Source: an uncultured Planctomycetota bacterium
GTDB lineage: Bacteria > Planctomycetota > Planctomycetia > Isosphaerales > Isosphaeraceae
Reading direction: 5' to 3'
Assembly (NCBI GenBank): GCA_963823665.1
Contig: CAWGMQ010000010.1
Location: 2,528,001 to 2,592,000, forward strand
Length of the DNA stretch: 64,000 bases
This document shows, one piece after another, positions 1 to 64,000 of the stretch. Each line of letters opens with the position of its first letter. Position 1 is the stretch's first letter. The notes beneath the pieces are model-generated. The model was given only the letters and a program-made list of their open reading frames with translations, was not told the DNA's origin and made no database searches. Both the position numbers and the translations under genes were made by a program.

Positions 1-459
1 GCCGCTCCCCGATATCAGGATGCCGAAACCCTGCGTAAAGCCGTTGACGTCGAGCCCGCGAACCGTGACGCCCGAGCCCCTGATCGTGAGCCCGTCGGCC
101 GTCCCCGCCTGGCTTCCGTTCAGCTCGATGACCGGGGTTCCGGAATACCCCCGCTGGGAGAAACCGTCGATCAAGATCGAATTCGTGATCGCCGGTAGCG
201 GCGAGGAAGGCTCGATCGTCCACGAGCTCGTCGTCGCGTTATAGCCTGGGTCCGAGGTCGGAATGTCGAAGTCAACCGTGTCGCCGTCCTGCGCATTCAT
301 GAGCGCGTAACGCAAAGATCCCGTGTCGCTCGAGGAATCGCTCGTATCGGTCACCGTAAGAACACTGAGCAGAGTCCGGTCTTCGAGCAACTCGAGTCGC
401 AGACGGCGACTCGCGCGGCGAATTCCTGGCCCAACCACAGGCGAGCTGCGAAACCGCAT
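1..459 (-). CDS. N-terminus of planctomycete extracellular/surface protein (runs off window)
   Basis: Manual translation from ATG at 459: MRFRSS...RLRLELLEDRTLLSVLTVTDTSDSSSDTGSLRYALMNA...; planctomycete extracellular motif followed by beta-helix-like sequence; not in ORF track. Confidence 0.85.
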   Translation of the reverse strand, partial: MRFRSSPVVGPGIRRASRRLRLELLEDRTLLSVLTVTDTSDSSSDTGSLRYALMNAQDGDTVDFDIPTSDPGYNATTSSWTIEPSSPLPAITNSILIDGFSQRGYSGTPVIELNGSQAGTADGLTIRGSGVTVRGLDVNGFTQGFGILISGSG

Positions 460-924
460 CGGTGATACTCCATCGTGACAAGGCAGCAAAAACGATACAT
501 CGCACCGTGGCACCGACATCGAGCACCAAGCGCGCGCCGCCGCGCGGAAGCGAAGCATCTCCGCAACGATGTGATCTCACCAGTCCTTCGACCCGCACAT
601 CTTCATGCCGGATCGATCACGTTCGTCTCGGTGTCTGCCTCGCGGGTGATCCTTTCCGTGTCGGTCCCTATTCCGGACTCTGCCATCGCGGCGCGCCGGG
701 TGACACATTATTCAAAAAATCAACAAAGTCAGGGCTCGGCGTCCTGTTTGGTTTGATTCGTGCCGAATCTTGATTCCGGTCCGTCCACCGCTAAGGAACG
801 GGCCGGAACCAAATTCCGTCGATTTACGTGAAGTGCGCCGCGGAGCGGCACAAAGACCGTTCCGACGCAGAGCGTCGGAACGAGGGCTTTCCGTCATGGT
901 AGGATTGAGACCGAAATCGGGAAG

Positions 925-3871
925 TTATTTCCGGCCTGTTCCTAAAACCCTGTTCGCCTCGGCCTCGAGCTCGATCAGAGTCCGGTCATTCGACGGTCGA
1001 CCGGCAATCCACGTCCGAGCGCGATTGAACCACTCTCGGGCCGTTTCGTGTTCTCCGGCGCGCCAGTGCGCCATCGCAAGATACAACCAGGCCCAAGGAT
1101 TGGGTCCCGGCGCCAGCGACAGTGATTTCTCGAACGCGACGATCGCCTGCCTGCAATCTCCGCCGCGATACTCCGCGACCCCGAGCGATTCCCACGCCGA
1201 TGCCTTTTGAGGCAGTCGGGCGACCCCTTGGCGCGCCAGCTCGAGCGCTCGGGTTCTATTGCGCACGCTCGGATCGGGGCAGCTTGCGAACAATTCGATC
1301 ATGCCTTCGGTCAGTCGGTCGTCTTCGCGAGATTCCGCCGCGGCTTTCTCGAACTCGTCGCGGGCCTGTCGGAATAGACCCGCCGCCTCCTCGTGCAGGC
1401 CGGCTTCATGCAACCGTGCGGCAAGAAAGTAGCTGCCCTGCGCCAGCACGCGGCGGTGAGTTGTCTCACCCGGCCGCTCCGCCACGAGCTTCGCGCACTG
1501 TCAAGCTCCGGCGAAAGGCGTCGAATGCCTCGCTATCACGTTCGAGTGCCAGGAGCGAATCGCCCAGCGCGGAGTAAACCCATCCCAGTCGCCGCTGGTG
1601 TTCGGCGACGTCGGGAAAATCGTCGATCAGCTTTTCGTGGATGGCGATCGCTCGCTCGAACAAAGGTACGGCCAGCCCTGCCTCCCCCTTGTTCTGAAGG
1701 ACCAGACCTAGATCGCACTGGTTGTGAGCCAGCCGCCCCTGAAAATCGGCGCGCCGCGGCTCGATCGCGATCAGCTTTTCTCGCAACCCCATCGCCACTC
1801 GAAGCTCCCGCTCCGCTTCGCTCAATTGTTGAGAACCAAGGTGTGCCCGGCCCAGCCAGTGCCGGATGTGGGCTTCATCATCCCAGTCACGGGAGTGCGG
1901 GGCGCCCAGCTCTCCCTTGAGCACCATCCAGACAGCCAGCGCCTTCCGGTCGTAATCGAGCGCCTCATCGAGACGCCCGGCGTCCATGAAAATGTTGCCC
2001 GCATCAATAAGTGCCCGGGCAAAGCGCCGCCGAAAGTCGGTGACCGCCGGAAAGTTGCGGGCGAGCGACTCCCGAATCGCCAGCTCGCGGCGCCGCTCGG
2101 CGATTGCTTCATCAAAGCGGCCGTCCAGGAAATGCGTAAGCCCGAGTAATCCGTGACTGTCGGCCAGGTCCTCCGCAAAAGCGGTATTCTCCGGCGCCTC
2201 GATGACCAGTTGGTCGAGTAGTCCGATCGCCTGCCTCAAGGGAGGTCCAGCTTCACCGCTCAAGCCAATGCCAAACATCGGCATCCGGTAGATTCGTGCA
2301 ACTCGCAGACACGCCCGAGCCGTCTCGTGCCGCAAAATTGGGTCGCCGCTCTTTTCCTTGATGAAGGCTTGATAGAACTCGAGCGCCTCGAGTAACAACT
2401 TTCGCCGCAGCTCCTCCGTCCGCGGCACATTGACCAGCTCCTCCGACGCTCGCGTGTACATTCGGTCTACCGCGGCCTGCGCCTTGCGCAGATTCGCCTC
2501 GGCCCGTCCTCTTTCCGCATCGGTCCGCGCTTGCTCTCTTTGAATTCGCAGGTTCGCGATCGCCAGCCCGGCAACCGCGAGCACCAGGGCCAGCGCGGTC
2601 GATGCGCTGGCCGTCACCACAATCGCCCGATGACGCCGGGACCATTTCCTGATCCGCAGCGCCCATGATGGCGGCTTCGCCTTGATGGGAATGTGGTCCA
2701 GGAATCGCCGCAGGTCCGCTGCCAGGTCCTGCGCCGTTTCGTACCGCCCATCAGGCTCCTTGCTCATCGCCTTCAGCAGAATCGTTTCGAGCTCCCGCGG
2801 AATGGCCGGATCGATCTTCCGCAGCGACTTGGGCGACTCATGCTGAAGCTTGCGCAAGACCTCCTGCCGGTCCTGACCGTCGACAGCGCGGCAAAGCGTG
2901 AGCACTTCGTAAAGCGTGGCCGCCAGCGAGTAGATGTCGGTGCGGTGATCGAGAACCCCGCGCTTCGAGAGCGCCTGTTCCGGGCTCATGTACCGCAGCG
3001 TTCCGATCATTTCTCCGGTGATCGTCAGCGCACTATCGTCCTGCAGCCGCGCCAGACCAAAGTCGCTGATCCATGCGTTCCCCTCGGCATCCAGCAGAAT
3101 GTTCGCCGGCTTGATATCGCGGTGCACGACGCCGAATCGGTGCGCGAAGTCAAGAGCCTCGGCAATCTGAATCCCCAGCCTGGCGACGGTGCGAAACCAC
3201 TCGGAGGCTCGCCCCGAAACCGCCGTCGAAGCCGTCCCACGGTCCAATCCACCCGGCAACAAGACGGTTGAGGAAATGGCGCCGGCGAGACGGGCCTCCT
3301 CCGGCCTCTGTCGCGCCCGAATGGCTTGCGCCAACGTCTGCCCTTCGATCAACTGCATCGCATAGTAATGAACGCCTCGCTCGCATCCAACCGAATAAAC
3401 CGGCACGATGTGCGTGTGATGAAGCTGAGCCGCCGCCTGGGCCTCGGCCTTGAACCGCCTGAGCTGCTCGGCATCAAGTGCGGCCGCCATCGGCAGCACC
3501 TTGAGCGCCACGCGCCGCCCCAGCGAAAGCTGCTCCGCCTCGTACACAACTCCCATGCCGCCACGACCCACCTCCTTCACGATCCGGAAATCGCCCAGCA
3601 GCCCGAGCCCAGCCTCGGGCTCTTCCACGATCCCCAGCAGTCGCGAGCGAGCCGGCGCCCCACGCCCGGCCGAGGTCCCGAGCTGAGCCATCAATTCCAT
3701 CGTCGGCAGTAATCGCCGCAGCGAGTCGGCGTGCTCGGGGTAGTGCGCCACAATCGCGTCGTAATCCACCGGCTCGCCCGCCTGAAGCCGGTTCGCCAGC
3801 TCCTCGAGCACATTGTCGAGGACCGCCTCGCCACTGCCTGACGAAACCCCGCTCTCAAGCGAAATCTTCAC
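925..3871 (-). CDS. Ser/Thr protein kinase with C-terminal TPR repeats (frameshift near 1470)
   Basis: GRGGMGVVY, HRDIKPANILL, DFGLA, GTLRYMSPEQ in ORF 1466..3871; TPR-like sequence continues in ORF 925..1485. Confidence 0.9.
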
Positions 3872-4504
3872 TCGCTTTCCCCCCCGGGCTCCACATCGAG
3901 TTGCTTCCGCAGTCGCTCGAGCGCGCGCCGGTGCCGCGTCTTCACGGCCGCCTCACCAATGCCCAGCACCGAGGCAGTCTCCGCCGTATTGAGCTGTTCC
4001 AGATAACGTAGCACCAGCACCTCTCGGTCCCTGGGTGGCAGCATCTCGATCGCCGCCTGCACCCGGACACGAAGCTCGTCCTCGAGCAGCCGCGCGCGCC
4101 GGACTCTTCGCCGAACGGGCCAATCGTTCCGTCAAAGCAGCCTCCGAGTCGGCGGGAAGGTCAAAAATCCGCAGCTCCTCCCGGTCCACGCTCCGCCGCT
4201 TCGCGTGTAAATGAAACCGATGAAGCTGAATCAGCCGCTCCCACGCAAACTGCCGCAGCCAGGGATAAAACGGAATCGGGCGAGTCTTGAGGTAATCACT
4301 AAGATTCCGCGCCGCGTCCGCCAAAGCATCTTGCACCACGTCAGACGGATCAACCCGGGCCGCCATCCGCCGATCGATGCGCAAGGCGACCATCTGCCGA
4401 AGCCGCGATCGATGCCGCGCCAGCAAGTCCTGGCGTGCAAGCGGATCACCCGCGCCGGCTCGATCAAGAAGTTCCTCGGTGTCGGGCTCACCCCCGGCCT
4501 TCAT
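3868..4504 (-). CDS. ECF RNA polymerase sigma factor (frameshift near 4090)
   Basis: MKAGGEPDTEELL...RVDPSDVVQDAL (region 2) and LPPRDREVLVLRYLEQLNTAETA (region 4) in two frames; overlaps kinase start. Confidence 0.88.
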
Positions 4505-4733
4505 CACGACCGCTCCTATCCGAGGCTCTGCAAGATGAACGACTTTGGTGACACATGTTGCCGAAAAACGACAATCTTTGCGCAAAGGCACGATTCCGCT
4601 CGTTTCGAGCGGAGGCAAGCTTGCACTCAGTCGAGACCCGCCGGCATTCCGCGCCAGGCGAATCCTACCGCCATCGTTGCCGGGAAGGGAAGCCGGCACC
4701 AGGATGTCCGCGGCGCAGGCGGAGTCCGGCCCC

Positions 4734-4810
4734 GAATTCGGAAAAGTGTCAGAATTCGGAAAAGTGTCAGGAACCTTTTCCCTTGGGAAAAAGGTTCCTG
4801 ACACCTTTTC
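4734..4810. repeat. REP-like palindrome with partial tandem duplication
   Basis: GAAAAGTGTCAGGAACCTTTTCCC-TTG-GGAAAAAGGTTCCTGACACCTTTTC hairpin preceded by duplicated GAATTCGGAAAAGTGTCA; immediately after pit stop. Confidence 0.75.
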
Positions 4811-4818
4811 GCCGAGCT

Positions 4819-5829
4819 TCATGCCGCAAGAGACAGATGCAGAAGCTGGCAGAAGGCCCAGGCGTGTGCCGCGCTGACCGGGATCGTCAGGACCCAAGCC
4901 CACATGATGCGAACGGTCACTCCCCATCGCACGGCTGATACTCGCCGGCTGGAGCCGACCCCCATGATCGCCCCGCTGAGCACGTGGGTCGTCGAGACGG
5001 GCATGCCCAGGTGCGAGGCGGCCAGGATTGTCAGCGCCGCGCTTGTCTCAGCCGCGAACCCGTCGACCGGCTTTAGCTCGATGATCTTCGTGCCCATCGT
5101 CTTGATGATCCGGACGCCCCCGGCCATCGTCCCCGCGCCCATCGCGACCGCGCAAGCCACCATGACCCAGAGCGGAACGTGGAAGTGCGCGCCCGCCTGC
5201 GAGTCGCCGGAATAGAGGGTCAGGCTCATCGCGATGATGCCCATCGTCTTCTGGGCGTCGTTGCTGCCGTGCGACAGAGCCATGAACCCGGCCGAGGCGA
5301 TCTGGAGGCGGCGGAAGGCCCACGACAAGCCGCGACGGGCTCCGCCCCGGCAAGCCCACACGATGGCGATCATCAGCGCGAAACCGAGGGCGAACCCCAC
5401 CAGCGGGCTGACGACGAGGCTCTCGATGACTTTGATCAGTCCCTCGGACCGGATCGAGCGGCCTCCAGCGTGCGCGAACGCAGAACCGACCAGGCCGCCG
5501 ACCAAGGCGTGGGACGAGGAGGACGGGATGCCGAAGTACCAGGTGACCAGGTTCCAGAAGGTCGCGCCCAGGAGCGCCGACAGGACGACGACCTGGGTGA
5601 CGGCGCCGGGCTCGATGAGCCCCTTGCCGATCGTCGCGGCCACGGCCGTGCCGGTCAGGGCGCCGGCGAAGTTCAGCAGCGCGGCGAGCAGGATCGCCGT
5701 GCGCAGCGGCAGCACGCCGGTGCTCACGACGGTCGCCACGGCATTGGCTGCGTCGTGAAAGCCGTTGATGTAGTCGAACGCCAGCGCGGCGACGACGACC
5801 AGGACGAGGATCAGCAGGGCGGAGTTCAA
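4819..5829 (-). CDS. pit: Inorganic phosphate transporter, PiT family
   Basis: NGFHDAANAVAT, PSSSSHALVG, HGSNDAQKTMG, PVSTTH motifs. Confidence 0.95.
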   Translation of the reverse strand: MNSALLILVLVVVAALAFDYINGFHDAANAVATVVSTGVLPLRTAILLAALLNFAGALTGTAVAATIGKGLIEPGAVTQVVVLSALLGATFWNLVTWYFGIPSSSSHALVGGLVGSAFAHAGGRSIRSEGLIKVIESLVVSPLVGFALGFALMIAIVWACRGGARRGLSWAFRRLQIASAGFMALSHGSNDAQKTMGIIAMSLTLYSGDSQAGAHFHVPLWVMVACAVAMGAGTMAGGVRIIKTMGTKIIELKPVDGFAAETSAALTILAASHLGMPVSTTHVLSGAIMGVGSSRRVSAVRWGVTVRIMWAWVLTIPVSAAHAWAFCQLLHLSLAA

Positions 5830-5838
5830 CGGCCGGCC

Positions 5839-6505
5839 TCAGGCGTTCTTGATGACGATGGTCCGCAGGGCGCCGCCGACGTCTTCACAGGCGTCGAGCG
5901 TGCGCTCGAGTCCCTCGAGGAACTCCTTGTGCTTGATGAGCCGGATGGCGTCGGTCTCAGTCCGAAACATCGTGGCGAGCTGCGTGCGATAGATGCGATC
6001 GCCCTCGCTTTCCAGGCGGTCGAGCAACTCGCAGCGCTCTCGGATAGCGGCTGGGTTCTTCATGTCGCGGAGACCAGCCACGGCCGTCTGAATGACTTCG
6101 CACGCCTGGAGGACCAAGGCCGCCAGCTCGCGGCTGCCCCCGGGAAGGTCTTCCATCGCGTGCACGACGAATTGCAAGGCCGTGGCGAATACGGCGTCAG
6201 CGACCTCTTCGAGGGACACGGCCAGGGCGTAGATGTCGGAGCGATCCAGGGGAGTGACAAACGTTCGGTTGAGCGCCTCGTAGACGTCAGCGATGACGCG
6301 GTCGGCCTCATGCTCGACCTGGTGAATTCTCTCAACGATCGCCTCTCGGTCGGCAGTAGGACGTGGCGGCGCAACAGTCGGCGAGCAGGGCGCTGATCTC
6401 GTGAGCACGGGCAGCGCCGCGCTCGATCAGGTCGAAGAAATGCGTCTCCCTCGGAAGCAACCACTTTACCGCCCGGTCGATCCACATCGTTGATTTCTCG
6501 ACCAT
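5839..6505 (-). CDS. DUF47/PhoU-like phosphate transport regulator (frameshift near 6360)
   Basis: VEHEAD...FVTPLDRSDI...LESEGD; N-terminus WLLPRETHFFDLIE in another frame; upstream of pit. Confidence 0.88.
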
Positions 6506-6652
6506 TCATTTCATTCTCGGGCCTCGAGCCCCGCCGGCCGGCCGGCGGCTCTGCCCCATTCATGATTGGCGGCGAGCCCGTACTATCTTGCGCGGCATTC
6601 GAAGCCGCGGCCAGGGGGAGGAATTACGTGGTGAATCCTGACGATGAGGAGA

Positions 6653-6805
6653 GGGATGTTTGACACCCGCCTCGTGCGGAGCGTCGAAGACTCGCCTTAT
6701 GCGTGTTCGAAATGACCGGAGGGGCCGTGGTGTTGCGGCGAACGTGCGAGCCGCGCATGAATGGATGCGGGGGACCGTCACAAATGGGTGGGGGTCTGGA
6801 AGCCC
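6653..6805 (+). repeat. 153 bp MITE/REPIN-like element, copy A
   Basis: GGGATGTTTGACACCCGCC...GGGTGGGGGTCTGGAAGCCC; colinear with 9667..9819. Confidence 0.85.
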
Positions 6806-6849
6806 TCTGATCGAACGGCGCTTACAAGCCGATCCATCGCGCATGTTCA

Positions 6850-7452
6850 TTAGCGGGCCAAAGCGAAAATCCTCTGCACGAATGCCTTGAGCTCTGGGCA
6901 CGCGCTGATCGAGACGCACAAGTCTTCGCCCTCAAGTATCCGGCCGGCGTCGCGTGCCTTGACATACCTTCGTTTTTTCGAACCCGTCAGAAACACTTCT
7001 TGCAAGATGTACGCAGGTGACTTGTCGTGGTTCACCTTCTCCGGAGACGAACCTGGAGACTTACGGTTGCTTCCGGCTAGCTTGCTGATCTTCTCCCAGT
7101 ACGGCAGCAGCCACGCCTCGAAATCATGCAATGCCACATGGGGATGGAATCGTTTCTCGTCGCCAACCCATTCGCGCATTTTTCGCTTTGCATCTTCCGC
7201 CGTCAGGAATTCGGGCGGCGTGGTTCCGGTGTAAACATCCGTCAGCGCGATCACGGCATCGGCCTTTCGCTTCCGATCATTCAGGAGGTTTGCGACGATT
7301 CGTTTCAGCTTGTCACCAGTCGGGATCCGGCCGTCGTGAGGCACGAAGTCCAGCTTCGGCATCTTACCCGCCAGGTGCTTCCGTAAATACGCGATCAGAT
7401 GCGGCCTGAAGGCCGTTTCGGTTTTTCCTTCGACGAGAATGGCAATTCTCAT
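6850..7452 (-). CDS. DUF4276-like (TOPRIM-type) protein
   Basis: MRIAILVEGKTE...LTDVY...HDFEAWLL...SPEKVN...CPELKAF; ATGA overlap with ATPase gene. Confidence 0.8.
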   Translation of the reverse strand: MRIAILVEGKTETAFRPHLIAYLRKHLAGKMPKLDFVPHDGRIPTGDKLKRIVANLLNDRKRKADAVIALTDVYTGTTPPEFLTAEDAKRKMREWVGDEKRFHPHVALHDFEAWLLPYWEKISKLAGSNRKSPGSSPEKVNHDKSPAYILQEVFLTGSKKRRYVKARDAGRILEGEDLCVSISACPELKAFVQRIFALAR

Positions 7453-8621
7453 GGACGGGCCCCGATACGGCCCATGCGCCACACCTCGTCCAGAGTATAC
7501 TCCGCAAGCCACTGGTCGAGGTCGAGGTCATCAGCCCGCGTGACGGTCGTCGCACCGTCCTCACCGACGTCCATGGCCAGCACCTCCGATGGGTTGAGGA
7601 ATCGGATTAGCCGGTCCGCATGGGTGGCGACGACGAGCTGCGTGCGTCCGGATGCTTCGCGTAATAAGTCTGCCAGCAACGAGAGCAGCTCCGGATGCAA
7701 GCTCACCTCTGGCTCGTCAATCATCGTCATGGCCGTCAGTCCGGGACTTTGCAGCAGCGTCGCCAGCCAGAGAAAGCGCAGCGTGCCTTCAGAAAGTTGA
7801 TGCATGAAGAATGGATTCTTGCTCGTCGTTTCCTTCCAGGTCATCGCCAGCGTGCCCGCGGCCACCGGCGGAAAGTTGAGCCGCTCAAAGCTCGGGAACC
7901 CGGTGCGCAGGGTGGCCTCAATCGTCTCGAATCGATCCGGCTCCGTTTCTTTGATCGTGAACAAGCAGGAAACAAGGTCCTCGCCGTCGTGCCCTGGCAA
8001 TTGCGCGTTTCGCAGCGGTTGGGGCAGCCGGATTGGAGCACGGGGGCCGACGTCCAGGACGTGATAATGGGTCGACGAGGCCAAACACCGGCGAAAGTCC
8101 TCGGGCTCCCGAAACATCTTGGGAACCTGCGACAGGGCTGACTCGGTCGGGTCGTAAGCCCAGTTCGGCCGGACTAACCCCTTCTTTGTTCCGTTGCGCT
8201 CGAAATAGCGGACGTCACCATGCTGAGCCTGGATGTATCTCAGAGGCGGTGGTTTCGCGCCAATTTGCTGAACGAGCGACTCATCTGAAATCTCGTACGC
8301 TGTTCCCTGTGGAGTCATCGCGAGTCGGTACTCAATGGGACGATTGCCCGGCACGCCCATTGTCAGGTCAAACGACATGTCGCGTGCCTTTCCACCCTTC
8401 ACCGCCGCGAGGCTCGCCAGGTTCGCGTCGATGCCGCTCAGTGCACTCATCGCTCCTTTCAGCGTGCCGGATGCGGAGGCTGCCAGGAGCGACAGCACGT
8501 CCAACAAGGATGTCTTTCCACTGCCGTTTGCGCCGATGACGACGTTGAGCGGCTTCAGGATGATGTCGAGGTCGCTCAGGCGACGGAAACCCGCGACGTG
8601 GATCTTCTCAAAGGACTTCAT
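7449..8621 (-). CDS. ABC/AAA_21-type ATPase
   Basis: Walker A GANGSGKT, signature LSEGT, Walker B IDEPEVSLHP, ATH. Confidence 0.92.
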   Translation of the reverse strand: MKSFEKIHVAGFRRLSDLDIILKPLNVVIGANGSGKTSLLDVLSLLAASASGTLKGAMSALSGIDANLASLAAVKGGKARDMSFDLTMGVPGNRPIEYRLAMTPQGTAYEISDESLVQQIGAKPPPLRYIQAQHGDVRYFERNGTKKGLVRPNWAYDPTESALSQVPKMFREPEDFRRCLASSTHYHVLDVGPRAPIRLPQPLRNAQLPGHDGEDLVSCLFTIKETEPDRFETIEATLRTGFPSFERLNFPPVAAGTLAMTWKETTSKNPFFMHQLSEGTLRFLWLATLLQSPGLTAMTMIDEPEVSLHPELLSLLADLLREASGRTQLVVATHADRLIRFLNPSEVLAMDVGEDGATTVTRADDLDLDQWLAEYTLDEVWRMGRIGARP

Positions 8622-8663
8622 GACTGGTTTCCTGTCGAATCGGGCGGATGCGATTTCGCGCGG

Positions 8664-9002
8664 TTACATAAGATTCGAGCGTCGTTCCACCCCGACGGAA
8701 CCTATCACAATCCGCGCAAAATGGTCGGCGGTAGCCCTCGGTTCAAACATGCAACTATAGGCGCACCGGCCCAGAAAGGCATCCTGCAATTCGGGCAAAA
8801 AGTCGGTCCAGTAGCTCGGCGGCCGGAGCGTTCGCCGCTTGGTGTCGGTCAAGTCCCGCCAGTTCGGTCCCTTGCCCTTGATCCAGGCAAGACCCCGTTT
8901 TCGGCATCGCTCGTCGCCGGTGAAGACGTTGGGTCGATTCGAGAGTTCGACTTCGAGTTTTCGCGCCGGCCCGAGGTCTTCCAGGCGGAGGCTCCTCAGC
9001 AT
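8664..9002 (-). pseudogene. Chimeric remnant: ATPase N-terminus joined to HNH nuclease fragment
   Basis: MLRSLRLEDLGPARKLEVELSNRPNVFTGD stops at the Walker A position, then ...FLGRCAYSCMFEPRATADHF. Confidence 0.6.
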
Positions 9003-9165
9003 TTCACGATCCCCTTCCTCCGCAACAGTTTCCCCATCGACGACCACTCGTACTTCCCTTCGACCAACTCTTCCCAGTAGTTCTTGGCTTCTTTCCGGGG
9101 GACGGGCTTGTGGAGCGGCGCGATGTTCAGGACGACGCCGTCGTCGAGATCGGGGTCATATTTTG
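8996..9165 (-). pseudogene. C-terminal fragment of PglX/Eco57I-like methyltransferase
   Basis: YDPDLDDGVVLNIAPLH...YWEELVEGKYEWSSM resembles the C-terminus of BREX/type IIG-like methylases. Confidence 0.6.
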
Positions 9166-9666
9166 CGCTGCTTTCGCTTCCAATCAAGTCTCCCTTGACG
9201 TTTCCATCATTCTACACCGCCTCCGCGCTCGGGAGGAGTTCATGGCCTTTGGCGTACGGGAATCGCCGGCAGTGTAGCGGGTCGCCGGAGACTGGCGCGA
9301 CAAGGCGGGCTCGCCATTGCGGAACCGACGGCCGGTGTGGTCGAGCGTGAGTAGGTAGCTGCCGAGCGAGAAGCCCTCGCGCGTTCGTTCACGTGGTGGA
9401 CCGGACTTGCGTTTGCTTTCGACCGGGCGGATGCGGATTGATTCCGGATGCTGGCGTCGGTGGGCGGCTGCTGGATTGAATCGAAATCTGGGGCTGGGCC
9501 GCGTGGATTGGGGTGAGGAGCGAGGTGAACTACCGTTGCCGTGGCCGGCGCGTATTCAGTTTTGAACATAAGGTAACTGAGATAACGAAGTGGGAGACGA
9601 GAGGCTGACGGGGAGGTAGGGCGGGCCGGAGTTTGGATTGTTTCTGGTCGACCAGGAACGCGATCA

Positions 9667-9819
9667 GGGATGTTAGACACCCGCCTCTTGCGGAGCGTCG
9701 AACACTCGCCTAATGCGTGTTGGAAATGACCGGAGGGACCGTAGTGTTGCGCCGAACGTGCGAGCCGCGCATGAATGGATGCGGGGGACCGTCAGAAATG
9801 GGTGGGTGGCTGGAATCCC
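9667..9819 (+). repeat. 153 bp MITE/REPIN-like element, copy B
   Basis: GGGATGTTAGACACCCGCC...GGGTGGGTGGCTGGAATCCC. Confidence 0.85.
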
Positions 9820-10000
9820 TTGCGCCATCAGGACTTCGCGGCAGCGTCTTTGGGCAGTCCGAATCGCTTCTTGGCCAACGCGATCTCGTCCACGAGCCGA
9901 CAGTGAAAGCGAGCTTCCACGTTGTCAGACTCAATTCGATTGCCATGCAGAGCGCGGGTGCTTGCGGGAAGGTAGACTGAGTTTCGTGGGTCGCTGACAT
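9820..10000 (-). pseudogene. IS110-family transposase N-terminal fragment
   Basis: LCMAIELSLTTWKLAF and, in another frame, DEIALAKKRFGLPKDAAAKS; ends at repeat copy B. Confidence 0.65.
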
Positions 10001-10087
10001 GGGTAAGCTCCTTGAGAACAGGTTTGGAACACCAACCGGAGCTTATCCTCAGCGACTCACGTAAGCCCGCCCTACGGCATGGTATCT

Positions 10088-10524
10088 GAACTCAGTAGAC
10101 CCCACGGGGTCAGTGTACCGCAGCTCATCGCGACTTTGGCGCGATACCTGATCGGCTGGCGAGGCTACTTCGGCTTCTGCCAGACACCGATCGTGCTGCG
10201 GAATCTAGGGCCTGGATTCGTCGCCGATTATGCATGTATATCTGGCGCCAGTGGAAGAAGGGGCCAACACGGCACGCTCGACTGCGCCGGCGAGGTGTAT
10301 CCCACTTTCATGCGGCGGTTGCTACCGGATCCGAATCTGGGTACTGGCGCACGGCTCGCCATGTGACAGTGCAGCGGGCACGATCCAACGCCTTCTTCGA
10401 CTCGGTCGGTCTTCCTCGGCTGGCGGCATCGTCGACCGTCTGACTCGATTGAACCGCCGTGGTACGGACCCGTATGCCCGGTGGTGTGGGCGGAAGGAGC
10501 CGCGAGGCTCCCCCCGATCCCGAT
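10088..10524 (+). mobile_element. 3' fragment of group II intron (IIC-like): maturase C-terminus plus domains V-VI
   Basis: LARYLIGWRGYFG...WRQWK; DV GAACCGCCGTGGTACGGACCCGTATGCCCGGTGGTGT; ends ATCCCGAT. Confidence 0.85.
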
Positions 10525-10861
10525 CAATCCCGCCATATTGTGAATACTCGGTGTCTCTGCCCCGCGTCAAAATATGATGAACAACGAGAGGAGCTCAAAC
10601 GTAGCGCACGCGAGGCAAAAAATGCCGACGAGATCAAAATACTTAGACGAGGCCCTTTTCTGTAAAAAATAGAATGCAGCGAAATAAATTATAGATATAT
10701 TCATTAATTCCACGCAGCGCAGAACGAGCGCGGTCGTGCTGTGCGCACGCACGAAATCGCGGTCGAATGCGAGCCCGCGCAAACAGGCGTTAGCGATCAC
10801 CAAAGTGCAAGCGCCGGCCGCCGCGACCTTGCGCATTTCAGTACCTCCGGGGCTTTCTTTG

Positions 10862-13800
10862 TCAATCGAGTGGATATTCGCCTAGTAGTTCGTCCAGTTG
10901 CCCGGCGCATATGTTTTGGGCCCCATGAGCGCAGTCCTCTCGTTCCTGCGGCTGCACAATCGAGCCTCCGCAGTAGTGATGCGCTAACTCATGTAGAAGC
11001 AATTCGGCCAGCTTCCGCGGAGAATAGAAGCAGGCGTGTGGACATACGACGATTACGTTGGTACTCGCGATCGTGAACATCGGCGCAAACAGGCAGATCT
11101 CGCATGCGAGTACGCCACCGATCAGCGATATACCGAAGGTTGTCGTACCCGAAGGAGCTCTCTCGATTGGCGAGCGCGGTGTGTCAAGTTTCTCGGCGTG
11201 TTCTTCGAACCACGCTTTGCATCTTCCGGATCGAACCACTTCGTTTACCGCGGCAATCGCCTTTCCCAATCCAGGGCAAAACAGCGCGAGCGAATCCGTC
11301 CGAATCAACCTAGGTGGCGAAAATGCCGGCTTGTTCTTTAGGACATCCGGACCGGCCGGGTAGTTTGCCGCGTATCGGTAGTCGCTAGCGAGTCGCGTCC
11401 TGCGCACGAAGTTGCTGCTCAGAAATCTCCCCGTCACCGGGTCGTAGACTGTCGCGCGGGCGTGATACTTGGCGAGATCCGGGTCGTAGAGGTATCCGGA
11501 CCGGCCAATGTAGCGAAACCAGTTAACGCTTGCACCGGTAGTCGAGAGCTCGTTCCCGAATGCGTCGTAGATGTAGGTGTCCGATTCGACACCCGCGTTG
11601 TCAGACAACAGCCTCGTCGAGCCCAGCACGTCGAACGAGTAAAACAGTTCCGCACCGCCGCGCGCCTGCGAGATTAACTTCCCATACTGTGCTGGCTCAA
11701 GTGAGTTTACAGCTTGTATGATGCCGCTGGCATTCGTCTCCAGCAGTACGCATTGCCCATCCCAGATATTCTTCGCCGTTCCCGTCGAATCTTGCTTCGC
11801 GATTCGCCGACCATCGGCGCTGTACGTGAATGTATTCACGATTCCTGACGACAATACCGCATTCGCCAGTCGGTTTTCGCCGTCCCAAGTGTTCGTAGTA
11901 AGCTGGTTGCCTGGCGCGAGCGTGGTCAGCAGATTTCCGTCGCCGTCGAACGTATAGGTGGTGACGCCGGCGCCCGTCTGGCTGGTGGTGAGCTCGTCCG
12001 CCGCGTTGTATGCGTAGGTCGTCGCTGCGCCGCTATTTACCATTAGCGTTCGATTGCCTACACCATCGTAAACGTAGGTGATGTTGTACGCTGTAGCCCC
12101 GCTGCGTTTTTCGTTGGTTAGTTGATATGTCGGGTCGTAACTCCAGGTCACGACCGATCCATCCGCCTCGATCACCTGTGTGCGGTTGTTAACCGCGTTG
12201 TAGCTGTAGGCGAAGCTCGAGAGTGTTGAGCCGCCCGGGCCAAGGTTTGCGAGGATCAGTTGGCGGTCGGCGTTGTCGTACACATTTGAGATGACGAACA
12301 CCATTGGCGAGCGCCTGGCGCGTGACGCGGCTCGCCACGTCGTAAGACCAACTCGTCACCTGCGCTTCGGGATTTGTCAACGTGCTGATTCGCCCGACCG
12401 CGTCGTACGCATACGTGAAGGTTCCGGTGGGCTGTTTCAACGTAGCGCGTTGGCCGACCGCGTCGTACGCGTAGGTCAGCACGATCCCTGCTGGATTCAC
12501 CACTGAACTCAACCTTCCTACTGGGTCAAAAGTCGAGGTGTAGCTTCCCGTCCAATCGCTCAGAACCGTACGACGGCTATTCGCATCATATGAGAGTGTA
12601 GAGCGTGTCGCGTCCTGGTATTGCTGACCTAAGAGTCGGCTCGCTGCATCGTACGTGTAGCTCGTGCGCAGGCTGCGGCCGTCGATGCGAAGCACTCGCC
12701 TGCTCGCGGCATCATATTGATAGGTGACTTGGTTGCCAAGTGCGTCGGTGGTGCCGGTCTGTCTGCCGGAGACGTCCCATGCAAAACTTGTGCGGTTTCC
12801 TCTGGCGTCGATGATGGCGATCCGTTGGCCGACGGCGTCATAGACCTGAGTCGTGGCGAACCCGTTAGCGTTCACGGTGGCCAGCATTCTGCCGTCCGAA
12901 TCGTAGATTGTCGTTGTGGCATTCCCGAGCGCGTCGGTTATCGACACCTGCTGGCTAGAGGCGTCGTACGAATATGAGCTTCGATTTCCGAGCGGGTCGA
13001 CCGTCGCGATCAGTCTGCCGGCGGCGTCAAACACGCTGGTGACCGCGTTGCCGAGGGGATTGATCCTGGCCACGGTCCTGCTTGCGGCATCAAAAACTGT
13101 TGTGGTTGTATTGCCCAGAGCGTCAATGGAGGCGACTGGCCTGTTAGCTGCGTCATATACCGTCGACGAGACGAAGCCCAGTGCGTTCGTCGCGGATACT
13201 GGCCGGCTTGCCGCGTCGAACCCCATCGTCGTCCGGTTGCCGAGGGCATCGACAGTCGCGATCACCCTGCTCGCGCTGTCGTAGACGATCGAGCTCCGGT
13301 TTCCGAGGGCGTCGATCCGAGCGATCGGCCGACTGGCATTGTCATAGACAGTTGTAAATACGTTCCCAAGTGGATCAATGCTCGCTACCGGGCGGTTTCC
13401 GGCGTCGTACGCGGCGGTCGAGCGATTCCCCAGCGGATCTATTGACGCAATTGACCTGCTTCCAGTGTCGAATACCGTACTGCTGGTGTTCCCCAACGGA
13501 TCGATGAAGGCCACGGACCTGTTGGCGGCGTCGAACACTCTTGTGAAGACGAAGCCGAGTGCGGTTGTGCTGGTGACGGGCCTGCTCGCGGCATCATAGC
13601 CCGTGGTCGAGCGGTTGCCGAGCGGGTCAATCCCCGCGATTGGGCGCGAGGCGTTGTCGAATACAGTTGTTGATACGTTCCCGAGTGGATCGGTCCGGCT
13701 GGTCGGCCTGCTGGCCTGGTCGTAACCGATGCTGCTCCGATTTCCGAGTGGATCGACCGCTGCAATGAGCCGATTGGTGGCATCGAAGACGTTAGTGCTC

Positions 13801-16800
13801 GTGAAGCCCAATGGATTGGTCGAGCTCACGAGCCTGTTCGCCGCGTCATATCCCATCGAGGAACGATTGCCCAGCGGATCAACGGTGGCGACCAATCGAT
13901 TCCCATTGTCGAATACGCTGGACCAGATGTTGCCCACTGGATCGGTCCGACTAACGCGCCGGCTACCACCATCGTACCCGTACGAGGTCGTGCTACCGAC
14001 GGAGTTGATCGTCGCCAGGACTCGGCCGGCTTGGTCGTAGACCGCGGAGTCTCACATTGCCCAGCGGGTCCGTGTAGTTGACCGGCCGATTTGCTGCGTC
14101 AAACCCTATGGACGAAGTGTTGCCCAGCGGGTCGACCGATGTGCTTGGCCGGCCACCGCCGTCATACGTCGTGCTCCAGACGGCCCCGAGCGGATTTGTG
14201 AAGGCGATGGGATTGCCTGCATTATCATAACTATATGAGCTTGTGTTGCCCAGCGGATCGGTCGAGGCCGTCTTCCTTTGCAACGAGTCAAAGCTCGTGG
14301 TCCACACGTTCCCCAGCGGGTTTGTGGTCGCGATGGGCAGGTTTGCGGCGTTATACGTGAAGGTGTTTCGATTCAACAGCGGGTCAACCGAGGCGATCCG
14401 GCGGTATTGGGCGTCATAGACGCCCGTGGTCCGGTTGCCGAGCGGGTCCACCTGGGCCGTCATGTTGTTGGCCGCATCCCAAACATACGATGTCGTGTTG
14501 CCCAGGCCGTCGACGCGGGCAATGAGTTTGCTCATCCCGTCGTAGACAGCGGTGCCTATGGCTCCCAGCGGGTTGGTCGTGCTGATCAAGTTGCCGACTG
14601 CGTCATATGCATAACTCGTGGTGTTGCCGAGCGGATTTGTTTGGGCGATCAGCCTGCCACTTAAGTCGTAGCTCATGGACCAGATCGTGCCCAGCGGGGT
14701 CGTCACTGAGATCAATCGACTGTTGGCATCATATTGATAAGTCGTGTTGTTTCCGACTGGATCGATAAAATTGGTCAGCCGGTTGACCTGGTCGCTCAGA
14801 TAGGTCGCGACGGCGCCGAGCGGGTTCTGCACGGTCTGCAAGATGCCATTTGAGTTGTAGGTGTAACTCATGCGGTTGCCGAGTGAATTCACCAGGGCGA
14901 TTTGCCGGCCGAACGAGTCATAAACGAGCGTGACCAGTTGCCCGAGCGGGTTCTGCACCGATTGCAGTTGGCCCATGCTGGTGTAGGTGTACGACGTCGC
15001 GTTGCCCTGCGCGTCGATCGCGGCGCTGCGCTGGCCGGAGGCGTTCCACGTCAGCGTTGCCGTCGCGCCGAGCTGATCGGTGATCGAAGTGACCTGGCGC
15101 TCGAGTTAAAGTTGTACGTGAAGATGCCGCCCAGGGGCTGGGTGATGGAGTTGAGGTAACTCACCATGTTCGTCGCGTTCTGAAGGTAGCTGAACGTCGT
15201 CGTGTTTCCCAGGCCGTCGCCGATAGCGAGCAGATGGCCGGTACCGTCCCAGGAGTAACTCGTGATATTCCCGACGGCGTCGGTTGCGCCCAGCAAGGTT
15301 CCATTCGTGTCAAAACCGAGCGTTGCCACGTTCCCCAGCGGGTTCGTGACCGCCGAGAACGTCGTCCCCGGGATACGGGGTCGAAATCGCCCGCCGGTTA
15401 CAACACCGTTAACCAGCGTTGTCACGGCTCCGAGCGGCGAGGTGATCACCAGCCCCGATGCGTACGAGAAGCTCGTCCTGTCCCCGAGCGGGTTGATCCA
15501 GGAGGTCATCTGGTGGCTGCCGTTGTAGACCGCGCTGGTGATGCAGAGCTCCGGGCTGATCACCTGTGCGAGATCTCCTGAGCCGTTCACGGTCAATGTC
15601 GTGAGCCGCCCGAACGGGTCTTGAATGCTGATGATCTTGCCCGACGTCGCGTCGTAAGCGAACGTCGTGCGGCGGCCGGGTGGATCGGTCACGAAGCTGA
15701 CACGATTGCTGCCGTCGTAGGTGACGGTCCAGCGAGCGCCTGCGGGATTCTGGATGTACTGCAAGGACAGGACACCGCCCGACAGCGAGCCGTATTGAAA
15801 GATCGTGCCATCGGGCTGCGTCTCGGTGGCGGTGCTCGCGTTCATGGGAGCTTGCAGCGAGTTCGCTGTGCTGGCTGATGGCGAGCTGAAGCCTCCGAGC
15901 TGAGCGCGATTGTAAGGGAACGACTGGCCGGCGCCGGTGACGACGGTCAGCGTATGTGACGCCACCTGGACCTGGCGTTTGAATGTATGGAACTAGCCGG
16001 TGCCCAGCTCGTTCGAGGTCGCGATGTTCGTGCTGGAGTATGACAGCACCGGCGCAACGTAGAAGAGATCGCCCGCCGGAGGCGCGATCTGCATGGCCAC
16101 GCTGGGATTGGCGGGGTTGATCACACACTGCCCGCCTAGCGAGTTGCAGCCGCCGGCGGCGAACGTGAGCGGCGGAAGGGCACCGCTGCGGGCGATGCTG
16201 GGCATGTGGGCTGCACGCTGGAGCGCAGCCTGGCCGCCGCCGCCTGGTGTGAGCACGATCGGTGGCGCGCCACGTGCTCCATAGCCACCGCCGCGTCGGG
16301 CCATCGGGGCTCCGCCGTTCGGACCGCCGGGCGCGGCGCCGGTACCGTTACCGCCACCTGGGGGCACACATTGCCCGGGCTTCTCGCAAGGCCCGGTGCT
16401 TCCGGGGCCGCCGGGCGTTTGAATCGGGCTGGAGCTGACCGGGCCGGGGCCGCCTATCGGGCCGATCGGGCCGTTGGCTGGCGAGAGGATGATGCCACCG
16501 AATCGGCCGCCCGCTCCGCCGCCGCCGCCCTTGAGCGTCCAGATCGGCCCGCTGCCACTGCCCCCTCCGACGGGCGACGCGCCGTTGCCGCCAGCCCCGC
16601 CGCCGCCACCGCCGCAACCGCAGCCGGCACCCCCGCCATGGTACACCGGCCCGGGCAAAGGGGTCGGCCCGAGTGGAACATTGCCCGGCGTCAACTGGAT
16701 TGTGCCGCTGGGTGGAGGAGATAGCCCGCCGCCGCCAGGCGTGCCTCCGCCCTTCAAGATCGGGCCCGGGCTGAGCGTCAACCCATTGCCGCCGCCGCCC

Positions 16801-17072
16801 ATCGTGCCGCCGCCGGCCGTTCCACCGCCCGGCGTTGTTCCGCCGGTTCCGGTTCCCGTACCGGTTCCGCCGCCGCCGGTCGGCCCGCCACCGGCGGTGC
16901 AGCCAGAGCCCGGCCCTGGCCCGCAAGGCGCAACCAGGCTGCATTGCCCGAGAATTGCCAGTGGCGCAGCTTCCATTGCCGCCGGCCTCACCGGTGTTTC
17001 CCAGGGCGGGTGGATTCGGTTTGGTGTTGTCGGGCGTGAATACGTTGGCCATGGCTCAACCCCGCTCTCCAT
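10862..17072 (-). CDS. Large RHS/YD-repeat protein with Gly/Pro-rich N-terminus and HEXXH C-terminal domain (about 4-5 frameshifts)
   Basis: ORFs 15993..17072, 15051..15965, 13993..14976, 12189..13937, 10862..12304 with continuous DPLGN/YD repeats; RHS core YDAFGN, ARxYDPVTGRFLS; LLHELAHH. Confidence 0.88.
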
Positions 17073-17580
17073 GGGAGGCCGGACGTGTTACATTTGCCAG
17101 TGATTGCTCGAAAATCATTTCCTGCGTGATCTCTCGGAGGATTTCCTCCGCCCTTTCCATGCCGACGAATCGGGCGGCTTCGACCTTGAATGCCGTTGGT
17201 GTCATTGAGCGGGGTCGGTGCAGCTTCGGCGGCGGCCTTGTGCCCCAGATTCCGGTCGTTCCGGCGATGCCCATCTTGCCCTCACGCGTATCCGTGAACG
17301 TGATCTGTCCGCTCTTGTTTCGGTTCAGGCGAAAGCGAACCGGCTCGCGACCCGGTCGAAAAAACTCCACGACTTGCGACCGCACTGCAAACCGCTCAAT
17401 AAACTTGACCTTCCGGATCGTGCTGTAAACAAAACCGCGATTGCCCGGGATTCCGTGCTCGGCCAGCTCGGCAGCAGCCTTCGCTGCTTCATCCCCGTGA
17501 AGCTCGACGTCCACAACCCGCGCCACCCATGCGAGCCGGGCTTGCCATCGTGGCGCCGAGTGTTCGAGCTTCGTGGCCAT
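17056..17580 (-). CDS. Hypothetical protein upstream of RHS gene
   Basis: 174 aa ORF, co-oriented with and abutting the RHS gene. Confidence 0.55.
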   Translation of the reverse strand: MATKLEHSAPRWQARLAWVARVVDVELHGDEAAKAAAELAEHGIPGNRGFVYSTIRKVKFIERFAVRSQVVEFFRPGREPVRFRLNRNKSGQITFTDTREGKMGIAGTTGIWGTRPPPKLHRPRSMTPTAFKVEAARFVGMERAEEILREITQEMIFEQSLANVTRPASHGERG

Positions 17581-18023
17581 TGCAGCTTACCCTATATATT
17601 AATATATAGGCGCATTTTCGCGCGGAATCTTGGTCCGCGACAACCGCGTTCATTTCACTGCCGGAAACAGGGGAACAACGAGATCGAATCACCAGAGCTC
17701 CGACGCTCGGCGCCCGATCGACCCATGTCACTTAAACGGCCACGACCGGAACCAGAATAGGCCCCCGCGGCAAACCCCGGCTTCCGTGCGAAGCCAGCCG
17801 CATTCCCGCGCGGACCCCCGCGCCACGAAACGATGTATCAACACATCTCAAGAAACTTTTAAATTGCTATTCTAAGCTTCTATTTTGGATATTACCTTCG
17901 GGCCCTAGGGTGTCAATGGGCCGCCGCCAATTCTTGGACGATTTCGCATTTTTTGCGGCGATGATGGGCTCGCCATGCAGCGATTGTGAAGTTTGTGTCG
18001 CAGCTTTTGGAGAACTGGGGTGT

Positions 18024-18531
18024 CTAGTAAGGGTTTAACGGGCCGTTGTTACGCGCCGGGTTCTCAGGCTTACCAGATTGCGAACTTGAAGCGTCCTTCT
18101 GCGCCGCCGCGGAAGGCGGGTTCCGGTCCGACGAATCCGCTTTCCTCACCTCAATTCGTTGGTTTGATCGGGGCCATTTCGCCAGCGCATCCTTGACGGC
18201 ACCGATTGCCAGCGCCGGGCAATGAAGCTTATTGGGCGGTATGCCGTTGAGGGCGTCGATGAGGTCTTGGGCCGTCAGCTCCCTGCACTGCGCGATCGTT
18301 CTGCCCTGGATGATCTCGGTCAGCATCGACCCGCTGGCGATTGTTGGACCGCAACCAATGGTGTGGTATTTTGCCGCTGCCGATTCGCTCGTCTTCGACT
18401 TTCAGATAGAGAATCATGAACGTGCCGCGACCCGGTGAACCGGCGTGGCCGGTCAGGTCGGCGTTTTCGATCACGCCGCCATTTCGGGGCGCCATGACGT
18501 GCTCGGTGAGGGTTTCGGACTACTTGCCCAT
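18024..18531 (-). pseudogene. NifU/IscU-like Fe-S scaffold pseudogene
   Basis: PRNGGVIENAD, GCGPTIASGSMLTE, NKLHCPALA; in-frame TAG at codon 4 and a frameshift near 18380. Confidence 0.8.
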
Positions 18532-18580
18532 TGCCGGCTACTCACAGTTGCGGAAAACGATCAGCCCAATAGAGCCGGGC

Positions 18581-18934
18581 TCAACCCTCTCGATGCTCGC
18601 GGCACAGGTAGAGATAGACTGGTCGGCCGAATTTCACTGCCGGCCGCACTTCGCCGCTCTGGGGATCCGGCTCGACCACGAGATAGCGCACGGGGTTGTC
18701 GCGGAACAGCTCGGTCGTACCGTCCGGCTGGATGACGACGTACAGGCCCCGTGCGCGGTCGTGAGCGAAGGAAAATTGCCTGGGAGCTTCTCGAGCCTCG
18801 TACGTAAAAGTGACGACTCCCGGCGTCGCCTCGAAGACAGGGGCCGGCCATCTCGCCGGCTCGTCGGCCCTGGCTGGATCGGGCTGGCGGGGGGTTTCGG
18901 CGTCGAATTCGGAATTCATTGGGGGCACCTCCAA
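18581..18934 (-). CDS. Hypothetical protein
   Basis: 117 aa ORF with normal composition. Confidence 0.55.
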   Translation of the reverse strand: MEVPPMNSEFDAETPRQPDPARADEPARWPAPVFEATPGVVTFTYEAREAPRQFSFAHDRARGLYVVIQPDGTTELFRDNPVRYLVVEPDPQSGEVRPAVKFGRPVYLYLCREHREG

Positions 18935-19063
18935 AGAAACGGGACAGCAGAACGTGTGTGAGAACGAAACATCGTGCTAACAGCTCCAGAGGCATGCCAT
19001 CACGAGCGTTTCTCAGAGAGCCGCAAACTCTCGTCAACACTGACCGGGCCCCGGTCTCCGTCC

Positions 19064-19278
19064 CTACGGGACAATTAAAGTACTTGGCATGCGCGTCCGC
19101 AGTAATCGGGCTCCATTGTCGGTGAGTCCGGTGTGCGAGATATTCAACGTTTTCAGCGACGCGAATCTGGTCAAGTCACGGGCGCAAGCGTCTGTGAGCC
19201 GTGTGTTTAATGAAAGGTCTAGATACTCCAGTCGCTTCAGCGCACCCAGTCTCCTCAAACCGCTACCCGTAATCGTAA
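19064..19278 (-). pseudogene. Leucine-rich repeat gene, 3' part, interrupted by IS5
   Basis: ITGSGLRRLGALKRLEYLDLSLNTRLTD...LKTLNISHTGLTDNG; upstream part appears to continue at about 20494-20570. Confidence 0.75.
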
Positions 19279-20493
19279 GGGCGCTTCTATAAACCAATTT
19301 ACTTTTCATATCAGGCTGTTGTACTAATGAGCATGACGTTACAGGAGGTTATATGGCATCGCAACGTGGATTTCTTGACATGGAGCATCGTTACAAGAAG
19401 CTGGATGAGACGCGGGATTTCTTGAAACGGATCAATGCGATTGTGGATTGGGAGTTATTTCGTCCGACGCTTGACGCGGCGTTGAAGCGCTCGGATCGCA
19501 AGGCTGGCGGTCGTCCTCCGCATGATTGCGTGTTGATGTTTCGCGTGTTGGTGTTGCAGGCGTTGTACAATTTGAGCGACGAACAGACGGAATACCAGAT
19601 TCTGGATCGTCTCAGTTTCATGCAATTTTTGGGTCTGGCTGTGCATGACACGGTGCCGGACGCGCGGACTATTTGGGCGTTTCGTGAGGCGCTGATTGCG
19701 GCTGAGGCGGTTGAAAAGCTGTTCAACCGATTCGACGCCATGCTGGCTGCGCATGGGTTTGCGGCAAGCGGCGGACAGATTGTGGACGCGACGTTTGTGG
19801 AGGTTCCGCGTCAGCGGAACAGGCGCGAGGAAAACGACGCCATCAAAAAAGGCAGCGTTCCTGCGGATTGGAGCGATAAAAAGATCGCGCACAAAGATGT
19901 CGATGCACGCTGGGCTAAAAAGAATGACGTGACGTTTTTTGGTTATAAAAATCACGCGAATGTTGACCGCAAACATAAGCTGATCCGGCGTTACCGCGTG
20001 ACTGACGCCAGTGTGCACGACTCGCAGGAACTGGATAACGTGCTCGATAAAACGCTGGGAGATGACGTGTGGGCCGACAGTGCCTATCGCTCGGAGGCTC
20101 AGGAAATCAGGCTTTCCGAGGCGGGTTTCGTATCGCATATTCATGAGCGGGCCTACCGCGGCAACCCCTTAAGCGAGGCACAGAAAGCCGCCAACACCGA
20201 GAAATCCAGGGTGCGCGTCCGTGGCGAACACGTCTTCGGACACATCGCCAATTCCATGAACGGCTGCTATGTGCGCACCATCGGGCTTGCCCGCGCCAAA
20301 GCAAAAATAGGGATGGAATGCCTCGCTTACAATATCTCCCGCTTCACCTTCCTCATGCGTAGCCCGCAAGGCGTAACCGCGTCCTGATCCAGGAAAAATA
20401 AGGAAAATGACCGGAAATTTTATCAATACCAAAATACGATTCCTGAAATAGTCCCTTCACATCACAAAAAAAATCGCGTTTTTAGAAGTGCCC
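19279..20493 (+). mobile_element. IS5-family insertion sequence
   Basis: TIRs GGGCGCTTCTATAAAC and revcomp GGGCACTTCTAAAAAC; 4 bp target duplication GTAA at 19275-19278 and 20494-20497. Confidence 0.92.
19353..20387 (+). CDS. IS5-family DDE transposase
   Basis: GGRPP, LQALYNLSD, VPDARTIW, IVDAT, FGYKNH, ADSAY, EHVFG. Confidence 0.95.
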   Translation: MASQRGFLDMEHRYKKLDETRDFLKRINAIVDWELFRPTLDAALKRSDRKAGGRPPHDCVLMFRVLVLQALYNLSDEQTEYQILDRLSFMQFLGLAVHDTVPDARTIWAFREALIAAEAVEKLFNRFDAMLAAHGFAASGGQIVDATFVEVPRQRNRREENDAIKKGSVPADWSDKKIAHKDVDARWAKKNDVTFFGYKNHANVDRKHKLIRRYRVTDASVHDSQELDNVLDKTLGDDVWADSAYRSEAQEIRLSEAGFVSHIHERAYRGNPLSEAQKAANTEKSRVRVRGEHVFGHIANSMNGCYVRTIGLARAKAKIGMECLAYNISRFTFLMRSPQGVTAS

Positions 20494-20950
20494 GTAAGCG
20501 TTCGAGATAACCAGTCTTGCAGCGTCGGGTAGCCTGCAAAGCGGACCAACCCATCCCTTTCCAGGAGACCACCCGATGGCAAGAACCCCCGCACCCAAGC
20601 GCCATGCCCTGTGGCGCTTGGGTGCGGGGGTTCGTCGGCCATTTTGATATTCGCCCGACCGAGGTCTTATTACAGCCGGGATTGCCTCGAACAACTCGAC
20701 CTCATCGAGGTAAAGGCCGCGCCGAACCGTGCTGTCCGGAAGGGTTTGCCACCCTCGCGGTCAAGGGCGCTCGCTTCGCAGCTTCCGTGCTCCTTCGTCG
20801 CGTGTGCAGCCGCTACGCTCGACCCTCTACGGGCTGCGCCTGACCGCTTCACCCGGATTCTATTCCAGCTCTGCCCTTCGTGCTGAGTGATGACAGCGAT
20901 TGCTGATCACTCAGCCTTTTCTACCCGGACCCAAACGAAGGACAGAACCC

Positions 20951-21208
20951 ATGACCACGCCTTTCCGAGTCGATGACGCACCCATTATCCGCCTCGCCTG
21001 TGCCGCCTGCGACCGCGACGATATGGACGGCATCACGCCCGAACGGCTCGAGCAGGCCAAGGCCGAGGGATGGACAGGCATCGAAGAGGTGCAGAGTTAC
21101 GACGACTCGATGCTCACCTGCGACAACCCCGATGACGCACCTCCGGGATTCGATGTCACCGCGTGGTATACGCATCTCGGGACGTGCCCGGATTGTCAGG
21201 AGGATTGA
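20951..21208 (+). CDS. Small acidic protein with two CxxC motifs
   Basis: CAAC...HLGTCPDC; AAGGA upstream of ATG. Confidence 0.6.
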   Translation: MTTPFRVDDAPIIRLACAACDRDDMDGITPERLEQAKAEGWTGIEEVQSYDDSMLTCDNPDDAPPGFDVTAWYTHLGTCPDCQED

Positions 21209-21402
21209 TTGAAAACCGGGGGCAAGGAAGCCCCATTTTCGATGAGTTCTTGTTCGCCGAGGCTCACAGGAAGCCAGCCAGCATCGACCGGATCAAGGAG
21301 ATGCTCCCGCCCGACGTTCGGTACATCTGCGTCCGCCCGCCGACATAGGCGGCGGGGATATGCAAAAACACCCATAATGCGCTTGCCTTTTGGCAAAAGA
21401 TC

Positions 21403-21420
21403 GACTAGTATAGACTAGTC
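21403..21420 (+). promoter_or_regulatory. Putative TA operator (two ACTAGT palindromes)
   Basis: GACTAGTATAGACTAGTC just upstream of the GGAGG RBS of the antitoxin. Confidence 0.55.
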
Positions 21421-21437
21421 AATGGAAGGAGGCCATT

Positions 21438-21689
21438 ATGGAAACTGTTGGATCATACCAAGCCAAAACGCATTTGCCCCAGTTGCTCGAACGGGTTGAA
21501 CATGGCGAAACGTTTACCATTACGCGTCACGGTAAACCCATTGCGCGCCTTCTTCCCGCTACGGCTGCGGTTGAGCAGCCTGGCATTGCCGATGCAATCG
21601 CCGCGATGAAGCGCTTCCAGGAGGATGAAGCCCCTTCCCTAGGCACTAATCTTTCGATCCGCCATCTCATCAATGAAAACCGCCGCTAG
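21438..21689 (+). CDS. Phd/YefM-family antitoxin
   Basis: VGSYQAKTHLPQLLERVEHGETFTITRHGKPIARL. Confidence 0.92.
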   Translation: METVGSYQAKTHLPQLLERVEHGETFTITRHGKPIARLLPATAAVEQPGIADAIAAMKRFQEDEAPSLGTNLSIRHLINENRR

Positions 21690-21696
21690 GTAGGTC

Positions 21697-22149
21697 GTGC
21701 GAACCGCCGACGGAACCGAAACCCTGGTCATTGATTGCTCGCTAACGATGGCCTGGTACTTCAAGGACGAAGCCACCCCCTACACTAACGCCGTCCGCGC
21801 CGCGATGGCCGCCGAGCGTGCCATCGTTCCCGCGATCTGGGCGCTGGAGGTAGCCAACGTCCTGATCATGGGCGAACGTCGCAAACGCTCAACACAGGCC
21901 AATGCGGCCAAGTGGCTCCGCTTCCTGTCGGCGTTGCCAATAACCATCGACACCGACACACCGTTTCGTGCTTTTGATCCCATGCTTGATCTTGCCCGCC
22001 TGCATAAGCTCACCGCCTACGACACCGCCTACCTTGAGCTCGCCATTCGTCTCGGATTGCCTCTGGCCACGCTTGACGGGGATCTCGAAAAAGCGGCCAC
22101 CGCCAGTGGCGTGCTCATCTACGATCCCGAGCTGAAAGGCGCGGCGTGA
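21697..22149 (+). CDS. vapC: VapC-family PIN-domain toxin
   Basis: LVIDCS, EVANVL, TAYDTAYLELA, LATLD. Confidence 0.92.
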   Translation: MRTADGTETLVIDCSLTMAWYFKDEATPYTNAVRAAMAAERAIVPAIWALEVANVLIMGERRKRSTQANAAKWLRFLSALPITIDTDTPFRAFDPMLDLARLHKLTAYDTAYLELAIRLGLPLATLDGDLEKAATASGVLIYDPELKGAA

Positions 22150-22457
22150 GCGAAGCAGCCCCCTTCCCGTTCCATCGACGATTTAGGCACTCTGGCTTCG
22201 CCGGCCTGAGCTTCAGGACTCGCTAAACGCTCCTCCTGATGTGCCCCAGGCTACGAGATGCGTATTCTGGCTCCTAGCGTGTTTCGCAGGCGTAGAACAC
22301 TGGAGTCGCGGCGTATCCACGGCTATCCGGATACGCGCGCGCGAACCTACCGCCAAGCCAGGCGGTCTTTCTTGGTGTACAATTGCACTAGATCACCCGA
22401 AGTGTGCGTCACGCTGTCCCCGTGCCGGCCACGTTCGAGCCCAAGTAGAGCGCACAG

Positions 22458-23510
22458 ATGGACAAACCGCTGAATCCCAATCTCGCGCGACGGCTGAACT
22501 TCTATCGCCTGGATTTTGAGCAAGTCACAGGAAAGCCCTTCAAACACTTTCACTGTCCGATCCTAGGGGTTGACAAGCCGGCTGAGCTGATACGGGGACA
22601 CGTCGTCAACCGGGCTTTCAAAGACGCTCCCCGTGCCTGGGTCGTTCAGCGCAGCGACGTCGACAACTTCTACGGCTCTCACTTCGAATCGGGATTCGAG
22701 CTGCTCCAATATCGGGACGGACTGACACCCGTCGCAATGTTCACTGACCAGACACTCTCCAAAAAACTGAGGCCGAGCATCCGGATTGACGGCAAGCCCG
22801 TAGTGTTCACCTCGCAACCATCGCAGCTCCCGGGCACGTTTGTCCGAGTCGAGCTGGGCAAAGGTCCGAACGCCCCGGCTATCGGCATAAGGATGAATCA
22901 TCAGGAGATGATCGAGTCTGCCAGCAAGCAGTGGGCACTCGCCATGTTGACCGACGTGAGAATTCCCGCGTTGGTATCGCTACTCAAGGCCGCCCACCTG
23001 ACCCTGTTCCATATTCTCGGCTACCGCTACGCCCTGTCCGCCGCCGGACTGTATCTCGGCCCGGACATGCTCGGACGTTTCTATAGGATGAACGCGGGGC
23101 GCGACAAGCAGGAAATCCAGGACAATGCATGGTCGTATTTCCGCGAATTCGCAACAATGTTTCGCCCAATCGTCAGAGGTGCGGGACAGGTAGGCACCCT
23201 CACCGACCGCAAGCACCTCGTTTGCCATACGACAAGCGGCGAGATTTGGGCGCAGATCGTTGTCGTGAATGCCGGCTACCAGATGCACGCGGTCATGATC
23301 CCGGAGTTCAGCTCCGCCGATTTGGCGCACACGTTCCTAAACTTTCTCGACAACGACAACGAACAGATCCAGGTCTCCACCGCCGAATATGACCGCCGTG
23401 ACGAGCGACGGGTGATCATCTCCGACCGGATGCAACACCTCTGGCCGAAACGTGGGTTTCTCTATCCCCAAAGTCCCGAGCCGCTGCGCTTCCCGGATGA
23501 TTCTAAGTGA
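22458..23510 (+). CDS. Hypothetical protein with HNH-like N-terminus
   Basis: HCPIL...GHVVNRAF...DVDNFYG pattern; 350 aa. Confidence 0.6.
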   Translation: MDKPLNPNLARRLNFYRLDFEQVTGKPFKHFHCPILGVDKPAELIRGHVVNRAFKDAPRAWVVQRSDVDNFYGSHFESGFELLQYRDGLTPVAMFTDQTLSKKLRPSIRIDGKPVVFTSQPSQLPGTFVRVELGKGPNAPAIGIRMNHQEMIESASKQWALAMLTDVRIPALVSLLKAAHLTLFHILGYRYALSAAGLYLGPDMLGRFYRMNAGRDKQEIQDNAWSYFREFATMFRPIVRGAGQVGTLTDRKHLVCHTTSGEIWAQIVVVNAGYQMHAVMIPEFSSADLAHTFLNFLDNDNEQIQVSTAEYDRRDERRVIISDRMQHLWPKRGFLYPQSPEPLRFPDDSK

Positions 23511-23806
23511 TTAGTTTGATCGCCCCCACCCAGGACTCTTTCTTTCCATACAGACAGACTTCTTTCGTGCCTTAAGCCTTTCATCCCATCTTTCTTGCTT
23601 GCAAGAAACACATAAAGTTTCCCTGAAAGCTTGCATTTCTTCTTTCACGCCATCCTCCTGACTTTCTTGCTTTCCTACAGTCTTGCTTTCATTCCATCAC
23701 TCAGGTATTCATACTTTCATGAAACGGTGAGAGCAGGAAATCCAGAAACAATGACTTATTGAAATAATTCTTGCGATCATGAAAGAAGTGTTGTAATCAG
23801 GCAAGC

Positions 23807-24469
23807 ATGATCATCGCAATTGCCAATTCCAAGGGAGGTGTCGGTAAATCGACACTCGCCGTCCATCTCGCAGCTTGGTTGCACGAGCAGGGGCACAAGG
23901 TGACCCTGGCCGACTGCGATACCCAGCACTCTTCATCGGAATGGATACGGGAGGCAGTCCCGGAGATCAAAGCCGTGCCGTTAGCTAACCCCGACGTCAT
24001 CCTTAACGAGTTGCCATTGCTCGACCAGGACGCCGATTTCGTTGTCGCCGACGGTCCCGGCAGCCTCACCGAGACCAGCCGGGCGTTATTGTTGCGCGCC
24101 GACCTAGGCATCGTTCCTTGCAAAGCCAGCATGCTCGAAGTCCGTGCTCTGGCGAAGGCAACGGAGGTGCTCCGGCAAGCCCAGGATATTAGGGGCGGTG
24201 TACCGAAGGCCGTCATCGTGCTCAGCATGGTCGGCAAGAACTATCGTCTCACTCAGGACATGAAGGATGCGGCGGTGGCGCTCGATCTGCCGCTTGCGTC
24301 CAATGCGATGATCCTCCGGCAGATCTATGCCGACGCGCCTGGGCAGGGCGCTGTCGTCTGGAAACTGGGATCGCGCGCTTACGAGGCCACCAAGGAGATC
24401 AACCAGCTCTTCCGCGAAATCCTGCCCGAGGCGTGCCGCAGGAAGACGAAAAAAGCCGCATCAGCGTAA
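23807..24469 (+). CDS. parA: ParA-family partition ATPase (type Ib-like)
   Basis: NSKGGVGKST, DCDTQHS, VVADGPG. Confidence 0.93.
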   Translation: MIIAIANSKGGVGKSTLAVHLAAWLHEQGHKVTLADCDTQHSSSEWIREAVPEIKAVPLANPDVILNELPLLDQDADFVVADGPGSLTETSRALLLRADLGIVPCKASMLEVRALAKATEVLRQAQDIRGGVPKAVIVLSMVGKNYRLTQDMKDAAVALDLPLASNAMILRQIYADAPGQGAVVWKLGSRAYEATKEINQLFREILPEACRRKTKKAASA

Positions 24470-24482
24470 CGAGGAGGATCGC

Positions 24483-24806
24483 ATGTCAGAACGCCGCACA
24501 CTCACCGCAGGTTTGAAACCACCGGTTCTACCGATCGATCCGAAGAAGGAAAAGGAATTCGTCTACGGTCAGAATTTAGAAGCGAAACCCGAATCATCCG
24601 CCAACCCGGCAACCAACGAGAAGTCACCCACCGCGAGTGCACCTGCACGGGTACCGCTGAGCACGCGGATGAGAGGCGATTTTGCTGAGGCGCTGAAAAC
24701 AGCATCTCTCGAACGGCAATTGAAGAAAATCCAGCCAAATACGCTGACAGACATACTGGAAGAGGCGGTCGAGCCTTGGTTGCGAAAACACGGATACCTG
24801 ACGTAA
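24483..24806 (+). CDS. Small ParA partner (putative RHH centromere-binding protein)
   Basis: Follows parA; C-terminal RVPLSTRM...DILEEAVEPWL. Confidence 0.7.
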   Translation: MSERRTLTAGLKPPVLPIDPKKEKEFVYGQNLEAKPESSANPATNEKSPTASAPARVPLSTRMRGDFAEALKTASLERQLKKIQPNTLTDILEEAVEPWLRKHGYLT

Positions 24807-24891
24807 TCCAGCTTTTGACAGAAGAGGGGAGGGGGTGCTACCGTGCCGCCTGCGGCCCGACTGCAACGCAAAATGAACGGTACGATGACGT

Positions 24892-25731
24892 ATGACGAGA
24901 CGGCTTCCACCCAAGGGTGACTACCAACCCGACCTTTTCGCCGCGAATTTCGCGGACATCCCAATCCGCGATCAGCGCGATACGATGGAGCGGCCGTTTT
25001 TCAGCCTGGCCAAGAAACCGCGCTTCGCGCCGATCGAGTACAATGTCGGCGATGTCTGGGTTGAAGTCAGCGCCAACCCCAAGTTCGGCATCGCAACCAT
25101 TTGGGACGCGGACATCTTGATCTGGGCATCCACCCAGGTCACCGAAGCCCTCGATCGCGGCCTGACCCCGAGCCGCACCATCCATTTCTATCCTCACAAT
25201 CTCCTCAAATCCATCCGACGTCCGACGGGCGGTGAGCACTACATGCGGCTCCGCGCGGCGCTCGACCGGCTGACCCATACCGCCGTACGCACGAACATCC
25301 GCGCCCAGGGAAAGAAGAAGGCCGCATCCTTCCATTGGCTGGAAAGCTGGACCGAGGTCACCGACGAGAAAACCGGCGAGACCACGGGAATGACACTCAC
25401 GCTCCCCGACTGGCTCTTCCAGGGAATCGCGATGAAAGGAGGCGTCCTGACCATCCATGAAGACTATTTCCTGCTGACGGGGGGTATCGAGCGCTGGCTG
25501 TATCGCGTCGCCCGCAAGCACGCCGGACAGCAGGAGACAGGCTGGCAGTTCACCATGCGTCAGCTCTACGAAAAATCCGGATCGACGGCCCGGTTTTCCG
25601 ACTTCGCCCTCGACGTCCGCAAGGTCGTCGAAATTGACTCGCTACCCGAATACACGTCGGACATCCACAAGAACGAGGAGGGGGATGAAATGATCCACTT
25701 CCTGAAGCGCGATCAGCTCGACTCTCGATGA
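24892..25731 (+). CDS. repA: Plasmid replication initiator RepA (RPA family); possible frameshifted tail to 25822
   Basis: RDQRDTMERPFFSLAK, GIATIWDADILIW, YFLLTGGIERWLYRVARKHAG; followed by iterons. Confidence 0.9.
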   Translation: MTRRLPPKGDYQPDLFAANFADIPIRDQRDTMERPFFSLAKKPRFAPIEYNVGDVWVEVSANPKFGIATIWDADILIWASTQVTEALDRGLTPSRTIHFYPHNLLKSIRRPTGGEHYMRLRAALDRLTHTAVRTNIRAQGKKKAASFHWLESWTEVTDEKTGETTGMTLTLPDWLFQGIAMKGGVLTIHEDYFLLTGGIERWLYRVARKHAGQQETGWQFTMRQLYEKSGSTARFSDFALDVRKVVEIDSLPEYTSDIHKNEEGDEMIHFLKRDQLDSR

Positions 25732-25824
25732 CCCGAGGTACGAGACTCCTCGCCATCCTCGCCGCCGGGTTGCTCGCGGGATTACATCGAAAGCGTTAAA
25801 GCTCAATGTGATGGCCGAGTGAAG

Positions 25825-26256
25825 GCACGGCCTATTGGGCGTAAACACGCACGGTTTTGGACTCCAGGACACGGCCTATTAGGCGTAAATTACATCATAG
25901 AAGTTCGGTTATGACCAGAATGCCGAGGGGCAAAAACGTCGCCAGACCGTCATGAAACGCCCTGGCATTCCATTCCGATGCCGGCACGGCCTATCAGGCG
26001 CAGTTTTTCAGTCCAGAATCGGAAATGTTGGCGATCGATTCTTACATCCTCAAGCTGTGGATTAGCACGGCCTATTAGGCGCACGGCATTCGGCCTATTA
26101 GGCGTATCACCGCACGGCCTATTAGGCGCAAAGACTCGGCCTATCAGGCGCACGAAACGCCAGATTTCGTCACTGAAGACAATGGGATATGGACCAGCTA
26201 ACTGTTTAACTTAAACATATTATTTAACTTACTTAACGTCCTCGGCTTGTGGATAA
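25825..26256 (+). repeat. Replication origin: seven iterons, AT-rich tract, DnaA box
   Basis: CGGCCTATY(A/G)GGCG near 25828, 25872, 25987, 26068, 26091, 26115, 26137; AT-rich TTAAC tract 26199-26237; TGTGGATAA at 26248. Confidence 0.88.
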
Positions 26257-26480
26257 CTCCATCGATTTCAATTGACCGACCGGCCGAAGAACTTCATCGT
26301 TCAAGAGCGGGGGAGGGAAAGGAAGAAAGAATGCATTCAGGAATGACGTCGAGCCAAACCATCGGCATCATCACAACTCAGTACAGATTAAAGAGGCCAT
26401 CTAGAGGACTGAACTGACCTCGCCGCTACTCCACAGGCCAAGAACCCCTTCCAAGCGTGTACGGGCTTCTAATGAGGATT

Positions 26481-26699
26481 TCAGAAAATCGGATCAAGCA
26501 CCACCGCACCGTCGCGATGATGCAATACTTTGCCCCACGCCCTCGCGGTCACTTTTGTCCCCTCGAACGGTTCGGCGAAATGCTCGTCAACTTTGTACCG
26601 TCCTTCACCGTGTGCCCTGGCAAACACCGCGAGAGCCTCGAGCAAATCGACAACATCCCCGACATCCGGCCGTTTGGAAATCCGAAAAACGCGGCTCAT
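26481..26699 (-). CDS. Small hypothetical protein
   Basis: 72 aa ORF. Confidence 0.5.
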   Translation of the reverse strand: MSRVFRISKRPDVGDVVDLLEALAVFARAHGEGRYKVDEHFAEPFEGTKVTARAWGKVLHHRDGAVVLDPIF

Positions 26700-26840
26700 C
26701 GCTGATCTGACAGGGGAGGGGGGTTACCAGCAGATCCGGAGGGAAATGCCCCCCGTTGCCCAAGTGCTCCTAACCCGCCGAAACCGCTTGGCAAAACGGG
26801 GCAAGCATGATAGCGTGAGACCTGAAGGAGACATTTACGC

Positions 26841-27116
26841 ATGATGATCCATCTGCCCCACGACCTGGAAAGCTCTATTCTAGCGGCAGTGCATAACGGG
26901 CGGTTCGCTTCCGTCGACGCCGCGATGGCCGAGGCTGCGCGTCTGCTGCTTCGCGAGATGACCCAAGGTCGTCTAGAGCCAAAGCCCGTCGCAGCCGACA
27001 CATCGCCTGACCCGTTGCTTGGTGCCTGGCGTGACGATGCCGATTTGCTGGATGAAATCGTTGAGCACGCGATGAAGAACCGCGAGGAGCAGACCATGGC
27101 GGTTGTCGCCGAGTGA
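26841..27116 (+). CDS. Putative antitoxin (RHH/ParD-like N-terminus)
   Basis: IHLPHDLESSILAAVHNGRFASVDAAMAEA; overlaps PIN gene. Confidence 0.75.
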   Translation: MMIHLPHDLESSILAAVHNGRFASVDAAMAEAARLLLREMTQGRLEPKPVAADTSPDPLLGAWRDDADLLDEIVEHAMKNREEQTMAVVAE

Positions 27117-27535
27117 ATAGGGGGCTGCTTGACACCGACGTTTTGTCGGAGATTTTCAAGGGGAACAATCCGGCTATCGCTCGCAACGCCACTACCTACC
27201 GCCGGGCATTTGGCCATCACCACACGCTTTCAACGATTACCGTAATGGAAATCGTCTCCGGCCTGCAACGAGTGCAAAGGCCGGATCGCGTTCAGAAATT
27301 CATGGCCGACATCAGCGGAGAGGAAATCCTTTTGTTCGACTTGGCCGCCGGAAGGCTGGCAGGTGAAATCGCTGGCGATTTGGAGCGTACCGGCCAGCCT
27401 ATCGGCACAGCCGATCCGATGATCGCAGCCATCGCCATCGAGCATGAGCTCGAACTTGTCACCGGCAACACTGCCCATTTCCAGCGTATACAACAGCTCG
27501 GCTACCCACTAACGCTCGCCAACTGGCGGATCTGA
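27113..27535 (+). CDS. vapC: VapC-family PIN-domain toxin
   Basis: LLDTDVLSE, ADPMIAAIA, LVTGNTAHF. Confidence 0.93.
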   Translation: MNRGLLDTDVLSEIFKGNNPAIARNATTYRRAFGHHHTLSTITVMEIVSGLQRVQRPDRVQKFMADISGEEILLFDLAAGRLAGEIAGDLERTGQPIGTADPMIAAIAIEHELELVTGNTAHFQRIQQLGYPLTLANWRI

Positions 27536-27557
27536 TGGGCGGAAACGTCCGGCTGAG

Positions 27558-27771
27558 CTAGATCAGTTTGTCTCTGGTCCGTTTCATTGCCTCGGCTATG
27601 GCGTCGGAATGACCGAGCAGCCGGGCGACGACCAGGCTGTCCATCTTCTGCCGGTTGATCGCATCCTTTCCCCGTTCCTAGGTAGCCTGCAATTGCTTGC
27701 CAGAGGTGCCGCACCCCAGGTACGATCTCACGCAGGCGGCAAACGCCGTTCGTATCACGCGTGCCGCACAT
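27558..27771 (-). pseudogene. Tyrosine integrase remnant next to att site
   Basis: Minus-strand frame MDSLVVARLLGHSDAIAEAMKRTRDKLI* (box II-like). Confidence 0.5.
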
Positions 27772-27900
27772 GCGCCCTCCGGAGTTCCCCGCTTCGCTCC
27801 CCGGATCGTAACAAGAATCCGTAGCAAAGCTATCAGTAGCAAGAATCCATCGGAACGAACTTGATGTAAAGCCAAGCATATTAATCAGTTAGAGATACTC

Positions 27901-27941
27901 GGAGAGGTGACAGAGTGGTCGATTGTGCGGCACTGGAAATG
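27901..27941 (+). tRNA. 5' half of tRNA-Ser(GGA), truncated after the anticodon loop; att site 1
   Basis: GGAGAGGTGACAGAGTGGTCGATTGTGCGGCACTGGAAATG; no variable arm or T arm follows. Confidence 0.85.
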
Positions 27942-28002
27942 ACGTTCAACGGGTGCCTATTGCCCTAAGTTGTTTGGAGACGAGTGGATAGGAAGATCGC
28001 CC

Positions 28003-28365
28003 ATGGTCAGCAAGGACCGTGAACAGACGCGGACAGAGGCCGCCCAGGCGACGCGACGGCAGAAGTCACGTGAGCTTGATGAGGAACACGAGCAGATCCT
28101 CAAGAAGGCGCAGATTTACTTGCTGTTCGAGGCGAAGCGCCCGATGTTCTGGAACGTCGCCGATATCCGAGAGGGGAAGGGCGAGGGTGGCTCACGCCGC
28201 TGGATCATTGCCGTGCATCTCCGTGCTCCGTCTGGGCATGAGGGATATCTGGGCGACCTCCTGTACGATGGCGAGCGGTTCTCGGAGTTGACGGACGTCG
28301 AATTGATGCGGCGGCGAGTGCAGCAGATCACGGCTGACCCCGGAAGTCCGTTGCCGATCGCATGA
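28003..28365 (+). CDS. Hypothetical protein, partner of C39-like peptidase (copy 1)
   Basis: 120 aa from MVSKDRE; ATGA overlap with next gene. Confidence 0.7.
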   Translation: MVSKDREQTRTEAAQATRRQKSRELDEEHEQILKKAQIYLLFEAKRPMFWNVADIREGKGEGGSRRWIIAVHLRAPSGHEGYLGDLLYDGERFSELTDVELMRRRVQQITADPGSPLPIA

Positions 28366-28859
28366 GTACCGGACTTCCGCACTACCGCCAGGAGAAGAAG
28401 AATACCTGCGCCCTGGCGTGCCTGCGGATGGTCCTTGCTTCCTTCGGCACGGACGTCGAGGAGGGCACGCTCGAGGCCCGGGCGCACATGGAGATCGACG
28501 GTACAGAGATCGGCGAACTTGAGCGTCTTGCGCGGCAGTTCGGGGTCGTCGCAGACATCCAGGAGGCGACAGTGGCGCAGCTTCGGCACCTGCTGGAGGA
28601 CGGGAAGCTGCCTATCGTCTACATCGACCGTGCTATCTTTTAATTGCGTCCCCGCCAACGGGCGCAGCACTCCATTCGCGACACCATCATCCACACCGTC
28701 ATCCCCACGCGGGTCATTACCAGTTTTGTCACATACCATGACCCTCGCCAAGTTCGGGTCATCCGGAAGACCACTGGCCTCTTCCGTCAGGCATACGAAG
28801 CCCTGGGAGGGCGCTGCGTCGTCTGCTCCAAACCTGCGAGAGGCCTAGACCATGGCTAG
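28362..28859 (+). pseudogene. C39-like cysteine peptidase with in-frame TAA (copy 1)
   Basis: QEKKNTCALACLRMVL...DRAIF*LRP...IIHTVI...YHDP; Cys before the stop, His/Asp after. Confidence 0.75.
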
Positions 28860-28874
28860 CCGTGAGTCTCCCGC

Positions 28875-28957
28875 CGACTGCAAGTGCCTGACGCTCGGCA
28901 AAAGGTGGGTGTCTCACATCCCTGACGCTCGGCAAAAGGTGGGTGTCTCACATCCCC
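28875..28957 (-). repeat. Left half of repeat element, end duplicated in tandem
   Basis: (CTGACGCTCGGCAAAAGGTGGGTGTCTCACATCC)x2. Confidence 0.85.
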
Positions 28958-29905
28958 TTAGAAACGGAACGGGAATGGGACAGCAAGTGCGGGGTAAACG
29001 TCCCGAAAGGCGACGAGGATTGCGGTACGCAGATCATCCATAAGTGTGGTCGCGTTATCATCAATCATGTGCACCGGGCAATCTGCTTGGCCGCAACCGC
29101 ACAGACGGATTTCCCCCGTGCGAATCAAGCGATCATACGCAGCACGAAGTTCAATGAGCTTTCCGACGACGGCACCTAACTTAGTCCTGACTTCGGGGTT
29201 CTTCAGGCGATGGCGTGACGGTCCCCGGTCAATCTCAGTGCCGTCCCTCAAGCGGCGGATGCCCGTGTTCACGGCCTCGATGGTATCGGTGATCGCCTGC
29301 TTGAAGTCGGGCAAGTTGCTTTCACCCCTGAACGGCGTCGTAAACGCCGGACGGTCAAAGCATTCGGCCAGTCGTGTCAGCATCTCAGTGTCAGTTGCCT
29401 TCTCACCGTCGATTGCAAACGCCTTAAGAGCCTGAACGGTTTCGGGGAAAGCGATTCCGTTGCAGAATCGCTCAAGCAAGTCCGGTGCGTCGCGTCGAAC
29501 CCGCTCCTCGAACTCGATGCCGCTCCAGACCTGAACATCGACAACGCCACGTCCACGAATGTGCGTTTCCACCCTGTCCTTCATCTTTGCCGAGACTTTG
29601 CCGCCCACGATGACAATGAAGGCATGTGGTATGCCGTCCGGTCCCGACAAAACCTTGCTGATGTCCTGCTCAGCCTTGTCGAAATTGAGCCTTTGGTGGT
29701 TGGCACATTGATAGCACAAGTTCTCCCCGGCCGCTGTTACAACCCATATGTCGCGGCCTCGATCACCGCCAAGCTGACCATACCAGTCGATGCGTTGATG
29801 ATTGGGGATGGATCTAAGGAGGTATGCAAACGCAAGCCGCTCAAATGAGGTGCCATCAAACTGGCCAAAAACGACGGGCTTGACCTCGATCTGCAATAAG
29901 TTCAT
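28958..29905 (-). CDS. Protein with Mrr-like PD-(D/E)xK nuclease N-terminal domain
   Basis: FERLAFAYL...GGDRGRDIW...YQCAN. Confidence 0.65.
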   Translation of the reverse strand: MNLLQIEVKPVVFGQFDGTSFERLAFAYLLRSIPNHQRIDWYGQLGGDRGRDIWVVTAAGENLCYQCANHQRLNFDKAEQDISKVLSGPDGIPHAFIVIVGGKVSAKMKDRVETHIRGRGVVDVQVWSGIEFEERVRRDAPDLLERFCNGIAFPETVQALKAFAIDGEKATDTEMLTRLAECFDRPAFTTPFRGESNLPDFKQAITDTIEAVNTGIRRLRDGTEIDRGPSRHRLKNPEVRTKLGAVVGKLIELRAAYDRLIRTGEIRLCGCGQADCPVHMIDDNATTLMDDLRTAILVAFRDVYPALAVPFPFRF

Positions 29906-30189
29906 TCGCTTGAGCCTTTCTCCGGCTGCTGAATTCCACAGGCATTGCCTCCTAGAGCCGCAATGGTGCGATGATCCCGCTCACCGCCTTTTTGAAATCC
30001 ACCACGATAGCCGCCAGCCGATTCATGTCCCAACCGAAAAGCTGTGTCAAGTGCCGCACCGACACCGTGAATTTCTCGGCAACCTGGCTGTAGAGGACGA
30101 ACATCTGCTCAAACGACATACGCTTGGTCACGGCGACCTCGTTGCCTACTGCACCCGGATGATCGACGCGGCGGCTGTCGTCACGCTTA

Positions 30190-30469
30190 TAGGCAAGCTG
30201 GGTAGGGCCGCGACGGCTTCCGCCGCGAGCCGATGACCATCAGGGCGGTCGAAAAGCTGATCGGCCGCTACGTCGACGCCCTCGGCCTCGATCCCAACGT
30301 CACCGTGCATTCGCTCCGCGTCACCGCTCTGACTACGGCCAGGGAGCGGGGATCGGATATCATCGACTTGCAGGAATTCGCGGGGCACGCCGACCCCAGG
30401 ACCACCCTCACCTACATCCGCAGCCGCGACCGGCTTAGCCAAAGTCCGGCTTATGTGCTAAAATACTGA
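30190..30469 (+). pseudogene. Tyrosine recombinase C-terminal fragment
   Basis: HSLRVTALT...LQEFAGHADPRTTLTY. Confidence 0.85.
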
Positions 30470-30521
30470 ATGGACACGCGACCAGTAACAGCTCGCTCCC
30501 ATGCAGCCATTTGGGGATGAT

Positions 30522-31454
30522 ATGAGTACGCCAGAATTGCCACCCACTACCGAGAAACCTCAGTGCCGCTTGTGCAGAGTGTCCGACGACTTGAGGGAAA
30601 GTCATATCATCCCTAGCTTCGTGTTCAAATGGCTGAAAAAGACTTCTGCTACCGGCTATCTCCGATTCGCGGAAGAGATGCAACGCCGCAAACAGGACGG
30701 CGTCAAAATCCCGTTGCTTTGCGGGGACTGCGAGCAGCGACTTAGCTCCTGGGAGCGGCAGTTCTCTGAAAATGTTTTCATGCCACTTACCAGTGGAGGC
30801 GGGTTTAATCCCTTCGATTATGGCCCTTGGCTCACACAATTCGCGGTATCACTTTCCTGGCGTTCATTAACGTTTATGCCATCCCTCGCACCATTAACAC
30901 ACGTGCCACCTCAACATTTATCTCGACTCGACGATGCCGCAGAAACGTGGCGGCGCTTTCTACTGGACAACCAGCAACCCATAACCCCGTTTGAGCAGCA
31001 CCTTATTCCGCTTGGTTTCCTAGATTCGCACACGGTTCCTTCCTTACCTACAAACATCAATCGCTACATTGCTCGCTCTGTCGCCATTGATGTTGTGACC
31101 TCAAGCGAGCAAATTATCGTTTTCACCAAGCTACCCTTCGCACTTATCATTGGCATCCTTTATTCCGCCAAACCTGGGGAATGGGTAGGCACCAAGCTTG
31201 ATCCCGCAGGTGGACATTTTGGCAAAGGTAAACACATCGTCCTTCCTGGCGGCATGCTAACTTATATGTGTGACAAAGCTAACCGCATGACCGCACTCAA
31301 TGCGACATTGTCAGCTAAACAGCAACAGGCTATAGACACGTCTACATTCAAAGATGCCGACCGAACAGCAAATTCAGGAAGCTTCGAGGCGATGATTCAA
31401 GACGTTAGGCTCTTCGGAAATGAGGCATTCAAAAAGCACGACCCATCTGAATGA
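30522..31454 (+). CDS. Hypothetical protein with HNH-like zinc-binding N-terminus
   Basis: CRLC...ESHIIP...LLCGDCEQRLS; lower GC. Confidence 0.7.
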   Translation: MSTPELPPTTEKPQCRLCRVSDDLRESHIIPSFVFKWLKKTSATGYLRFAEEMQRRKQDGVKIPLLCGDCEQRLSSWERQFSENVFMPLTSGGGFNPFDYGPWLTQFAVSLSWRSLTFMPSLAPLTHVPPQHLSRLDDAAETWRRFLLDNQQPITPFEQHLIPLGFLDSHTVPSLPTNINRYIARSVAIDVVTSSEQIIVFTKLPFALIIGILYSAKPGEWVGTKLDPAGGHFGKGKHIVLPGGMLTYMCDKANRMTALNATLSAKQQQAIDTSTFKDADRTANSGSFEAMIQDVRLFGNEAFKKHDPSE

Positions 31455-31485
31455 TACAATGCGTGTATTGTGATAGAGTGCTATA

Positions 31486-32292
31486 ATGATCATTGCTAAG
31501 ATTGAAACATGGCCCGCAGCATTGCAAGAGTTTCTTACATCGCAGCACGAAATGCTGTTGGCACATGCACGCCACGACCGCGAGACTATGCACGCATATT
31601 TGGACCCTAAGAATGGGCACGTGCTGATGGCCATGATGCCATCGAATCCGCACTTTCAAGCACGAGAGCGTGCCTGGCTGAAAGTTAATGAGTTGTTGCA
31701 GTCCACAACTCTTCAGGGGTGGCACTGCACTCGGCTCACCGAACATGAGGTGAAACACATCACATCACACGGAATGCAACCACCAAACCTACAAGTTCTC
31801 CGCGAGCGTATTCGGCGGGTGCAAGCTGCTGGCATGATCAAGAACGAGATTGCCGAACAACTGATCGAGAAAAATCAGGCCAACGAGGATAATCGCAAGG
31901 GAATGATCTGGTTTTGCTTCTTCGATCCAAGGATCGCAGGTCAGTCGGGAATCGAACGCTTCTTTCGTTACTGGGGCGGCGAAGCCCTTTACGGCTCCCA
32001 CCAACACGATCTAAGTACCGGCAAAGCACTGCGAATTATCGGTCGGCCGTGTTTAATTGAAGCCAACGTACCGATCTCATCATTCCGCCCCTACACCTCT
32101 CTAGGCGATAAGGTCATTCGCCGGTACTTGCTCAGCCACGGCTTCGATACTGGCGAAGGATGCGAGCATGAGGACAATACGTGCGACCAAATTCCAGCAA
32201 CCAACATCGTGCGGGTTGTATTTCATGGTGAACAGGAATTCGCAACGCTTACCGGCTGCGATTTGTGGGAACCTCCGCTCGATGATTGTTGA
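31486..32292 (+). CDS. Hypothetical protein
   Basis: 268 aa, lower GC; GWHCTRLT...IWFCF...GGEALY. Confidence 0.7.
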   Translation: MIIAKIETWPAALQEFLTSQHEMLLAHARHDRETMHAYLDPKNGHVLMAMMPSNPHFQARERAWLKVNELLQSTTLQGWHCTRLTEHEVKHITSHGMQPPNLQVLRERIRRVQAAGMIKNEIAEQLIEKNQANEDNRKGMIWFCFFDPRIAGQSGIERFFRYWGGEALYGSHQHDLSTGKALRIIGRPCLIEANVPISSFRPYTSLGDKVIRRYLLSHGFDTGEGCEHEDNTCDQIPATNIVRVVFHGEQEFATLTGCDLWEPPLDDC

Positions 32293-32355
32293 TAAGCCAC
32301 ATAGCTATCTGAGTCGATCGGCATGGATGTAGCTACTGCGTACGGTTGAGTCGGC

Positions 32356-32709
32356 ATGACGGCGGTCTCGAAGTCTTCGAGCAGCGCCAACCGAGCCGGA
32401 GGCGAGTTCGAGCCCATTGCCGAAGCGATGCAGATTTCAATCGACGACCTAACACCTAGGAGCACGCGCATGGCCAGAAAACTCGAAGTCGAGTTGACGA
32501 ACGCTGGGTGCAGCTTGGACCCGAAGAGGTTCATCGAGCTTCTCGAAGAACGGCACGCATCCATGCACCCTGGCTGGACCGTTGACGACCTTGTTTGTCA
32601 CCCTGATGAAGCGAAGGCGTATTGCGAGCGGGTTCGGTCCGAGGTTGGAGCACCGGTGCCGGATCACGTCATCCTTCGGCGACTAATGAACGCCCGCAAG
32701 GCACACTAG
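32356..32709 (+). CDS. Hypothetical protein sharing a ~45 aa helical unit with 33590..34531
   Basis: HPGWTVDDLVCHPDEAKAYC...RRLMNARK. Confidence 0.7.
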   Translation: MTAVSKSSSSANRAGGEFEPIAEAMQISIDDLTPRSTRMARKLEVELTNAGCSLDPKRFIELLEERHASMHPGWTVDDLVCHPDEAKAYCERVRSEVGAPVPDHVILRRLMNARKAH

Positions 32710-33560
32710 AAGTTGCACCAGACGACTTCGACCATTCGGCGCTTTTGCTTTCCGCCTGCCGCCTGATTCGGCAGGGTGAATTCATGCTGCGTCCAGTCTC
32801 GAAGCCGCCTGTCATACACTTCTGACCGGTATCCCGATAACATGACGCGGCCCTTGCACTCGAGGATTGTTTCTAAGAGAGTTTCGTGCTGCTCGGCGCA
32901 CATCTCAAACGAGTACACGTCATCCGACGTTCGAGTTTCGCTGAGATAGGGCGGATCTAGGTAAAACAGCGTTCGGCTGCCATCTTGCTGACGGATTACG
33001 TCAAGTGCATCGCGGCTAAGAATTGACACCCTCTGCAATCGCGAATGTACGTCAGCGAGTCCGGCTACAGCGTTCAGCCACGCGCTAGCCTGTTCATTCA
33101 TTCCGCGTCGTGTTCGCATGCGACTCAACGGTGCGAAGCCGTCCATTCGGCCAGCGAGGGATTGTCGGCAATGCACGAAAAACCGCACGGCGTCATCAAC
33201 CGGATCAGCTCCATTTGATTCGGACGCGAGTCGCCATTCGGCTTCGGAAAACGGGATTGCCGAAAGCACTCGGGCAAAGCGCGAGAATGAATCTTCCCCC
33301 TGGAGTACACGCCAGAAGTTGGTAAGCCGTCCGTCAATGTCGTTTACTGCTTCGCTGATGCCGGTCGGATCATTAACCAGCAATACCGACCCGCCCCCGA
33401 AGTAGGGCTCGCAGTAGTGCAACCACCCTGGATCGTTTGTGTCAGGATCATTCGAGTGCTTGCATCGTGCCGGCATCTTCGCAACGATCTTCTCGGCAAG
33501 ATAGTGTTTGCCACCATGCCATTTGAGCGGCGGCGAAATACGATTCGATGCACTGGCCAT
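32706..33560 (-). CDS. Dam-family (D12 class) DNA adenine methyltransferase
   Basis: PLKWHGGKH, EPYFGGGSV, NDID, YLDPPY. Confidence 0.93.
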   Translation of the reverse strand: MASASNRISPPLKWHGGKHYLAEKIVAKMPARCKHSNDPDTNDPGWLHYCEPYFGGGSVLLVNDPTGISEAVNDIDGRLTNFWRVLQGEDSFSRFARVLSAIPFSEAEWRLASESNGADPVDDAVRFFVHCRQSLAGRMDGFAPLSRMRTRRGMNEQASAWLNAVAGLADVHSRLQRVSILSRDALDVIRQQDGSRTLFYLDPPYLSETRTSDDVYSFEMCAEQHETLLETILECKGRVMLSGYRSEVYDRRLRDWTQHEFTLPNQAAGGKQKRRMVEVVWCNF

Positions 33561-33589
33561 GCTTGGCACCTTGAGCGTGTATGGGCGTC

Positions 33590-34531
33590 CTACGCGGCCT
33601 TCGGCAGCATGTTGAAGATTGGCTGATACGTCTCAATTGCCTTGAACTCAAATAAACGAAGGCTCACGCCACAAATGTCTTCTGGTCTCACAAAATCAAC
33701 CGTGATCTTGTCCGGGGAAGGAGACCAGAAGTGGTTTCCCACTGCGGCCAAAACGTCTTTATCCTGAAATATGCCGACCCCGAAACGTAGGTTCTCGGAC
33801 TGGCTCAGGAATAGATAGCGGCCTGGCTCCCGTAACGAAAAGACGCCCTCGGAGGAAGGCACTGTATCCAGTCGGATATTCGACAAGTGTCCGGGCGTGT
33901 GCCAATGGGCTTCAACCTTCGAGATGTCAAGGTGAGCCAATTCCTCCGCATCGGCCTTGCGTCGCGACCGAACGTTCTTCCGTAGGTGAAGTGCCGCCAA
34001 CCGAAAATCGACAGCATCTCCTGATCGCCCGACCTTGGCGACGTTCTCGTCGAAGGCTTTGCCGACATCGGGATCGGCCAAAAGGTCGTCGTAGCTCGCG
34101 TCATAGCGGTACGTCAACTTGGCGAACGCAATCTCGGCAGGAATTAGGAAGGGGTGTAGGTTCCGCTTGTCTTCTCTGGTCGTTTTGACCGGGAATCCAC
34201 CCGCTTTCCTCAGCGAAAGAAGCCGACGACAAACTGCGGCGTGGGGAGCGTCAATGCCGAGTTGCCGGCATCGTTTAACGAACCGAGCTGCCAACTGCGG
34301 GTCTGCCAAGGTACGATCAACGGAATACCCGTCGTGAATTTCTCCAAAAGCTTTGACGATAATAGAGTCTCGCGAGCTGTCCGGACGCAAGGGCGGCATC
34401 TCGATAGGGCGATTGGCAAGCATCTGTCCAACAGCGCCCACGGCCGAAAAGCCTCCGAACGCCGGGCGGGAGATCGGCCGGACAGTGCTGCCCAGAATTC
34501 GACTTATCGTCAGCTGATCTAAATCGTTCAT
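33590..34531 (-). CDS. Hypothetical protein: two helical repeats plus possible degenerate GIY-YIG-like C-terminus
   Basis: GYSVDRTLADP..RK and SYDDLLADP..RK; C-terminal EGVFSL...YLFLSQSENLR...PIFN. Confidence 0.7.
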   Translation of the reverse strand: MNDLDQLTISRILGSTVRPISRPAFGGFSAVGAVGQMLANRPIEMPPLRPDSSRDSIIVKAFGEIHDGYSVDRTLADPQLAARFVKRCRQLGIDAPHAAVCRRLLSLRKAGGFPVKTTREDKRNLHPFLIPAEIAFAKLTYRYDASYDDLLADPDVGKAFDENVAKVGRSGDAVDFRLAALHLRKNVRSRRKADAEELAHLDISKVEAHWHTPGHLSNIRLDTVPSSEGVFSLREPGRYLFLSQSENLRFGVGIFQDKDVLAAVGNHFWSPSPDKITVDFVRPEDICGVSLRLFEFKAIETYQPIFNMLPKAA

Positions 34532-34532
34532 G

Positions 34533-34979
34533 TCAGTCGTAGTTCGAGATAAAGTGAATGGCGTTATTAAAGACGACCGCTACAGCACCTTGCTTCGTTT
34601 TTTTTCCCATTCGTTTCAGGAAGTTCGCCAACTCGCCTATCTTCACCGGATCTTCAACGTCTTCTCGCTTGGCAAGACTTTGGATCATGATTGGCTTGTC
34701 AGTCAGCAGTTGGCCATCGTTCTCGTCATCACGCCAGATACCACATAATTCGGTAAAGCCGGTCGCCCCACCATACAGCTTTCCCATTAAGTCGAGGGCT
34801 TGCGAGGCCCATTCAGCCTGATCCTTGAGTTTCGACTTGTCGCGTGCGTGACTCGGTATAAACACAATAACACAATCGTCCGCAAGACCAAATCGAAGGC
34901 GGCCCGTGAGCCACTGAGGGAATGAAGAATCAGCAGGTGCGTCCTTGGCCTTCGCTTTCGACACTAGCTTGTCCCTCAT
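34533..34979 (-). CDS. Hypothetical protein, possibly PII/DUF3574-like fold
   Basis: YGGATGF..GIWRDD...KQGAVAV; first gene of the methylase operon. Confidence 0.6.
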   Translation of the reverse strand: MRDKLVSKAKAKDAPADSSFPQWLTGRLRFGLADDCVIVFIPSHARDKSKLKDQAEWASQALDLMGKLYGGATGFTELCGIWRDDENDGQLLTDKPIMIQSLAKREDVEDPVKIGELANFLKRMGKKTKQGAVAVVFNNAIHFISNYD

Positions 34980-35288
34980 CGGATTATGCGAGCTACCAAA
35001 ACATCCGGCATAGCACACACGCCCCCGTCGAAGACGAGGGCGCGGCCATTGAGTTGATTCAAACGCGCAAGCGTGCGGGCGGCAAGGGGTTGGTAGGTAA
35101 TGACGGGCTTGCCAGGCCAAACTTCTTGAAGGTGGCCTAGTAGCAAATCTGCCGCACAGCCGGTATTCTAGATTTCCTATTGACCGCCCCAGATCGTATC
35201 AATGAATCGTATCAAGGGCGTTTGTATCAGAATTGGTGGGAAAAACGCTTGACTTAAACCTCTTAATGCCAACGAGTTAGAATCAATT

Positions 35289-35329
35289 GGAGAGGTGACA
35301 GAGTGGTCGATTGTGCGGCACTGGAAATG
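35289..35329 (+). tRNA. 5' half of tRNA-Ser(GGA); att site 2
   Basis: Identical to 27901..27941 with a different upstream flank. Confidence 0.85.
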
Positions 35330-35390
35330 ACGTTCAACGGGTGCCTATTGCCCTAAGTTGTTTGGAGACGAGTGGATAGGAAGATCGCCC

Positions 35391-35753
35391 ATGGTCAGCA
35401 AGGACCGTGAACAGACGCGGACAGAGGCCGCCCAGGCGACGCGACGGCAGAAGTCACGTGAGCTTGATGAGGAACACGAGCAGATCCTCAAGAAGGCGCA
35501 GATTTACTTGCTGTTCGAGGCGAAGCGCCCGATGTTCTGGAACGTCGCCGATATCCGAGAGGGGAAGGGCGAGGGTGGCTCACGCCGCTGGATCATTGCC
35601 GTGCATCTCCGTGCTCCGTCTGGGCATGAGGGATATCTGGGCGACCTCCTGTACGATGGCGAGCGGTTCTCGGAGTTGACGGACGTCGAATTGATGCGGC
35701 GGCGAGTGCAGCAGATCACGGCTGACCCCGGAAGTCCGTTGCCGATCGCATGA
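35391..35753 (+). CDS. Hypothetical protein (copy 2)
   Basis: Identical translation to 28003..28365. Confidence 0.7.
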   Translation: MVSKDREQTRTEAAQATRRQKSRELDEEHEQILKKAQIYLLFEAKRPMFWNVADIREGKGEGGSRRWIIAVHLRAPSGHEGYLGDLLYDGERFSELTDVELMRRRVQQITADPGSPLPIA

Positions 35754-36247
35754 GTACCGGACTTCCGCACTACCGCCAGGAGAAGAAGAATACCTGCGCC
35801 CTGGCGTGCCTGCGGATGGTCCTTGCTTCCTTCGGCACGGACGTCGAGGAGGGCACGCTCGAGGCCCGGGCGCACATGGAGATCGACGGTACAGAGATCG
35901 GCGAACTTGAGCGTCTTGCGCGGCAGTTCGGGGTCGTCGCAGACATCCAGGAGGCGACAGTGGCGCAGCTTCGGCACCTGCTGGAGGACGGGAAGCTGCC
36001 TATCGTCTACATCGACCGTGCTATCTTTTAATTGCGTCCCCGCCAACGGGCGCAGCACTCCATTCGCGACACCATCATCCACACCGTCATCCCCACGCGG
36101 GTCATTACCAGTTTTGTCACATACCATGACCCTCGCCAAGTTCGGGTCATCCGGAAGACCACTGGCCTCTTCCGTCAGGCATACGAAGCCCTGGGAGGGC
36201 GCTGCGTCGTCTGCTCCAAACCTGCGAGAGGCCTAGACCATGGCTAG
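35750..36247 (+). pseudogene. C39-like peptidase with in-frame TAA (copy 2)
   Basis: Identical to copy 1 including the stop. Confidence 0.75.
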
Positions 36248-36262
36248 CCGTGAGTCTCCCGC

Positions 36263-36367
36263 CGACTGCAAGTGCCTGACGCTCGGCAAAAGGTGGGTGT
36301 CTCACATCCCTGACGCTCGGCAAAAGGTGGGTGTCTCACATCCCAAAGGTGGGTGTCTCACATCCCC
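36263..36367 (-). repeat. Left half of repeat element with three nested end copies
   Basis: AAAGGTGGGTGTCTCACATCCC three times. Confidence 0.85.
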
Positions 36368-36566
36368 CCGGGTTTCGGGTAGGCGGGAAGACGATCGCCG
36401 CCGCCGCTTTCTCGGATCACTGCGTTTTCTGCCGTTGCGTCCACCGCCAGGCAGCGACCGCCGCAAGTTGCACGGCGCAGAAGTGTGGAGTCGCCCCGAT
36501 CCCCGTATGTTGCTGAGACTGCGGAGTCCGACTGTCCCGAGATCAGTGGATTTATCCTGCTCGAGT

Positions 36567-36980
36567 TCATTTGGCAGTCAGGTGCCAGTTTTCCAGGTTC
36601 AAGTCCGGCACCCGGCTGAACTCTGCGGTATTGGCGGTGACGAGTATAAGACTGGCAGAGCGGGCATGACCGGCCAAGAGCACGTCGTACGCACCGATCA
36701 TACAGCCCTGGGACTCCAAAAGAGCGCGAATGCGCGCGGCTTCCCTCGCGGCCTCTCCGTCAAAAACGAGCTCGCTAATCGTGGCCAGCAGCAGATCAAC
36801 CTTGGCCAGCTCCTTCGCCGGGTCGTCGCACTTTTCGACCCCAGTGAATAGCTCGTAACTTGTAATGCTGGAAATCGCGCAGTCTGCCGGCGGGACCGCA
36901 GCCATGTGTTGCAGCACCAGGGTGTGATGTCGCATCGCGGCAATGCATGTGTTCGTGTCGAGCAGATAGCGTATTGGCAA
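36567..36980 (-). CDS. vapC: VapC-family PIN-domain toxin
   Basis: YLLDTNTCI, IGAYDVLLAGHA, LVTANTAEFSRV. Confidence 0.95.
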   Translation of the reverse strand: MPIRYLLDTNTCIAAMRHHTLVLQHMAAVPPADCAISSITSYELFTGVEKCDDPAKELAKVDLLLATISELVFDGEAAREAARIRALLESQGCMIGAYDVLLAGHARSASLILVTANTAEFSRVPDLNLENWHLTAK

Positions 36981-36983
36981 CGA

Positions 36984-37217
36984 TCACCCCAGGATCGGAG
37001 CCGGCGGAACTCGCCCTTGGGTTGGACGCGCGAAGGCCGGATCGTCGATGCGAATGCGATCAAAGAACCCGAGCGGCCATGTCGCGGGCTTGATCGGTTG
37101 CAGGACAAGAGACTCACCCTGCCGTCGAATGGAGACGGTGTCTCCTTCCAGGTGAAACCCCTCCGGCAATTTCACGAGCTGGCAGCCGTCAATCCGTACT
37201 ATTTCAGCGACTTTCAT
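36984..37217 (-). CDS. vapB: VapB (AbrB/SpoVT-type) antitoxin
   Basis: QLVKLPEGFHLEGDTVSIRRQGESLVLQP. Confidence 0.9.
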   Translation of the reverse strand: MKVAEIVRIDGCQLVKLPEGFHLEGDTVSIRRQGESLVLQPIKPATWPLGFFDRIRIDDPAFARPTQGRVPPAPILG

Positions 37218-38212
37218 CGCGTTGCCCCTTCTCATACGAAAAGCGTCGCGCATGTCCAATCATAGCAAAGCTAGCGTCCTTCCTCAAATGAGTGGACGAG
37301 GCGAGCCGGTGGATGTGTATCGGAAGGCGAAAGGCTGGTTTTGAGAAACGGGCGCCGGAAACAGGGCCGTAGCTTGTTTTCACCCGGGACAAGACGTTGG
37401 TAGTTCCTGGCAGACGCGCCTGAAACCGCCAGGCGCCTGGTTTCATCTCGCAGGCTTGGTATCAGGGAAGGGCGGATCGGTGTCTCAGAAGAAAAACAAT
37501 TGGATACGACCATCTGTCATGCCGCGGACCGTGACCTCGTGGTCTCGGTATTCGCAGAGCAGCTTGTCACCGATCCTGCATTTTGGGGGCAGGTACGGGC
37601 CGTAAAGGAGCTTGAATCGTTCGGAGTCGATCATGGCTGTGATCCCGGATTGGGAGATGGGGGACCATGATTTCGGCAGCTTACCAGCGGACGGGATGGG
37701 GGACAATGGGGTGGTAAGGTGGAGGTTTTTTGGGGCGGGTCGGTATGGCGATTGATCGGTGTTGGATTCCCGTCATGTCACCCGTATCGATTTGACCGGC
37801 GGGGCCGCCTCTGAATCACCGATGGCGCGGCTCACGGCTGTGTGTGTGGACTGGCGTGTCGATTCGTTGGGCGTGACCTGGCGCCGGAGGCTTCGGTAGC
37901 GCAATCGACTGGCCAGTGAATCCCGGTACTCGCAGCGCGCTAACCCATCTCGGGGCAGTTGGCGGAGTGCGCTGAGGGTGCGTTGATTGGGCTTGGAATC
38001 GAGCCTTTCTCCGCATGGTGCGCCGAAATGGGCGACTCGGTTCCGGTCAGCTCTTCTCCGCTGGAGAACGACCCGCCCCAACTGAGTTGCATGTCGTGTC
38101 GCCGGAAGCTGTCGCCGGGACCTGGGCGTCCCAACTGGCATCGTGTTGTCTCGGTCCAACAAATTCATTCTCGGCCTGGAAACCGAACTAGAATCGGGAT
38201 GGGGAGGTTGCC

Positions 38213-38830
38213 ATGAGTGCTCGTCGCTCTGAACTATTGCCGAGATTCTGCAGTCGACGCCGTTCGGGGATGAACCTCTCATACGCTGAAGTCAACGGAA
38301 TCTATGCGATCGTCGAGGCCAACGCGAATAAAGCCAGAAAAACCAAGATATCAAAGCGGCTTGCGATTTCAGATCAGACGATCGCAACCCGATTGACAAG
38401 TCAACGGAACGGCAAGAAGAAGAAGAAGAAGAAGAATAGGAGGAAGAAGAATCGCTCTGATCGAATGAAACTCGCTGAGGCGAGGTTCGTAGTCCGCCTC
38501 GAAGAAGCGGAAGCGGTCGAAGACCGCGGAGACTACGGCAAGGCCGAGTTTCTCTACAATGAACTAATTTGCTTGTGCAAACGCGACTTTCGCATTGGCC
38601 GACACGAATTGGCGTTTCTATACCATGACTTGGCTCGCTTGCATCTTTGCCGGGATAGGTTGGAACTGGCGAAAATTCTATTCGAGAAATCGCTCGAGGT
38701 ATTCGTCAGGACGGTGGGTGTTGAGCATCGCTACACGCGCACCGTGAGAGCGGATCTTGCCGCCTTGGCTAGCGGAAGGGATTGCGGGGCTTCCGCCCGG
38801 AAAGGCACCAATTCCGTACGCGCCTACTAA
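38213..38830 (+). CDS. TPR-containing protein with poly-Lys tract (start uncertain)
   Basis: GDYGKAEFLY...LAFLYHDLARLH...VGVEHRYT. Confidence 0.6.
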   Translation: MSARRSELLPRFCSRRRSGMNLSYAEVNGIYAIVEANANKARKTKISKRLAISDQTIATRLTSQRNGKKKKKKKNRRKKNRSDRMKLAEARFVVRLEEAEAVEDRGDYGKAEFLYNELICLCKRDFRIGRHELAFLYHDLARLHLCRDRLELAKILFEKSLEVFVRTVGVEHRYTRTVRADLAALASGRDCGASARKGTNSVRAY

Positions 38831-39040
38831 CTCGGAGGGTATCATGTTGCGGCGAGAACGCTGACTACATGAGTTGGGGCGCTCATCTGTCCGAGGGAGC
38901 GGTTGCGATGTGGTGGACACCGAGTGGTGAACGAGCGCTGCTTGGCGCGGAGTGGGACTTTTTCCGTGAAGGGCTTCATCACTGTTGGGAGTGGGTCGAG
39001 CAATCGATGAATGATCCTGATCTGTTCCAAACCGGGGTCA

Positions 39041-39995
39041 GGTATGTTGCCGGGTCGCCCTGGCGGATCGCTCCGCCAGGGCTCCCACTGATCCGGACGT
39101 GCCCAATTAAGGCATCCGGCTCGTCATGTCGCGGCGTCGCTGTCCCTCACACGATCTGGTCGCCTCGCGGTGACGCGCTCTGAGGTCCAATGCCCTCGGC
39201 GTGGTTCCGGCTTCCAGTCCGCGACACGGTACCCCCTTCGCTCCACAGGGTCTGGGAGGGCCCATTCCCCCGCTTCACTGCTACTACGGAGCACTCCGAC
39301 TCCCGTCCGCCCATTTCGCCGCACTTCGTTGCCTTCGTTTGGCGATACCACCCTTGCGTCTTGTTCGCTCCCAGCGACCCGACGCGGGGTCGTGGGCCGG
39401 GGAGTTGGTATTCCGGTTCCCGAGCCGGAAATGTCAGTGGAGACGGATGGGGCTCTCAGGTTCCCGAGCAACCCTCGCGTCCCTGCGCCATGTTCTTGGA
39501 CCCCGGCAGGACCGAACACGCCAGGCCATTGCGGCGTGTCGACACGGCCCCCGCTTGTGTCTACAACGGAGGCTCCCACGATGAGTATTTCGGGGCTCGA
39601 TAGCATGGCATGGAGACTCGCTGTCTACGCTTCGCAGTGAGGGTCACCCCTCCCCACGCAAGACTTGCTTCCGGCTGCCGGCCAGGCTCTGCCGGGCGGG
39701 ATTCGTTAACCCGCAGGGTCGCGATGAAAGGTTTCTGTGTTTCGAGGCACTTCCTCCTTTCTCGAGCTTTTCCTGACGCAAAGACACCCACCTTCTGCGC
39801 AGCGTCTGACACGCGCTTTCTTCTTGTCGAAATGACGGGCGGCCGTGCCGTGGTTCTTCGCCGAACGTGTGGGCCGCGAACGCATGGATGCGGAGGGCGT
39901 GACAAGAAGGGTGGGTGTCTGGGTTCCTGGATGCGGAGGGCGTGACAAGAAGGGTGGGTGTCTGGGTTCCCGAAGGGTGGGTGTCTGGGTTCCCC
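39041..39995 (+). repeat. Repeat element copy C, split by the intron, right end triplicated
   Basis: GGTATGTT|intron|AGACACCCACC...GAAGGGTGGGTGTCTGGGTTCC x3. Confidence 0.85.
39049..39781 (-). ncRNA. Complete ORF-less group II intron (IIB-like), about 733 nt
   Basis: 5' TTGCG; EBS1 AGACAC in stem-loop (plus strand 39557-39562); DV GAGCCGGATGCCTTAATTGGGCACGTCCGGATC; DVI ending CGACCCGGC; no RT ORF. Confidence 0.9.
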
Positions 39996-40184
39996 TGGGA
40001 GGGCGCTGCGTCGTCTGCTCCAAACCTGCGAGAGGCCTAGACCATGGCTAGCCGTGAGTCTCCCGCCGACTGCAAGTGCCTGACGCTCGGCAAAAGGTGG
40101 GTGTCTCACATCCCTTATAACAGAATGTAGCATTTTCCGGTATTCTGTGATATCGTTGAGCGGAACCGAAAGGAGGGTGCCGGC

Positions 40185-40469
40185 ATGAACGTTTCACTGA
40201 CCAAAGAGTTTGAGAGCTACGTCACGGAGAAGGTTGAGAGCGGCTTGTACCAGTCCGCCAGCGAGGTCATCCGCGATGGGCTCAGGCTGATGAGGGAACG
40301 GGATGAGTTGCACCAAAGCAGGGTGGCCGAGCTTCGCCGAGACATCGCCATAGGCATTGACCAAGCCGAACGTGGGCAGGTGCAGCCTTTCAACGAGGAA
40401 GTCACAGCCCGCGTCAAGGCACGCGGGCGGAAACGCCTGGCGGCCAAAGACAGATCGGACTCGGTATGA
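40185..40469 (+). CDS. parD: ParD-family antitoxin
   Basis: MNVSLTKEFE...VESGLYQSASEVIRDGLRL. Confidence 0.93.
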   Translation: MNVSLTKEFESYVTEKVESGLYQSASEVIRDGLRLMRERDELHQSRVAELRRDIAIGIDQAERGQVQPFNEEVTARVKARGRKRLAAKDRSDSV

Positions 40470-40756
40470 ATGAGCCGAGGCTCACCGAGCAAGCGGAGGC
40501 CGACCTAGACGAGCTATGGGAATACATCGCGGCGGATAACCCAGACGCCGCCGACCGCATGGTTGATGCCGTTCTGGAGAGCCGCATGCATGTTCGCTTC
40601 CCTGGCATGGGCCAAAACCGCGACGATCTCCGAGTGGGCCTGCGCTGCTTCGTCGTGTCGCCGTACGTAGTGTATTATCGGCCGATCGAGGACACGATCG
40701 AGGTGCTGAGGATTTTGCACGGAGCACGCGATATTAAAAATATCAGCATAGAATGA
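40466..40756 (+). CDS. parE: ParE/RelE-family toxin
   Basis: QAEADLDELWEYIAADNPDAA...EVLRILHGARDI. Confidence 0.92.
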   Translation: MNEPRLTEQAEADLDELWEYIAADNPDAADRMVDAVLESRMHVRFPGMGQNRDDLRVGLRCFVVSPYVVYYRPIEDTIEVLRILHGARDIKNISIE

Positions 40757-40861
40757 CTTCGCAGTTCTTTCTGAGAGGCCGAGCGAGGCGGGTGCCGGGA
40801 CGAGGCGGAGACCGGGACGCGATCAGTGAATGCAAAACTGTCCGCGTCCCGGTTTCACTTC

Positions 40862-41373
40862 CCCAGGCGACGCGACGGCAGAAGTCACGTGAGCTTGATG
40901 AGGAACACGAGCAGATCCTCAAGAATGCGCAGATTTACTTGCTGTTCGAGGCGAAGCGCCCGATGTTCTGGAACGTCGCCGATATCCGAGAGGGGAAGGG
41001 CGAGGGTGGCTCACGCCGCTGGATCATTGCCGTGCATCTCCGTGCTCCGTCTGGGCATGAGGGATATCTGGGCGACCTCCTGTACGACGGTGAGCGGTTC
41101 ACGGAGTTGACGGACGTCGAATTGATGCGGCGGCGAGTGCAGCGGATCACGGCTGACTCCGGAAGTCCGTTGCCGATCGCATGAGTACCGGACTTCCGCA
41201 CTACCGCCAGGAGAAGAAGAATACCTGCGCCCTGGCGTGCCTGCGGATGGTCCTTGCTTCCTTCGGCACGGACGTCGAGGAGGGCACGCTCGAGGCGCGG
41301 GCGCACATGGAGATCGACGGTACAGAGATCGGCGAACTTGAGCGTCTTGCGCGACAGTTCGGGGTCGTCGCAG
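40862..41373 (+). pseudogene. Third, slightly diverged partial copy of the hypothetical + C39 gene pair
   Basis: Matches about 28043..28554 with a few substitutions; cut by repeat copy D. Confidence 0.85.
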
Positions 41374-41704
41374 GATGTAAGACACCCACCTTTTGCCAAG
41401 CAACGGGTACTTGCCGTCGGCGCGTTTGAAATGACCAGAGGCCGTGGTTTTGCGCTGAACGTGCGAGGGGGAATGAATGGGTGCGGAGAACCATGACAGA
41501 AGCATGGGTGTCTGGAATCTGGGTGTCTGGGTGTCTGGGTGTCTGGAATCCTGTGGAATCCTGTGGAATCCTGGGTGTCTGGTATCCCCTGAACATGCGA
41601 GGGGAAATGAATGGGTGCGGAGAACCATGACAGAAGCATGGGTGTCTGGAATCTGTGTGGAATCCTGTGGAATCCTGGGTGTCTGGTATCCCTCTGGTAT
41701 CCCT
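41372..41704 (+). repeat. Repeat element copy D with heavily stuttered right end
   Basis: GGATGTAAGACACCCACC...; arrays of TGGGTGTC and TGTGGAATCC plus an internal re-duplication. Confidence 0.88.
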
Positions 41705-42124
41705 GACCAACAGTGAATCACCCAGGATCATCCGGTTCGACCAGTGCTGGTCGTGGTGGTAGAAGTCGATCTTCTTGTCGAAATCGTCGATGCCGTTGAA
41801 ATCGGCGAAGAGGGTCAGTTGCTCTTCGGGCTTGCCTTTTTTTCGCTGGGCGAGCAGGTCATCGATGATCGCCTGGGGGTGGATCTTTTCCTGGATGTAG
41901 ACTGGCACGATTGGAACTGCCAGGTCTTGGCGGTCTTGGTCGTCTTTGCCTTTCCAGACGAGTTGGGGGTCGAGCGAGGGATCGCGGGGGTAGAGCATCG
42001 TCCTGGGGGCTGCTTCATCGTCGGCGATGAAGTCGCGCAACTCTTCGGTGGGGATGTTTTTCCGCTTGTCTTTGTGGCGAGTGAATTCGACTTTGGTTTC
42101 GGGCGGCGGCTTCTTTTTGGCCAT
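41704..42124 (-). pseudogene. mod: Type III RM Mod methyltransferase, N-terminal fragment
   Basis: RKNIPTEEL...DPQLVWKGKD...YIQEKIHP...WSNRMILGDSLLV, then repeat sequence. Confidence 0.85.
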
Positions 42125-42474
42125 CAGGGGTGCGACTCCGGAGGCTGCGGGATCAAGGGTTCCAATTGTTCGAGCAGTTGATCTGCCTTGGTGGTGGCGA
42201 TATTCCACACAATATCGAGCTTAACGTTCTCGTAGCCATGAATGATTCGATTGCGCGTGCCGATGATGTCGCGCCACGGTATTTCAGAGTGAGCTTGACG
42301 AAACTCGGGTGATAGGCGGGTTGCCGCTTCACCGATCAGTGCGGTCGCATGAAGAACCGCATACTGCAAGACTTCGTCGCTCTGGAGCTCGTCAAATGTC
42401 CTGCCCGCGACGAATCGCCGCAGCTTGCGACAGGCAAGGACGATGTCGAGGATTGAACCCGGGTCACGATCCAT
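42124..42474 (-). CDS. HepT-like HEPN RNase toxin (DUF86)
   Basis: IGEAA...IPWRDIIGTRNRIIHGY (RX4HXY). Confidence 0.92.
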   Translation of the reverse strand: MDRDPGSILDIVLACRKLRRFVAGRTFDELQSDEVLQYAVLHATALIGEAATRLSPEFRQAHSEIPWRDIIGTRNRIIHGYENVKLDIVWNIATTKADQLLEQLEPLIPQPPESHP

Positions 42475-42796
42475 AGATCACCTGCGCTGTCTCGAGAATG
42501 TGGTTCCTTCGTATCCAATTCTCGCTCTGCAGGACGCTCTCCTTCGTAACGACGTCGACCTCGCGGCCGACCAAGGCGCTGAGGTCGTTTTCGAGTTGCT
42601 GTACTCTTGACATCCAGGGTCCGTAATCATCGTTTCGAAACACGACCATGAAGTCGACGTCGCTCTCAGGGCCGAAGTCGTCGCGCAGGAATGACCCGAA
42701 TACGAATAGCTGGACCACGTCAGACATGCGGCAGATTTCGGCTATTCGGTCCAGCGGCAATCGAATGCCGTTCCGCTCGATCGGTTGGGTGATCAT
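42464..42796 (-). CDS. MntA-like minimal nucleotidyltransferase antitoxin
   Basis: FGSFLRDDFGPESDVDFMV...GREVDVVT. Confidence 0.92.
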   Translation of the reverse strand: MITQPIERNGIRLPLDRIAEICRMSDVVQLFVFGSFLRDDFGPESDVDFMVVFRNDDYGPWMSRVQQLENDLSALVGREVDVVTKESVLQSENWIRRNHILETAQVIYGS

Positions 42797-42828
42797 GGTG
42801 GTGTTTCCCTCGTTTCGTGAGGCAATTG

Positions 42829-45800
42829 TCAGGCTGAAGCCTGACCTACTTTTTCGGGCTTTCCGGCAGGGACCGAACGAATTTGTTCCAGGACTTCGTA
42901 TGGGTCGGTGACCTCCAGGAATCTCCAGCGGCCGAAGGCGCCGTGGTTGTTGACGGCCGGCACCCAGAGGGTGCGCGCCGTCATCACCTTGGCAGCTTTT
43001 TCCTTCTTCTTTTCGCCGGTCACTTCGATGATCAGGTTCAGCGGGTCGAGCAGGCCGCGGCCGTCGTCGAGCACGGCTACGAAGTCAGGGTGGTACTGAT
43101 GCTCCTCACCGTTGATTGTATAGGGGATCGTGAAGCCGAGGTTGTGGTTCTTCGACGTAGCGGATCACCTCGTCCATGTCTCTTCCAGGGTTTGGGCCAT
43201 CTTTTGCTCCCAGCTGTCGGTGTCGGCGACGACGTGGGAGACGTGGCACTTGTCGGCGCGAGTGGCGAAAACCGGGCCGGGTCGTGTCGAAATCGACGTA
43301 GCGGGTCGAGCCGATCGTGTCGTACGGACGGAGGATCGGCCGGAGCGATGGCGGTCCGTCCGGCGAACCTTTGGAGCCGCGCACGATCGCGCCGTAGATC
43401 CGGTCGGCGGCGTCGTGGGCAAACTCGACCAGGAGCAGGAGCTGCGGGAACGTGTGGTCCTTGCAGTGGACGTAACCTCTCGAGCCATCGCTTGGCAATC
43501 GCGAGCACCTGCGGGAACAACCAGGCCTGCACCTCGCTGTCGAATCGGTGGACGGCGGTCTTCTCTTTGCCGGATCTCGCCGTCCTGGCGGAAGTATTTC
43601 TCCAAGCGTGAGCTTGGCCAGCAGGAACGCGACCTCGCTCGGGCGGCGCTTCTTGAGATCGTCGAGCGAGTGGATGCTGCTTTCGCCCACGATCGGGGCG
43701 TTCTCGGTCTTGATCGGGATGTCGGCCGTCGTGAGCGTCAGCCGCGAGTCGTCGGTGAACTCGGGCGTTAGCTTCCTTGTGGGTAGCTCGTAGCGGTAGC
43801 CGAGCAGGCGCGGGAAGGTGATCTCGCAGGCGAGCCGGCTCTCGAGGGCGCGGACGCGGGTCGGCATCGGGCCGGGCTTGGGGTTGGCGATCGAGCCGGA
43901 GCAGGGGATGAACGAGAACGGCACGCCGTAGATCTCGGCGTATTCGGGCTCGAACCGCCCTTCCGCGTTGGCGGCGTAGCTCATTCGTCGCAGGGCGCGG
44001 CCGACGACCTGCTCGCAAAGAAGCTGGGTGCCGAAGGCACGCACGCCCAGGACGTGGGTGACGGTGTTGGCGTCCCAGCCTTCGGTGAGCATCGAGACGC
44101 TGACGACGCACTTGACGTGCTCGCCGAGCTTGCCGGGCTTGCCGACGGTGTTCATGACCTCGCGGAGCAGGTCTTCCTCGGTGAGCTGTCGGCGTCGCGG
44201 CCCGGGAAATCGGGCGCGGTACTCGGCCTTGAATTCCTCGATCTCGCGAGCGGCGATCTTCTTGAAGTCGGCGCTCATGCCCTCGCCGGATTCGAGCTGC
44301 TCGCTGTCGACCAGGATCGTGTTGGGGCGCGGGCTCCAGCGTCCGTCTTTCTCGTTGTTGAAGAGCGGCAACCGGCCGGGGACGACGATGGTTTCGGTGT
44401 CGGAAATCGACCTTTTCCCAGCCGGAGATGTAGTTGAAGACCAGCTTCGAAACGTTGGTGTTGTTGCAGACGACGATGAAGACTGGGGGTGTGATTCCCT
44501 TGGCCTGGGCGTCGGCGTTTTGCTCCCAGAGCTCGTGGTACTTCTTGTAGTTGCCGTACAGGCTCTGGATGGCCCCTTCGAGCTCGGCGGGAAGCTTTGG
44601 TTCTTCGTCGAGCTCTTCGGTCTTCCGGCCTTTCCTGGGAAGGTGCTCGCGGATGCGGAGCCAGAGGTCGCGGTAGGTGGGCTGGTCGCCCTGCATCGAG
44701 TCGTCGGAGACCGGGACGCGGGGGACTTTGACGATGCCGGATTCGATCGCGTCGATCAGGGAGAAGTCGGAGACGACCCAGGGGAAGAGCGTTCCCTCGG
44801 GGTAGCCTGAGCCGCGGAGGAAGAACGGGGTGGCCGAGAGGTCGAAGATCGCCCGGACGCCGATCTTGGCTTTGACGGCCTCGATGCCGGAGATCCAGAT
44901 TCGGGCTTCATTGTCGCGTTTCTCAGCCTCTTTGCGATCGTCGCCGATCAGCGTCTCGGCTGCTTCGGGGTCCTCCGGCTTGCGGCGGTAGCAGTGGTGG
45001 GCTTCGTCGTTGATGACGATGATGTTCTTCTTGGTGCCCAGCTCGCGGCAGACGCGGCGGACCATCTGATCGGGAGACTCGGTGAAGATGCCGGGCGTGC
45101 CCTCGGAGAGGATTCCCTTGGTGACCTTGCCGGCGCTGATCTTCTCGCGAAGCTGGAAGGCGTGAAAGTTGGTGATGACGATCCGGGCCTGGCCGAGCTT
45201 TTCAAGCTGATGGCCGGGTACGATGTCGCGCAGGCGGTAGTAGTTGTTGGGGTCGTTGGGGAGCAGGACGCGTAGGCGGTCGCGGATGGTGATGCCGGGG
45301 CTCACGATCAGGAACGTGTCGCCGAAGCGGGCGTCGTGGGGGTTAGCCAGTTTGTTGAGCGACTGCCAGGCGATCAGCATGGCCATGACGACGGTTTTGC
45401 CCGAGCCGGTGGCCATCTTGAAGGCGAAGCGCGGCAGGCCGGGATTTGACGTGTCGTTGCCTTTGCGGACGTCTTCTTCGATCGAGGCGTCGCCGAATTT
45501 CCGGGCGACCTCGTTGATGTAGATGATCGTTTCCAGCGCCTCGATCTGGCAGAAGAAGAGCTTTCGCTCACGTTCGGGGTCGGTCCAGTATTTCAGGAGC
45601 GCGGTCGTCGTGGGGGTGACGCCGATGTGGCCCCCTTCACGCCACATGCCGACTCGACGGCGGATGTGGTTGACGCTCTTGTTTTCTTCGATGCGGTCTT
45701 GGGTCCATTCGGTGTCGAAGACGAGCTGCTTACCCTTTTTCTTCGGGCGGGCGATGGGGATGAAGTAGGAGCTGCTGCGGCGACCGTCGACGATTTCGTT

Positions 45801-45890
45801 GGTGATTCCCTCGTCGGTGAATTTGAAGTGGCGCGCCGGCGCGGCGAAGGGGGAGTTCAGGATCGGGTTTTCAATCAGGGCGTCGGGCAT
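42829..45890 (-). CDS. res: Type III restriction endonuclease Res subunit (several frameshifts)
   Basis: KMATGSGKT, NDEAHH, SATP, MLTEGWD, EQVVGRALRR, C-terminal PDF...IIEVTG. Confidence 0.88.
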
Positions 45891-46892
45891 CGGGCAAGCC
45901 TTGACGGTCATTCGATCGCAGCGGCGGGCTTCGCCGGCTCAGCGCGGCGTTTCTGCACCGTGGGCGCGATGAGCGGGATTTTATCATATGGGAGACCGGG
46001 ATTTCTATTCCTTTGTCCACTGCGGGTGGGAATTGCTCGGTTGTCGGTAGTCGGTGGACAGAGTCCGGTCGTGGCCCCATTGCCTTGAGACGCCTGCGAT
46101 TGGTTGGCGCGGGACATGGCCGGGGCGTGGCCGACAGGGGTGCCGGCGCCACGGCGCCTGCAAAAGTGCGCAAATACAGAGTCAATTTTCTTACTTATTC
46201 GATCTGATCGCTGGAACCCGGATTCTTTCTGGAAATTTCCCGGTCGACGGCGCGTCGAGTCTGCAAAGTCACCGCATACTGTAGAAAGTGAATAAAGGAT
46301 CCGAGCGTGCGACGAAACGCCTTGGCCAGAGGGGAGAACCGCGAGAGAAAGTGAGAGTGAGTTTTTCAAAATCAGTAACATCCAGCGACATTTCGTGACA
46401 TGAAGGAAGAGTTTTCGAAGTCACGCGCCGGTGCATGCCTTCGGAACGAGTTTCTTCCTTACTTAACCACAGCATGGGCGGCAGTTCTTCGCCATCGTTC
46501 CCAGCGTTGGTCACCTGCCTCCACACCGACACGCACAATCACGCCGCTTTCGGTGCTGGTCGCGAATTGAACCGAATCCCTTCGCGGAGCGAACGGCGAC
46601 ATTGGGCTGGCCGCGCCCAGACGCTGGGCTCTGCGGTTTGGCCAGCGCGAGAGCCCCCGTCCGCCGCCGGCGGCGGCACTTTTTCGCACAATTGGGGCTT
46701 TATGCCTCTGGCAGTTCCGATTATGCGGGCGGGCGGAAAAACTTTTTTTGAGATCCGGCAATTTCGGGCAAAAAAAGAAGCGGGTTTGTAGATCATCTCT
46801 GTAAAGGGCTTTGGGAAGTTTGGGGAAATTCTCGGGGTCGCGGGACTTCGGGCCAGGCTTCCAAGCTTATTTGAATAGGAATGTATACTGAT

Positions 46893-49043
46893 ATGGCCTC
46901 TGACGCACAAATCAATGCGAATCGGCGCAATGCGTTGCGTTCGACCGGGCCGACTTCGCCGCGCGGGCGTGCGCGCTCGGCCATGAATAGTCGGAAGCGC
47001 GCGATTCGCTCGGAGCAGGAGAAGCTCGGGCGGGACGAGGGCATTGCGTATGAATCGCGATTCTTTCGCTGGGCCGGGACTTATGCGCCTGAGACCGACC
47101 CCGAGGAGTTTCTGGTGCATTCGAACTTGTTCGTGGCAGGCGAGATGGACCGTGCGGAGCGCGCGTACTTCGAACAAGCTCAGAGCGCGATTGATCAGGC
47201 CGTGGACGTCGAGATCGAAGAGGCACACGACACGGGGAACTTGCTGTTCTCCGATCCGCGAGGAGTGCCGCTGGCGTTGTATGGCACGAGTCGCTTTAAC
47301 AACAGGAAACCGGCGGGACCGTCGTGGGGCAGCGAGACTGCGCCTGCGCTCGAGCCCGGGAAGCTCGTCGGGAAACTGGAATCGAGCGCGATCGGTTGCT
47401 TCTGGATGCTCGGGGTGCTGGAAGAACTGCTTGAGAACGCGCAGAAGCATTTCTGGGCCGCGGGAGATCGGCTGCGGATGATCCGGCTGCTGGGGCGGAA
47501 TCCTGTGGACGGCATCGCAGACCGGCGGGTCGCCGAGGTTTTCGCGGCAAGTCACGCGATTCGGCCGGTGGGCAAACCGTTTGATGATCTACAAAGCGAT
47601 ATGAGCGAACCGGTGCTCGAGGCCCATGTACAGGCCATCAAGGTGAAGTGGCGCGACCTATCGCGCAAAGATGAACCGGAGAAGGCCAGGCAGAGCCTGA
47701 TCGACATGGTGCAGACCGAGATCGAGCGGATCCGGGAGCTTGCCGCGGAGCACGAACAGAATGCCGGAGAGGATGCTGTACGGATACGGGCGCTCAAGGC
47801 GTTCGAGAATAGCCCGAAGGCTGTGGCGCTGCGCCGAGAGTATCTGAAATACAAGGGCTCGCTGGAGCGAGGACTCGTCGCGGTTCGGAGGGAGAAACGG
47901 GCGCGGAAGGCGGATGGCGATGCGGAGGCATTGCCGCCGGTGCCTGGGAAAGATATTAGCCCTTATGACGGGCGGCCGGCGTCTTGGTGGAGGGAGAGCG
48001 TGGGGAAGACAGGACGGAGGGCGGAGGGCGGAGGGGCGGGAGACCTGCGGTCGGGCGGAGGGCGGGGTCTGGAGACCCGCGCCCAACAGGGTGAGACCCG
48101 CGCTCAACACGCGGAAGGCGGGGCGGATTCGGGTGAGTGTGGGAGCGGGGGAGCGATCGCGGCTGGTTGTTCGGGCGCGGCAGTTGAAAGCGACCGTGAG
48201 GCTCGGGCGGGCGGCACACAGAGTGTGCCTGCTACTTCGAATTTGAAGGGCAGGGGGTGGGATTCGGTGGTGGTCGAGGAATCGGACATTGTCGCGTGTG
48301 CGGGGTATCTTCCGGAGAAGTACATCGGCGGCGGGGGCGAGGACGAGACGGCGGCTGCGCTCGGGGATGAGACGGCGGTCGCGATTGAGGACGAGGCTCC
48401 GGCTGCGCTTGGGGATGATGCGCCGAATCCTGGAACGGCGAGCTCTGAATCTGAGAAGGCTGGGGCCTGCGAGAGCCAACAGAAGGCGGAAGATGCGGTT
48501 GAAGTCACGCAGGATGAACTGGCGGAGGATAGTGGTCGGGCGTGCGACGAACAGGTGGGCGAGCATGTTGGGGAGGGCTCAGCTCCTGACAACTGCGAGC
48601 ACCCCGCCGCTGGCGCCGAAGGGGGCGGCACCGCCGGCAAAACGGCAGAAAAATGCGAAAACGAAGCCAATTTGTGTGGTGACGTGTGCATAGCACAACA
48701 TCAAGATATTATTGAAGTTCCGGCGAATTCTGGTGATGTTTCGGGAGTTGACGGTTGTCAAACGAACCCAATTTTTTTGGAAACGAAGCCAATTCCGGAG
48801 GGTGGGCCGGAAGTGGGCGGAGATGGGGGTTCGACAAAGCCCGAGGCACGGCCGCTGACGGAACGTGAGCGGCGGGACGCGTGGAGGGAAATCAGGCGGC
48901 GGGAGTGGATTCGGTCGCGTAGGGAGAAGGAGGCGCGGGAGCGGGAGCAGAGGGCGGCGTTGGATGCCCGGGCGAAGAACGCTGGGGGGACGTCGTCGAC
49001 ATTGGGGGATGCTGTGCCGCCGAACGATGTGCGGGGGCCGTGA
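46893..49043 (+). CDS. Hypothetical protein of the ANRRNAxxSTGP family with low-complexity C-terminus
   Basis: MASDAQINANRRNALRSTGPTSPRGRARSAMN. Confidence 0.75.
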   Translation: MASDAQINANRRNALRSTGPTSPRGRARSAMNSRKRAIRSEQEKLGRDEGIAYESRFFRWAGTYAPETDPEEFLVHSNLFVAGEMDRAERAYFEQAQSAIDQAVDVEIEEAHDTGNLLFSDPRGVPLALYGTSRFNNRKPAGPSWGSETAPALEPGKLVGKLESSAIGCFWMLGVLEELLENAQKHFWAAGDRLRMIRLLGRNPVDGIADRRVAEVFAASHAIRPVGKPFDDLQSDMSEPVLEAHVQAIKVKWRDLSRKDEPEKARQSLIDMVQTEIERIRELAAEHEQNAGEDAVRIRALKAFENSPKAVALRREYLKYKGSLERGLVAVRREKRARKADGDAEALPPVPGKDISPYDGRPASWWRESVGKTGRRAEGGGAGDLRSGGGRGLETRAQQGETRAQHAEGGADSGECGSGGAIAAGCSGAAVESDREARAGGTQSVPATSNLKGRGWDSVVVEESDIVACAGYLPEKYIGGGGEDETAAALGDETAVAIEDEAPAALGDDAPNPGTASSESEKAGACESQQKAEDAVEVTQDELAEDSGRACDEQVGEHVGEGSAPDNCEHPAAGAEGGGTAGKTAEKCENEANLCGDVCIAQHQDIIEVPANSGDVSGVDGCQTNPIFLETKPIPEGGPEVGGDGGSTKPEARPLTERERRDAWREIRRREWIRSRREKEAREREQRAALDARAKNAGGTSSTLGDAVPPNDVRGP

Positions 49044-49110
49044 GCCAACGTGGATCCGGCACACCTTTCGACGCTCTTCAACACTCGGCGGCTGACGGCA
49101 TTTTTCACTG

Positions 49111-50142
49111 TTACTTGGGATTAACCACCTTCCCCAGATCATGCACGAGCGAGCTGATTATCATTGGCAAGTACACCCTGCGCGCCAGGTAATAGTCTGC
49201 TTCGATGCAGCGATCGGCGGCGATCAGCACGTCTTCGGGCTCGAGACGGTTCGCCAGCATCTCGGCCGCGTGCCGGTCGGCTGGATCAGGGCAGGGGGGG
49301 GCCAGCCCCGCGGTCTGCCAGAGTACGCTGCGGAAAAACCGTGCGAGCTCGCCGATCAAGAGGCTCGCGCGCCGGCGCTGCTGGATCGATTCCTTGCCCG
49401 CCTGCTTGATGTAAACCTGCATGCGCTGGCTGAGCTCGGGCGGCTGAAATCCGTGCCCCGCCGCGATCTCGTCGATCAAACTGCGCCGGAACTGCTCAAC
49501 CTCTTGATCCGCCAGGCCAATTGCCCGACTCACGCTTCCCTCCCCGAGTGCGGCCAGCCGCGCCGCGTCTGGCTGGTCGCGGGCAATCCCGCGTTCCAGC
49601 AGCAAGAGCGCGATCTCCGCCTCCGGCAACGCATCAAACCGCACCACGCTCGTGCGCGAGATGATCGTCTCTTTTTGAAGCTCGGCCGATGTGCCGATCA
49701 AGATCAGCACCGCCCCCGCGGGCGGCTCTTCGAGCGTCTTCAAGAACGCGTTGGCCGCCTCGTCGTTCAAGTCGTCGGCATCGTTCAGGATCGCCACCCT
49801 GTGCATGCCCCGCGCGGGCTTGAGCGAGAACTGATCGCACAGCTCGCGGATCACGCTGATCGGCAGCTCGTGCTTGTCGTCGGGCTTGCCGGCCTCATAA
49901 TAATCGGGATGCGTGCCCGCTTCGACCTGAACACAGCCGGCGCAAACACCGCACGGATCAAGCTCCACCTCCGGCCGCGTTTCGCACAGCAAGGTCTGGG
50001 CGAGCTTGCGTGCAAACGCAAGCTTGCCAATCCCTTCCGGGCCCGCGAAGAAAAGCGCATGCGGGAGTCGCCCTTCGCGCAGCGCGGTCCGCAGCGAATC
50101 GGCCACCCGGTCATGCCCTCGGAGGTTCTGCCACGCCATCAC
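49111..50142 (-). CDS. holB: DNA polymerase III delta' subunit
   Basis: HALFFAGPEGIGK, CGVCAGC, AANAFLKTLEEPP; downstream of tmk. Confidence 0.93.
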   Translation of the reverse strand: MMAWQNLRGHDRVADSLRTALREGRLPHALFFAGPEGIGKLAFARKLAQTLLCETRPEVELDPCGVCAGCVQVEAGTHPDYYEAGKPDDKHELPISVIRELCDQFSLKPARGMHRVAILNDADDLNDEAANAFLKTLEEPPAGAVLILIGTSAELQKETIISRTSVVRFDALPEAEIALLLLERGIARDQPDAARLAALGEGSVSRAIGLADQEVEQFRRSLIDEIAAGHGFQPPELSQRMQVYIKQAGKESIQQRRRASLLIGELARFFRSVLWQTAGLAPPCPDPADRHAAEMLANRLEPEDVLIAADRCIEADYYLARRVYLPMIISSLVHDLGKVVNPK

Positions 50143-50834
50143 GAGCCTCGCAACCGGGAAAGCGCCTGTTCGACGGCGCGCTGAATCCGCTTGAAAACCG
50201 TGTCGGAATCCGCGGAGGCGTCAACCACGACGATCGGCGCCGTATATACGGGAGAGCACACATCCGCGTCGCCGGCCTGTTGCTCCTGGCTCTGCGCGGC
50301 GGCGAGATATCCCGCGCGCACCCGCTCGTGATAGAACAGCGGGCGATCCTCGATGCGATCGCGAGGCGCCCCGATCCTGGCCATTGCCTCGGCCGGCGCA
50401 ATGTCGAGCACGATCGTGAGGTCCGGGAGCAGCCCCGCCGTCGCCACCAGCCCGACCATCGCGATCTCTTCCTCGAGCAGGCCCCCGGCACTCCCCTGGT
50501 ACACGATATTGGAAAGGAGGTAGCGGTCCGAGATCACGACCTTGCCCATCGAGAGCGCCGGCTTGATCACGTCTTCGACGAGCTGCGCCCGGCTCGCCAT
50601 GTACAGAAGCATTTCGGCCCGCATCGAGAGCGGCACGGTCACCCGGTCTTGCAAGATGCTGCGCAGGCGGTCTCCCAGGGCAGTTCCGCCGGGGTCACGG
50701 CACGTGACAACGTCAAACCCGCGTTCCTTGAGCCACTCCGCGAGCCGCCGGGCCTGAGTGGTCTTGCCGCCGCCGTCCGGCCCGTCCAGGACCAGAAAAA
50801 GCCCAGGGTGCGCATGCGAGCGATCAATCCCCAT
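50139..50834 (-). CDS. tmk: Thymidylate kinase
   Basis: DGPDGGGKTTQ, RDPGGT, SDRYLLS. Confidence 0.96.
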   Translation of the reverse strand: MGIDRSHAHPGLFLVLDGPDGGGKTTQARRLAEWLKERGFDVVTCRDPGGTALGDRLRSILQDRVTVPLSMRAEMLLYMASRAQLVEDVIKPALSMGKVVISDRYLLSNIVYQGSAGGLLEEEIAMVGLVATAGLLPDLTIVLDIAPAEAMARIGAPRDRIEDRPLFYHERVRAGYLAAAQSQEQQAGDADVCSPVYTAPIVVVDASADSDTVFKRIQRAVEQALSRLRGS

Positions 50835-50835
50835 T

Positions 50836-51294
50836 TCAACCCTTCAACCAGGTGTCGGCCTCGGCGAAAACCTGCTTGATCTTGGTGTGGTACAAGAGCT
50901 CCGAGATTTCGCTGAATGTGCCCCAACGATACCACTGCCCGGTCGGATCTTCGACATGTTCAGCGGAACACGCTATGGATTCGGGGTCGCGCACCTCGAC
51001 GAGGTAGTACGTGACCGTCTTGATCACCTTGCGACCTTTGCGGATGTAAGTGTAGGAAAGCGTGCGTTCGAACCCCTCGCGAAACGACCAGTCAACCAGC
51101 GACGTCTCTTCGGTGAACTCCCGTGCGGCCGCCTGCCGGGTCGATTCACCGGATTCCACGCCCCCCTTGGGAAATTCCCAGCGAGCGCGCGGGTTGCGAA
51201 CCGTCGCCGAGTGCAAGATCAGGAAAAGCGGCTCCTGTCCCGCACGCGGGCAAAAGGGAATCGCACCGGCCGATCGCTCGTGCAACGTGGTCAT
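50836..51294 (-). CDS. NUDIX hydrolase (Ap4A hydrolase-like)
   Basis: WEFPKGGVESGESTRQAAAREFTEET. Confidence 0.9.
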   Translation of the reverse strand: MTTLHERSAGAIPFCPRAGQEPLFLILHSATVRNPRARWEFPKGGVESGESTRQAAAREFTEETSLVDWSFREGFERTLSYTYIRKGRKVIKTVTYYLVEVRDPESIACSAEHVEDPTGQWYRWGTFSEISELLYHTKIKQVFAEADTWLKG

Positions 51295-51644
51295 TTCCTG
51301 GGGCGACGGAACGGCGGTTCCTCCCCGCACTGGCCGCGCAGCGGGTCTTTCTCGGAACCGGCGGCCGCGTCATCGGCCGTGGCCACCATCCCGAGCACCG
51401 AACCCGCTTCCACTCGATCGTCTTCCAGACCACAGATCTCGGCCAGACGCCCAGTAACCGGCGAGGGAACGTCGAACGTGGCGGGCCCGACCAGCACTTC
51501 CACCAGCCGCTCACCCTCCCAAACTCGCCCCCCACGCCCCACAAACCAGTGAGTGACAATGATCGGCACGTCCGGACCGGTACCCAGGTCGGGCAGGATC
51601 ACTGCTGCCAAACGCATGGTGAAACCCGTCTCGTCTTCTCTCAT
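51291..51644 (-). CDS. Stand-alone biotin/lipoyl-like domain protein
   Basis: EGERLVEVLVGPATFDVPSPVTGRL; the usual attachment Lys is absent. Confidence 0.75.
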   Translation of the reverse strand: MREDETGFTMRLAAVILPDLGTGPDVPIIVTHWFVGRGGRVWEGERLVEVLVGPATFDVPSPVTGRLAEICGLEDDRVEAGSVLGMVATADDAAAGSEKDPLRGQCGEEPPFRRPRK

Positions 51645-52025
51645 CCAGTGCTTTTCGGATCGAGCCGCGCCCTCTTCACGAGGCGACGATCACGACTCGA
51701 TCGCTTCAATTCTAGCCTATCTGGCGAGCCCCGGTTTCGCCAGATCGATGTCACAAGAGATTGATGAAGAAATGGCGAGAACCCCATCCCCAGAAGCCCT
51801 GCCGAATCGATCACACTTGCCGCAACCCTTTATATTCCCAAATTCTACAGGTTTCGCGCCCAAGGCACCTGGAAAAACCCGAAGTGCCCTGAAGCAACGG
51901 CTTTCGGGCAGCGGGGGAACCAAATCCAGTGGGCGGCCGGACGGAAATTGCGGGAAAGAGGGACGCGCCGGTGCGTCGGCTTCCAATACACTGTGAACGC
52001 AACGAGTTGTCGGGGAGATTGAGTC

Positions 52026-53348
52026 ATGGCCGCAGGGTTGAGCCGGGAGGTGGTCAGGAACTTGACGACGCTGTGCACGGCGGGCGTGTTCGGCAACCTG
52101 AGTGATGAACAGCTCCTGGATCGCTTCATCGAGCTGAGTGGCGACGTTGCCGAGGCGGCGTTTGCAACCCTGGTGCAACGTCACGGCGCGATGGTCCTGG
52201 GCGTTTGTCATCGCATTCTGCGCGACAGCCACGCGGCCGAGGACGCGTTCCAGGCGACGTTCCTGGTGCTCGCCCGCAAGGCCACGTCGGTCGTGCCGCG
52301 CGATCGCGTCGCGAACTGGCTCTACGGCGTCGCGTACCGCACGGCGAACGAGTCGAGGGTTCGCGCGGCGCGGCGGCTTGCGAGGGAGGCAAAGGTGGCT
52401 CGACGGCCGCTCGATCAGTCGCCTGGCGAGAGTTCGCACCCCGATCTGCGAGAAATACTTGACGACGAGCTGGCCGCCCTGCCTTCGCGGTATCGCGGCC
52501 CACTCGTTCTCTGCGAGCTCGAGGGCCTCAGTCGCCAGGATGCCGCCCGGCGCTTGGCGATTCGCGAAGGGACTCTTTCGAGCAGGCTCGCACGCGGGAA
52601 GGCCCGATTGCGCGAGCGACTGGCTCGCCGCGGATTCGAGCCGCCCGGCGGCGCGGTTCCGTTTGTTCTGATACGCGAAGCAACCGCCACGATGCTCAAC
52701 GACCGTCTCATTGATTCCACTGCTCGGGCTGCGATGCGCGTCGCGGCCGGTGTCTCCACGGCCGCGGTCGTTTCGACCTCGGTCGTCTCACTTACCGAAG
52801 GAGTTCTCAAAAGCATGCTGCTTTCAAAGATCAAAGGAATCGCCCTGATCGTCGGGTCTTCAGTCGCCGTCGTCTCGGGCGCCGTCGCACTCGGGCAAAC
52901 TGGTCCCGGGCCGCAAGCGACCCGGCCGGCGGACGCCGACCGAATGACCGTCATGGAACGAAAACTCGACCGGATCATCGACGCCCTCGATCGAATGACC
53001 GGGTCGATGCCCGTCTCAAGCACTGTAACCAAGCCCGCCGCGCCATTCGAAAGACTCGCAGATGCAGTCGATGATGATCGGAGAAAAGAACCGGTCCCCA
53101 AGGTCGGCGCGAGCCAGCCGGCCCTTGATGTCGTAAGGCAGGAGAGATGGAGGAAACCCGCGACAGGTCTCCAGCCGCCTGGCCTGGCCGAGCGCGTTGA
53201 GTCGGTTGAGCGAGATTTACACGCTGTACAGCGGCTTCTCGAGCAACTTGATGGCCGCGTGAAAGATCTCGAACGAGCCGCTCTCGGGGCGAGCGATAGG
53301 CGGTCGGATGGCGGAGCCGGAATACATCCGCCGACTGCCAAGCCTTGA
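52026..53348 (+). CDS. ECF sigma factor with C-terminal extension
   Basis: SDEQLLDRF, AEDAFQATFLVLARKA, GTLSSRLARG. Confidence 0.92.
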   Translation: MAAGLSREVVRNLTTLCTAGVFGNLSDEQLLDRFIELSGDVAEAAFATLVQRHGAMVLGVCHRILRDSHAAEDAFQATFLVLARKATSVVPRDRVANWLYGVAYRTANESRVRAARRLAREAKVARRPLDQSPGESSHPDLREILDDELAALPSRYRGPLVLCELEGLSRQDAARRLAIREGTLSSRLARGKARLRERLARRGFEPPGGAVPFVLIREATATMLNDRLIDSTARAAMRVAAGVSTAAVVSTSVVSLTEGVLKSMLLSKIKGIALIVGSSVAVVSGAVALGQTGPGPQATRPADADRMTVMERKLDRIIDALDRMTGSMPVSSTVTKPAAPFERLADAVDDDRRKEPVPKVGASQPALDVVRQERWRKPATGLQPPGLAERVESVERDLHAVQRLLEQLDGRVKDLERAALGASDRRSDGGAGIHPPTAKP

Positions 53349-53788
53349 CGCGCTCGGTTGCTGCCGCGACCTGATATAGCGAGCTGTCGCGGAGAACCCT
53401 TTCTGCACCGCCCGGCCGCGGCGATTGAAGGATCCCCGCGTGGCCGAGCGGTTCGTTGCGCCCCTTCGGCCACGCTCGGCCACGGGGGCGTACCGCCACC
53501 CGCTTCAAAACACGTGGTAGGTATGGGGTCAGGGCGGGTCGGATCTTGTGATAACCACGCGCGGGGAATAGGATATTGAATGAACTAATTCGGCGTTCGG
53601 TCGACGCTTACTTGCCGAGTCGAGAAACAATTGAAAACCGCCTCGGCCCAGAGGCCAGCGTCGGTTCAATGTGTCGCCTCGCCACGGGCAGGGTCACATT
53701 GCGGTGGCAACCTCCTGGCCCAACGGCGGGAAACGCCGCGATGAGAACGTCTCGAGAGTCGACAGCAGCCTCAAATCAAGGAGATGGT

Positions 53789-55804
53789 ATGTCGGTTTCC
53801 ACTGCTCTACACCGCTGGGGAATGCTCGCGGTGCTCTGCGGAATCCTGGTTGCCGGCTTCGGGCCCCGGGCATTCGCCGGGGATGACCCGGGTTCGAAAA
53901 TCAAGCTGCCACTCGATCGCGGCATGATGCAGCGCATCTCGAATTTCACGCTCAACGACGTCGCAACCGGCCGCTCGGTCATGCTCTACGGCTTTCAAGG
54001 CAAGCGGGCCATTGTCATGGTCTTTCTCGCCAACGATTGCCCGGTCGTGAATCTCTACGTGCCCCGGTTGATCGAGCTCAATCGCGAGTTCTCGAAAAAA
54101 GGCGTTGTGATGCTCGGGATCAACTCGAACGCCCACGAGACCGAGGCGGAAATCGCCCGATTCGTCAAGGAAACGGGCATCGATTTCCCGGTCCTCAAAG
54201 ACGCACAAAACCTGGTCGCCGACTCCCTGCTGGTCGAGCGAACGTCGGAAGTCATCGTCCTGGACGGGTTCGCACGCATCAATTACCGCGGCGCAATCGA
54301 TGACCAGCACATCCAGGGCAAGAGCAAAGATAAACCGGACAAGAACTATCTAAGGGACGCACTCAATTCACTGACTTCCGGCGGAAGAATCGCCGTTCGG
54401 GCGACCGAAGCCACGGGCTGCCTGATCGACCGCGTCGCCCCCAAGCCGATCGATCCCGCCAAGGTTCCCAAGGTGCGCGGGGCCGCGCCGACAGTCTCCG
54501 CGCTGCTGGACGAACAGCAGCGAGAGCACCCCGTGCAAGTGGGCAAGGTCACGTACTCCGACTCCGTTGCCGCGATTTTCCAGAACAAGTGCCAGGTATG
54601 CCATCGTCCCGGACAGGTCGCGCCGTTTTCACTGCTCACGTATGATGACGCGGCCAAGCATTCGGGGATGATCCGCGAGACGGTAGCCGAACGCCGCATG
54701 CCGCCGTGGCAAGCTGATCCGCGCTACGGCCATTTCGCCAATGACCGCAGCCTCTCCGCCCAGGACCGCGCAACACTCCTGGCCTGGGTCGATCAGGGCA
54801 CGCCGCTCGGCGAGCCCAAGGAGATCCCGCCGCCGCGCACCTTCCCCGAAGGCTGGACAATAGGCAAACCCGACGCGGTCTTCGAGATTCCCGAGCCGTA
54901 TTACGTCCCGGCGCAGGGCGTGGTCTCCTACGTCTATTTCCGCGTGCCGACCAACTTCAAGGAAGACCGCTGGGTGCAGGCCGCCGAGGCGGTGCCAACC
55001 GATCGCTCGATTGTTCACCACATCATCGTCTACATGATCGATCCCACCGTCCCCGGAGACATGCGCGACAAGCTCACGCACTTCTGCGGCTACGCGCCGG
55101 GTGACGCCCCTTCGGTCTTTCCCGAGGGAACCGCCAAACGACTTCCCAAGGGCGCCGAGCTCATGTTCCAGGTGCATTACACGCCGACCGGGAAAATCAA
55201 GACCGACCGCTCGAAGGTGGGTTTCATCTTCTCGAAGACCAAGCCGGCCCGCGAGGCCTTCACGCTGGGAATCGCCAATGCCGATTTCGTTCTACCCGCG
55301 GGCTCCGCGAACCAAGAGGTTGCCTCGAAAAAGGAGATGCCTTACGACGTGCGCGTGCTCAGCTTCATGCCGCACATGCATCTTCGAGGCAAGGATTTCA
55401 TGTACACCTTCACCAAGCCGGGCGGATCGCCTGAGGTCGTCCTCTCCGTCCCCGCCTTCGATTTCGCGTGGCAGACTTATTACGTTCTGGAAGAGCCGAT
55501 CCTGCTGCCCAAGGGATCTGTTATCGATTGCCTTGCCCATTTCGATAACTCCGATTCGAACCCATACAACCCGGACCCGACCAAGATGGTGCGCTGGGGC
55601 GATCAGACGTTCGAAGAAATGATGATCGGCTACCTCGACATGGACGTGCCCGTGGGCACGCCCATCATGCGTGAAAACGACTTCCGCCCCAGAACCGAGA
55701 AGGCGGCGATCTCCGTGCTGCAGTCCATGCAGAAAATGCTCAATCGCGGCAAGGCCGCCAAAGCTCAAGGCACACCGGCGGCGCAAAAAGGTGCCAGACC
55801 ATGA
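53789..55804 (+). CDS. Redoxin + CxxCH + copper monooxygenase-like domain protein
   Basis: FLANDCPV, YRGAIDDQ, CQVCH, VHHII, PHMHLRG, EEMM. Confidence 0.85.
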   Translation: MSVSTALHRWGMLAVLCGILVAGFGPRAFAGDDPGSKIKLPLDRGMMQRISNFTLNDVATGRSVMLYGFQGKRAIVMVFLANDCPVVNLYVPRLIELNREFSKKGVVMLGINSNAHETEAEIARFVKETGIDFPVLKDAQNLVADSLLVERTSEVIVLDGFARINYRGAIDDQHIQGKSKDKPDKNYLRDALNSLTSGGRIAVRATEATGCLIDRVAPKPIDPAKVPKVRGAAPTVSALLDEQQREHPVQVGKVTYSDSVAAIFQNKCQVCHRPGQVAPFSLLTYDDAAKHSGMIRETVAERRMPPWQADPRYGHFANDRSLSAQDRATLLAWVDQGTPLGEPKEIPPPRTFPEGWTIGKPDAVFEIPEPYYVPAQGVVSYVYFRVPTNFKEDRWVQAAEAVPTDRSIVHHIIVYMIDPTVPGDMRDKLTHFCGYAPGDAPSVFPEGTAKRLPKGAELMFQVHYTPTGKIKTDRSKVGFIFSKTKPAREAFTLGIANADFVLPAGSANQEVASKKEMPYDVRVLSFMPHMHLRGKDFMYTFTKPGGSPEVVLSVPAFDFAWQTYYVLEEPILLPKGSVIDCLAHFDNSDSNPYNPDPTKMVRWGDQTFEEMMIGYLDMDVPVGTPIMRENDFRPRTEKAAISVLQSMQKMLNRGKAAKAQGTPAAQKGARP

Positions 55805-56988
55805 ACCGTCCCTGCTCGCGCTCACTGTTGCCGGCCGCCGTTCTCGTTCTCGTTGCATGCGCGGGAAGCGTGAGCCCCCTCGCGCACGCAAGCGATGATC
55901 AGGCAGACGCCCGTGTGATTCCCGCCCCATTCGCCCCGCTGGAATACCTGGTCGGAGAATGGAAGGGCCAGGCGATTCCCAAGGACAACACGGCCCAGCA
56001 ATTCCGTGGCTGGACCGAGAAACACGCCTGGGCTTGGACCTTCACCAAGGGAAAGCCGACCGGCCTTTCCTTCACGATCAAGGACGGAAAAGTCCTCGCT
56101 TCCGGCGCGCTGACGTTCGACCCGCAAAGGGAGCTCTATCGCCTCGAAGGAAAAGAGCCCGGCGCGCGCGGCAAGGTGATCGCGTTCGAAGGTAAGCTTG
56201 ACTCATCCGGAAAACAGCTTGTGCTCGATCAGACGCACGAGGAAACTGACCCGGCGCCGGCCGACGGCCAGTTGCGGATCTCGCTCCGCCCCAATGCCAA
56301 CTTCCTGCGATACACGATGATGCACGATCGAAAGGCGCCGGGAGCGGCCGTCTTCACCCGGACGACCGAAGTCGGCGTCACGAAGGAGGGGGAGACATTC
56401 GCCGCGGGAGCAAGCGCGACCGAGCGAGCCAAGTGCATCGTGACCGGCGGCGCGGCAACGATGACGGTGTCGTTCGAAGGCAAGTCGTTCCCGCTGTGCT
56501 GTTCGGGCTGCCTTGGCGAATTCAACGACAACCCGCAGAAATACGTCAAGAAAGCCGCACTCTTGCTCGCGAATCAATCGGGAAAGTCGTCGTCGGCCTC
56601 CGCGCCCATGAAGAAGCGCGGCCGCGACGACGCGTTCGCCGGAGACGTCGACGAAAACAGCGACTCACCTCGCCCCGCTGCCAAGGCGAAGAAGACCGGC
56701 TCGCCCGCCGCCGGCAAGGCTGCCAAATCCGATGAAGCGGAAGGCGACTCCACAGACTCCGCAAAACCCAAGGAGAAAGCCGAGCCAAAGAAGGAAAAGG
56801 AAAAGGACGCGGGCAAGACCGCTGCTGCGAAGGCAGCGACCCTGCTGCGTTTGGGCCGCACCCTCGAACGCGCAGGCAAGACCGACCAGGCGCTGACCAA
56901 CTACAAGAAGGTCGTCAAAGACTTCGCCAACACCCCATCCGCCAAGACGGCGGCCGAGCGCATCAAGGAGCTCGAAGGGAAAGAGTGA
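55801..56988 (+). CDS. Exported protein with YHS/TRASH-like domain and C-terminal TPR
   Basis: CIVTGG...FPLCCSGCLGEFNDNPQKY. Confidence 0.8.
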   Translation: MNRPCSRSLLPAAVLVLVACAGSVSPLAHASDDQADARVIPAPFAPLEYLVGEWKGQAIPKDNTAQQFRGWTEKHAWAWTFTKGKPTGLSFTIKDGKVLASGALTFDPQRELYRLEGKEPGARGKVIAFEGKLDSSGKQLVLDQTHEETDPAPADGQLRISLRPNANFLRYTMMHDRKAPGAAVFTRTTEVGVTKEGETFAAGASATERAKCIVTGGAATMTVSFEGKSFPLCCSGCLGEFNDNPQKYVKKAALLLANQSGKSSSASAPMKKRGRDDAFAGDVDENSDSPRPAAKAKKTGSPAAGKAAKSDEAEGDSTDSAKPKEKAEPKKEKEKDAGKTAAAKAATLLRLGRTLERAGKTDQALTNYKKVVKDFANTPSAKTAAERIKELEGKE

Positions 56989-56989
56989 A

Positions 56990-57205
56990 TTGACACTGCA
57001 AACTTACCGTGATCTTCTCTCAGCTCGTCCGTTTCAGCCGTTTCGACTCGTCATGTCGAGCCGGCAATCGTACGAAGTCCGCCACCCCGAGATGGCCATG
57101 CTCACTCGGACGAGTATCCTGGTCGGAACCGGCGACATGGACGACGACGTGCCCGCAGAGTTCAAGATCTGCTCGCTATTGCACGTGACGGCCGTCGAGC
57201 CATAG
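56990..57205 (+). CDS. Small hypothetical protein
   Basis: RPFQPFRLVMSS..YEVRHPE; directly follows previous gene. Confidence 0.75.
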   Translation: MTLQTYRDLLSARPFQPFRLVMSSRQSYEVRHPEMAMLTRTSILVGTGDMDDDVPAEFKICSLLHVTAVEP

Positions 57206-57295
57206 AGCACGGCTCGGCCGGGATCGAACGGCGAGGGCGCGTAGGGATGAGACGCGCGAGATGCGCCCGGCGCTCGATCCAACTTGCCGCCCTGT

Positions 57296-58348
57296 TCATG
57301 GCTTGGGCTCAGATTCCGAGGGCCCCGGATCTTTCGGCGGGTGCACCTTCAATTCGTAAATCTGGCTCCATTCGCCTGGAGCGTTGAGCACGCCCTCGAC
57401 GATCTTCGCTTCGCCCGCGTGCTTGATGCGCACCTGCCAGTGCACTGGAGGATGATCCGGCCGGTGAGCGGCGTAATAGTGCACGCTCCACTTGTACGCG
57501 CCCGGCGGCCCGGGGCCCTTCACCTTCGGCGACTTTCGGGCGCCGGAAGGAACCAGCCAGTAAATGTTCTCCGGACCATACCCCCACGTGTTGTCGACGT
57601 CGAGCTGTCCCCCCTGTCGGCCGTTGCGATGGCCGAAGTAGAGATGATCGCCTTTGGGCTCCTTGACGTGGAGATCGATATCCACAGATTTCGTATCCCA
57701 GATCAACGTGAGCTGCGGGTCTCCGACCTTCACCTTGACGCCCCGGATCATCTCCCCGCCGTCGCCGAATCGCGCCATGCCAAAGCCTTGCCCGTCGCCT
57801 GCGCCGATGTTCCCCGGAATGCCATTACCTGGCCGGCGCCCTCGGCCGGGCATCGCGTCTTGCTCGGGACGGATCGGAGCAGCCAGCTCGAGCGACACTG
57901 CGGAAGACGTCAATCCCCGCTGCGCCAGCTCGGTCTCGCTCGGCAACGTCACGTCCGACCGAACGATCGGGCCCGCCGACTCGAATGCGCCCACCTCGTC
58001 AGCCAGAGCGACCGGCGAGCCGTCCGAGCCCCCGTGCAACTGATCTCCATCCAGACGGCCGTCGGGAGAGCCCGCCGTTCGTGACTCGAATTCAAGGGGC
58101 TGAACCGATCGGGGCGCAAAGTACCAGAACGCAAGCAACATCAAAAGCAGCGTGTGCAGTGCAAGCGAGCCGGCCCAGCCGCTGACGGTTCGTGGATGCC
58201 ACACCCGCGCCAGCAATGAGCGAACAAAACTCGCCAGCCCCGGGAATAGCGCAGCCTCAGGCGCCGCGTGAGCCGGCGGCCCGGCCACCCCCACGTCTAC
58301 CTCCGACGGAACTCGCCCAGTCTCAGTTTCCGACGTGACCAATGCCAT
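57296..58348 (-). CDS. Membrane-anchored YfaP/DUF2135-like protein
   Basis: TM helix; LTLIWD..DIDLHVKEP...LDVDNTWGYGPENI. Confidence 0.8.
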   Translation of the reverse strand: MALVTSETETGRVPSEVDVGVAGPPAHAAPEAALFPGLASFVRSLLARVWHPRTVSGWAGSLALHTLLLMLLAFWYFAPRSVQPLEFESRTAGSPDGRLDGDQLHGGSDGSPVALADEVGAFESAGPIVRSDVTLPSETELAQRGLTSSAVSLELAAPIRPEQDAMPGRGRRPGNGIPGNIGAGDGQGFGMARFGDGGEMIRGVKVKVGDPQLTLIWDTKSVDIDLHVKEPKGDHLYFGHRNGRQGGQLDVDNTWGYGPENIYWLVPSGARKSPKVKGPGPPGAYKWSVHYYAAHRPDHPPVHWQVRIKHAGEAKIVEGVLNAPGEWSQIYELKVHPPKDPGPSESEPKP

Positions 58349-58751
58349 CGGGATCCCCGGATTCCACCCTGAGCCGGGTGGCGAAGCGAAATGACCCCTG
58401 CTACCTGAAGCTTACGCGCGCCGCCCAAGACGTGTCAATTCACAAAAACCCACGTTGATCAGTTCAGCCGTCACGCCCGCGACGAGTCTCTCGTCCACCC
58501 TCGTCTCATACATGGACATCTGTCACGTATTGTGCCGGGAATGGTTGATTTCTATAATCGCGCTGACTTTGGAAACAAAGCCGTCAACGGATCTCACGGC
58601 ACCATGATGGCGAGCGGCCGGGAGTACGCTCCTGAAACCCAGGGACTGGGGAATAGTCGCGGGAAGTCGTGGACTTGTTTTGACGGCCAGAGGGAAGCAC
58701 CCGAGGATTGGCCTTTACCTCGGGTTGCTGTCCCTCTGCCTGCATTGACGA

Positions 58752-59231
58752 TTACTTCGATCCGTTCCCCTGGCTGACCTGTGTTGCTGGCTGGCCTCCG
58801 ATCTTGATCTGGCGCGGCTTTGACGACTCGGCCTTGGGTAGGCTGAGTGTCAGAACGCCGTGCTCAAAGTCCGCACGGGCCTTCTCCGGATCAACCGGTG
58901 TGCCCAGCGACAACGACCGCTGAAACACGCCCGACCGGCGCTCGCGAAGGTGCCATCGGTCGCCTTTCTTCTCGTCCTCGCTCTTTGCCTCGGCACGAAT
59001 CGAAAGTGAGTCGCCCTGAACCGTGATCTGGACGTTATCGGGCTTGATGCCCGGCAGTGACGCCTTGACCACGAAGTCGTTGTCGTTTTCCGTCACATCC
59101 AGCGGCAGCGCAAACGAACTGCTCTGCCCCTGCACACTTCCCGGCCGCACATAGCTCTCCTGGAGCAATGAGTTCATCGCATCCCGTAGACTGACGGCCT
59201 CACGAAACGGGTCCCAAAGCTCGAATGCCAT
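58752..59231 (-). CDS. Small heat shock protein Hsp20
   Basis: LDVTE...LPGI...ERRSGVFQRS...HGVLTLSLPK. Confidence 0.95.
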   Translation of the reverse strand: MAFELWDPFREAVSLRDAMNSLLQESYVRPGSVQGQSSSFALPLDVTENDNDFVVKASLPGIKPDNVQITVQGDSLSIRAEAKSEDEKKGDRWHLRERRSGVFQRSLSLGTPVDPEKARADFEHGVLTLSLPKAESSKPRQIKIGGQPATQVSQGNGSK

Positions 59232-59359
59232 GTCGTTTTTCCCCTTCAGTTGACCTCACGGGCTACCATTTTTGACACCATCCGCCGTCCGGGCGAATGC
59301 GCCCGTGCCGGCGGCCCGTGCCTCACCGGCCCGATCTTGTTTTCGTATAGATAGTTGTA

Positions 59360-59376
59360 AGCATAAGGTGTGCCAA
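59360..59376 (-). promoter_or_regulatory. Sigma-54 promoter of hsp20
   Basis: TTGGCACACCTTATGCT (GG-N10-GC); upstream palindrome TGCCAATTTGGCA at about 59455-59467. Confidence 0.7.
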
Positions 59377-59576
59377 ATCGATTCTTAAGACAGAACACTA
59401 TTTAGTGAAAGGTTTTAGGGAGATACATGCCGCCGCCACTCGAGACAACGCACATGCCAATTTGGCAGCAGCAATCGCATAGCCGCGACTGCCAGTGGCT
59501 GCCATTATTGCAGTCCAATGTTCGTGCACCGCGCATTCGCGCTCAACGTCATCGAGTCATCATCAATCGATGACTG

Positions 59577-60335
59577 TCACGCCGTCGTTGGTTCGGACTT
59601 CGGGGCGGCTTCGTCGATTTTGGGGGCGATCCGGATATCGAGCCCGATCTTGGTCGTCCAGATTTCCCACTGGCTGCGGTCCCATCCCAGGATGATTCCC
59701 GATGCTTCCAGGCGGTCGAAGGTTTGCTCGACGTACGCGGGCACGCGGTCTTCGTACTCGGCGACGAGGTCGAGCTTGCGGCCGATCAAGCTCAGGATTC
59801 CGCGAATGGTGGACGGCCCCTTCTCGGCGATGCGCTGCTGTCCCTCGGGCGAGGCCGGATCCGGGCCCTCGAGCGTCAATTGAAGTGACCGGATCAATCG
59901 GCCGAACTGACCGAACCAGTTGTCGCCGAATCCGAAGTACTCCCGATGGATGATGTGAACCTCGCCCCGGCGCACGATGGCTGCCTGATAGACCGATTCC
60001 AGGTAGTTTTCGCCGTAATCGGTTTGAAACGCGATATTGATCGCCTTGGCGAGATGTTGAAGCGCGGCTTGCACGCCGACCTTCGTCACGTCGACGTCGA
60101 GCCCCATGTCGCGCAGCCCGCCGGCCTTCCGCGCCGTCACCGTTCCGCTCTCGCCCGTCTGCGGCGAAAGCGCCACCCCCAGCGGCACGTCATTCGACCC
60201 TGGCCGCGGGTCCGTCGCGCCGGCGGGATTCAGCGGAACCATGCGCGCCGCGGATGGCAAACCAGATGTTTGATCCAGTGCAGACGGCTTCGCCGGGCGC
60301 CCGCTCGATCCGCTCCCCGACCGCGGTTCAGGCAC
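59577..60335 (-). CDS. Hypothetical protein
   Basis: 252 aa ORF with globular-looking C-terminal part. Confidence 0.7.
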   Translation of the reverse strand: MPEPRSGSGSSGRPAKPSALDQTSGLPSAARMVPLNPAGATDPRPGSNDVPLGVALSPQTGESGTVTARKAGGLRDMGLDVDVTKVGVQAALQHLAKAINIAFQTDYGENYLESVYQAAIVRRGEVHIIHREYFGFGDNWFGQFGRLIRSLQLTLEGPDPASPEGQQRIAEKGPSTIRGILSLIGRKLDLVAEYEDRVPAYVEQTFDRLEASGIILGWDRSQWEIWTTKIGLDIRIAPKIDEAAPKSEPTTA

Positions 60336-60455
60336 GATTCAGCTCCTGGTGTCACCGGTGTTCATGCACGCCATCATACCCGTGGCGCAACGTGAGTGCA
60401 CGTCACCGGTACCCCTCGCTTCCGAGCGGGTGTGAAGCGACGACAAGCGCATGAC

Positions 60456-60883
60456 TCATTCGCGGGCCGTCTTGAGCAGCTCATCGAAACGGGGATGACT
60501 TCGGATCGGGTTCACGTCGGGCGTCAATATGACCTGTCGCTGCGAAGGCTGGAGCCGGATGGCCTCGCGCAGCGTTTCGACGGCCTTGTCGGCAAATTCA
60601 CGGCGCTCTCGCACCGTATCGACCGTCGCTTGGGGGGGCGTCTGACGGTCAAGTGCAAGAGCACAGGCCGCATAGATCCGTGCCACGCGCGCGAGGCTCT
60701 CGCCGTCGCGAGGAGCAGACGCGCGCACGTCTTCCGCGGCGCAAGCCCGCATTTCCGGCAATAACCATAGACGAGCGGCGCATAAGCCGACACGAACATC
60801 GCCCACGCCTCCTCGTCGGATGAGTTACGCAGCCGCAACAGCAAGCTCGGCCGCGTCACCGCCGCGCCCAGAGCTTTTGCCAT
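60456..60883 (-). pseudogene. ECF sigma N-terminus fused to TPR-kinase-like C-terminus (deletion remnant)
   Basis: TRPSLLLRLR..DEEAWAMFV..YAPLVYGYCRKCGL, then ADKAVETLREAI...PDVNPIRSHPRFDELL. Confidence 0.65.
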
Positions 60884-61047
60884 AACAGATATCCGCCGCC
60901 CTCGCGTTTCTGAATCCGTCGTTGCGCTGTTTTTGGATTTTTCCATTCTAGCCACCCACGCGTGCCTCGTAACACGGTTTTTTGGCGAGCCGCGATCTGA
61001 TCGGCGGGGTCGGCGACTACCTGGTCTTGTGCTGTTGTGGCGCGGCC

Positions 61048-63174
61048 TCATGACCGGGTCACCGGCCGCTGCCACCGCAAGATCGCCGACCCCACGATCA
61101 CGGCCACGCACACGAGCAGCATCGCCGTCATACCGATATTCAGCCACCCTTGCAACGGCTGGCCGGCCTGCACCATTTTCGACCAGTATCGCCCGATTTC
61201 ATGGTAGGCGGTCGTGCTGGTTGTCGTCGCCACGAACAGCATCGGCAGAATCGTGACCGGCGCATATCGCCCTCGACCCGCATTGAAGAGAATCGTCGTG
61301 ACCACCGCGAGCGCGATCACCGCCAGAAGCTGATTGGCCATCCCGAACATCGGCCAGATCGTTTCCACGCTGCCGGTGTAAATGAAATAGCCCCAGCCCA
61401 GGACCACGAGCCCCGTCGACAAAAGCGCAGCCGGCCACCACTTCAGGTCACCGAGCGGCGCCCAGATCGTGCCGAGGAACTCCTGCACCAGGAACCGCGC
61501 AATCCGCGTACCGGCATCGATCGTGGTCAGGATGAACAGCGCCTCGAACATGATTGCAAAGTGATACCAGTACTTGAGCATCCAACTCATACCCGGAAGG
61601 GCGTCGGAAAAGATCCGCGCCATCCCGACGGCCAGCGTGACCGCCCCGCCGGTTCGGCCGTGCAGCGACTCCTGCACGTTCTTTTCCATCGTCGTCAGCT
61701 CGCTCTCCGCGGCCCTAGCCGCGCCCTCAGGCTGCTCCGTCCTTAGCGCACCATCCTCGAGCGACTGTGCAAAATCATGGTGCTGGGCCAGAAACTCCGG
61801 CCGGCGATTCAGCGAGATGTTGATGTCGTAATACATCGAATTGGGTAGGGCCGCCGCCGCGATCAAGGCCACTACGCCCACCAGGCCTTCCATGAGCATC
61901 GCACCGTAGCCGATCATTCGCACGTCGCTCTCGCGATCGACCATCTTGGGCGTCGTGCCTGATGCGACCAGCGAATGAAATCCGGAAATCGCCCCGCACA
62001 TGATGCAGATGAAGACATACGGAAAGATCGGACCATCGAAGTAAGGACCGCCCCCTGCCGAGAAATACGGGCTCACCGCCGGCGCTTCGAGCTTGGGATT
62101 GACGATCAAGACCCCACCGACCAGCAGCAGAATCGTGCCGATCTTGAGAAACGTCGACAGGTAGTCGCGCGGGCAGAGCAACAGCCACACCGGCAGCACG
62201 GCCGCAACAAATCCATATCCCGCCAGCGCGAAGACCGTCCAGTCTCGTGACAGCGAAAAGTACGGCTCGAGCGGAGATCCGGGGACCAAAACCCCCGCAA
62301 CCGTCGCACCCAGCACCAGCACGGCACCGATCAGCGAGGCCTCGAGGATCTTTCCGCGCCGCAGGCGATACATGTACCAGCCCACGAAGAGCGCAATTGG
62401 AATCGTGCACGCGATCGTGAAGGTGCCCCACGAACTGCCCGGCACCAGCCTGACGGCGTCGCGCGGCAGCACGAGCCCCTTCTTGGTGGGATCGGACTTG
62501 TACGGCTCGTTCGCCGGAACCGCCAGGTCGAACGCTTCGTGAAAAACCATGGTCTCTTCGGGCTTCTCGCCGAAACGATAAGTCGAGCCCTCAGGGATCT
62601 TGAGGATGATCGGTTTTCCCCGCTCGAGTTTCCGTTCGAGGCGAGGGACGTCGTCAGGATAGATCAAGACGGTTCCCGCCTTCATCTTTACCTCCTCGCC
62701 GCCCAGCGCCTTCACGACGACAATTCCCAGCCCGGCCAGTGCGATGATCACGATGTACAGGATCGCGATCGCCGCCGCCAATCCGGCCGGCCGGCCGATC
62801 TCCGAGCGTGCCAGGGCCGCCAGGCTCATCCCGTCGCGGCGCGTCGAGCAGGCCAGAACCATCATGTCCTGGACCGCCCCGGCCAGGCAGACGCCCACGA
62901 CCAGCCAGACCAGCCCCGGTAAGTAGCCGAACTGGATCGCCAGCACCGGGCCGATGAGAGGACCCGCCCCGGAGATCGCGGCAAAATGATGGCCGAAGAG
63001 CACCCAACGGTTGGTCGGGTCAAAGTTCTGGCCGTCGTGAAGTCGGTGCGCGGGAGTGACCCGTGAGTCGTCCAGCACGGCCACCCGGGCAGCCAGAAAT
63101 GCGCTGTAGTACCGGTAGGCGATGACGAAGATCACGAGAACAACGACCATCACCGGCATCGCGTAAACAGTCAT
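61048..63174 (-). CDS. cstA: Carbon starvation protein A transporter
   Basis: FGHHFAAISGAGPLIGP, PRDYLSTFLK, CGAISGFH, FEALFILTTIDAGTR. Confidence 0.96.
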   Translation of the reverse strand: MTVYAMPVMVVVLVIFVIAYRYYSAFLAARVAVLDDSRVTPAHRLHDGQNFDPTNRWVLFGHHFAAISGAGPLIGPVLAIQFGYLPGLVWLVVGVCLAGAVQDMMVLACSTRRDGMSLAALARSEIGRPAGLAAAIAILYIVIIALAGLGIVVVKALGGEEVKMKAGTVLIYPDDVPRLERKLERGKPIILKIPEGSTYRFGEKPEETMVFHEAFDLAVPANEPYKSDPTKKGLVLPRDAVRLVPGSSWGTFTIACTIPIALFVGWYMYRLRRGKILEASLIGAVLVLGATVAGVLVPGSPLEPYFSLSRDWTVFALAGYGFVAAVLPVWLLLCPRDYLSTFLKIGTILLLVGGVLIVNPKLEAPAVSPYFSAGGGPYFDGPIFPYVFICIMCGAISGFHSLVASGTTPKMVDRESDVRMIGYGAMLMEGLVGVVALIAAAALPNSMYYDINISLNRRPEFLAQHHDFAQSLEDGALRTEQPEGAARAAESELTTMEKNVQESLHGRTGGAVTLAVGMARIFSDALPGMSWMLKYWYHFAIMFEALFILTTIDAGTRIARFLVQEFLGTIWAPLGDLKWWPAALLSTGLVVLGWGYFIYTGSVETIWPMFGMANQLLAVIALAVVTTILFNAGRGRYAPVTILPMLFVATTTSTTAYHEIGRYWSKMVQAGQPLQGWLNIGMTAMLLVCVAVIVGSAILRWQRPVTRS

Positions 63175-63254
63175 TGCTGTTGGTCCGTTGTCAGTTGTCC
63201 GTTGTCAGTTGTCGGCGGTCCGCACTCGCGTCCGATCATTCCCGCGCCGCATCC

Positions 63255-63833
63255 CTACGCCTCGGGAGGCACGTCGTCGCCCTCCTTTGAGTCGGGTTCG
63301 ACGGCAGCGTCCTTGCGCCAGATTGCGAGCTGCGGCTGGTGATATTCGAGGAACCAGATCTCTTCTTCGACCCCGAGCTCCTCCGCCAGCCGGTGCGCGA
63401 CCAGGTAATTCACCACTTCCAGCGATGACGCCAGGAAATCGGTGCGAGAATCGGCCGGCTGGGCCGGATTGTGGAAGATGAACCGGATCACCAGCACGCG
63501 CTCGTCAACCGGGCCTTGCGGCGAAAGGTACCGGCCGTCCATCTCGTATATGGAATACCCGCGCGAGGCCTGGCAAAGCGTCCTGATCCAGGCTTCCTCG
63601 TCAAACTCGCCCGATTGCCGCCGGCGCTGCTTGATCGACTTCTGGATAAATGGAACCGCCCGGATCGCGTCCTCGTTGAAAAGGTCCTCGAGCACTTCCT
63701 GGACCTTGCCGAAATACCCGAGCTTCTTCGGCAGGATCACCTCGTACATCCGCGCCGGCATCGGGCCCACGAGCTGGTAGCCGGCAATCGAACGGCCAGG
63801 CGATCGAGCCGGGCTGCGCCTGGGCTTATTCAT
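63255..63833 (-). CDS. Hypothetical protein, possibly PII/DUF3574-like fold
   Basis: RGYSIYEMDGRY...DERVLVIRF...EEEIW; ATG overlaps upstream stop. Confidence 0.7.
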   Translation of the reverse strand: MNKPRRSPARSPGRSIAGYQLVGPMPARMYEVILPKKLGYFGKVQEVLEDLFNEDAIRAVPFIQKSIKQRRRQSGEFDEEAWIRTLCQASRGYSIYEMDGRYLSPQGPVDERVLVIRFIFHNPAQPADSRTDFLASSLEVVNYLVAHRLAEELGVEEEIWFLEYHQPQLAIWRKDAAVEPDSKEGDDVPPEA

Positions 63834-64000
63834 CGGGTTCGCGCGGGCCGCCCTCGGGTAAAAGGTGCTCGAGCGGGCATTGCTCGCAGCGCGGAGCCGC
63901 CGCGCGGCAGTACTCGCGGCCAAGTTGCACCATTCCCCGCGACAGGTCGCCCAGCACTTTCGCCGCCTCGCCGTCGGCGATATCGCCCCGCCCGGTCGCC
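63826..64000 (-). CDS. C-terminus of endonuclease III/HhH-GPD-like protein (partial)
   Basis: Manual translation MVQLGREYCRAAAPRCEQCPL...DE* (Fe-S cluster-type Cys spacing). Confidence 0.75.
   Translation of the reverse strand, partial: ATGRGDIADGEAAKVLGDLSRGMVQLGREYCRAAAPRCEQCPLEHLLPEGGPREPDE

Follow-up and report, generated by a model that had tools for sequence, protein, structure and literature searches.

The window examined here, a stretch of 64,000 nucleotides from a planctomycete genome of 16.5 Mb (G000), carries a dispersed repeat of 151-153 bp together with larger units that end at the termini of this repeat. At least 41 matches to the repeat were found in the genome, a lower bound since 40 of the 70 candidates were scored. 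The four full copies and three left halves recognized in the first-pass annotation of the window were borne out by sequence matches, and the features of the region are as follows.

6653..6805, forward strand: full copy 1 of the 153-bp element (153 bp)
9667..9819, forward strand: full copy 2 (153 bp), 92% identical to copy 1
27887..28956, forward strand: 1070-bp unit, copy A, host DNA carried as cargo up to an element terminus
28554..28562, reverse strand: cryptic TGGATGTCT core in a cargo gene, also at 35942-35950
28872..28922, reverse strand: leftmost 50 bp of the element, with its terminus pointing right (sequence match)
28923..28956, reverse strand: 34-bp stutter unit, the same in copies A and B of the 1070-bp unit
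35275..36344, forward strand: 1070-bp unit, copy B, 99.5% identical to copy A, with the same 34-bp stutter
36260..36310, reverse strand: left half of the element (sequence match), adjoined by stutter units
36260..36366, reverse strand: the same left half taken whole with its 34-bp and 22-bp stutter units, the 22-bp unit missing from copy A
39041..39927, forward strand: copy 3 of the element, split by an intron, 73-75% identical to copies 1-2
39049..39781, reverse strand: ORF-less group II intron of 733 nt, directly after the end core GGGTGTCT
39928..39994, forward strand: 43-bp and 23-bp stutter units at the right end of copy 3
39993..40114, forward strand: 123-bp piece of the 1070-bp unit, 100% identical to 28801-28923
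40064..40114, reverse strand: left half of the element (sequence match)
40862..41373, forward strand: 512-bp piece of the 1070-bp unit, 98.4% identical to 28043-28554
41372..41521, forward strand: copy 4 of the element, about 75% identical to copies 1-2
41522..41703, forward strand: nested stutter array at the right end of copy 4, with 8-11 bp units and a 114-bp unit

Alignment of the copies gave a length of about 150 bp, with imperfect inverted repeats of 24-25 bp at both termini. These repeats had been described as subterminal, which is true of the conserved core, situated about 8 nt inside the junction, but the repeats themselves reach the termini. Similarly, the full copy reported at 39041-39927 is real, but its span of 887 bp represents a copy of normal size plus the 733-nt intron, which parts the outer 8 nt of the left end (39041-39048) from the remainder (39782-39927). 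The view of the element as non-autonomous was upheld: it is gene-less, the enzyme driving it is absent from the window, and a candidate was found elsewhere in the genome. That it is also active, as had been claimed, is suggested by the 99-100% identity of duplicated segments. An integron attC array was considered and rejected, as GTTAGAC is present in one copy but the consensus reads GTCAGAC, the motif order is the reverse of that in attC, and the cargo genes are not co-oriented.

The ends consist of a TGGRTGTCT core followed by about 8 nt. A genome-wide search for the end motifs, suggested in the first-pass annotation, returned 171 matches to TGGRTGTCTGNNWHYY and none to the reversed control. 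Junctions cluster 7-9 nt beyond the core, and in an alignment of termini the sequence information stops at +8/+9. In the window, 8 of the 11 termini that could be scored have a T after their terminal C run, as do 142 of 235 termini elsewhere (60%), compared with 23% after any CC run, so that the CC|T junction previously noted is a relaxed preference and not a rule. Target-site duplications were, as first reported, not apparent (no excess over a shuffled null in 33 full copies). No clean empty site was recovered: among the retrieved loci, none of 33 copies had its two flanks contiguous, a weak test, and genome G001, sought as an empty allele, was not syntenic with positions 1-12000 of the window.

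Many termini (121/301) then carry a re-copy of their own tip. The variable-length stutters ending at one terminus, first noticed at 36.3, 39.9 and 41.5-41.7 kb, are all present; the 34-bp stutter at 28.9 kb was not in the earlier list. Junctions were parsed at the 171 innermost termini because nested arrays give ambiguous templates. The first stutter unit measured 7-11 nt in 23 of 43 assignable cases and 14-103 nt in the others. At 48 stutter junctions, microhomology of 1-2 nt was seen at 27, above the null (about 22%), while 15 had none and five needed extra bases.

Beyond copying their tips, the ends act one at a time, becoming joined to host DNA, taking neighbouring sequence along, and landing behind existing ends. 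The cargo of the 1070-bp unit comprises a 131-aa ORF and, by Pfam, a C39-peptidase-like ORF. Its 123-bp piece, consisting of the 3' end of the unit and the element half, is joined behind the right terminus of copy 3, and the 512-bp piece breaks off within the peptidase-like gene, where it meets the left terminus of copy 4. The latter terminus is thereby joined to a site homologous to the cryptic TGGATGTCT core, the junction at 41372 falling at C|T inside it. Two further loci (L028 and L067) have the element and 1.3 kb of left flank in common (91%) while their right flanks differ.

A candidate partner was first seen as a recurring unannotated ORF beside the ends. It encodes a 410-aa HUH/Y1 protein, lies outside the window, and has 68 matches in the genome (for example, G000:C8:1396528-1397781 and C3:449022-450272). 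The protein carries the motifs NHLH, RFWAGRF and YVDLNP (NHxH and RFWEGRF in the alignment consensus), and residues H77, H79, Y190, D192, L193 and N194 are invariant or nearly so among 117 sequences. Its predicted structure (pLDDT 85.7) matched E. coli TnpA-REP (4er8) in Foldseek at E 2.1e-4 over 197 columns, the sole PDB match at E<=0.001, with IS200/IS605 TnpAs ranking next, and it had an Atlas value of 0.96 to transposase clusters. A sequence search of solved structures returned nothing relevant, PF01797 and the Pfam search miss the gene, the NCBIfam model REP_Tyr_transpos scores the protein at 33.7 bits, below the cut-off of 80, and Pfam at E<=5 detected no HTH. The YVDLNP motif, the HUH and W motifs (NHYH-like and WE in the published description), core insertions and a long C-terminal tail would place it in TnpA-Y1 subclass 2.3, a family with 5,431 cluster representatives at E<=1e-10, a set that may include other Y1 subclasses. 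No DNA substrate for this subclass is reported in the literature found.

The partner gene is bracketed by the outward-facing core in G000, in other planctomycetes and in gammaproteobacteria, and is the only protein family seen to recur between the ends. At least one outward end was read, by eye and with one mismatch allowed, at 27 of 30 loci picked by protein score. Among homologues of >=60% identity the motif was outward in 17/24 and inward in 1/24 upstream, and outward in 37/44 and inward in 2/44 downstream, counts that are inflated because part of this set was retrieved by the motif. Below 60% identity the figures were 17/51 outward and 2/51 inward upstream, and 12/28 and 1/28 downstream; most homologues below 45% are without the strict motif. 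Controls gave 0/16 and 2/16 for other Y1 genes and 3/116 for shuffled windows. Of eight gammaproteobacterial records retrieved (from 13 matches), five have the outward TGGGTGTC and five show tandem re-copied ends. Across 151 genomes TGGRTGTCTG was most frequent in G000 (246, control 12) and then G142 (101, control 3), both of which carry the partner gene; many genomes without a listed gene match still show 30-45 matches, so the comparison is informative for these two outliers only. On the first-pass question of whether the same ends flank a Y1 gene, the core does so, albeit around a gene of a different subclass (2.3). HUH chemistry stands as the best lead. A RAYT of GTAG-REP type is not supported: among the matches listed, none of the PF01797 genes of G000 and G001 (11 + 11) has these ends as its own.

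No parent of the 153-bp family was found with nhmmer among the flanks of 27 gene-bearing loci, where the sole interior homology was one whole neighbouring 153-bp copy; the link between gene and repeat therefore rests on the 9-nt core and spacer. The gene and the repeat also have end flavours in common (xxCATCCC left, GGxxTCCC right). A metagenome pattern scan for the left subterminal motif of the repeat gave zero matches. By association, the 410-aa subclass 2.3 protein is the probable driver of the element.

The intron within copy 3, missed in the first reading, matches Rfam RF02005, a domain I-IV structure family, at 138 bits (cut-off 49). It is one of 21 intron copies, 20 of which sit directly after the core and 13 of which are ORF-less forms of 732-733 nt. 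A single AGACAC at a hairpin tip near nt 220 is a candidate EBS1, pairing with GTGTCT of the 5' exon. The boundaries are TTGCG...CCCGGC in 13/13 short copies and differ from the canonical GUGYG...AY. In G000, these ends are occupied by two RT genes and by no fewer than two intron families, and no HNH domain was found in the 434-aa RT. Where an intron has taken the place of the spacer, in two or three independent events, the junction still lies 7-8 nt after the core (the L006/L049 family and L058; L008 compared with L121); one intron start is cut at +20, not +8 (L052). From these sequences it is proposed that one lineage of group II introns uses the core for homing. In the portions of PMC4424553 drawn on here, group II introns that lack an ORF are called rare in bacteria.

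Taken together, we consider it reasonably likely that an HUH (Y1) nuclease of subclass 2.3, whose gene lies in another part of the genome, acts in trans on the 153-bp repeat, which would itself be a non-autonomous element made of two ends facing outward. The protein would bind TGGRTGTCY and nick one strand about 8 nt outside it, on the strand reading GGGATG into the element, and would stay on the 5' end of the element while the 3'-OH of the flank primes displacement synthesis. If the end held by the enzyme were rejoined early to the growing 3'-OH, one partial copy of the tip would be added, most often 7-11 nt long, which is how far away the bound core lies; acting in trans, or once synthesis had gone further, this reaction would place a copy of the end and its inner cargo at a new site or behind another end. 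A model of nick-primed extension and rejoining was proposed for BIME amplification (PMC3333891). This sequence of nick, primed synthesis and premature rejoining is our preferred route, to which we give slightly less than an even chance. The T bias and the excess of 1-2 nt microhomology also fit a second, sequence-biased cleavage or slippage.

Such a second cleavage is the basis of a RAYT-like alternative with the same enzyme, the one nearest to the first-pass interpretation, in which the TGGGTGTCT strand would be cut at the terminus and also, on a single strand that may be sister or distant, at a loosely C|T-like site; the terminal 3'-OH would be joined to the enzyme-bound 5' end of that site, and both stutters and captures would arise by strand transfer, without primed synthesis. 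We regard it as unlikely, even though E. coli TnpA-REP requires nothing beyond C|T and carries out recombination in vitro (PMC3333891), and the T after the terminal C run, the 41372 junction in the cryptic core and a C|T at 8 of 43 assignable template starts (5.7% available) all agree with it. The 43 starts use 11 different dinucleotides, just 2 of 17 start sites outside the core (with a fixed +8 cut) are C|T, and host junctions having a second, end-free copy, read by eye, include CC|C, C|A, A|C, G|C and T|T; moreover, the commonest units would demand cuts within the recognition core.

The remaining explanations are much less probable. Stutters might be produced by the group II intron RTs, through template jumping or repair at the homing site, with the HUH gene merely sharing the ends; the two RT genes and multiple intron families in G000, and the extra, non-templated bases at five junctions, would suit this. 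Yet the stutter junctions lie 7-9 nt away from the intron site, G001 has 14 stacked ends at one locus (L112) and 0 matches to the intron-1 start, and stutters flank the gene in gammaproteobacteria and in G138, genomes that may hold other RTs; this origin is highly improbable. With its terminal inverted repeats and its length, the element resembles a standard DDE-transposase MITE, or a derivative of IS110/IS1111, whose tips were grown by replication slippage, and the genome has both DDE and IS110 genes. This origin is nevertheless very unlikely: there is no target-site duplication in 33 copies, the HUH gene is the only protein family seen to recur between the ends, and units of up to 114 bp all stopping at one terminus do not correspond to simple slippage. 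The IS110/IS1111 connection raised in the first-pass annotation is not supported, none of nine PF01548 loci being bordered by these ends. That the stutters arose as errors of assembly or sequencing in this metagenome-assembled genome is barely conceivable. No stutter-spanning contig was present among the matches listed from four public runs (short contigs only, with low-share runs left aside), of which one contig of run X2 spans the flank junction of the 39993..40114 terminus, but the 34-bp unit is common to two dispersed copies with the 22-bp unit added to one, stuttered units differ by point changes, and stutters of equal polarity occur in independent assemblies, including complete cultured gammaproteobacterial records and a one-contig genome.

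Returning to the nick-primed reading, a broader and more tentative proposal is that subclass-2.3 genes may form an undescribed transposon class. Each end would be an autonomous nicking site, in which a linear core of 8-9 nt without a hairpin guide fixes the cut at a distance of about 8 nt, independently of the spacer; through nick-primed synthesis followed by rejoining, a single end would duplicate itself along with the host DNA beside it, with existing ends as preferred landing sites. Gene-less doublets such as the 153-bp family would disperse in trans and assemble clusters of accessory genes, and the invariant core would have become a target to which group II introns adapted their homing. 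For subclass 2.3, a candidate substrate and a predicted cut site are provided by the core, the +8 junction and the spacers replaced by introns. If true, this would represent an HUH transposition mode between REP/RAYT and IS91, would explain junction-rich plasticity regions without target-site duplications, and would mean that an intron parasitises the ends of an HUH element.

One-ended rolling-circle transposition of IS91/ISCR elements has one fixed and one variable end, captures adjacent DNA, and leaves no target-site duplication. All of these traits are seen here too, but with a small Y1 enzyme, two active ends or one, short stutters, and no fixed tetranucleotide target. The E. coli REPtron is similar in its HUH/Y1 fold (4er8), in having paired sites on opposite strands, in a loose bias towards C|T-like junctions and in its proposed nick-primed amplification, as far as described in parts of PMC3333891 and PMC8266576; the GTAG foot of REP/BIME (subclasses 2.2 and 2.5) is absent from a 58-copy alignment. 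TIRtrons (TIRYT, subclass 2.1) have a Y1 gene flanked by inverted repeats, which also occur as dispersed dimers and clusters, a TIR motif GGGGWSAS and an HTH tail, in the sections of PMC3733652 used here. A gene flanked by inverted repeats was seen in G000, G001 and others; in G138, with 13 gene copies (within-family identity >=98.9%), an upstream motif lies on the same strand in 13/13 and an inverted one is present in 1/13. The present system differs from TIRYT, as represented in those sections, in its TGGRTGTCY motif and in that no HTH was found, although it may overlap one described TIR family; TIRYT-type genes also occur in G000, one with a stuttered end (L033), and only 47 residues of the 410-aa protein align with a local TIRYT. 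For the intron, RmInt2 and attC were the only precedents found in the literature for targeting such ends. RmInt2 homes into the inverted repeats of ISRm17 (from the portion of PMC4615759 seen), and thus also targets both inverted ends of a mobile element, as does the present intron, with an RT in which no HNH was found. Going by that portion, it differs in that the target here is the core of an HUH element's end, the forms are mostly ORF-less (13/21), and the boundaries are UUGCG...GGC instead of GUGYG...AY. The closest correspondence is with subclass 2.3 itself, in YVDLNP, NHxH, the W before GRF, core insertions, the long C-terminal tail and several gene copies per genome. In its pages on this subclass, the 2018 classification (PMC6006769) mentions no REP-like structure beside the genes and names no ends, derivatives or mechanism; beyond what is described there, the system presented here has an end with the conserved TGGRTGTCY motif, doublets that carry no gene, copies with deletions, and stutters.

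The element, a gene-less repeat with outward-facing ends, is a real non-autonomous family. The positions that the first-pass annotation had given for its copies, left halves and stutters (re-copies of an end's own tip) in the window were confirmed, and at least 41 matches were found in the source genome G000 (16.5 Mb in 12 contigs, the window being G000:C10:2528001-2592000; 40 of 70 candidates scored), where they were clustered and mostly shared one orientation inside each cluster. Among 41 related genomes the element was present in two, G000 and G001. An alignment of 58 copies gave a length of 151-153 bp and imperfect terminal inverted repeats of 24-25 bp. The end motif, whose conserved core is TGGRTGTCT, was matched 171 times against 0 for the control, so several sister families have it in common. 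A 165-bp sister family (L049:10136-10300, L048:10133-10297) had cores identical to those of the element; it also has a core in its interior, and after this come the first 8 nt of the intron described below. Another repeat of about 153 bp (window 782-945), with imperfect inverted ends, was unrelated to the element and had many copies at 85-95% in G001. The closest named relatives of the window proteins were from Planctomycetota, several of them Isosphaeraceae. An RHS/YD-repeat gene (10862-16128) was split over at least four reading frames, and the region 19353-46381 was island-like, with a DDE transposase, ParA-like ATPase, RPA replication initiator, integrase fragment, adenine methylase, three PIN genes, ParDE, MNT-HepT and a type III restriction gene.

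Conserved bases past the core extended to +8, and weakly to +9. A copy of the end itself lay behind 121 of 301 termini (83/232 and 38/69), and 48 stutters occurred among the 171 innermost termini, where unit lengths ranged from 7 to 103 nt, with 7-11 nt in 23 of 43. Microhomology at a +8 cut was 0 nt in 15 cases, 1 in 16, 2 in 11 and 3 in 1, and extra bases were required at 5 of the 48 stutter junctions. The window contains two copies of a 1070-bp unit that ends at a terminus, and a 22-bp unit present in just one of these duplicates shows stepwise growth. Pieces of the 1070-bp unit were joined to the termini of copy 3 (123 bp) and copy 4 (512 bp); the join to copy 4 falls at a cryptic core within a host gene. 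The captured 512-bp piece is bounded on its far side (40806-40847) by an inverted pair of GGGACGCG, which resembles the repeat upstream of two genes for TIRYT, the subclass 2.1 proteins (L037 and L079). A second copy of the flank without that end was found for 53 of 227 outer termini, many of these being self-duplications; the host cases were one-sided, with a single flank and varied dinucleotides. The claimed absence of target-site duplications held, none beyond a shuffled null being detected in 33 full copies.

The long copy of the element in the window contains a group II intron of 733 nt (intron 1), the 5' end of which occurred 21 times in G000 and 0 times in G001. Insertion was after TGGRTGTCT in 20 of the 21 cases and after TGGGTGTCC in the other, at left and right ends in several families. 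ORF-less forms of 732-733 nt made up 13 of the 21 copies, while longer forms encoded a reverse transcriptase and some held a second, nested intron. Pairing with the exon would be possible for an AGACAC that occurs once, at the tip of a hairpin, and homing into inverted repeats has a described precedent in RmInt2 (PMC4615759). Intron 1 is dedicated to these ends. Some cores retained just the first 7-8 intron bases, with foreign sequence after them, the intron-derived spacer being TTGCGTCA; there the junction position appears, from two or three such events, to be measured from the core. One intron remnant was cut at +20. A 4.46-kb twintron (L042:11710-16167; also L049, L052, L061 and L046), in which an intron encoding an RT-maturase-HNH protein (627 aa) is nested in intron 1, had copies 99% identical. 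Of the 8 matches listed for a further group II intron family (L022, L047, L048, L106), about 72% to intron 1, 4 were inserted after CAGACA in the opposite strand of element-type ends.

No transposase was found inside the element arrays, whose cargo comprised toxin-antitoxin pairs, ECF sigma factors, kinases and similar accessory genes. Genes matching PF01797 (11 in G000, 11 in G001) were not supported as partner, having their own, different inverted repeats. When ORFs next to ends were clustered, one family of seven members emerged that Pfam did not match. Its protein has 410 aa and carries NHLH, RFWAGRF and YVDLNP, which is the signature given for TnpA-Y1 subclass 2.3 in the classification of PMC6006769. 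The protein had 68 matches in G000, three of them near full length and without stops, and 66 in G001; fragments and internally deleted copies predominated. The protein model (pLDDT 85.7) had an HUH fold, matching TnpA-REP and IS200/IS605 transposases, and the protein scored under the RAYT cut-off in NCBIfam. The element family probably belongs to HUH subclass 2.3, which is catalogued, yet unstudied.

Gene and ends occurred together. At least one outward end was present at 27 of the 30 best protein-match loci, the usual distance to the gene being 170-230 bp upstream and 245-330 bp downstream, and ends were often stacked (14 units at L112). Outward ends were also commoner than inward ones, than ends at other Y1 genes and than those in shuffled windows, but as some loci of that count were fetched by motif, the 30 best loci are the cleaner test. 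In other planctomycetes and in one Ahniellaceae record an identical core flanked genes of 45-70% identity, and it lay beside the gene in 5 of 8 fetched gammaproteobacterial records; locus L138 had about 20 end units, and re-copied ends were visible at L235, L237, L238, L239 and L240. Against a simple gene-end picture, the strict motif was absent from most homologues of <45% identity, the 13 gene copies of genome G138 had variant motifs on both sides on one strand, and the 153-bp interior bore no relation to any examined gene-bearing copy. In G138, 3 of the 6 copies in one family (L230, L231, L232) had two termini joined head to head on the downstream side of the gene, making a palindrome that was almost perfect.

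Other Y1 genes had repeats of their own. At window 4757-4811 is a head-to-head doublet of GTGTCAGGAACC, a repeat that also flanks a TIRYT gene at L032. At L033:1800-2250 (G000:C10 near 2124600) stuttering was likewise seen in GGGGACAGGTCCC, the repeat that precedes a TIRYT gene; about 200 bp from the 5' end of this gene was duplicated with it, and a 2.3 element adjoined the gene's 3' end. At L036:1340-1480 (G000:C8 near 1768800) a TIRYT gene was cut short by a copy of the 153-bp family, at that copy's right terminus, and other Y1 genes (L031:1-1450 and L081) lay near long arrays of tandem 75-bp and about 36-bp units.

HUH enzymes are described as leaving a 5'-phosphotyrosine and a 3'-OH (PMC3333891, PMC8266576). 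In the preferred route, a nick would leave the element's 5' end linked to the enzyme, after which the flank would prime synthesis, and together these steps would explain the continuous unit lengths, the peak at 7-11 nt and the junctions without microhomology; we infer binding, nicking, a choice of strand and a role for synthesis. Alternatively, a second, loosely C|T cut may take the place of primed synthesis, and this would account for the bias toward T. The CC|T junctions reported earlier are real as a bias, T following the terminal C run at 142 of 235 termini against a background of 23%, but template starts outside the core were C|T in only 2 of 17. Judged by sequence, the data would fit the primed-synthesis and the second-cut route alike.

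In the main texts of the open literature, YVDLNP, subclass 2.3 and TIRYT were found in two classification papers only (PMC6006769, PMC3733652), and a broader search of such texts gave no description of these ends. What is new here is an undescribed end, with a dedicated intron, in a catalogued HUH subclass.

Follow-up and report, generated by a model that had tools for sequence, protein, structure and literature searches.

An ORF-less group II intron of class E type probably homes to the terminal core of dispersed repeats and of a Y1/HUH unit in an Isosphaeraceae genome

The window analyzed here, a whole stretch of 64,000 nucleotides from an uncultured Planctomycetota bacterium of the family Isosphaeraceae, holds a short repeat whose terminus is interrupted by an intron-like insertion. 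What is this insertion, why does it lie exactly in a repeat end, and which enzyme could have brought it there? Its boundaries, its match to Rfam RF02005 and its other genome copies identify it as an ORF-less group II intron of apparent class E / IIB type, 733 nt long and located on the minus strand (39049-39781), with the 5' end TTGCG and the 3' end CCCGGC (TTGCG...CGGC). The core of domain I (39491-39705, minus strand) matched RF02005 (group-II-D1D4-6) with 138.4 bits, the gathering score being 49, and RF00029 stayed below its gathering score on both the window and the reverse transcriptase (RT)-encoding sister intron L020. DV (39090-39122, minus strand) folded with an AGC triad and an AC bulge, and DVI (39051-39088, minus strand) displayed a bulged A at 39055, seven bases before the intron end, as a candidate branch point. 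RF02005 and these folds agree with the defining features of a group II intron, a ribozyme of six domains whose DV is catalytic and whose DVI has a bulged A. DIV (39123-39236, minus strand) is compact and ORF-less (∼120 nt); its nested hairpin at 39170-39204 is homologous to the region around the start codon of the RT-encoding sisters and, judging from this homology, is presumed to be an RT-binding site. No RT ORF was found in the window intron, and the short ORFs overlapping it (127 to 190 aa, partly extending into the flanks) were treated as chance frames across the ribozyme. The folding z-score of the whole intron was only -2.2 and adds little, and no promoter-like site was found in 38500-41500. 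These boundaries and folds agree with the original prediction of a complete ∼733-nt minus-strand intron with TTGCG, an AGC-triad DV and a DVI but no RT ORF. The canonical GUGYG...AY ends were absent; TTGCG...GC was found in 20 of 20 genome copies and in most relatives. Because UUGCG...GU ends are reported for another IIB intron in the accessible text of PMC7923331, we regard these ends as a known kind of deviation.

Without the window intron, the exons join as GGTGGGTGTCT|AACATACC, which rebuilds a repeat terminus as predicted from copy B (9666-9820), an empty repeat whose intron-free site reads GGCGGGTGTCTAACATCCC and which shares 73% identity with the host repeat; another copy was found at 6652-6806. 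The last six bases of the 5' exon, GTGTCT (39782-39787, minus strand), form IBS1, and the 3' exon consists of the outer 8 bases of the terminus (AACATACC, 39041-39048, minus strand). The body of the host repeat, ∼153 bp, occupies 39782-39927 and has another core, which faces outward, at 39913-39920; next to it, the far terminus is duplicated in tandem on the plus strand (39928-39993), with cores at 39956 and 39979. This repeat had at least 41 matches in the genome (best 40 of 104 candidates scored), and the core GGGTGTCT occurred 20 times in the window versus 1.45 expected. The proposal that the 153-bp repeat is the target was right about the terminus as the site and too narrow about the repeat, since the core is also common to a Y1 transposase unit. 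Elsewhere in the window, near-identical duplicated blocks bounded by cores (27860-28923, 35248-36311, 40862-41161 and 39993-40115; 300-nt and 123-nt families and a small C39 peptidase-like gene) adjoin parDE (40185-40756) and PIN-domain (36567-36980) genes and are possibly repeat-bounded mobile cassettes. A cluster of eight cores with short tandem units (41373-41721) interrupts a second copy of the peptidase-like gene and a methyltransferase-like frame. The long region of 63-nt periodic repeats at 12369-15353 is presumably a gene for an RHS/YD-repeat protein.

The genome of origin (G000; 16.5 Mb in 12 contigs) contains at least 14 short copies with 97 to 100% identity (best 40 of 85 candidates scored) and at least 6 long copies of ∼2,012 nt each that carry the same guide as the short form. 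All 20 copies directly follow GGGTGTC(T/C), the exon being GGGTGTCT in 19 copies and GGGTGTCC in 1; the base after the intron (+1) is G in 18 copies and A in 2, and the flanks differ in all 20. Copies at sites unrelated to the repeat had been named as an outcome that would overturn the original prediction; every full copy (20/20) was at a repeat core. The predicted RT-encoding sister with the same EBS1 is represented by the six long copies, which encode a 465-aa RT/maturase (TIGR04416, 326.5 bits; cut-off, 300) with RVT_1 as its sole Pfam match and no endonuclease domain. The ORF is intact in 2 of the 6 and frameshifted in the other 4, and these frameshifts may include assembly errors; 4 sisters are interrupted in DVI. 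PDB and phage searches returned distant RTs only. The window intron was also present, with 1 difference and another flank, in a contig of a public soil run from a sample that is perhaps not independent.

We propose, with a probability of roughly 85%, that the window intron is a non-autonomous class E type group II retroelement that homes to the terminal core through EBS1 and EBS3, and probably EBS2, with the RT of the long sisters. The intron RNA would fold as a normal ribozyme, and the short form would borrow the endonuclease-less RT/maturase of the co-resident long sisters, a related RT-coding intron being present as six sisters, two of them with intact ORFs. The RNA would then reverse splice into DNA selected by EBS1 (AGACAC:GTGTCT), EBS3 (C:G) and probably EBS2. 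The site would be the terminal core GGGTGTCT|RNNNTCCC of dispersed repeats, namely ∼150-bp elements and a multicopy ∼1.8-kb Y1/HUH unit, whose cores would provide landing sites by the hundreds, mostly intergenic and on either strand; insertion would probably use the lagging-strand template at replication forks. The steps that we infer in this scheme are splicing, action of the sister RT in trans, dependence on forks and a Y1-driven spread of the repeats.

The pairing of guide and target was directly observed. EBS1 AGACAC (39557-39562, minus strand; intron nt 220 to 225) lies in the Id3 hairpin (39547-39573, minus strand). In a single-sequence MFE fold of the window intron, the last two AGACAC bases were paired; in the consensus fold of 23 related Id3 hairpins, the entire hexamer was unpaired in the loop. 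Homologues were taken from G000 and 17 of 22 matching relatives (23 of 61 genomes matched, G000 included). Eight matches had no clear 5' end and 1 more was dropped; of the 68 that remained, 7 were without an intact Id3 or 5' end, which left 61 introns to be scored. With their own exon, 48 of these paired at 6/6 positions and 58 at a minimum of 5/6 when wobble was allowed, and pairing was poor in 3. Across 21 distinct EBS1 types, 110 of 126 positions paired, compared to a mean of 52.8 and a maximum of 78 in 50,000 shuffles, kin not being independent. EBS1-IBS1 pairing from the Id3 loop is thus established, and the complementarity first noted between AGACAC of a domain I stem-loop and GTGTCT is corroborated by covariation. 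A location of AGACAC outside the Id3 loop, the other outcome that would have spoken against the prediction, was not found: the hexamer is in the loop of the consensus fold and covaries with the exon.

EBS3 was assigned to intron nt 284 (C at 39498, minus strand in the window copy), which covaries with the +1 base (38 Watson-Crick pairs and 1 wobble pair of 44); no EBS3 was found in the 3' strand of the Id stem. One mismatch was a mis-pick by the search pattern, the base actually being G, and the window copy is one of two with a C.A mismatch, its first 3' exon base being one of the rare A's. A candidate EBS2 loop, ACTCATC (39580-39586, minus strand), could pair with exon positions -11 to -7, G(A/G)TGG; 31 of 3,000 shuffles reached its score on a row set without 15 rows (8 of them valid), which gives it weak support.

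The core itself invites a different explanation, namely a DNA hairpin target as in class IIC, where the RT would read the folded-back repeat or the core palindrome and EBS1 would be secondary. The empty core GGGTGTCTGACATCCC forms an imperfect palindrome with the insertion point at its center, and an inverted core lies ∼127 nt upstream of most sites. We nevertheless find this explanation unlikely. All 6 bp of EBS1 are used and EBS3 shows covariation; an inverted TGGGTGTCT-type core is missing from the 260 nt upstream of at least 5 of 21 5' ends; folding two cores together would hide IBS1; and the target in relative G008 is not palindromic.

On plasmid pRmeGR4b, the sister RT matched a disrupted intron (43%, 274 bits) better than another RT intron (39%, 152 bits); the former matches RF02005 (145 bits) and the latter RF01999. 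A disrupted class E intron and an RmInt1 copy are recorded in the pRmeGR4b strain in the accessible part of PMC5894124, and the two matches would correspond to these. Because the sister RT is closer to the disrupted pRmeGR4b intron and RF02005 is common only to that one, we assign the window intron and its RT to a class E type rather than to IIC, the grouping of the RT being based on one reference that was itself identified by inference. The domain I family is the same as in this reference, and the RT lacks an endonuclease. Class E introns such as S.me.I4 and Cl.be.I2 share the Rfam domain I family and, in the accessible text of PMC5894124 and PMC3753933, have a small ribozyme, EBS1 plus EBS2 and no endonuclease. 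Their ends are GTGYG...AY, whereas those of the G000 intron are TTGCG...GC, and the same text describes neither repeat targeting nor ORF-less proliferation, both of which occur in the G000 family. The analogy to IIC-attC introns that accompanied the prediction does not hold, given the class E type RNA and RT, the 6-bp EBS1 and no integron integrase above the cut-off. Class IIC and IIC-attC introns also insert at repeated palindromic motifs according to the parts of PMC4424553 and PMC7923331 available, but they use a 3- to 4-bp EBS1 plus an upstream hairpin and no EBS2, in contrast to the 6-bp EBS1, candidate EBS2 and other domain I family of the G000 intron. Membership in IIC was rejected on the covarying 6-bp EBS1, the candidate EBS2 and the sites without an upstream partner core.

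Recognition of the short form by the sister RT is an assumption, since the two forms are only 77% identical in DIII and 59% in DIV. This divergence, the frameshifts in 4 of 6 sister ORFs and the 4 sisters interrupted in DVI would also suit mobilization by another RT of the genome, either the 634-aa enzyme of an RT-HNH intron with at least 7 identical copies or a 479-aa family. We judge this to be very unlikely. These enzymes show 34 to 39% identity and go with other RNA families (RF02012 in the case of the 634-aa type); a hairpin homologous to the sister ORF start is retained in the compact DIV; and the strand bias described below fits an enzyme lacking an endonuclease. The RT-HNH intron is a second group II intron of ∼2,420 nt (RF02012; L046-L052, e.g., L072:13707-16126), and its 634-aa frame comprises an RT and an HNH-like end. 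The seven copies found are all nested at the DV-DVI junction (GTGGGAR|C) of members of the window intron's own family, namely 4 long sisters, 1 short copy and 2 members of a second short family. The third RT family (479-aa frame, at least 3 copies, L041-L043) is 38 to 39% identical to the sister RT.

Read data consisted of contigs of 2 DNA and 2 RNA runs. No exon-exon joint was found in the contigs of the 2 RNA runs, and contigs cannot show absence; they contained near-identical intron pieces, one of them across the compact DIV, for which DNA carry-over is possible.

The orientation of the copies bears on the route of insertion. Each cluster uses a single strand, whichever repeat end that gives; in cluster C11, introns occupied 6 of the 10 cores on the plus strand and none of the 17 on the minus strand. 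Intron sense coincided with the G-rich strand in 7 of 10 clusters; 2 were ambiguous, and the window was neutral or against, local skew being noisy and no origin known (window skew, 0.002; local 16-kb block, +0.087, without fit to the skew rule). By analogy, this strand bias fits the fork-dependent route of the endonuclease-less RmInt1 and RmInt2.

The same copies largely refute a passive spread, in which the intron would have entered one repeat once and then traveled as cargo of Y1-driven repeat movement or of recombination between repeats. Such a history would account for the presence of every copy in a repeat end and for the clustering of copies, 9 of the 13 short copies with GTGTCT lying within the 134 kb around the six sisters, where 66 of the 334 cores are found. 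However, the host repeats are only 71 to 92% alike while the introns are 97 to 100% alike, and the hosts vary in kind (either end of the 150-bp element, the end of a Y1 unit and other subfamilies). Head-to-tail intron pairs occur in tandem end duplications, and intron orientation tracks the chromosome strand and not the repeat end, which leaves passive spread hardly credible. The clustering itself does no more than hint at local spread or at tolerant regions, because the regions were chosen knowing the copies.

TGGGTGTCT occurred 334 times in G000 versus 45 for the control. In the regions fetched, cores form outward-facing pairs, mostly 125 to 131 nt apart and often with tandem end duplications. 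The core also caps the ends of a multicopy ∼1.8-kb unit with a 420-aa frame that has HUH and Y---NP motifs. At 15 Y1 loci in G000, a core was found ∼220 nt before or ∼320 nt after the gene in 11 and at both ends in 5, and one long intron is inserted in a Y1-unit end. Inverted ends at a fixed distance from the Y1/HUH gene, on at least one side, were found in relatives G001 (4/4), G033 (4/4), G022 (3/3) and G009 (1/3). The 420-aa protein matched NF047646 with an E value of 2.9e-8 and a score of 33.7, below the cut-off of 80, had HLH and YVDLNP motifs and had no Pfam match. It would move or spread the small ∼150-bp elements.

A comparable arrangement is known from the TIRtrons/TIRYT and TnpA-Y1 subclass 2.3 (PMC3733652; bioRxiv 10.1101/279083, accessible parts), where an HUH/Y gene is likewise accompanied by inverted ends at fixed distances, dispersed dimers and clusters; subclass 2.3 also shares with the G000 Y1 unit a long multicopy protein and a Y---NP motif. 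The TIRtron consensus is reported as GGGGWSAS and is not matched by the G000 core GGGTGTCT, which differs at one base when read on the core's strand. Moreover, subclass 2.3 is reported without flanking REP-like structures, whereas the G000 Y1 gene is flanked by inverted GGGTGTCT ends. The available text of PMC3733652 does not contain the word "intron." The core does not match a canonical GTAG REP, which has a GT(A/G)G foot and a perfect stem-loop: its palindrome is only weak and variable, although GTGG does stand before it in many copies.

Several observations concern these repeats. Y1/HUH loci in G000 (L165-L179) and in relatives (L206-L229) have inverted GGGTGTCT ends and long tandem end duplications; 16 cores lie 3' of one Y1 gene in G033, and the Y1 family is expanded in G001, G033 and G009. 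At L066:1280-1480, a 150-bp repeat with end duplications has inserted into a short RAYT-like gene, within its 3' part. After seven cores come TTGCGTCAC-like bases that imitate the first 8 nt of the intron and then continue as a different ∼110-nt repeat (e.g., L075:13144-13285, L076:8141-8282, L081:16453, L082:16036 and L073:3731), by eye resembling the right end of the Y1 unit. These sites may be relics of insertions or a hairpin variant.

The idea that the repeats are integron attC sites occupied by an intron of attC type is highly improbable. In its favor, GTCTAAC fits RYYYAAC in the window copy alone and toxin-antitoxin genes lie nearby. Against it, the best integron integrase match in G000 scored 112.6 with a cut-off of 265, most cores continue with GAC, GGA or GGC instead of AAC, Y1 transposase units are capped by these outward-facing cores, and the neighboring ORFs lie on both strands.

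Across the 61 genomes, GGGTGTCTG was strongly enriched in G000, G001, G030, G033, G009 and G007, and G000, G001, G030 and G033 contained introns with GGGTGTCT or its opposite strand as the exon. The opposite strand is used by the second short family (72 to 73% identical), which is present in G000 and G001 and has EBS1 TGTCTG and the site CAGACA|CCC. One other genus, represented by G022, shows the same link between intron and Y1 end with a motif of its own. There, an intron with EBS1 TGCCTG interrupts GGCCAGGCA|CCTAAAGAG; this motif was found 43 times versus 3 in G022, was enriched there only (2 to 8 in six other genomes) and was located upstream of all three Y1 homologues examined. In G008, the target is a different, non-palindromic repeat (35 versus 1, including ∼8 matches inside introns). 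The G008 motif, AAGGAAACGAAG, also occurs within domain II (intron nt ∼445 to 460) of many family members, which therefore carry a copy of their own IBS1 context (G008 loci L150-L156). The hypothesis that every relative targets an abundant repeat failed, the motif being scarce in G003, G014 and G021 (6, 5 and 5 versus 1, 3 and 4; 8-mer counts of 162/76, 128/80 and 267/245, respectively); Y1 matches were weak, with only 3 in G003 and only 1 in G014. This comparison of target abundance was made without G002, G011, G031, G046, G051 and G052.

Short forms with a compact DIV were present in 8 genomes (119 to 123 nt where measured). In 15 such sequences from the 8 genomes, 15 of 25 predicted DIV pairs showed two-sided changes, and DIV retains the hairpin that spans the start codon in the long form. 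The window short form and the long sister are 98 to 100% identical over nt 1 to 470, falling to 77% in DIII and 59% in early DIV. In DIII and early DIV, the window intron more closely resembles the short form of G030 (87%) and the second short family (77%), and the long sister is 90% like the long forms of G014 and G003. Trees behaved similarly: short forms grouped with the long forms of their own genome in the 5' part, and the short forms of G000 (both families) and G030 grouped together (93/94) in the 3' part. A single clade of all ORF-less forms was rejected for the 5' part (p-AU, 1.8e-68) and gave a p-AU of 0.16 for the 3' part; in these tests, 10 rows were left out owing to pattern failure and near-duplicates were collapsed. 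The near-identity over nt 1 to 470, the divergence in DIII and DIV and the difference between the two trees argue that DI-DII were exchanged between short and long forms. By sequence comparison, then, the short form is a mosaic, with DI-DII matching the RT sister and DIII-DV from an older ORF-less lineage. Some short forms arose separately: those of G022 and G031 are plain internal deletions, and that of G014 seems to derive, by a deletion of its own, from the G014 long form. In G030, all four copies that look long (L131-L133 and L136) are short introns with a ∼2.3-kb transposase-like insertion, IS110-like by eye, at nt ∼449.

We advance a broader interpretation only tentatively and would lean slightly against it. 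A class E lineage in this bacterial family may have specialized on Y1/HUH end motifs, with the guide retuned to the motif of each genome and even to both strands, and an old ORF-less tail module (DIII-DV, ∼120-nt DIV) may have persisted across genera by exchanging DI-DII with RT introns, making it a SINE-like recombining family and not the product of repeated local decay.

Parts of this picture have precedents. RmInt2 of Sinorhizobium meliloti GR4 (class D; PMC4615759, accessible part) is also an endonuclease-less intron of IIB type, whose 7 copies all lie in ISRm17 inverted repeats; it similarly shows two sites per element on opposite strands, a lagging-template bias and head-to-tail copies. 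RmInt2 has its own RT and is class D, whereas the G000 copies are mostly ORF-less and of apparent class E. Its target is the inverted repeats of an IS, as opposed to a short terminal core with hundreds of copies that is common to a Y1/HUH unit and small derivatives, and, differing from RmInt2 as described there, the relatives of the G000 intron in other genera are retargeted to their own motifs. The ORF-less TeI3 introns of Thermosynechococcus elongatus (PMC2882425, accessible part) likewise outnumber the RT-coding ones (17 there) and have one old DIV deletion that predates EBS divergence, EBS families and twintrons. Mobilization in trans was shown experimentally for TeI3 and is proposed for the G000 intron. 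TeI3 introns are CL/IIB1 with an endonuclease and belong to one species, in contrast to the G000 lineage, whose compact DIV spans genera, whose DI-DII were exchanged between short and long forms and whose targets are repeat ends.

The literature, searched mainly where openly accessible, yielded no paper in which group II introns home into REP, TIR or TIRYT repeats, nor any on such introns in Planctomycetes, and the available parts of PMC4853749 and PMC2828477 do not describe such homing. Surprise is limited, because homing into the inverted ends of another element and trans-mobilized ORF-less copies have each been published. What appears to be new is that introns are linked with Y1 transposase ends in at least two genera, that each strand of a single core is targeted by a guide family of its own and that the ORF-less tail is mosaic. 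Insertion sequences that target REP sequences reportedly use a dispersed intergenic repeat as a landing pad in a similar manner; they are said to be DNA transposons without an RNA guide.

In this genome, the ORF-less form outnumbers the autonomous form 14 to 6 among the copies found, and it recurs in 8 genomes of one family. For class E type introns whose ends are U...GC, the set supplies natural covariation of EBS1 and EBS3, and it makes an exchange of guide domains between autonomous and non-autonomous retroelements accessible to testing. The Y1 unit, the small repeat, the class E type intron and the RT-HNH intron form a nest of four levels.
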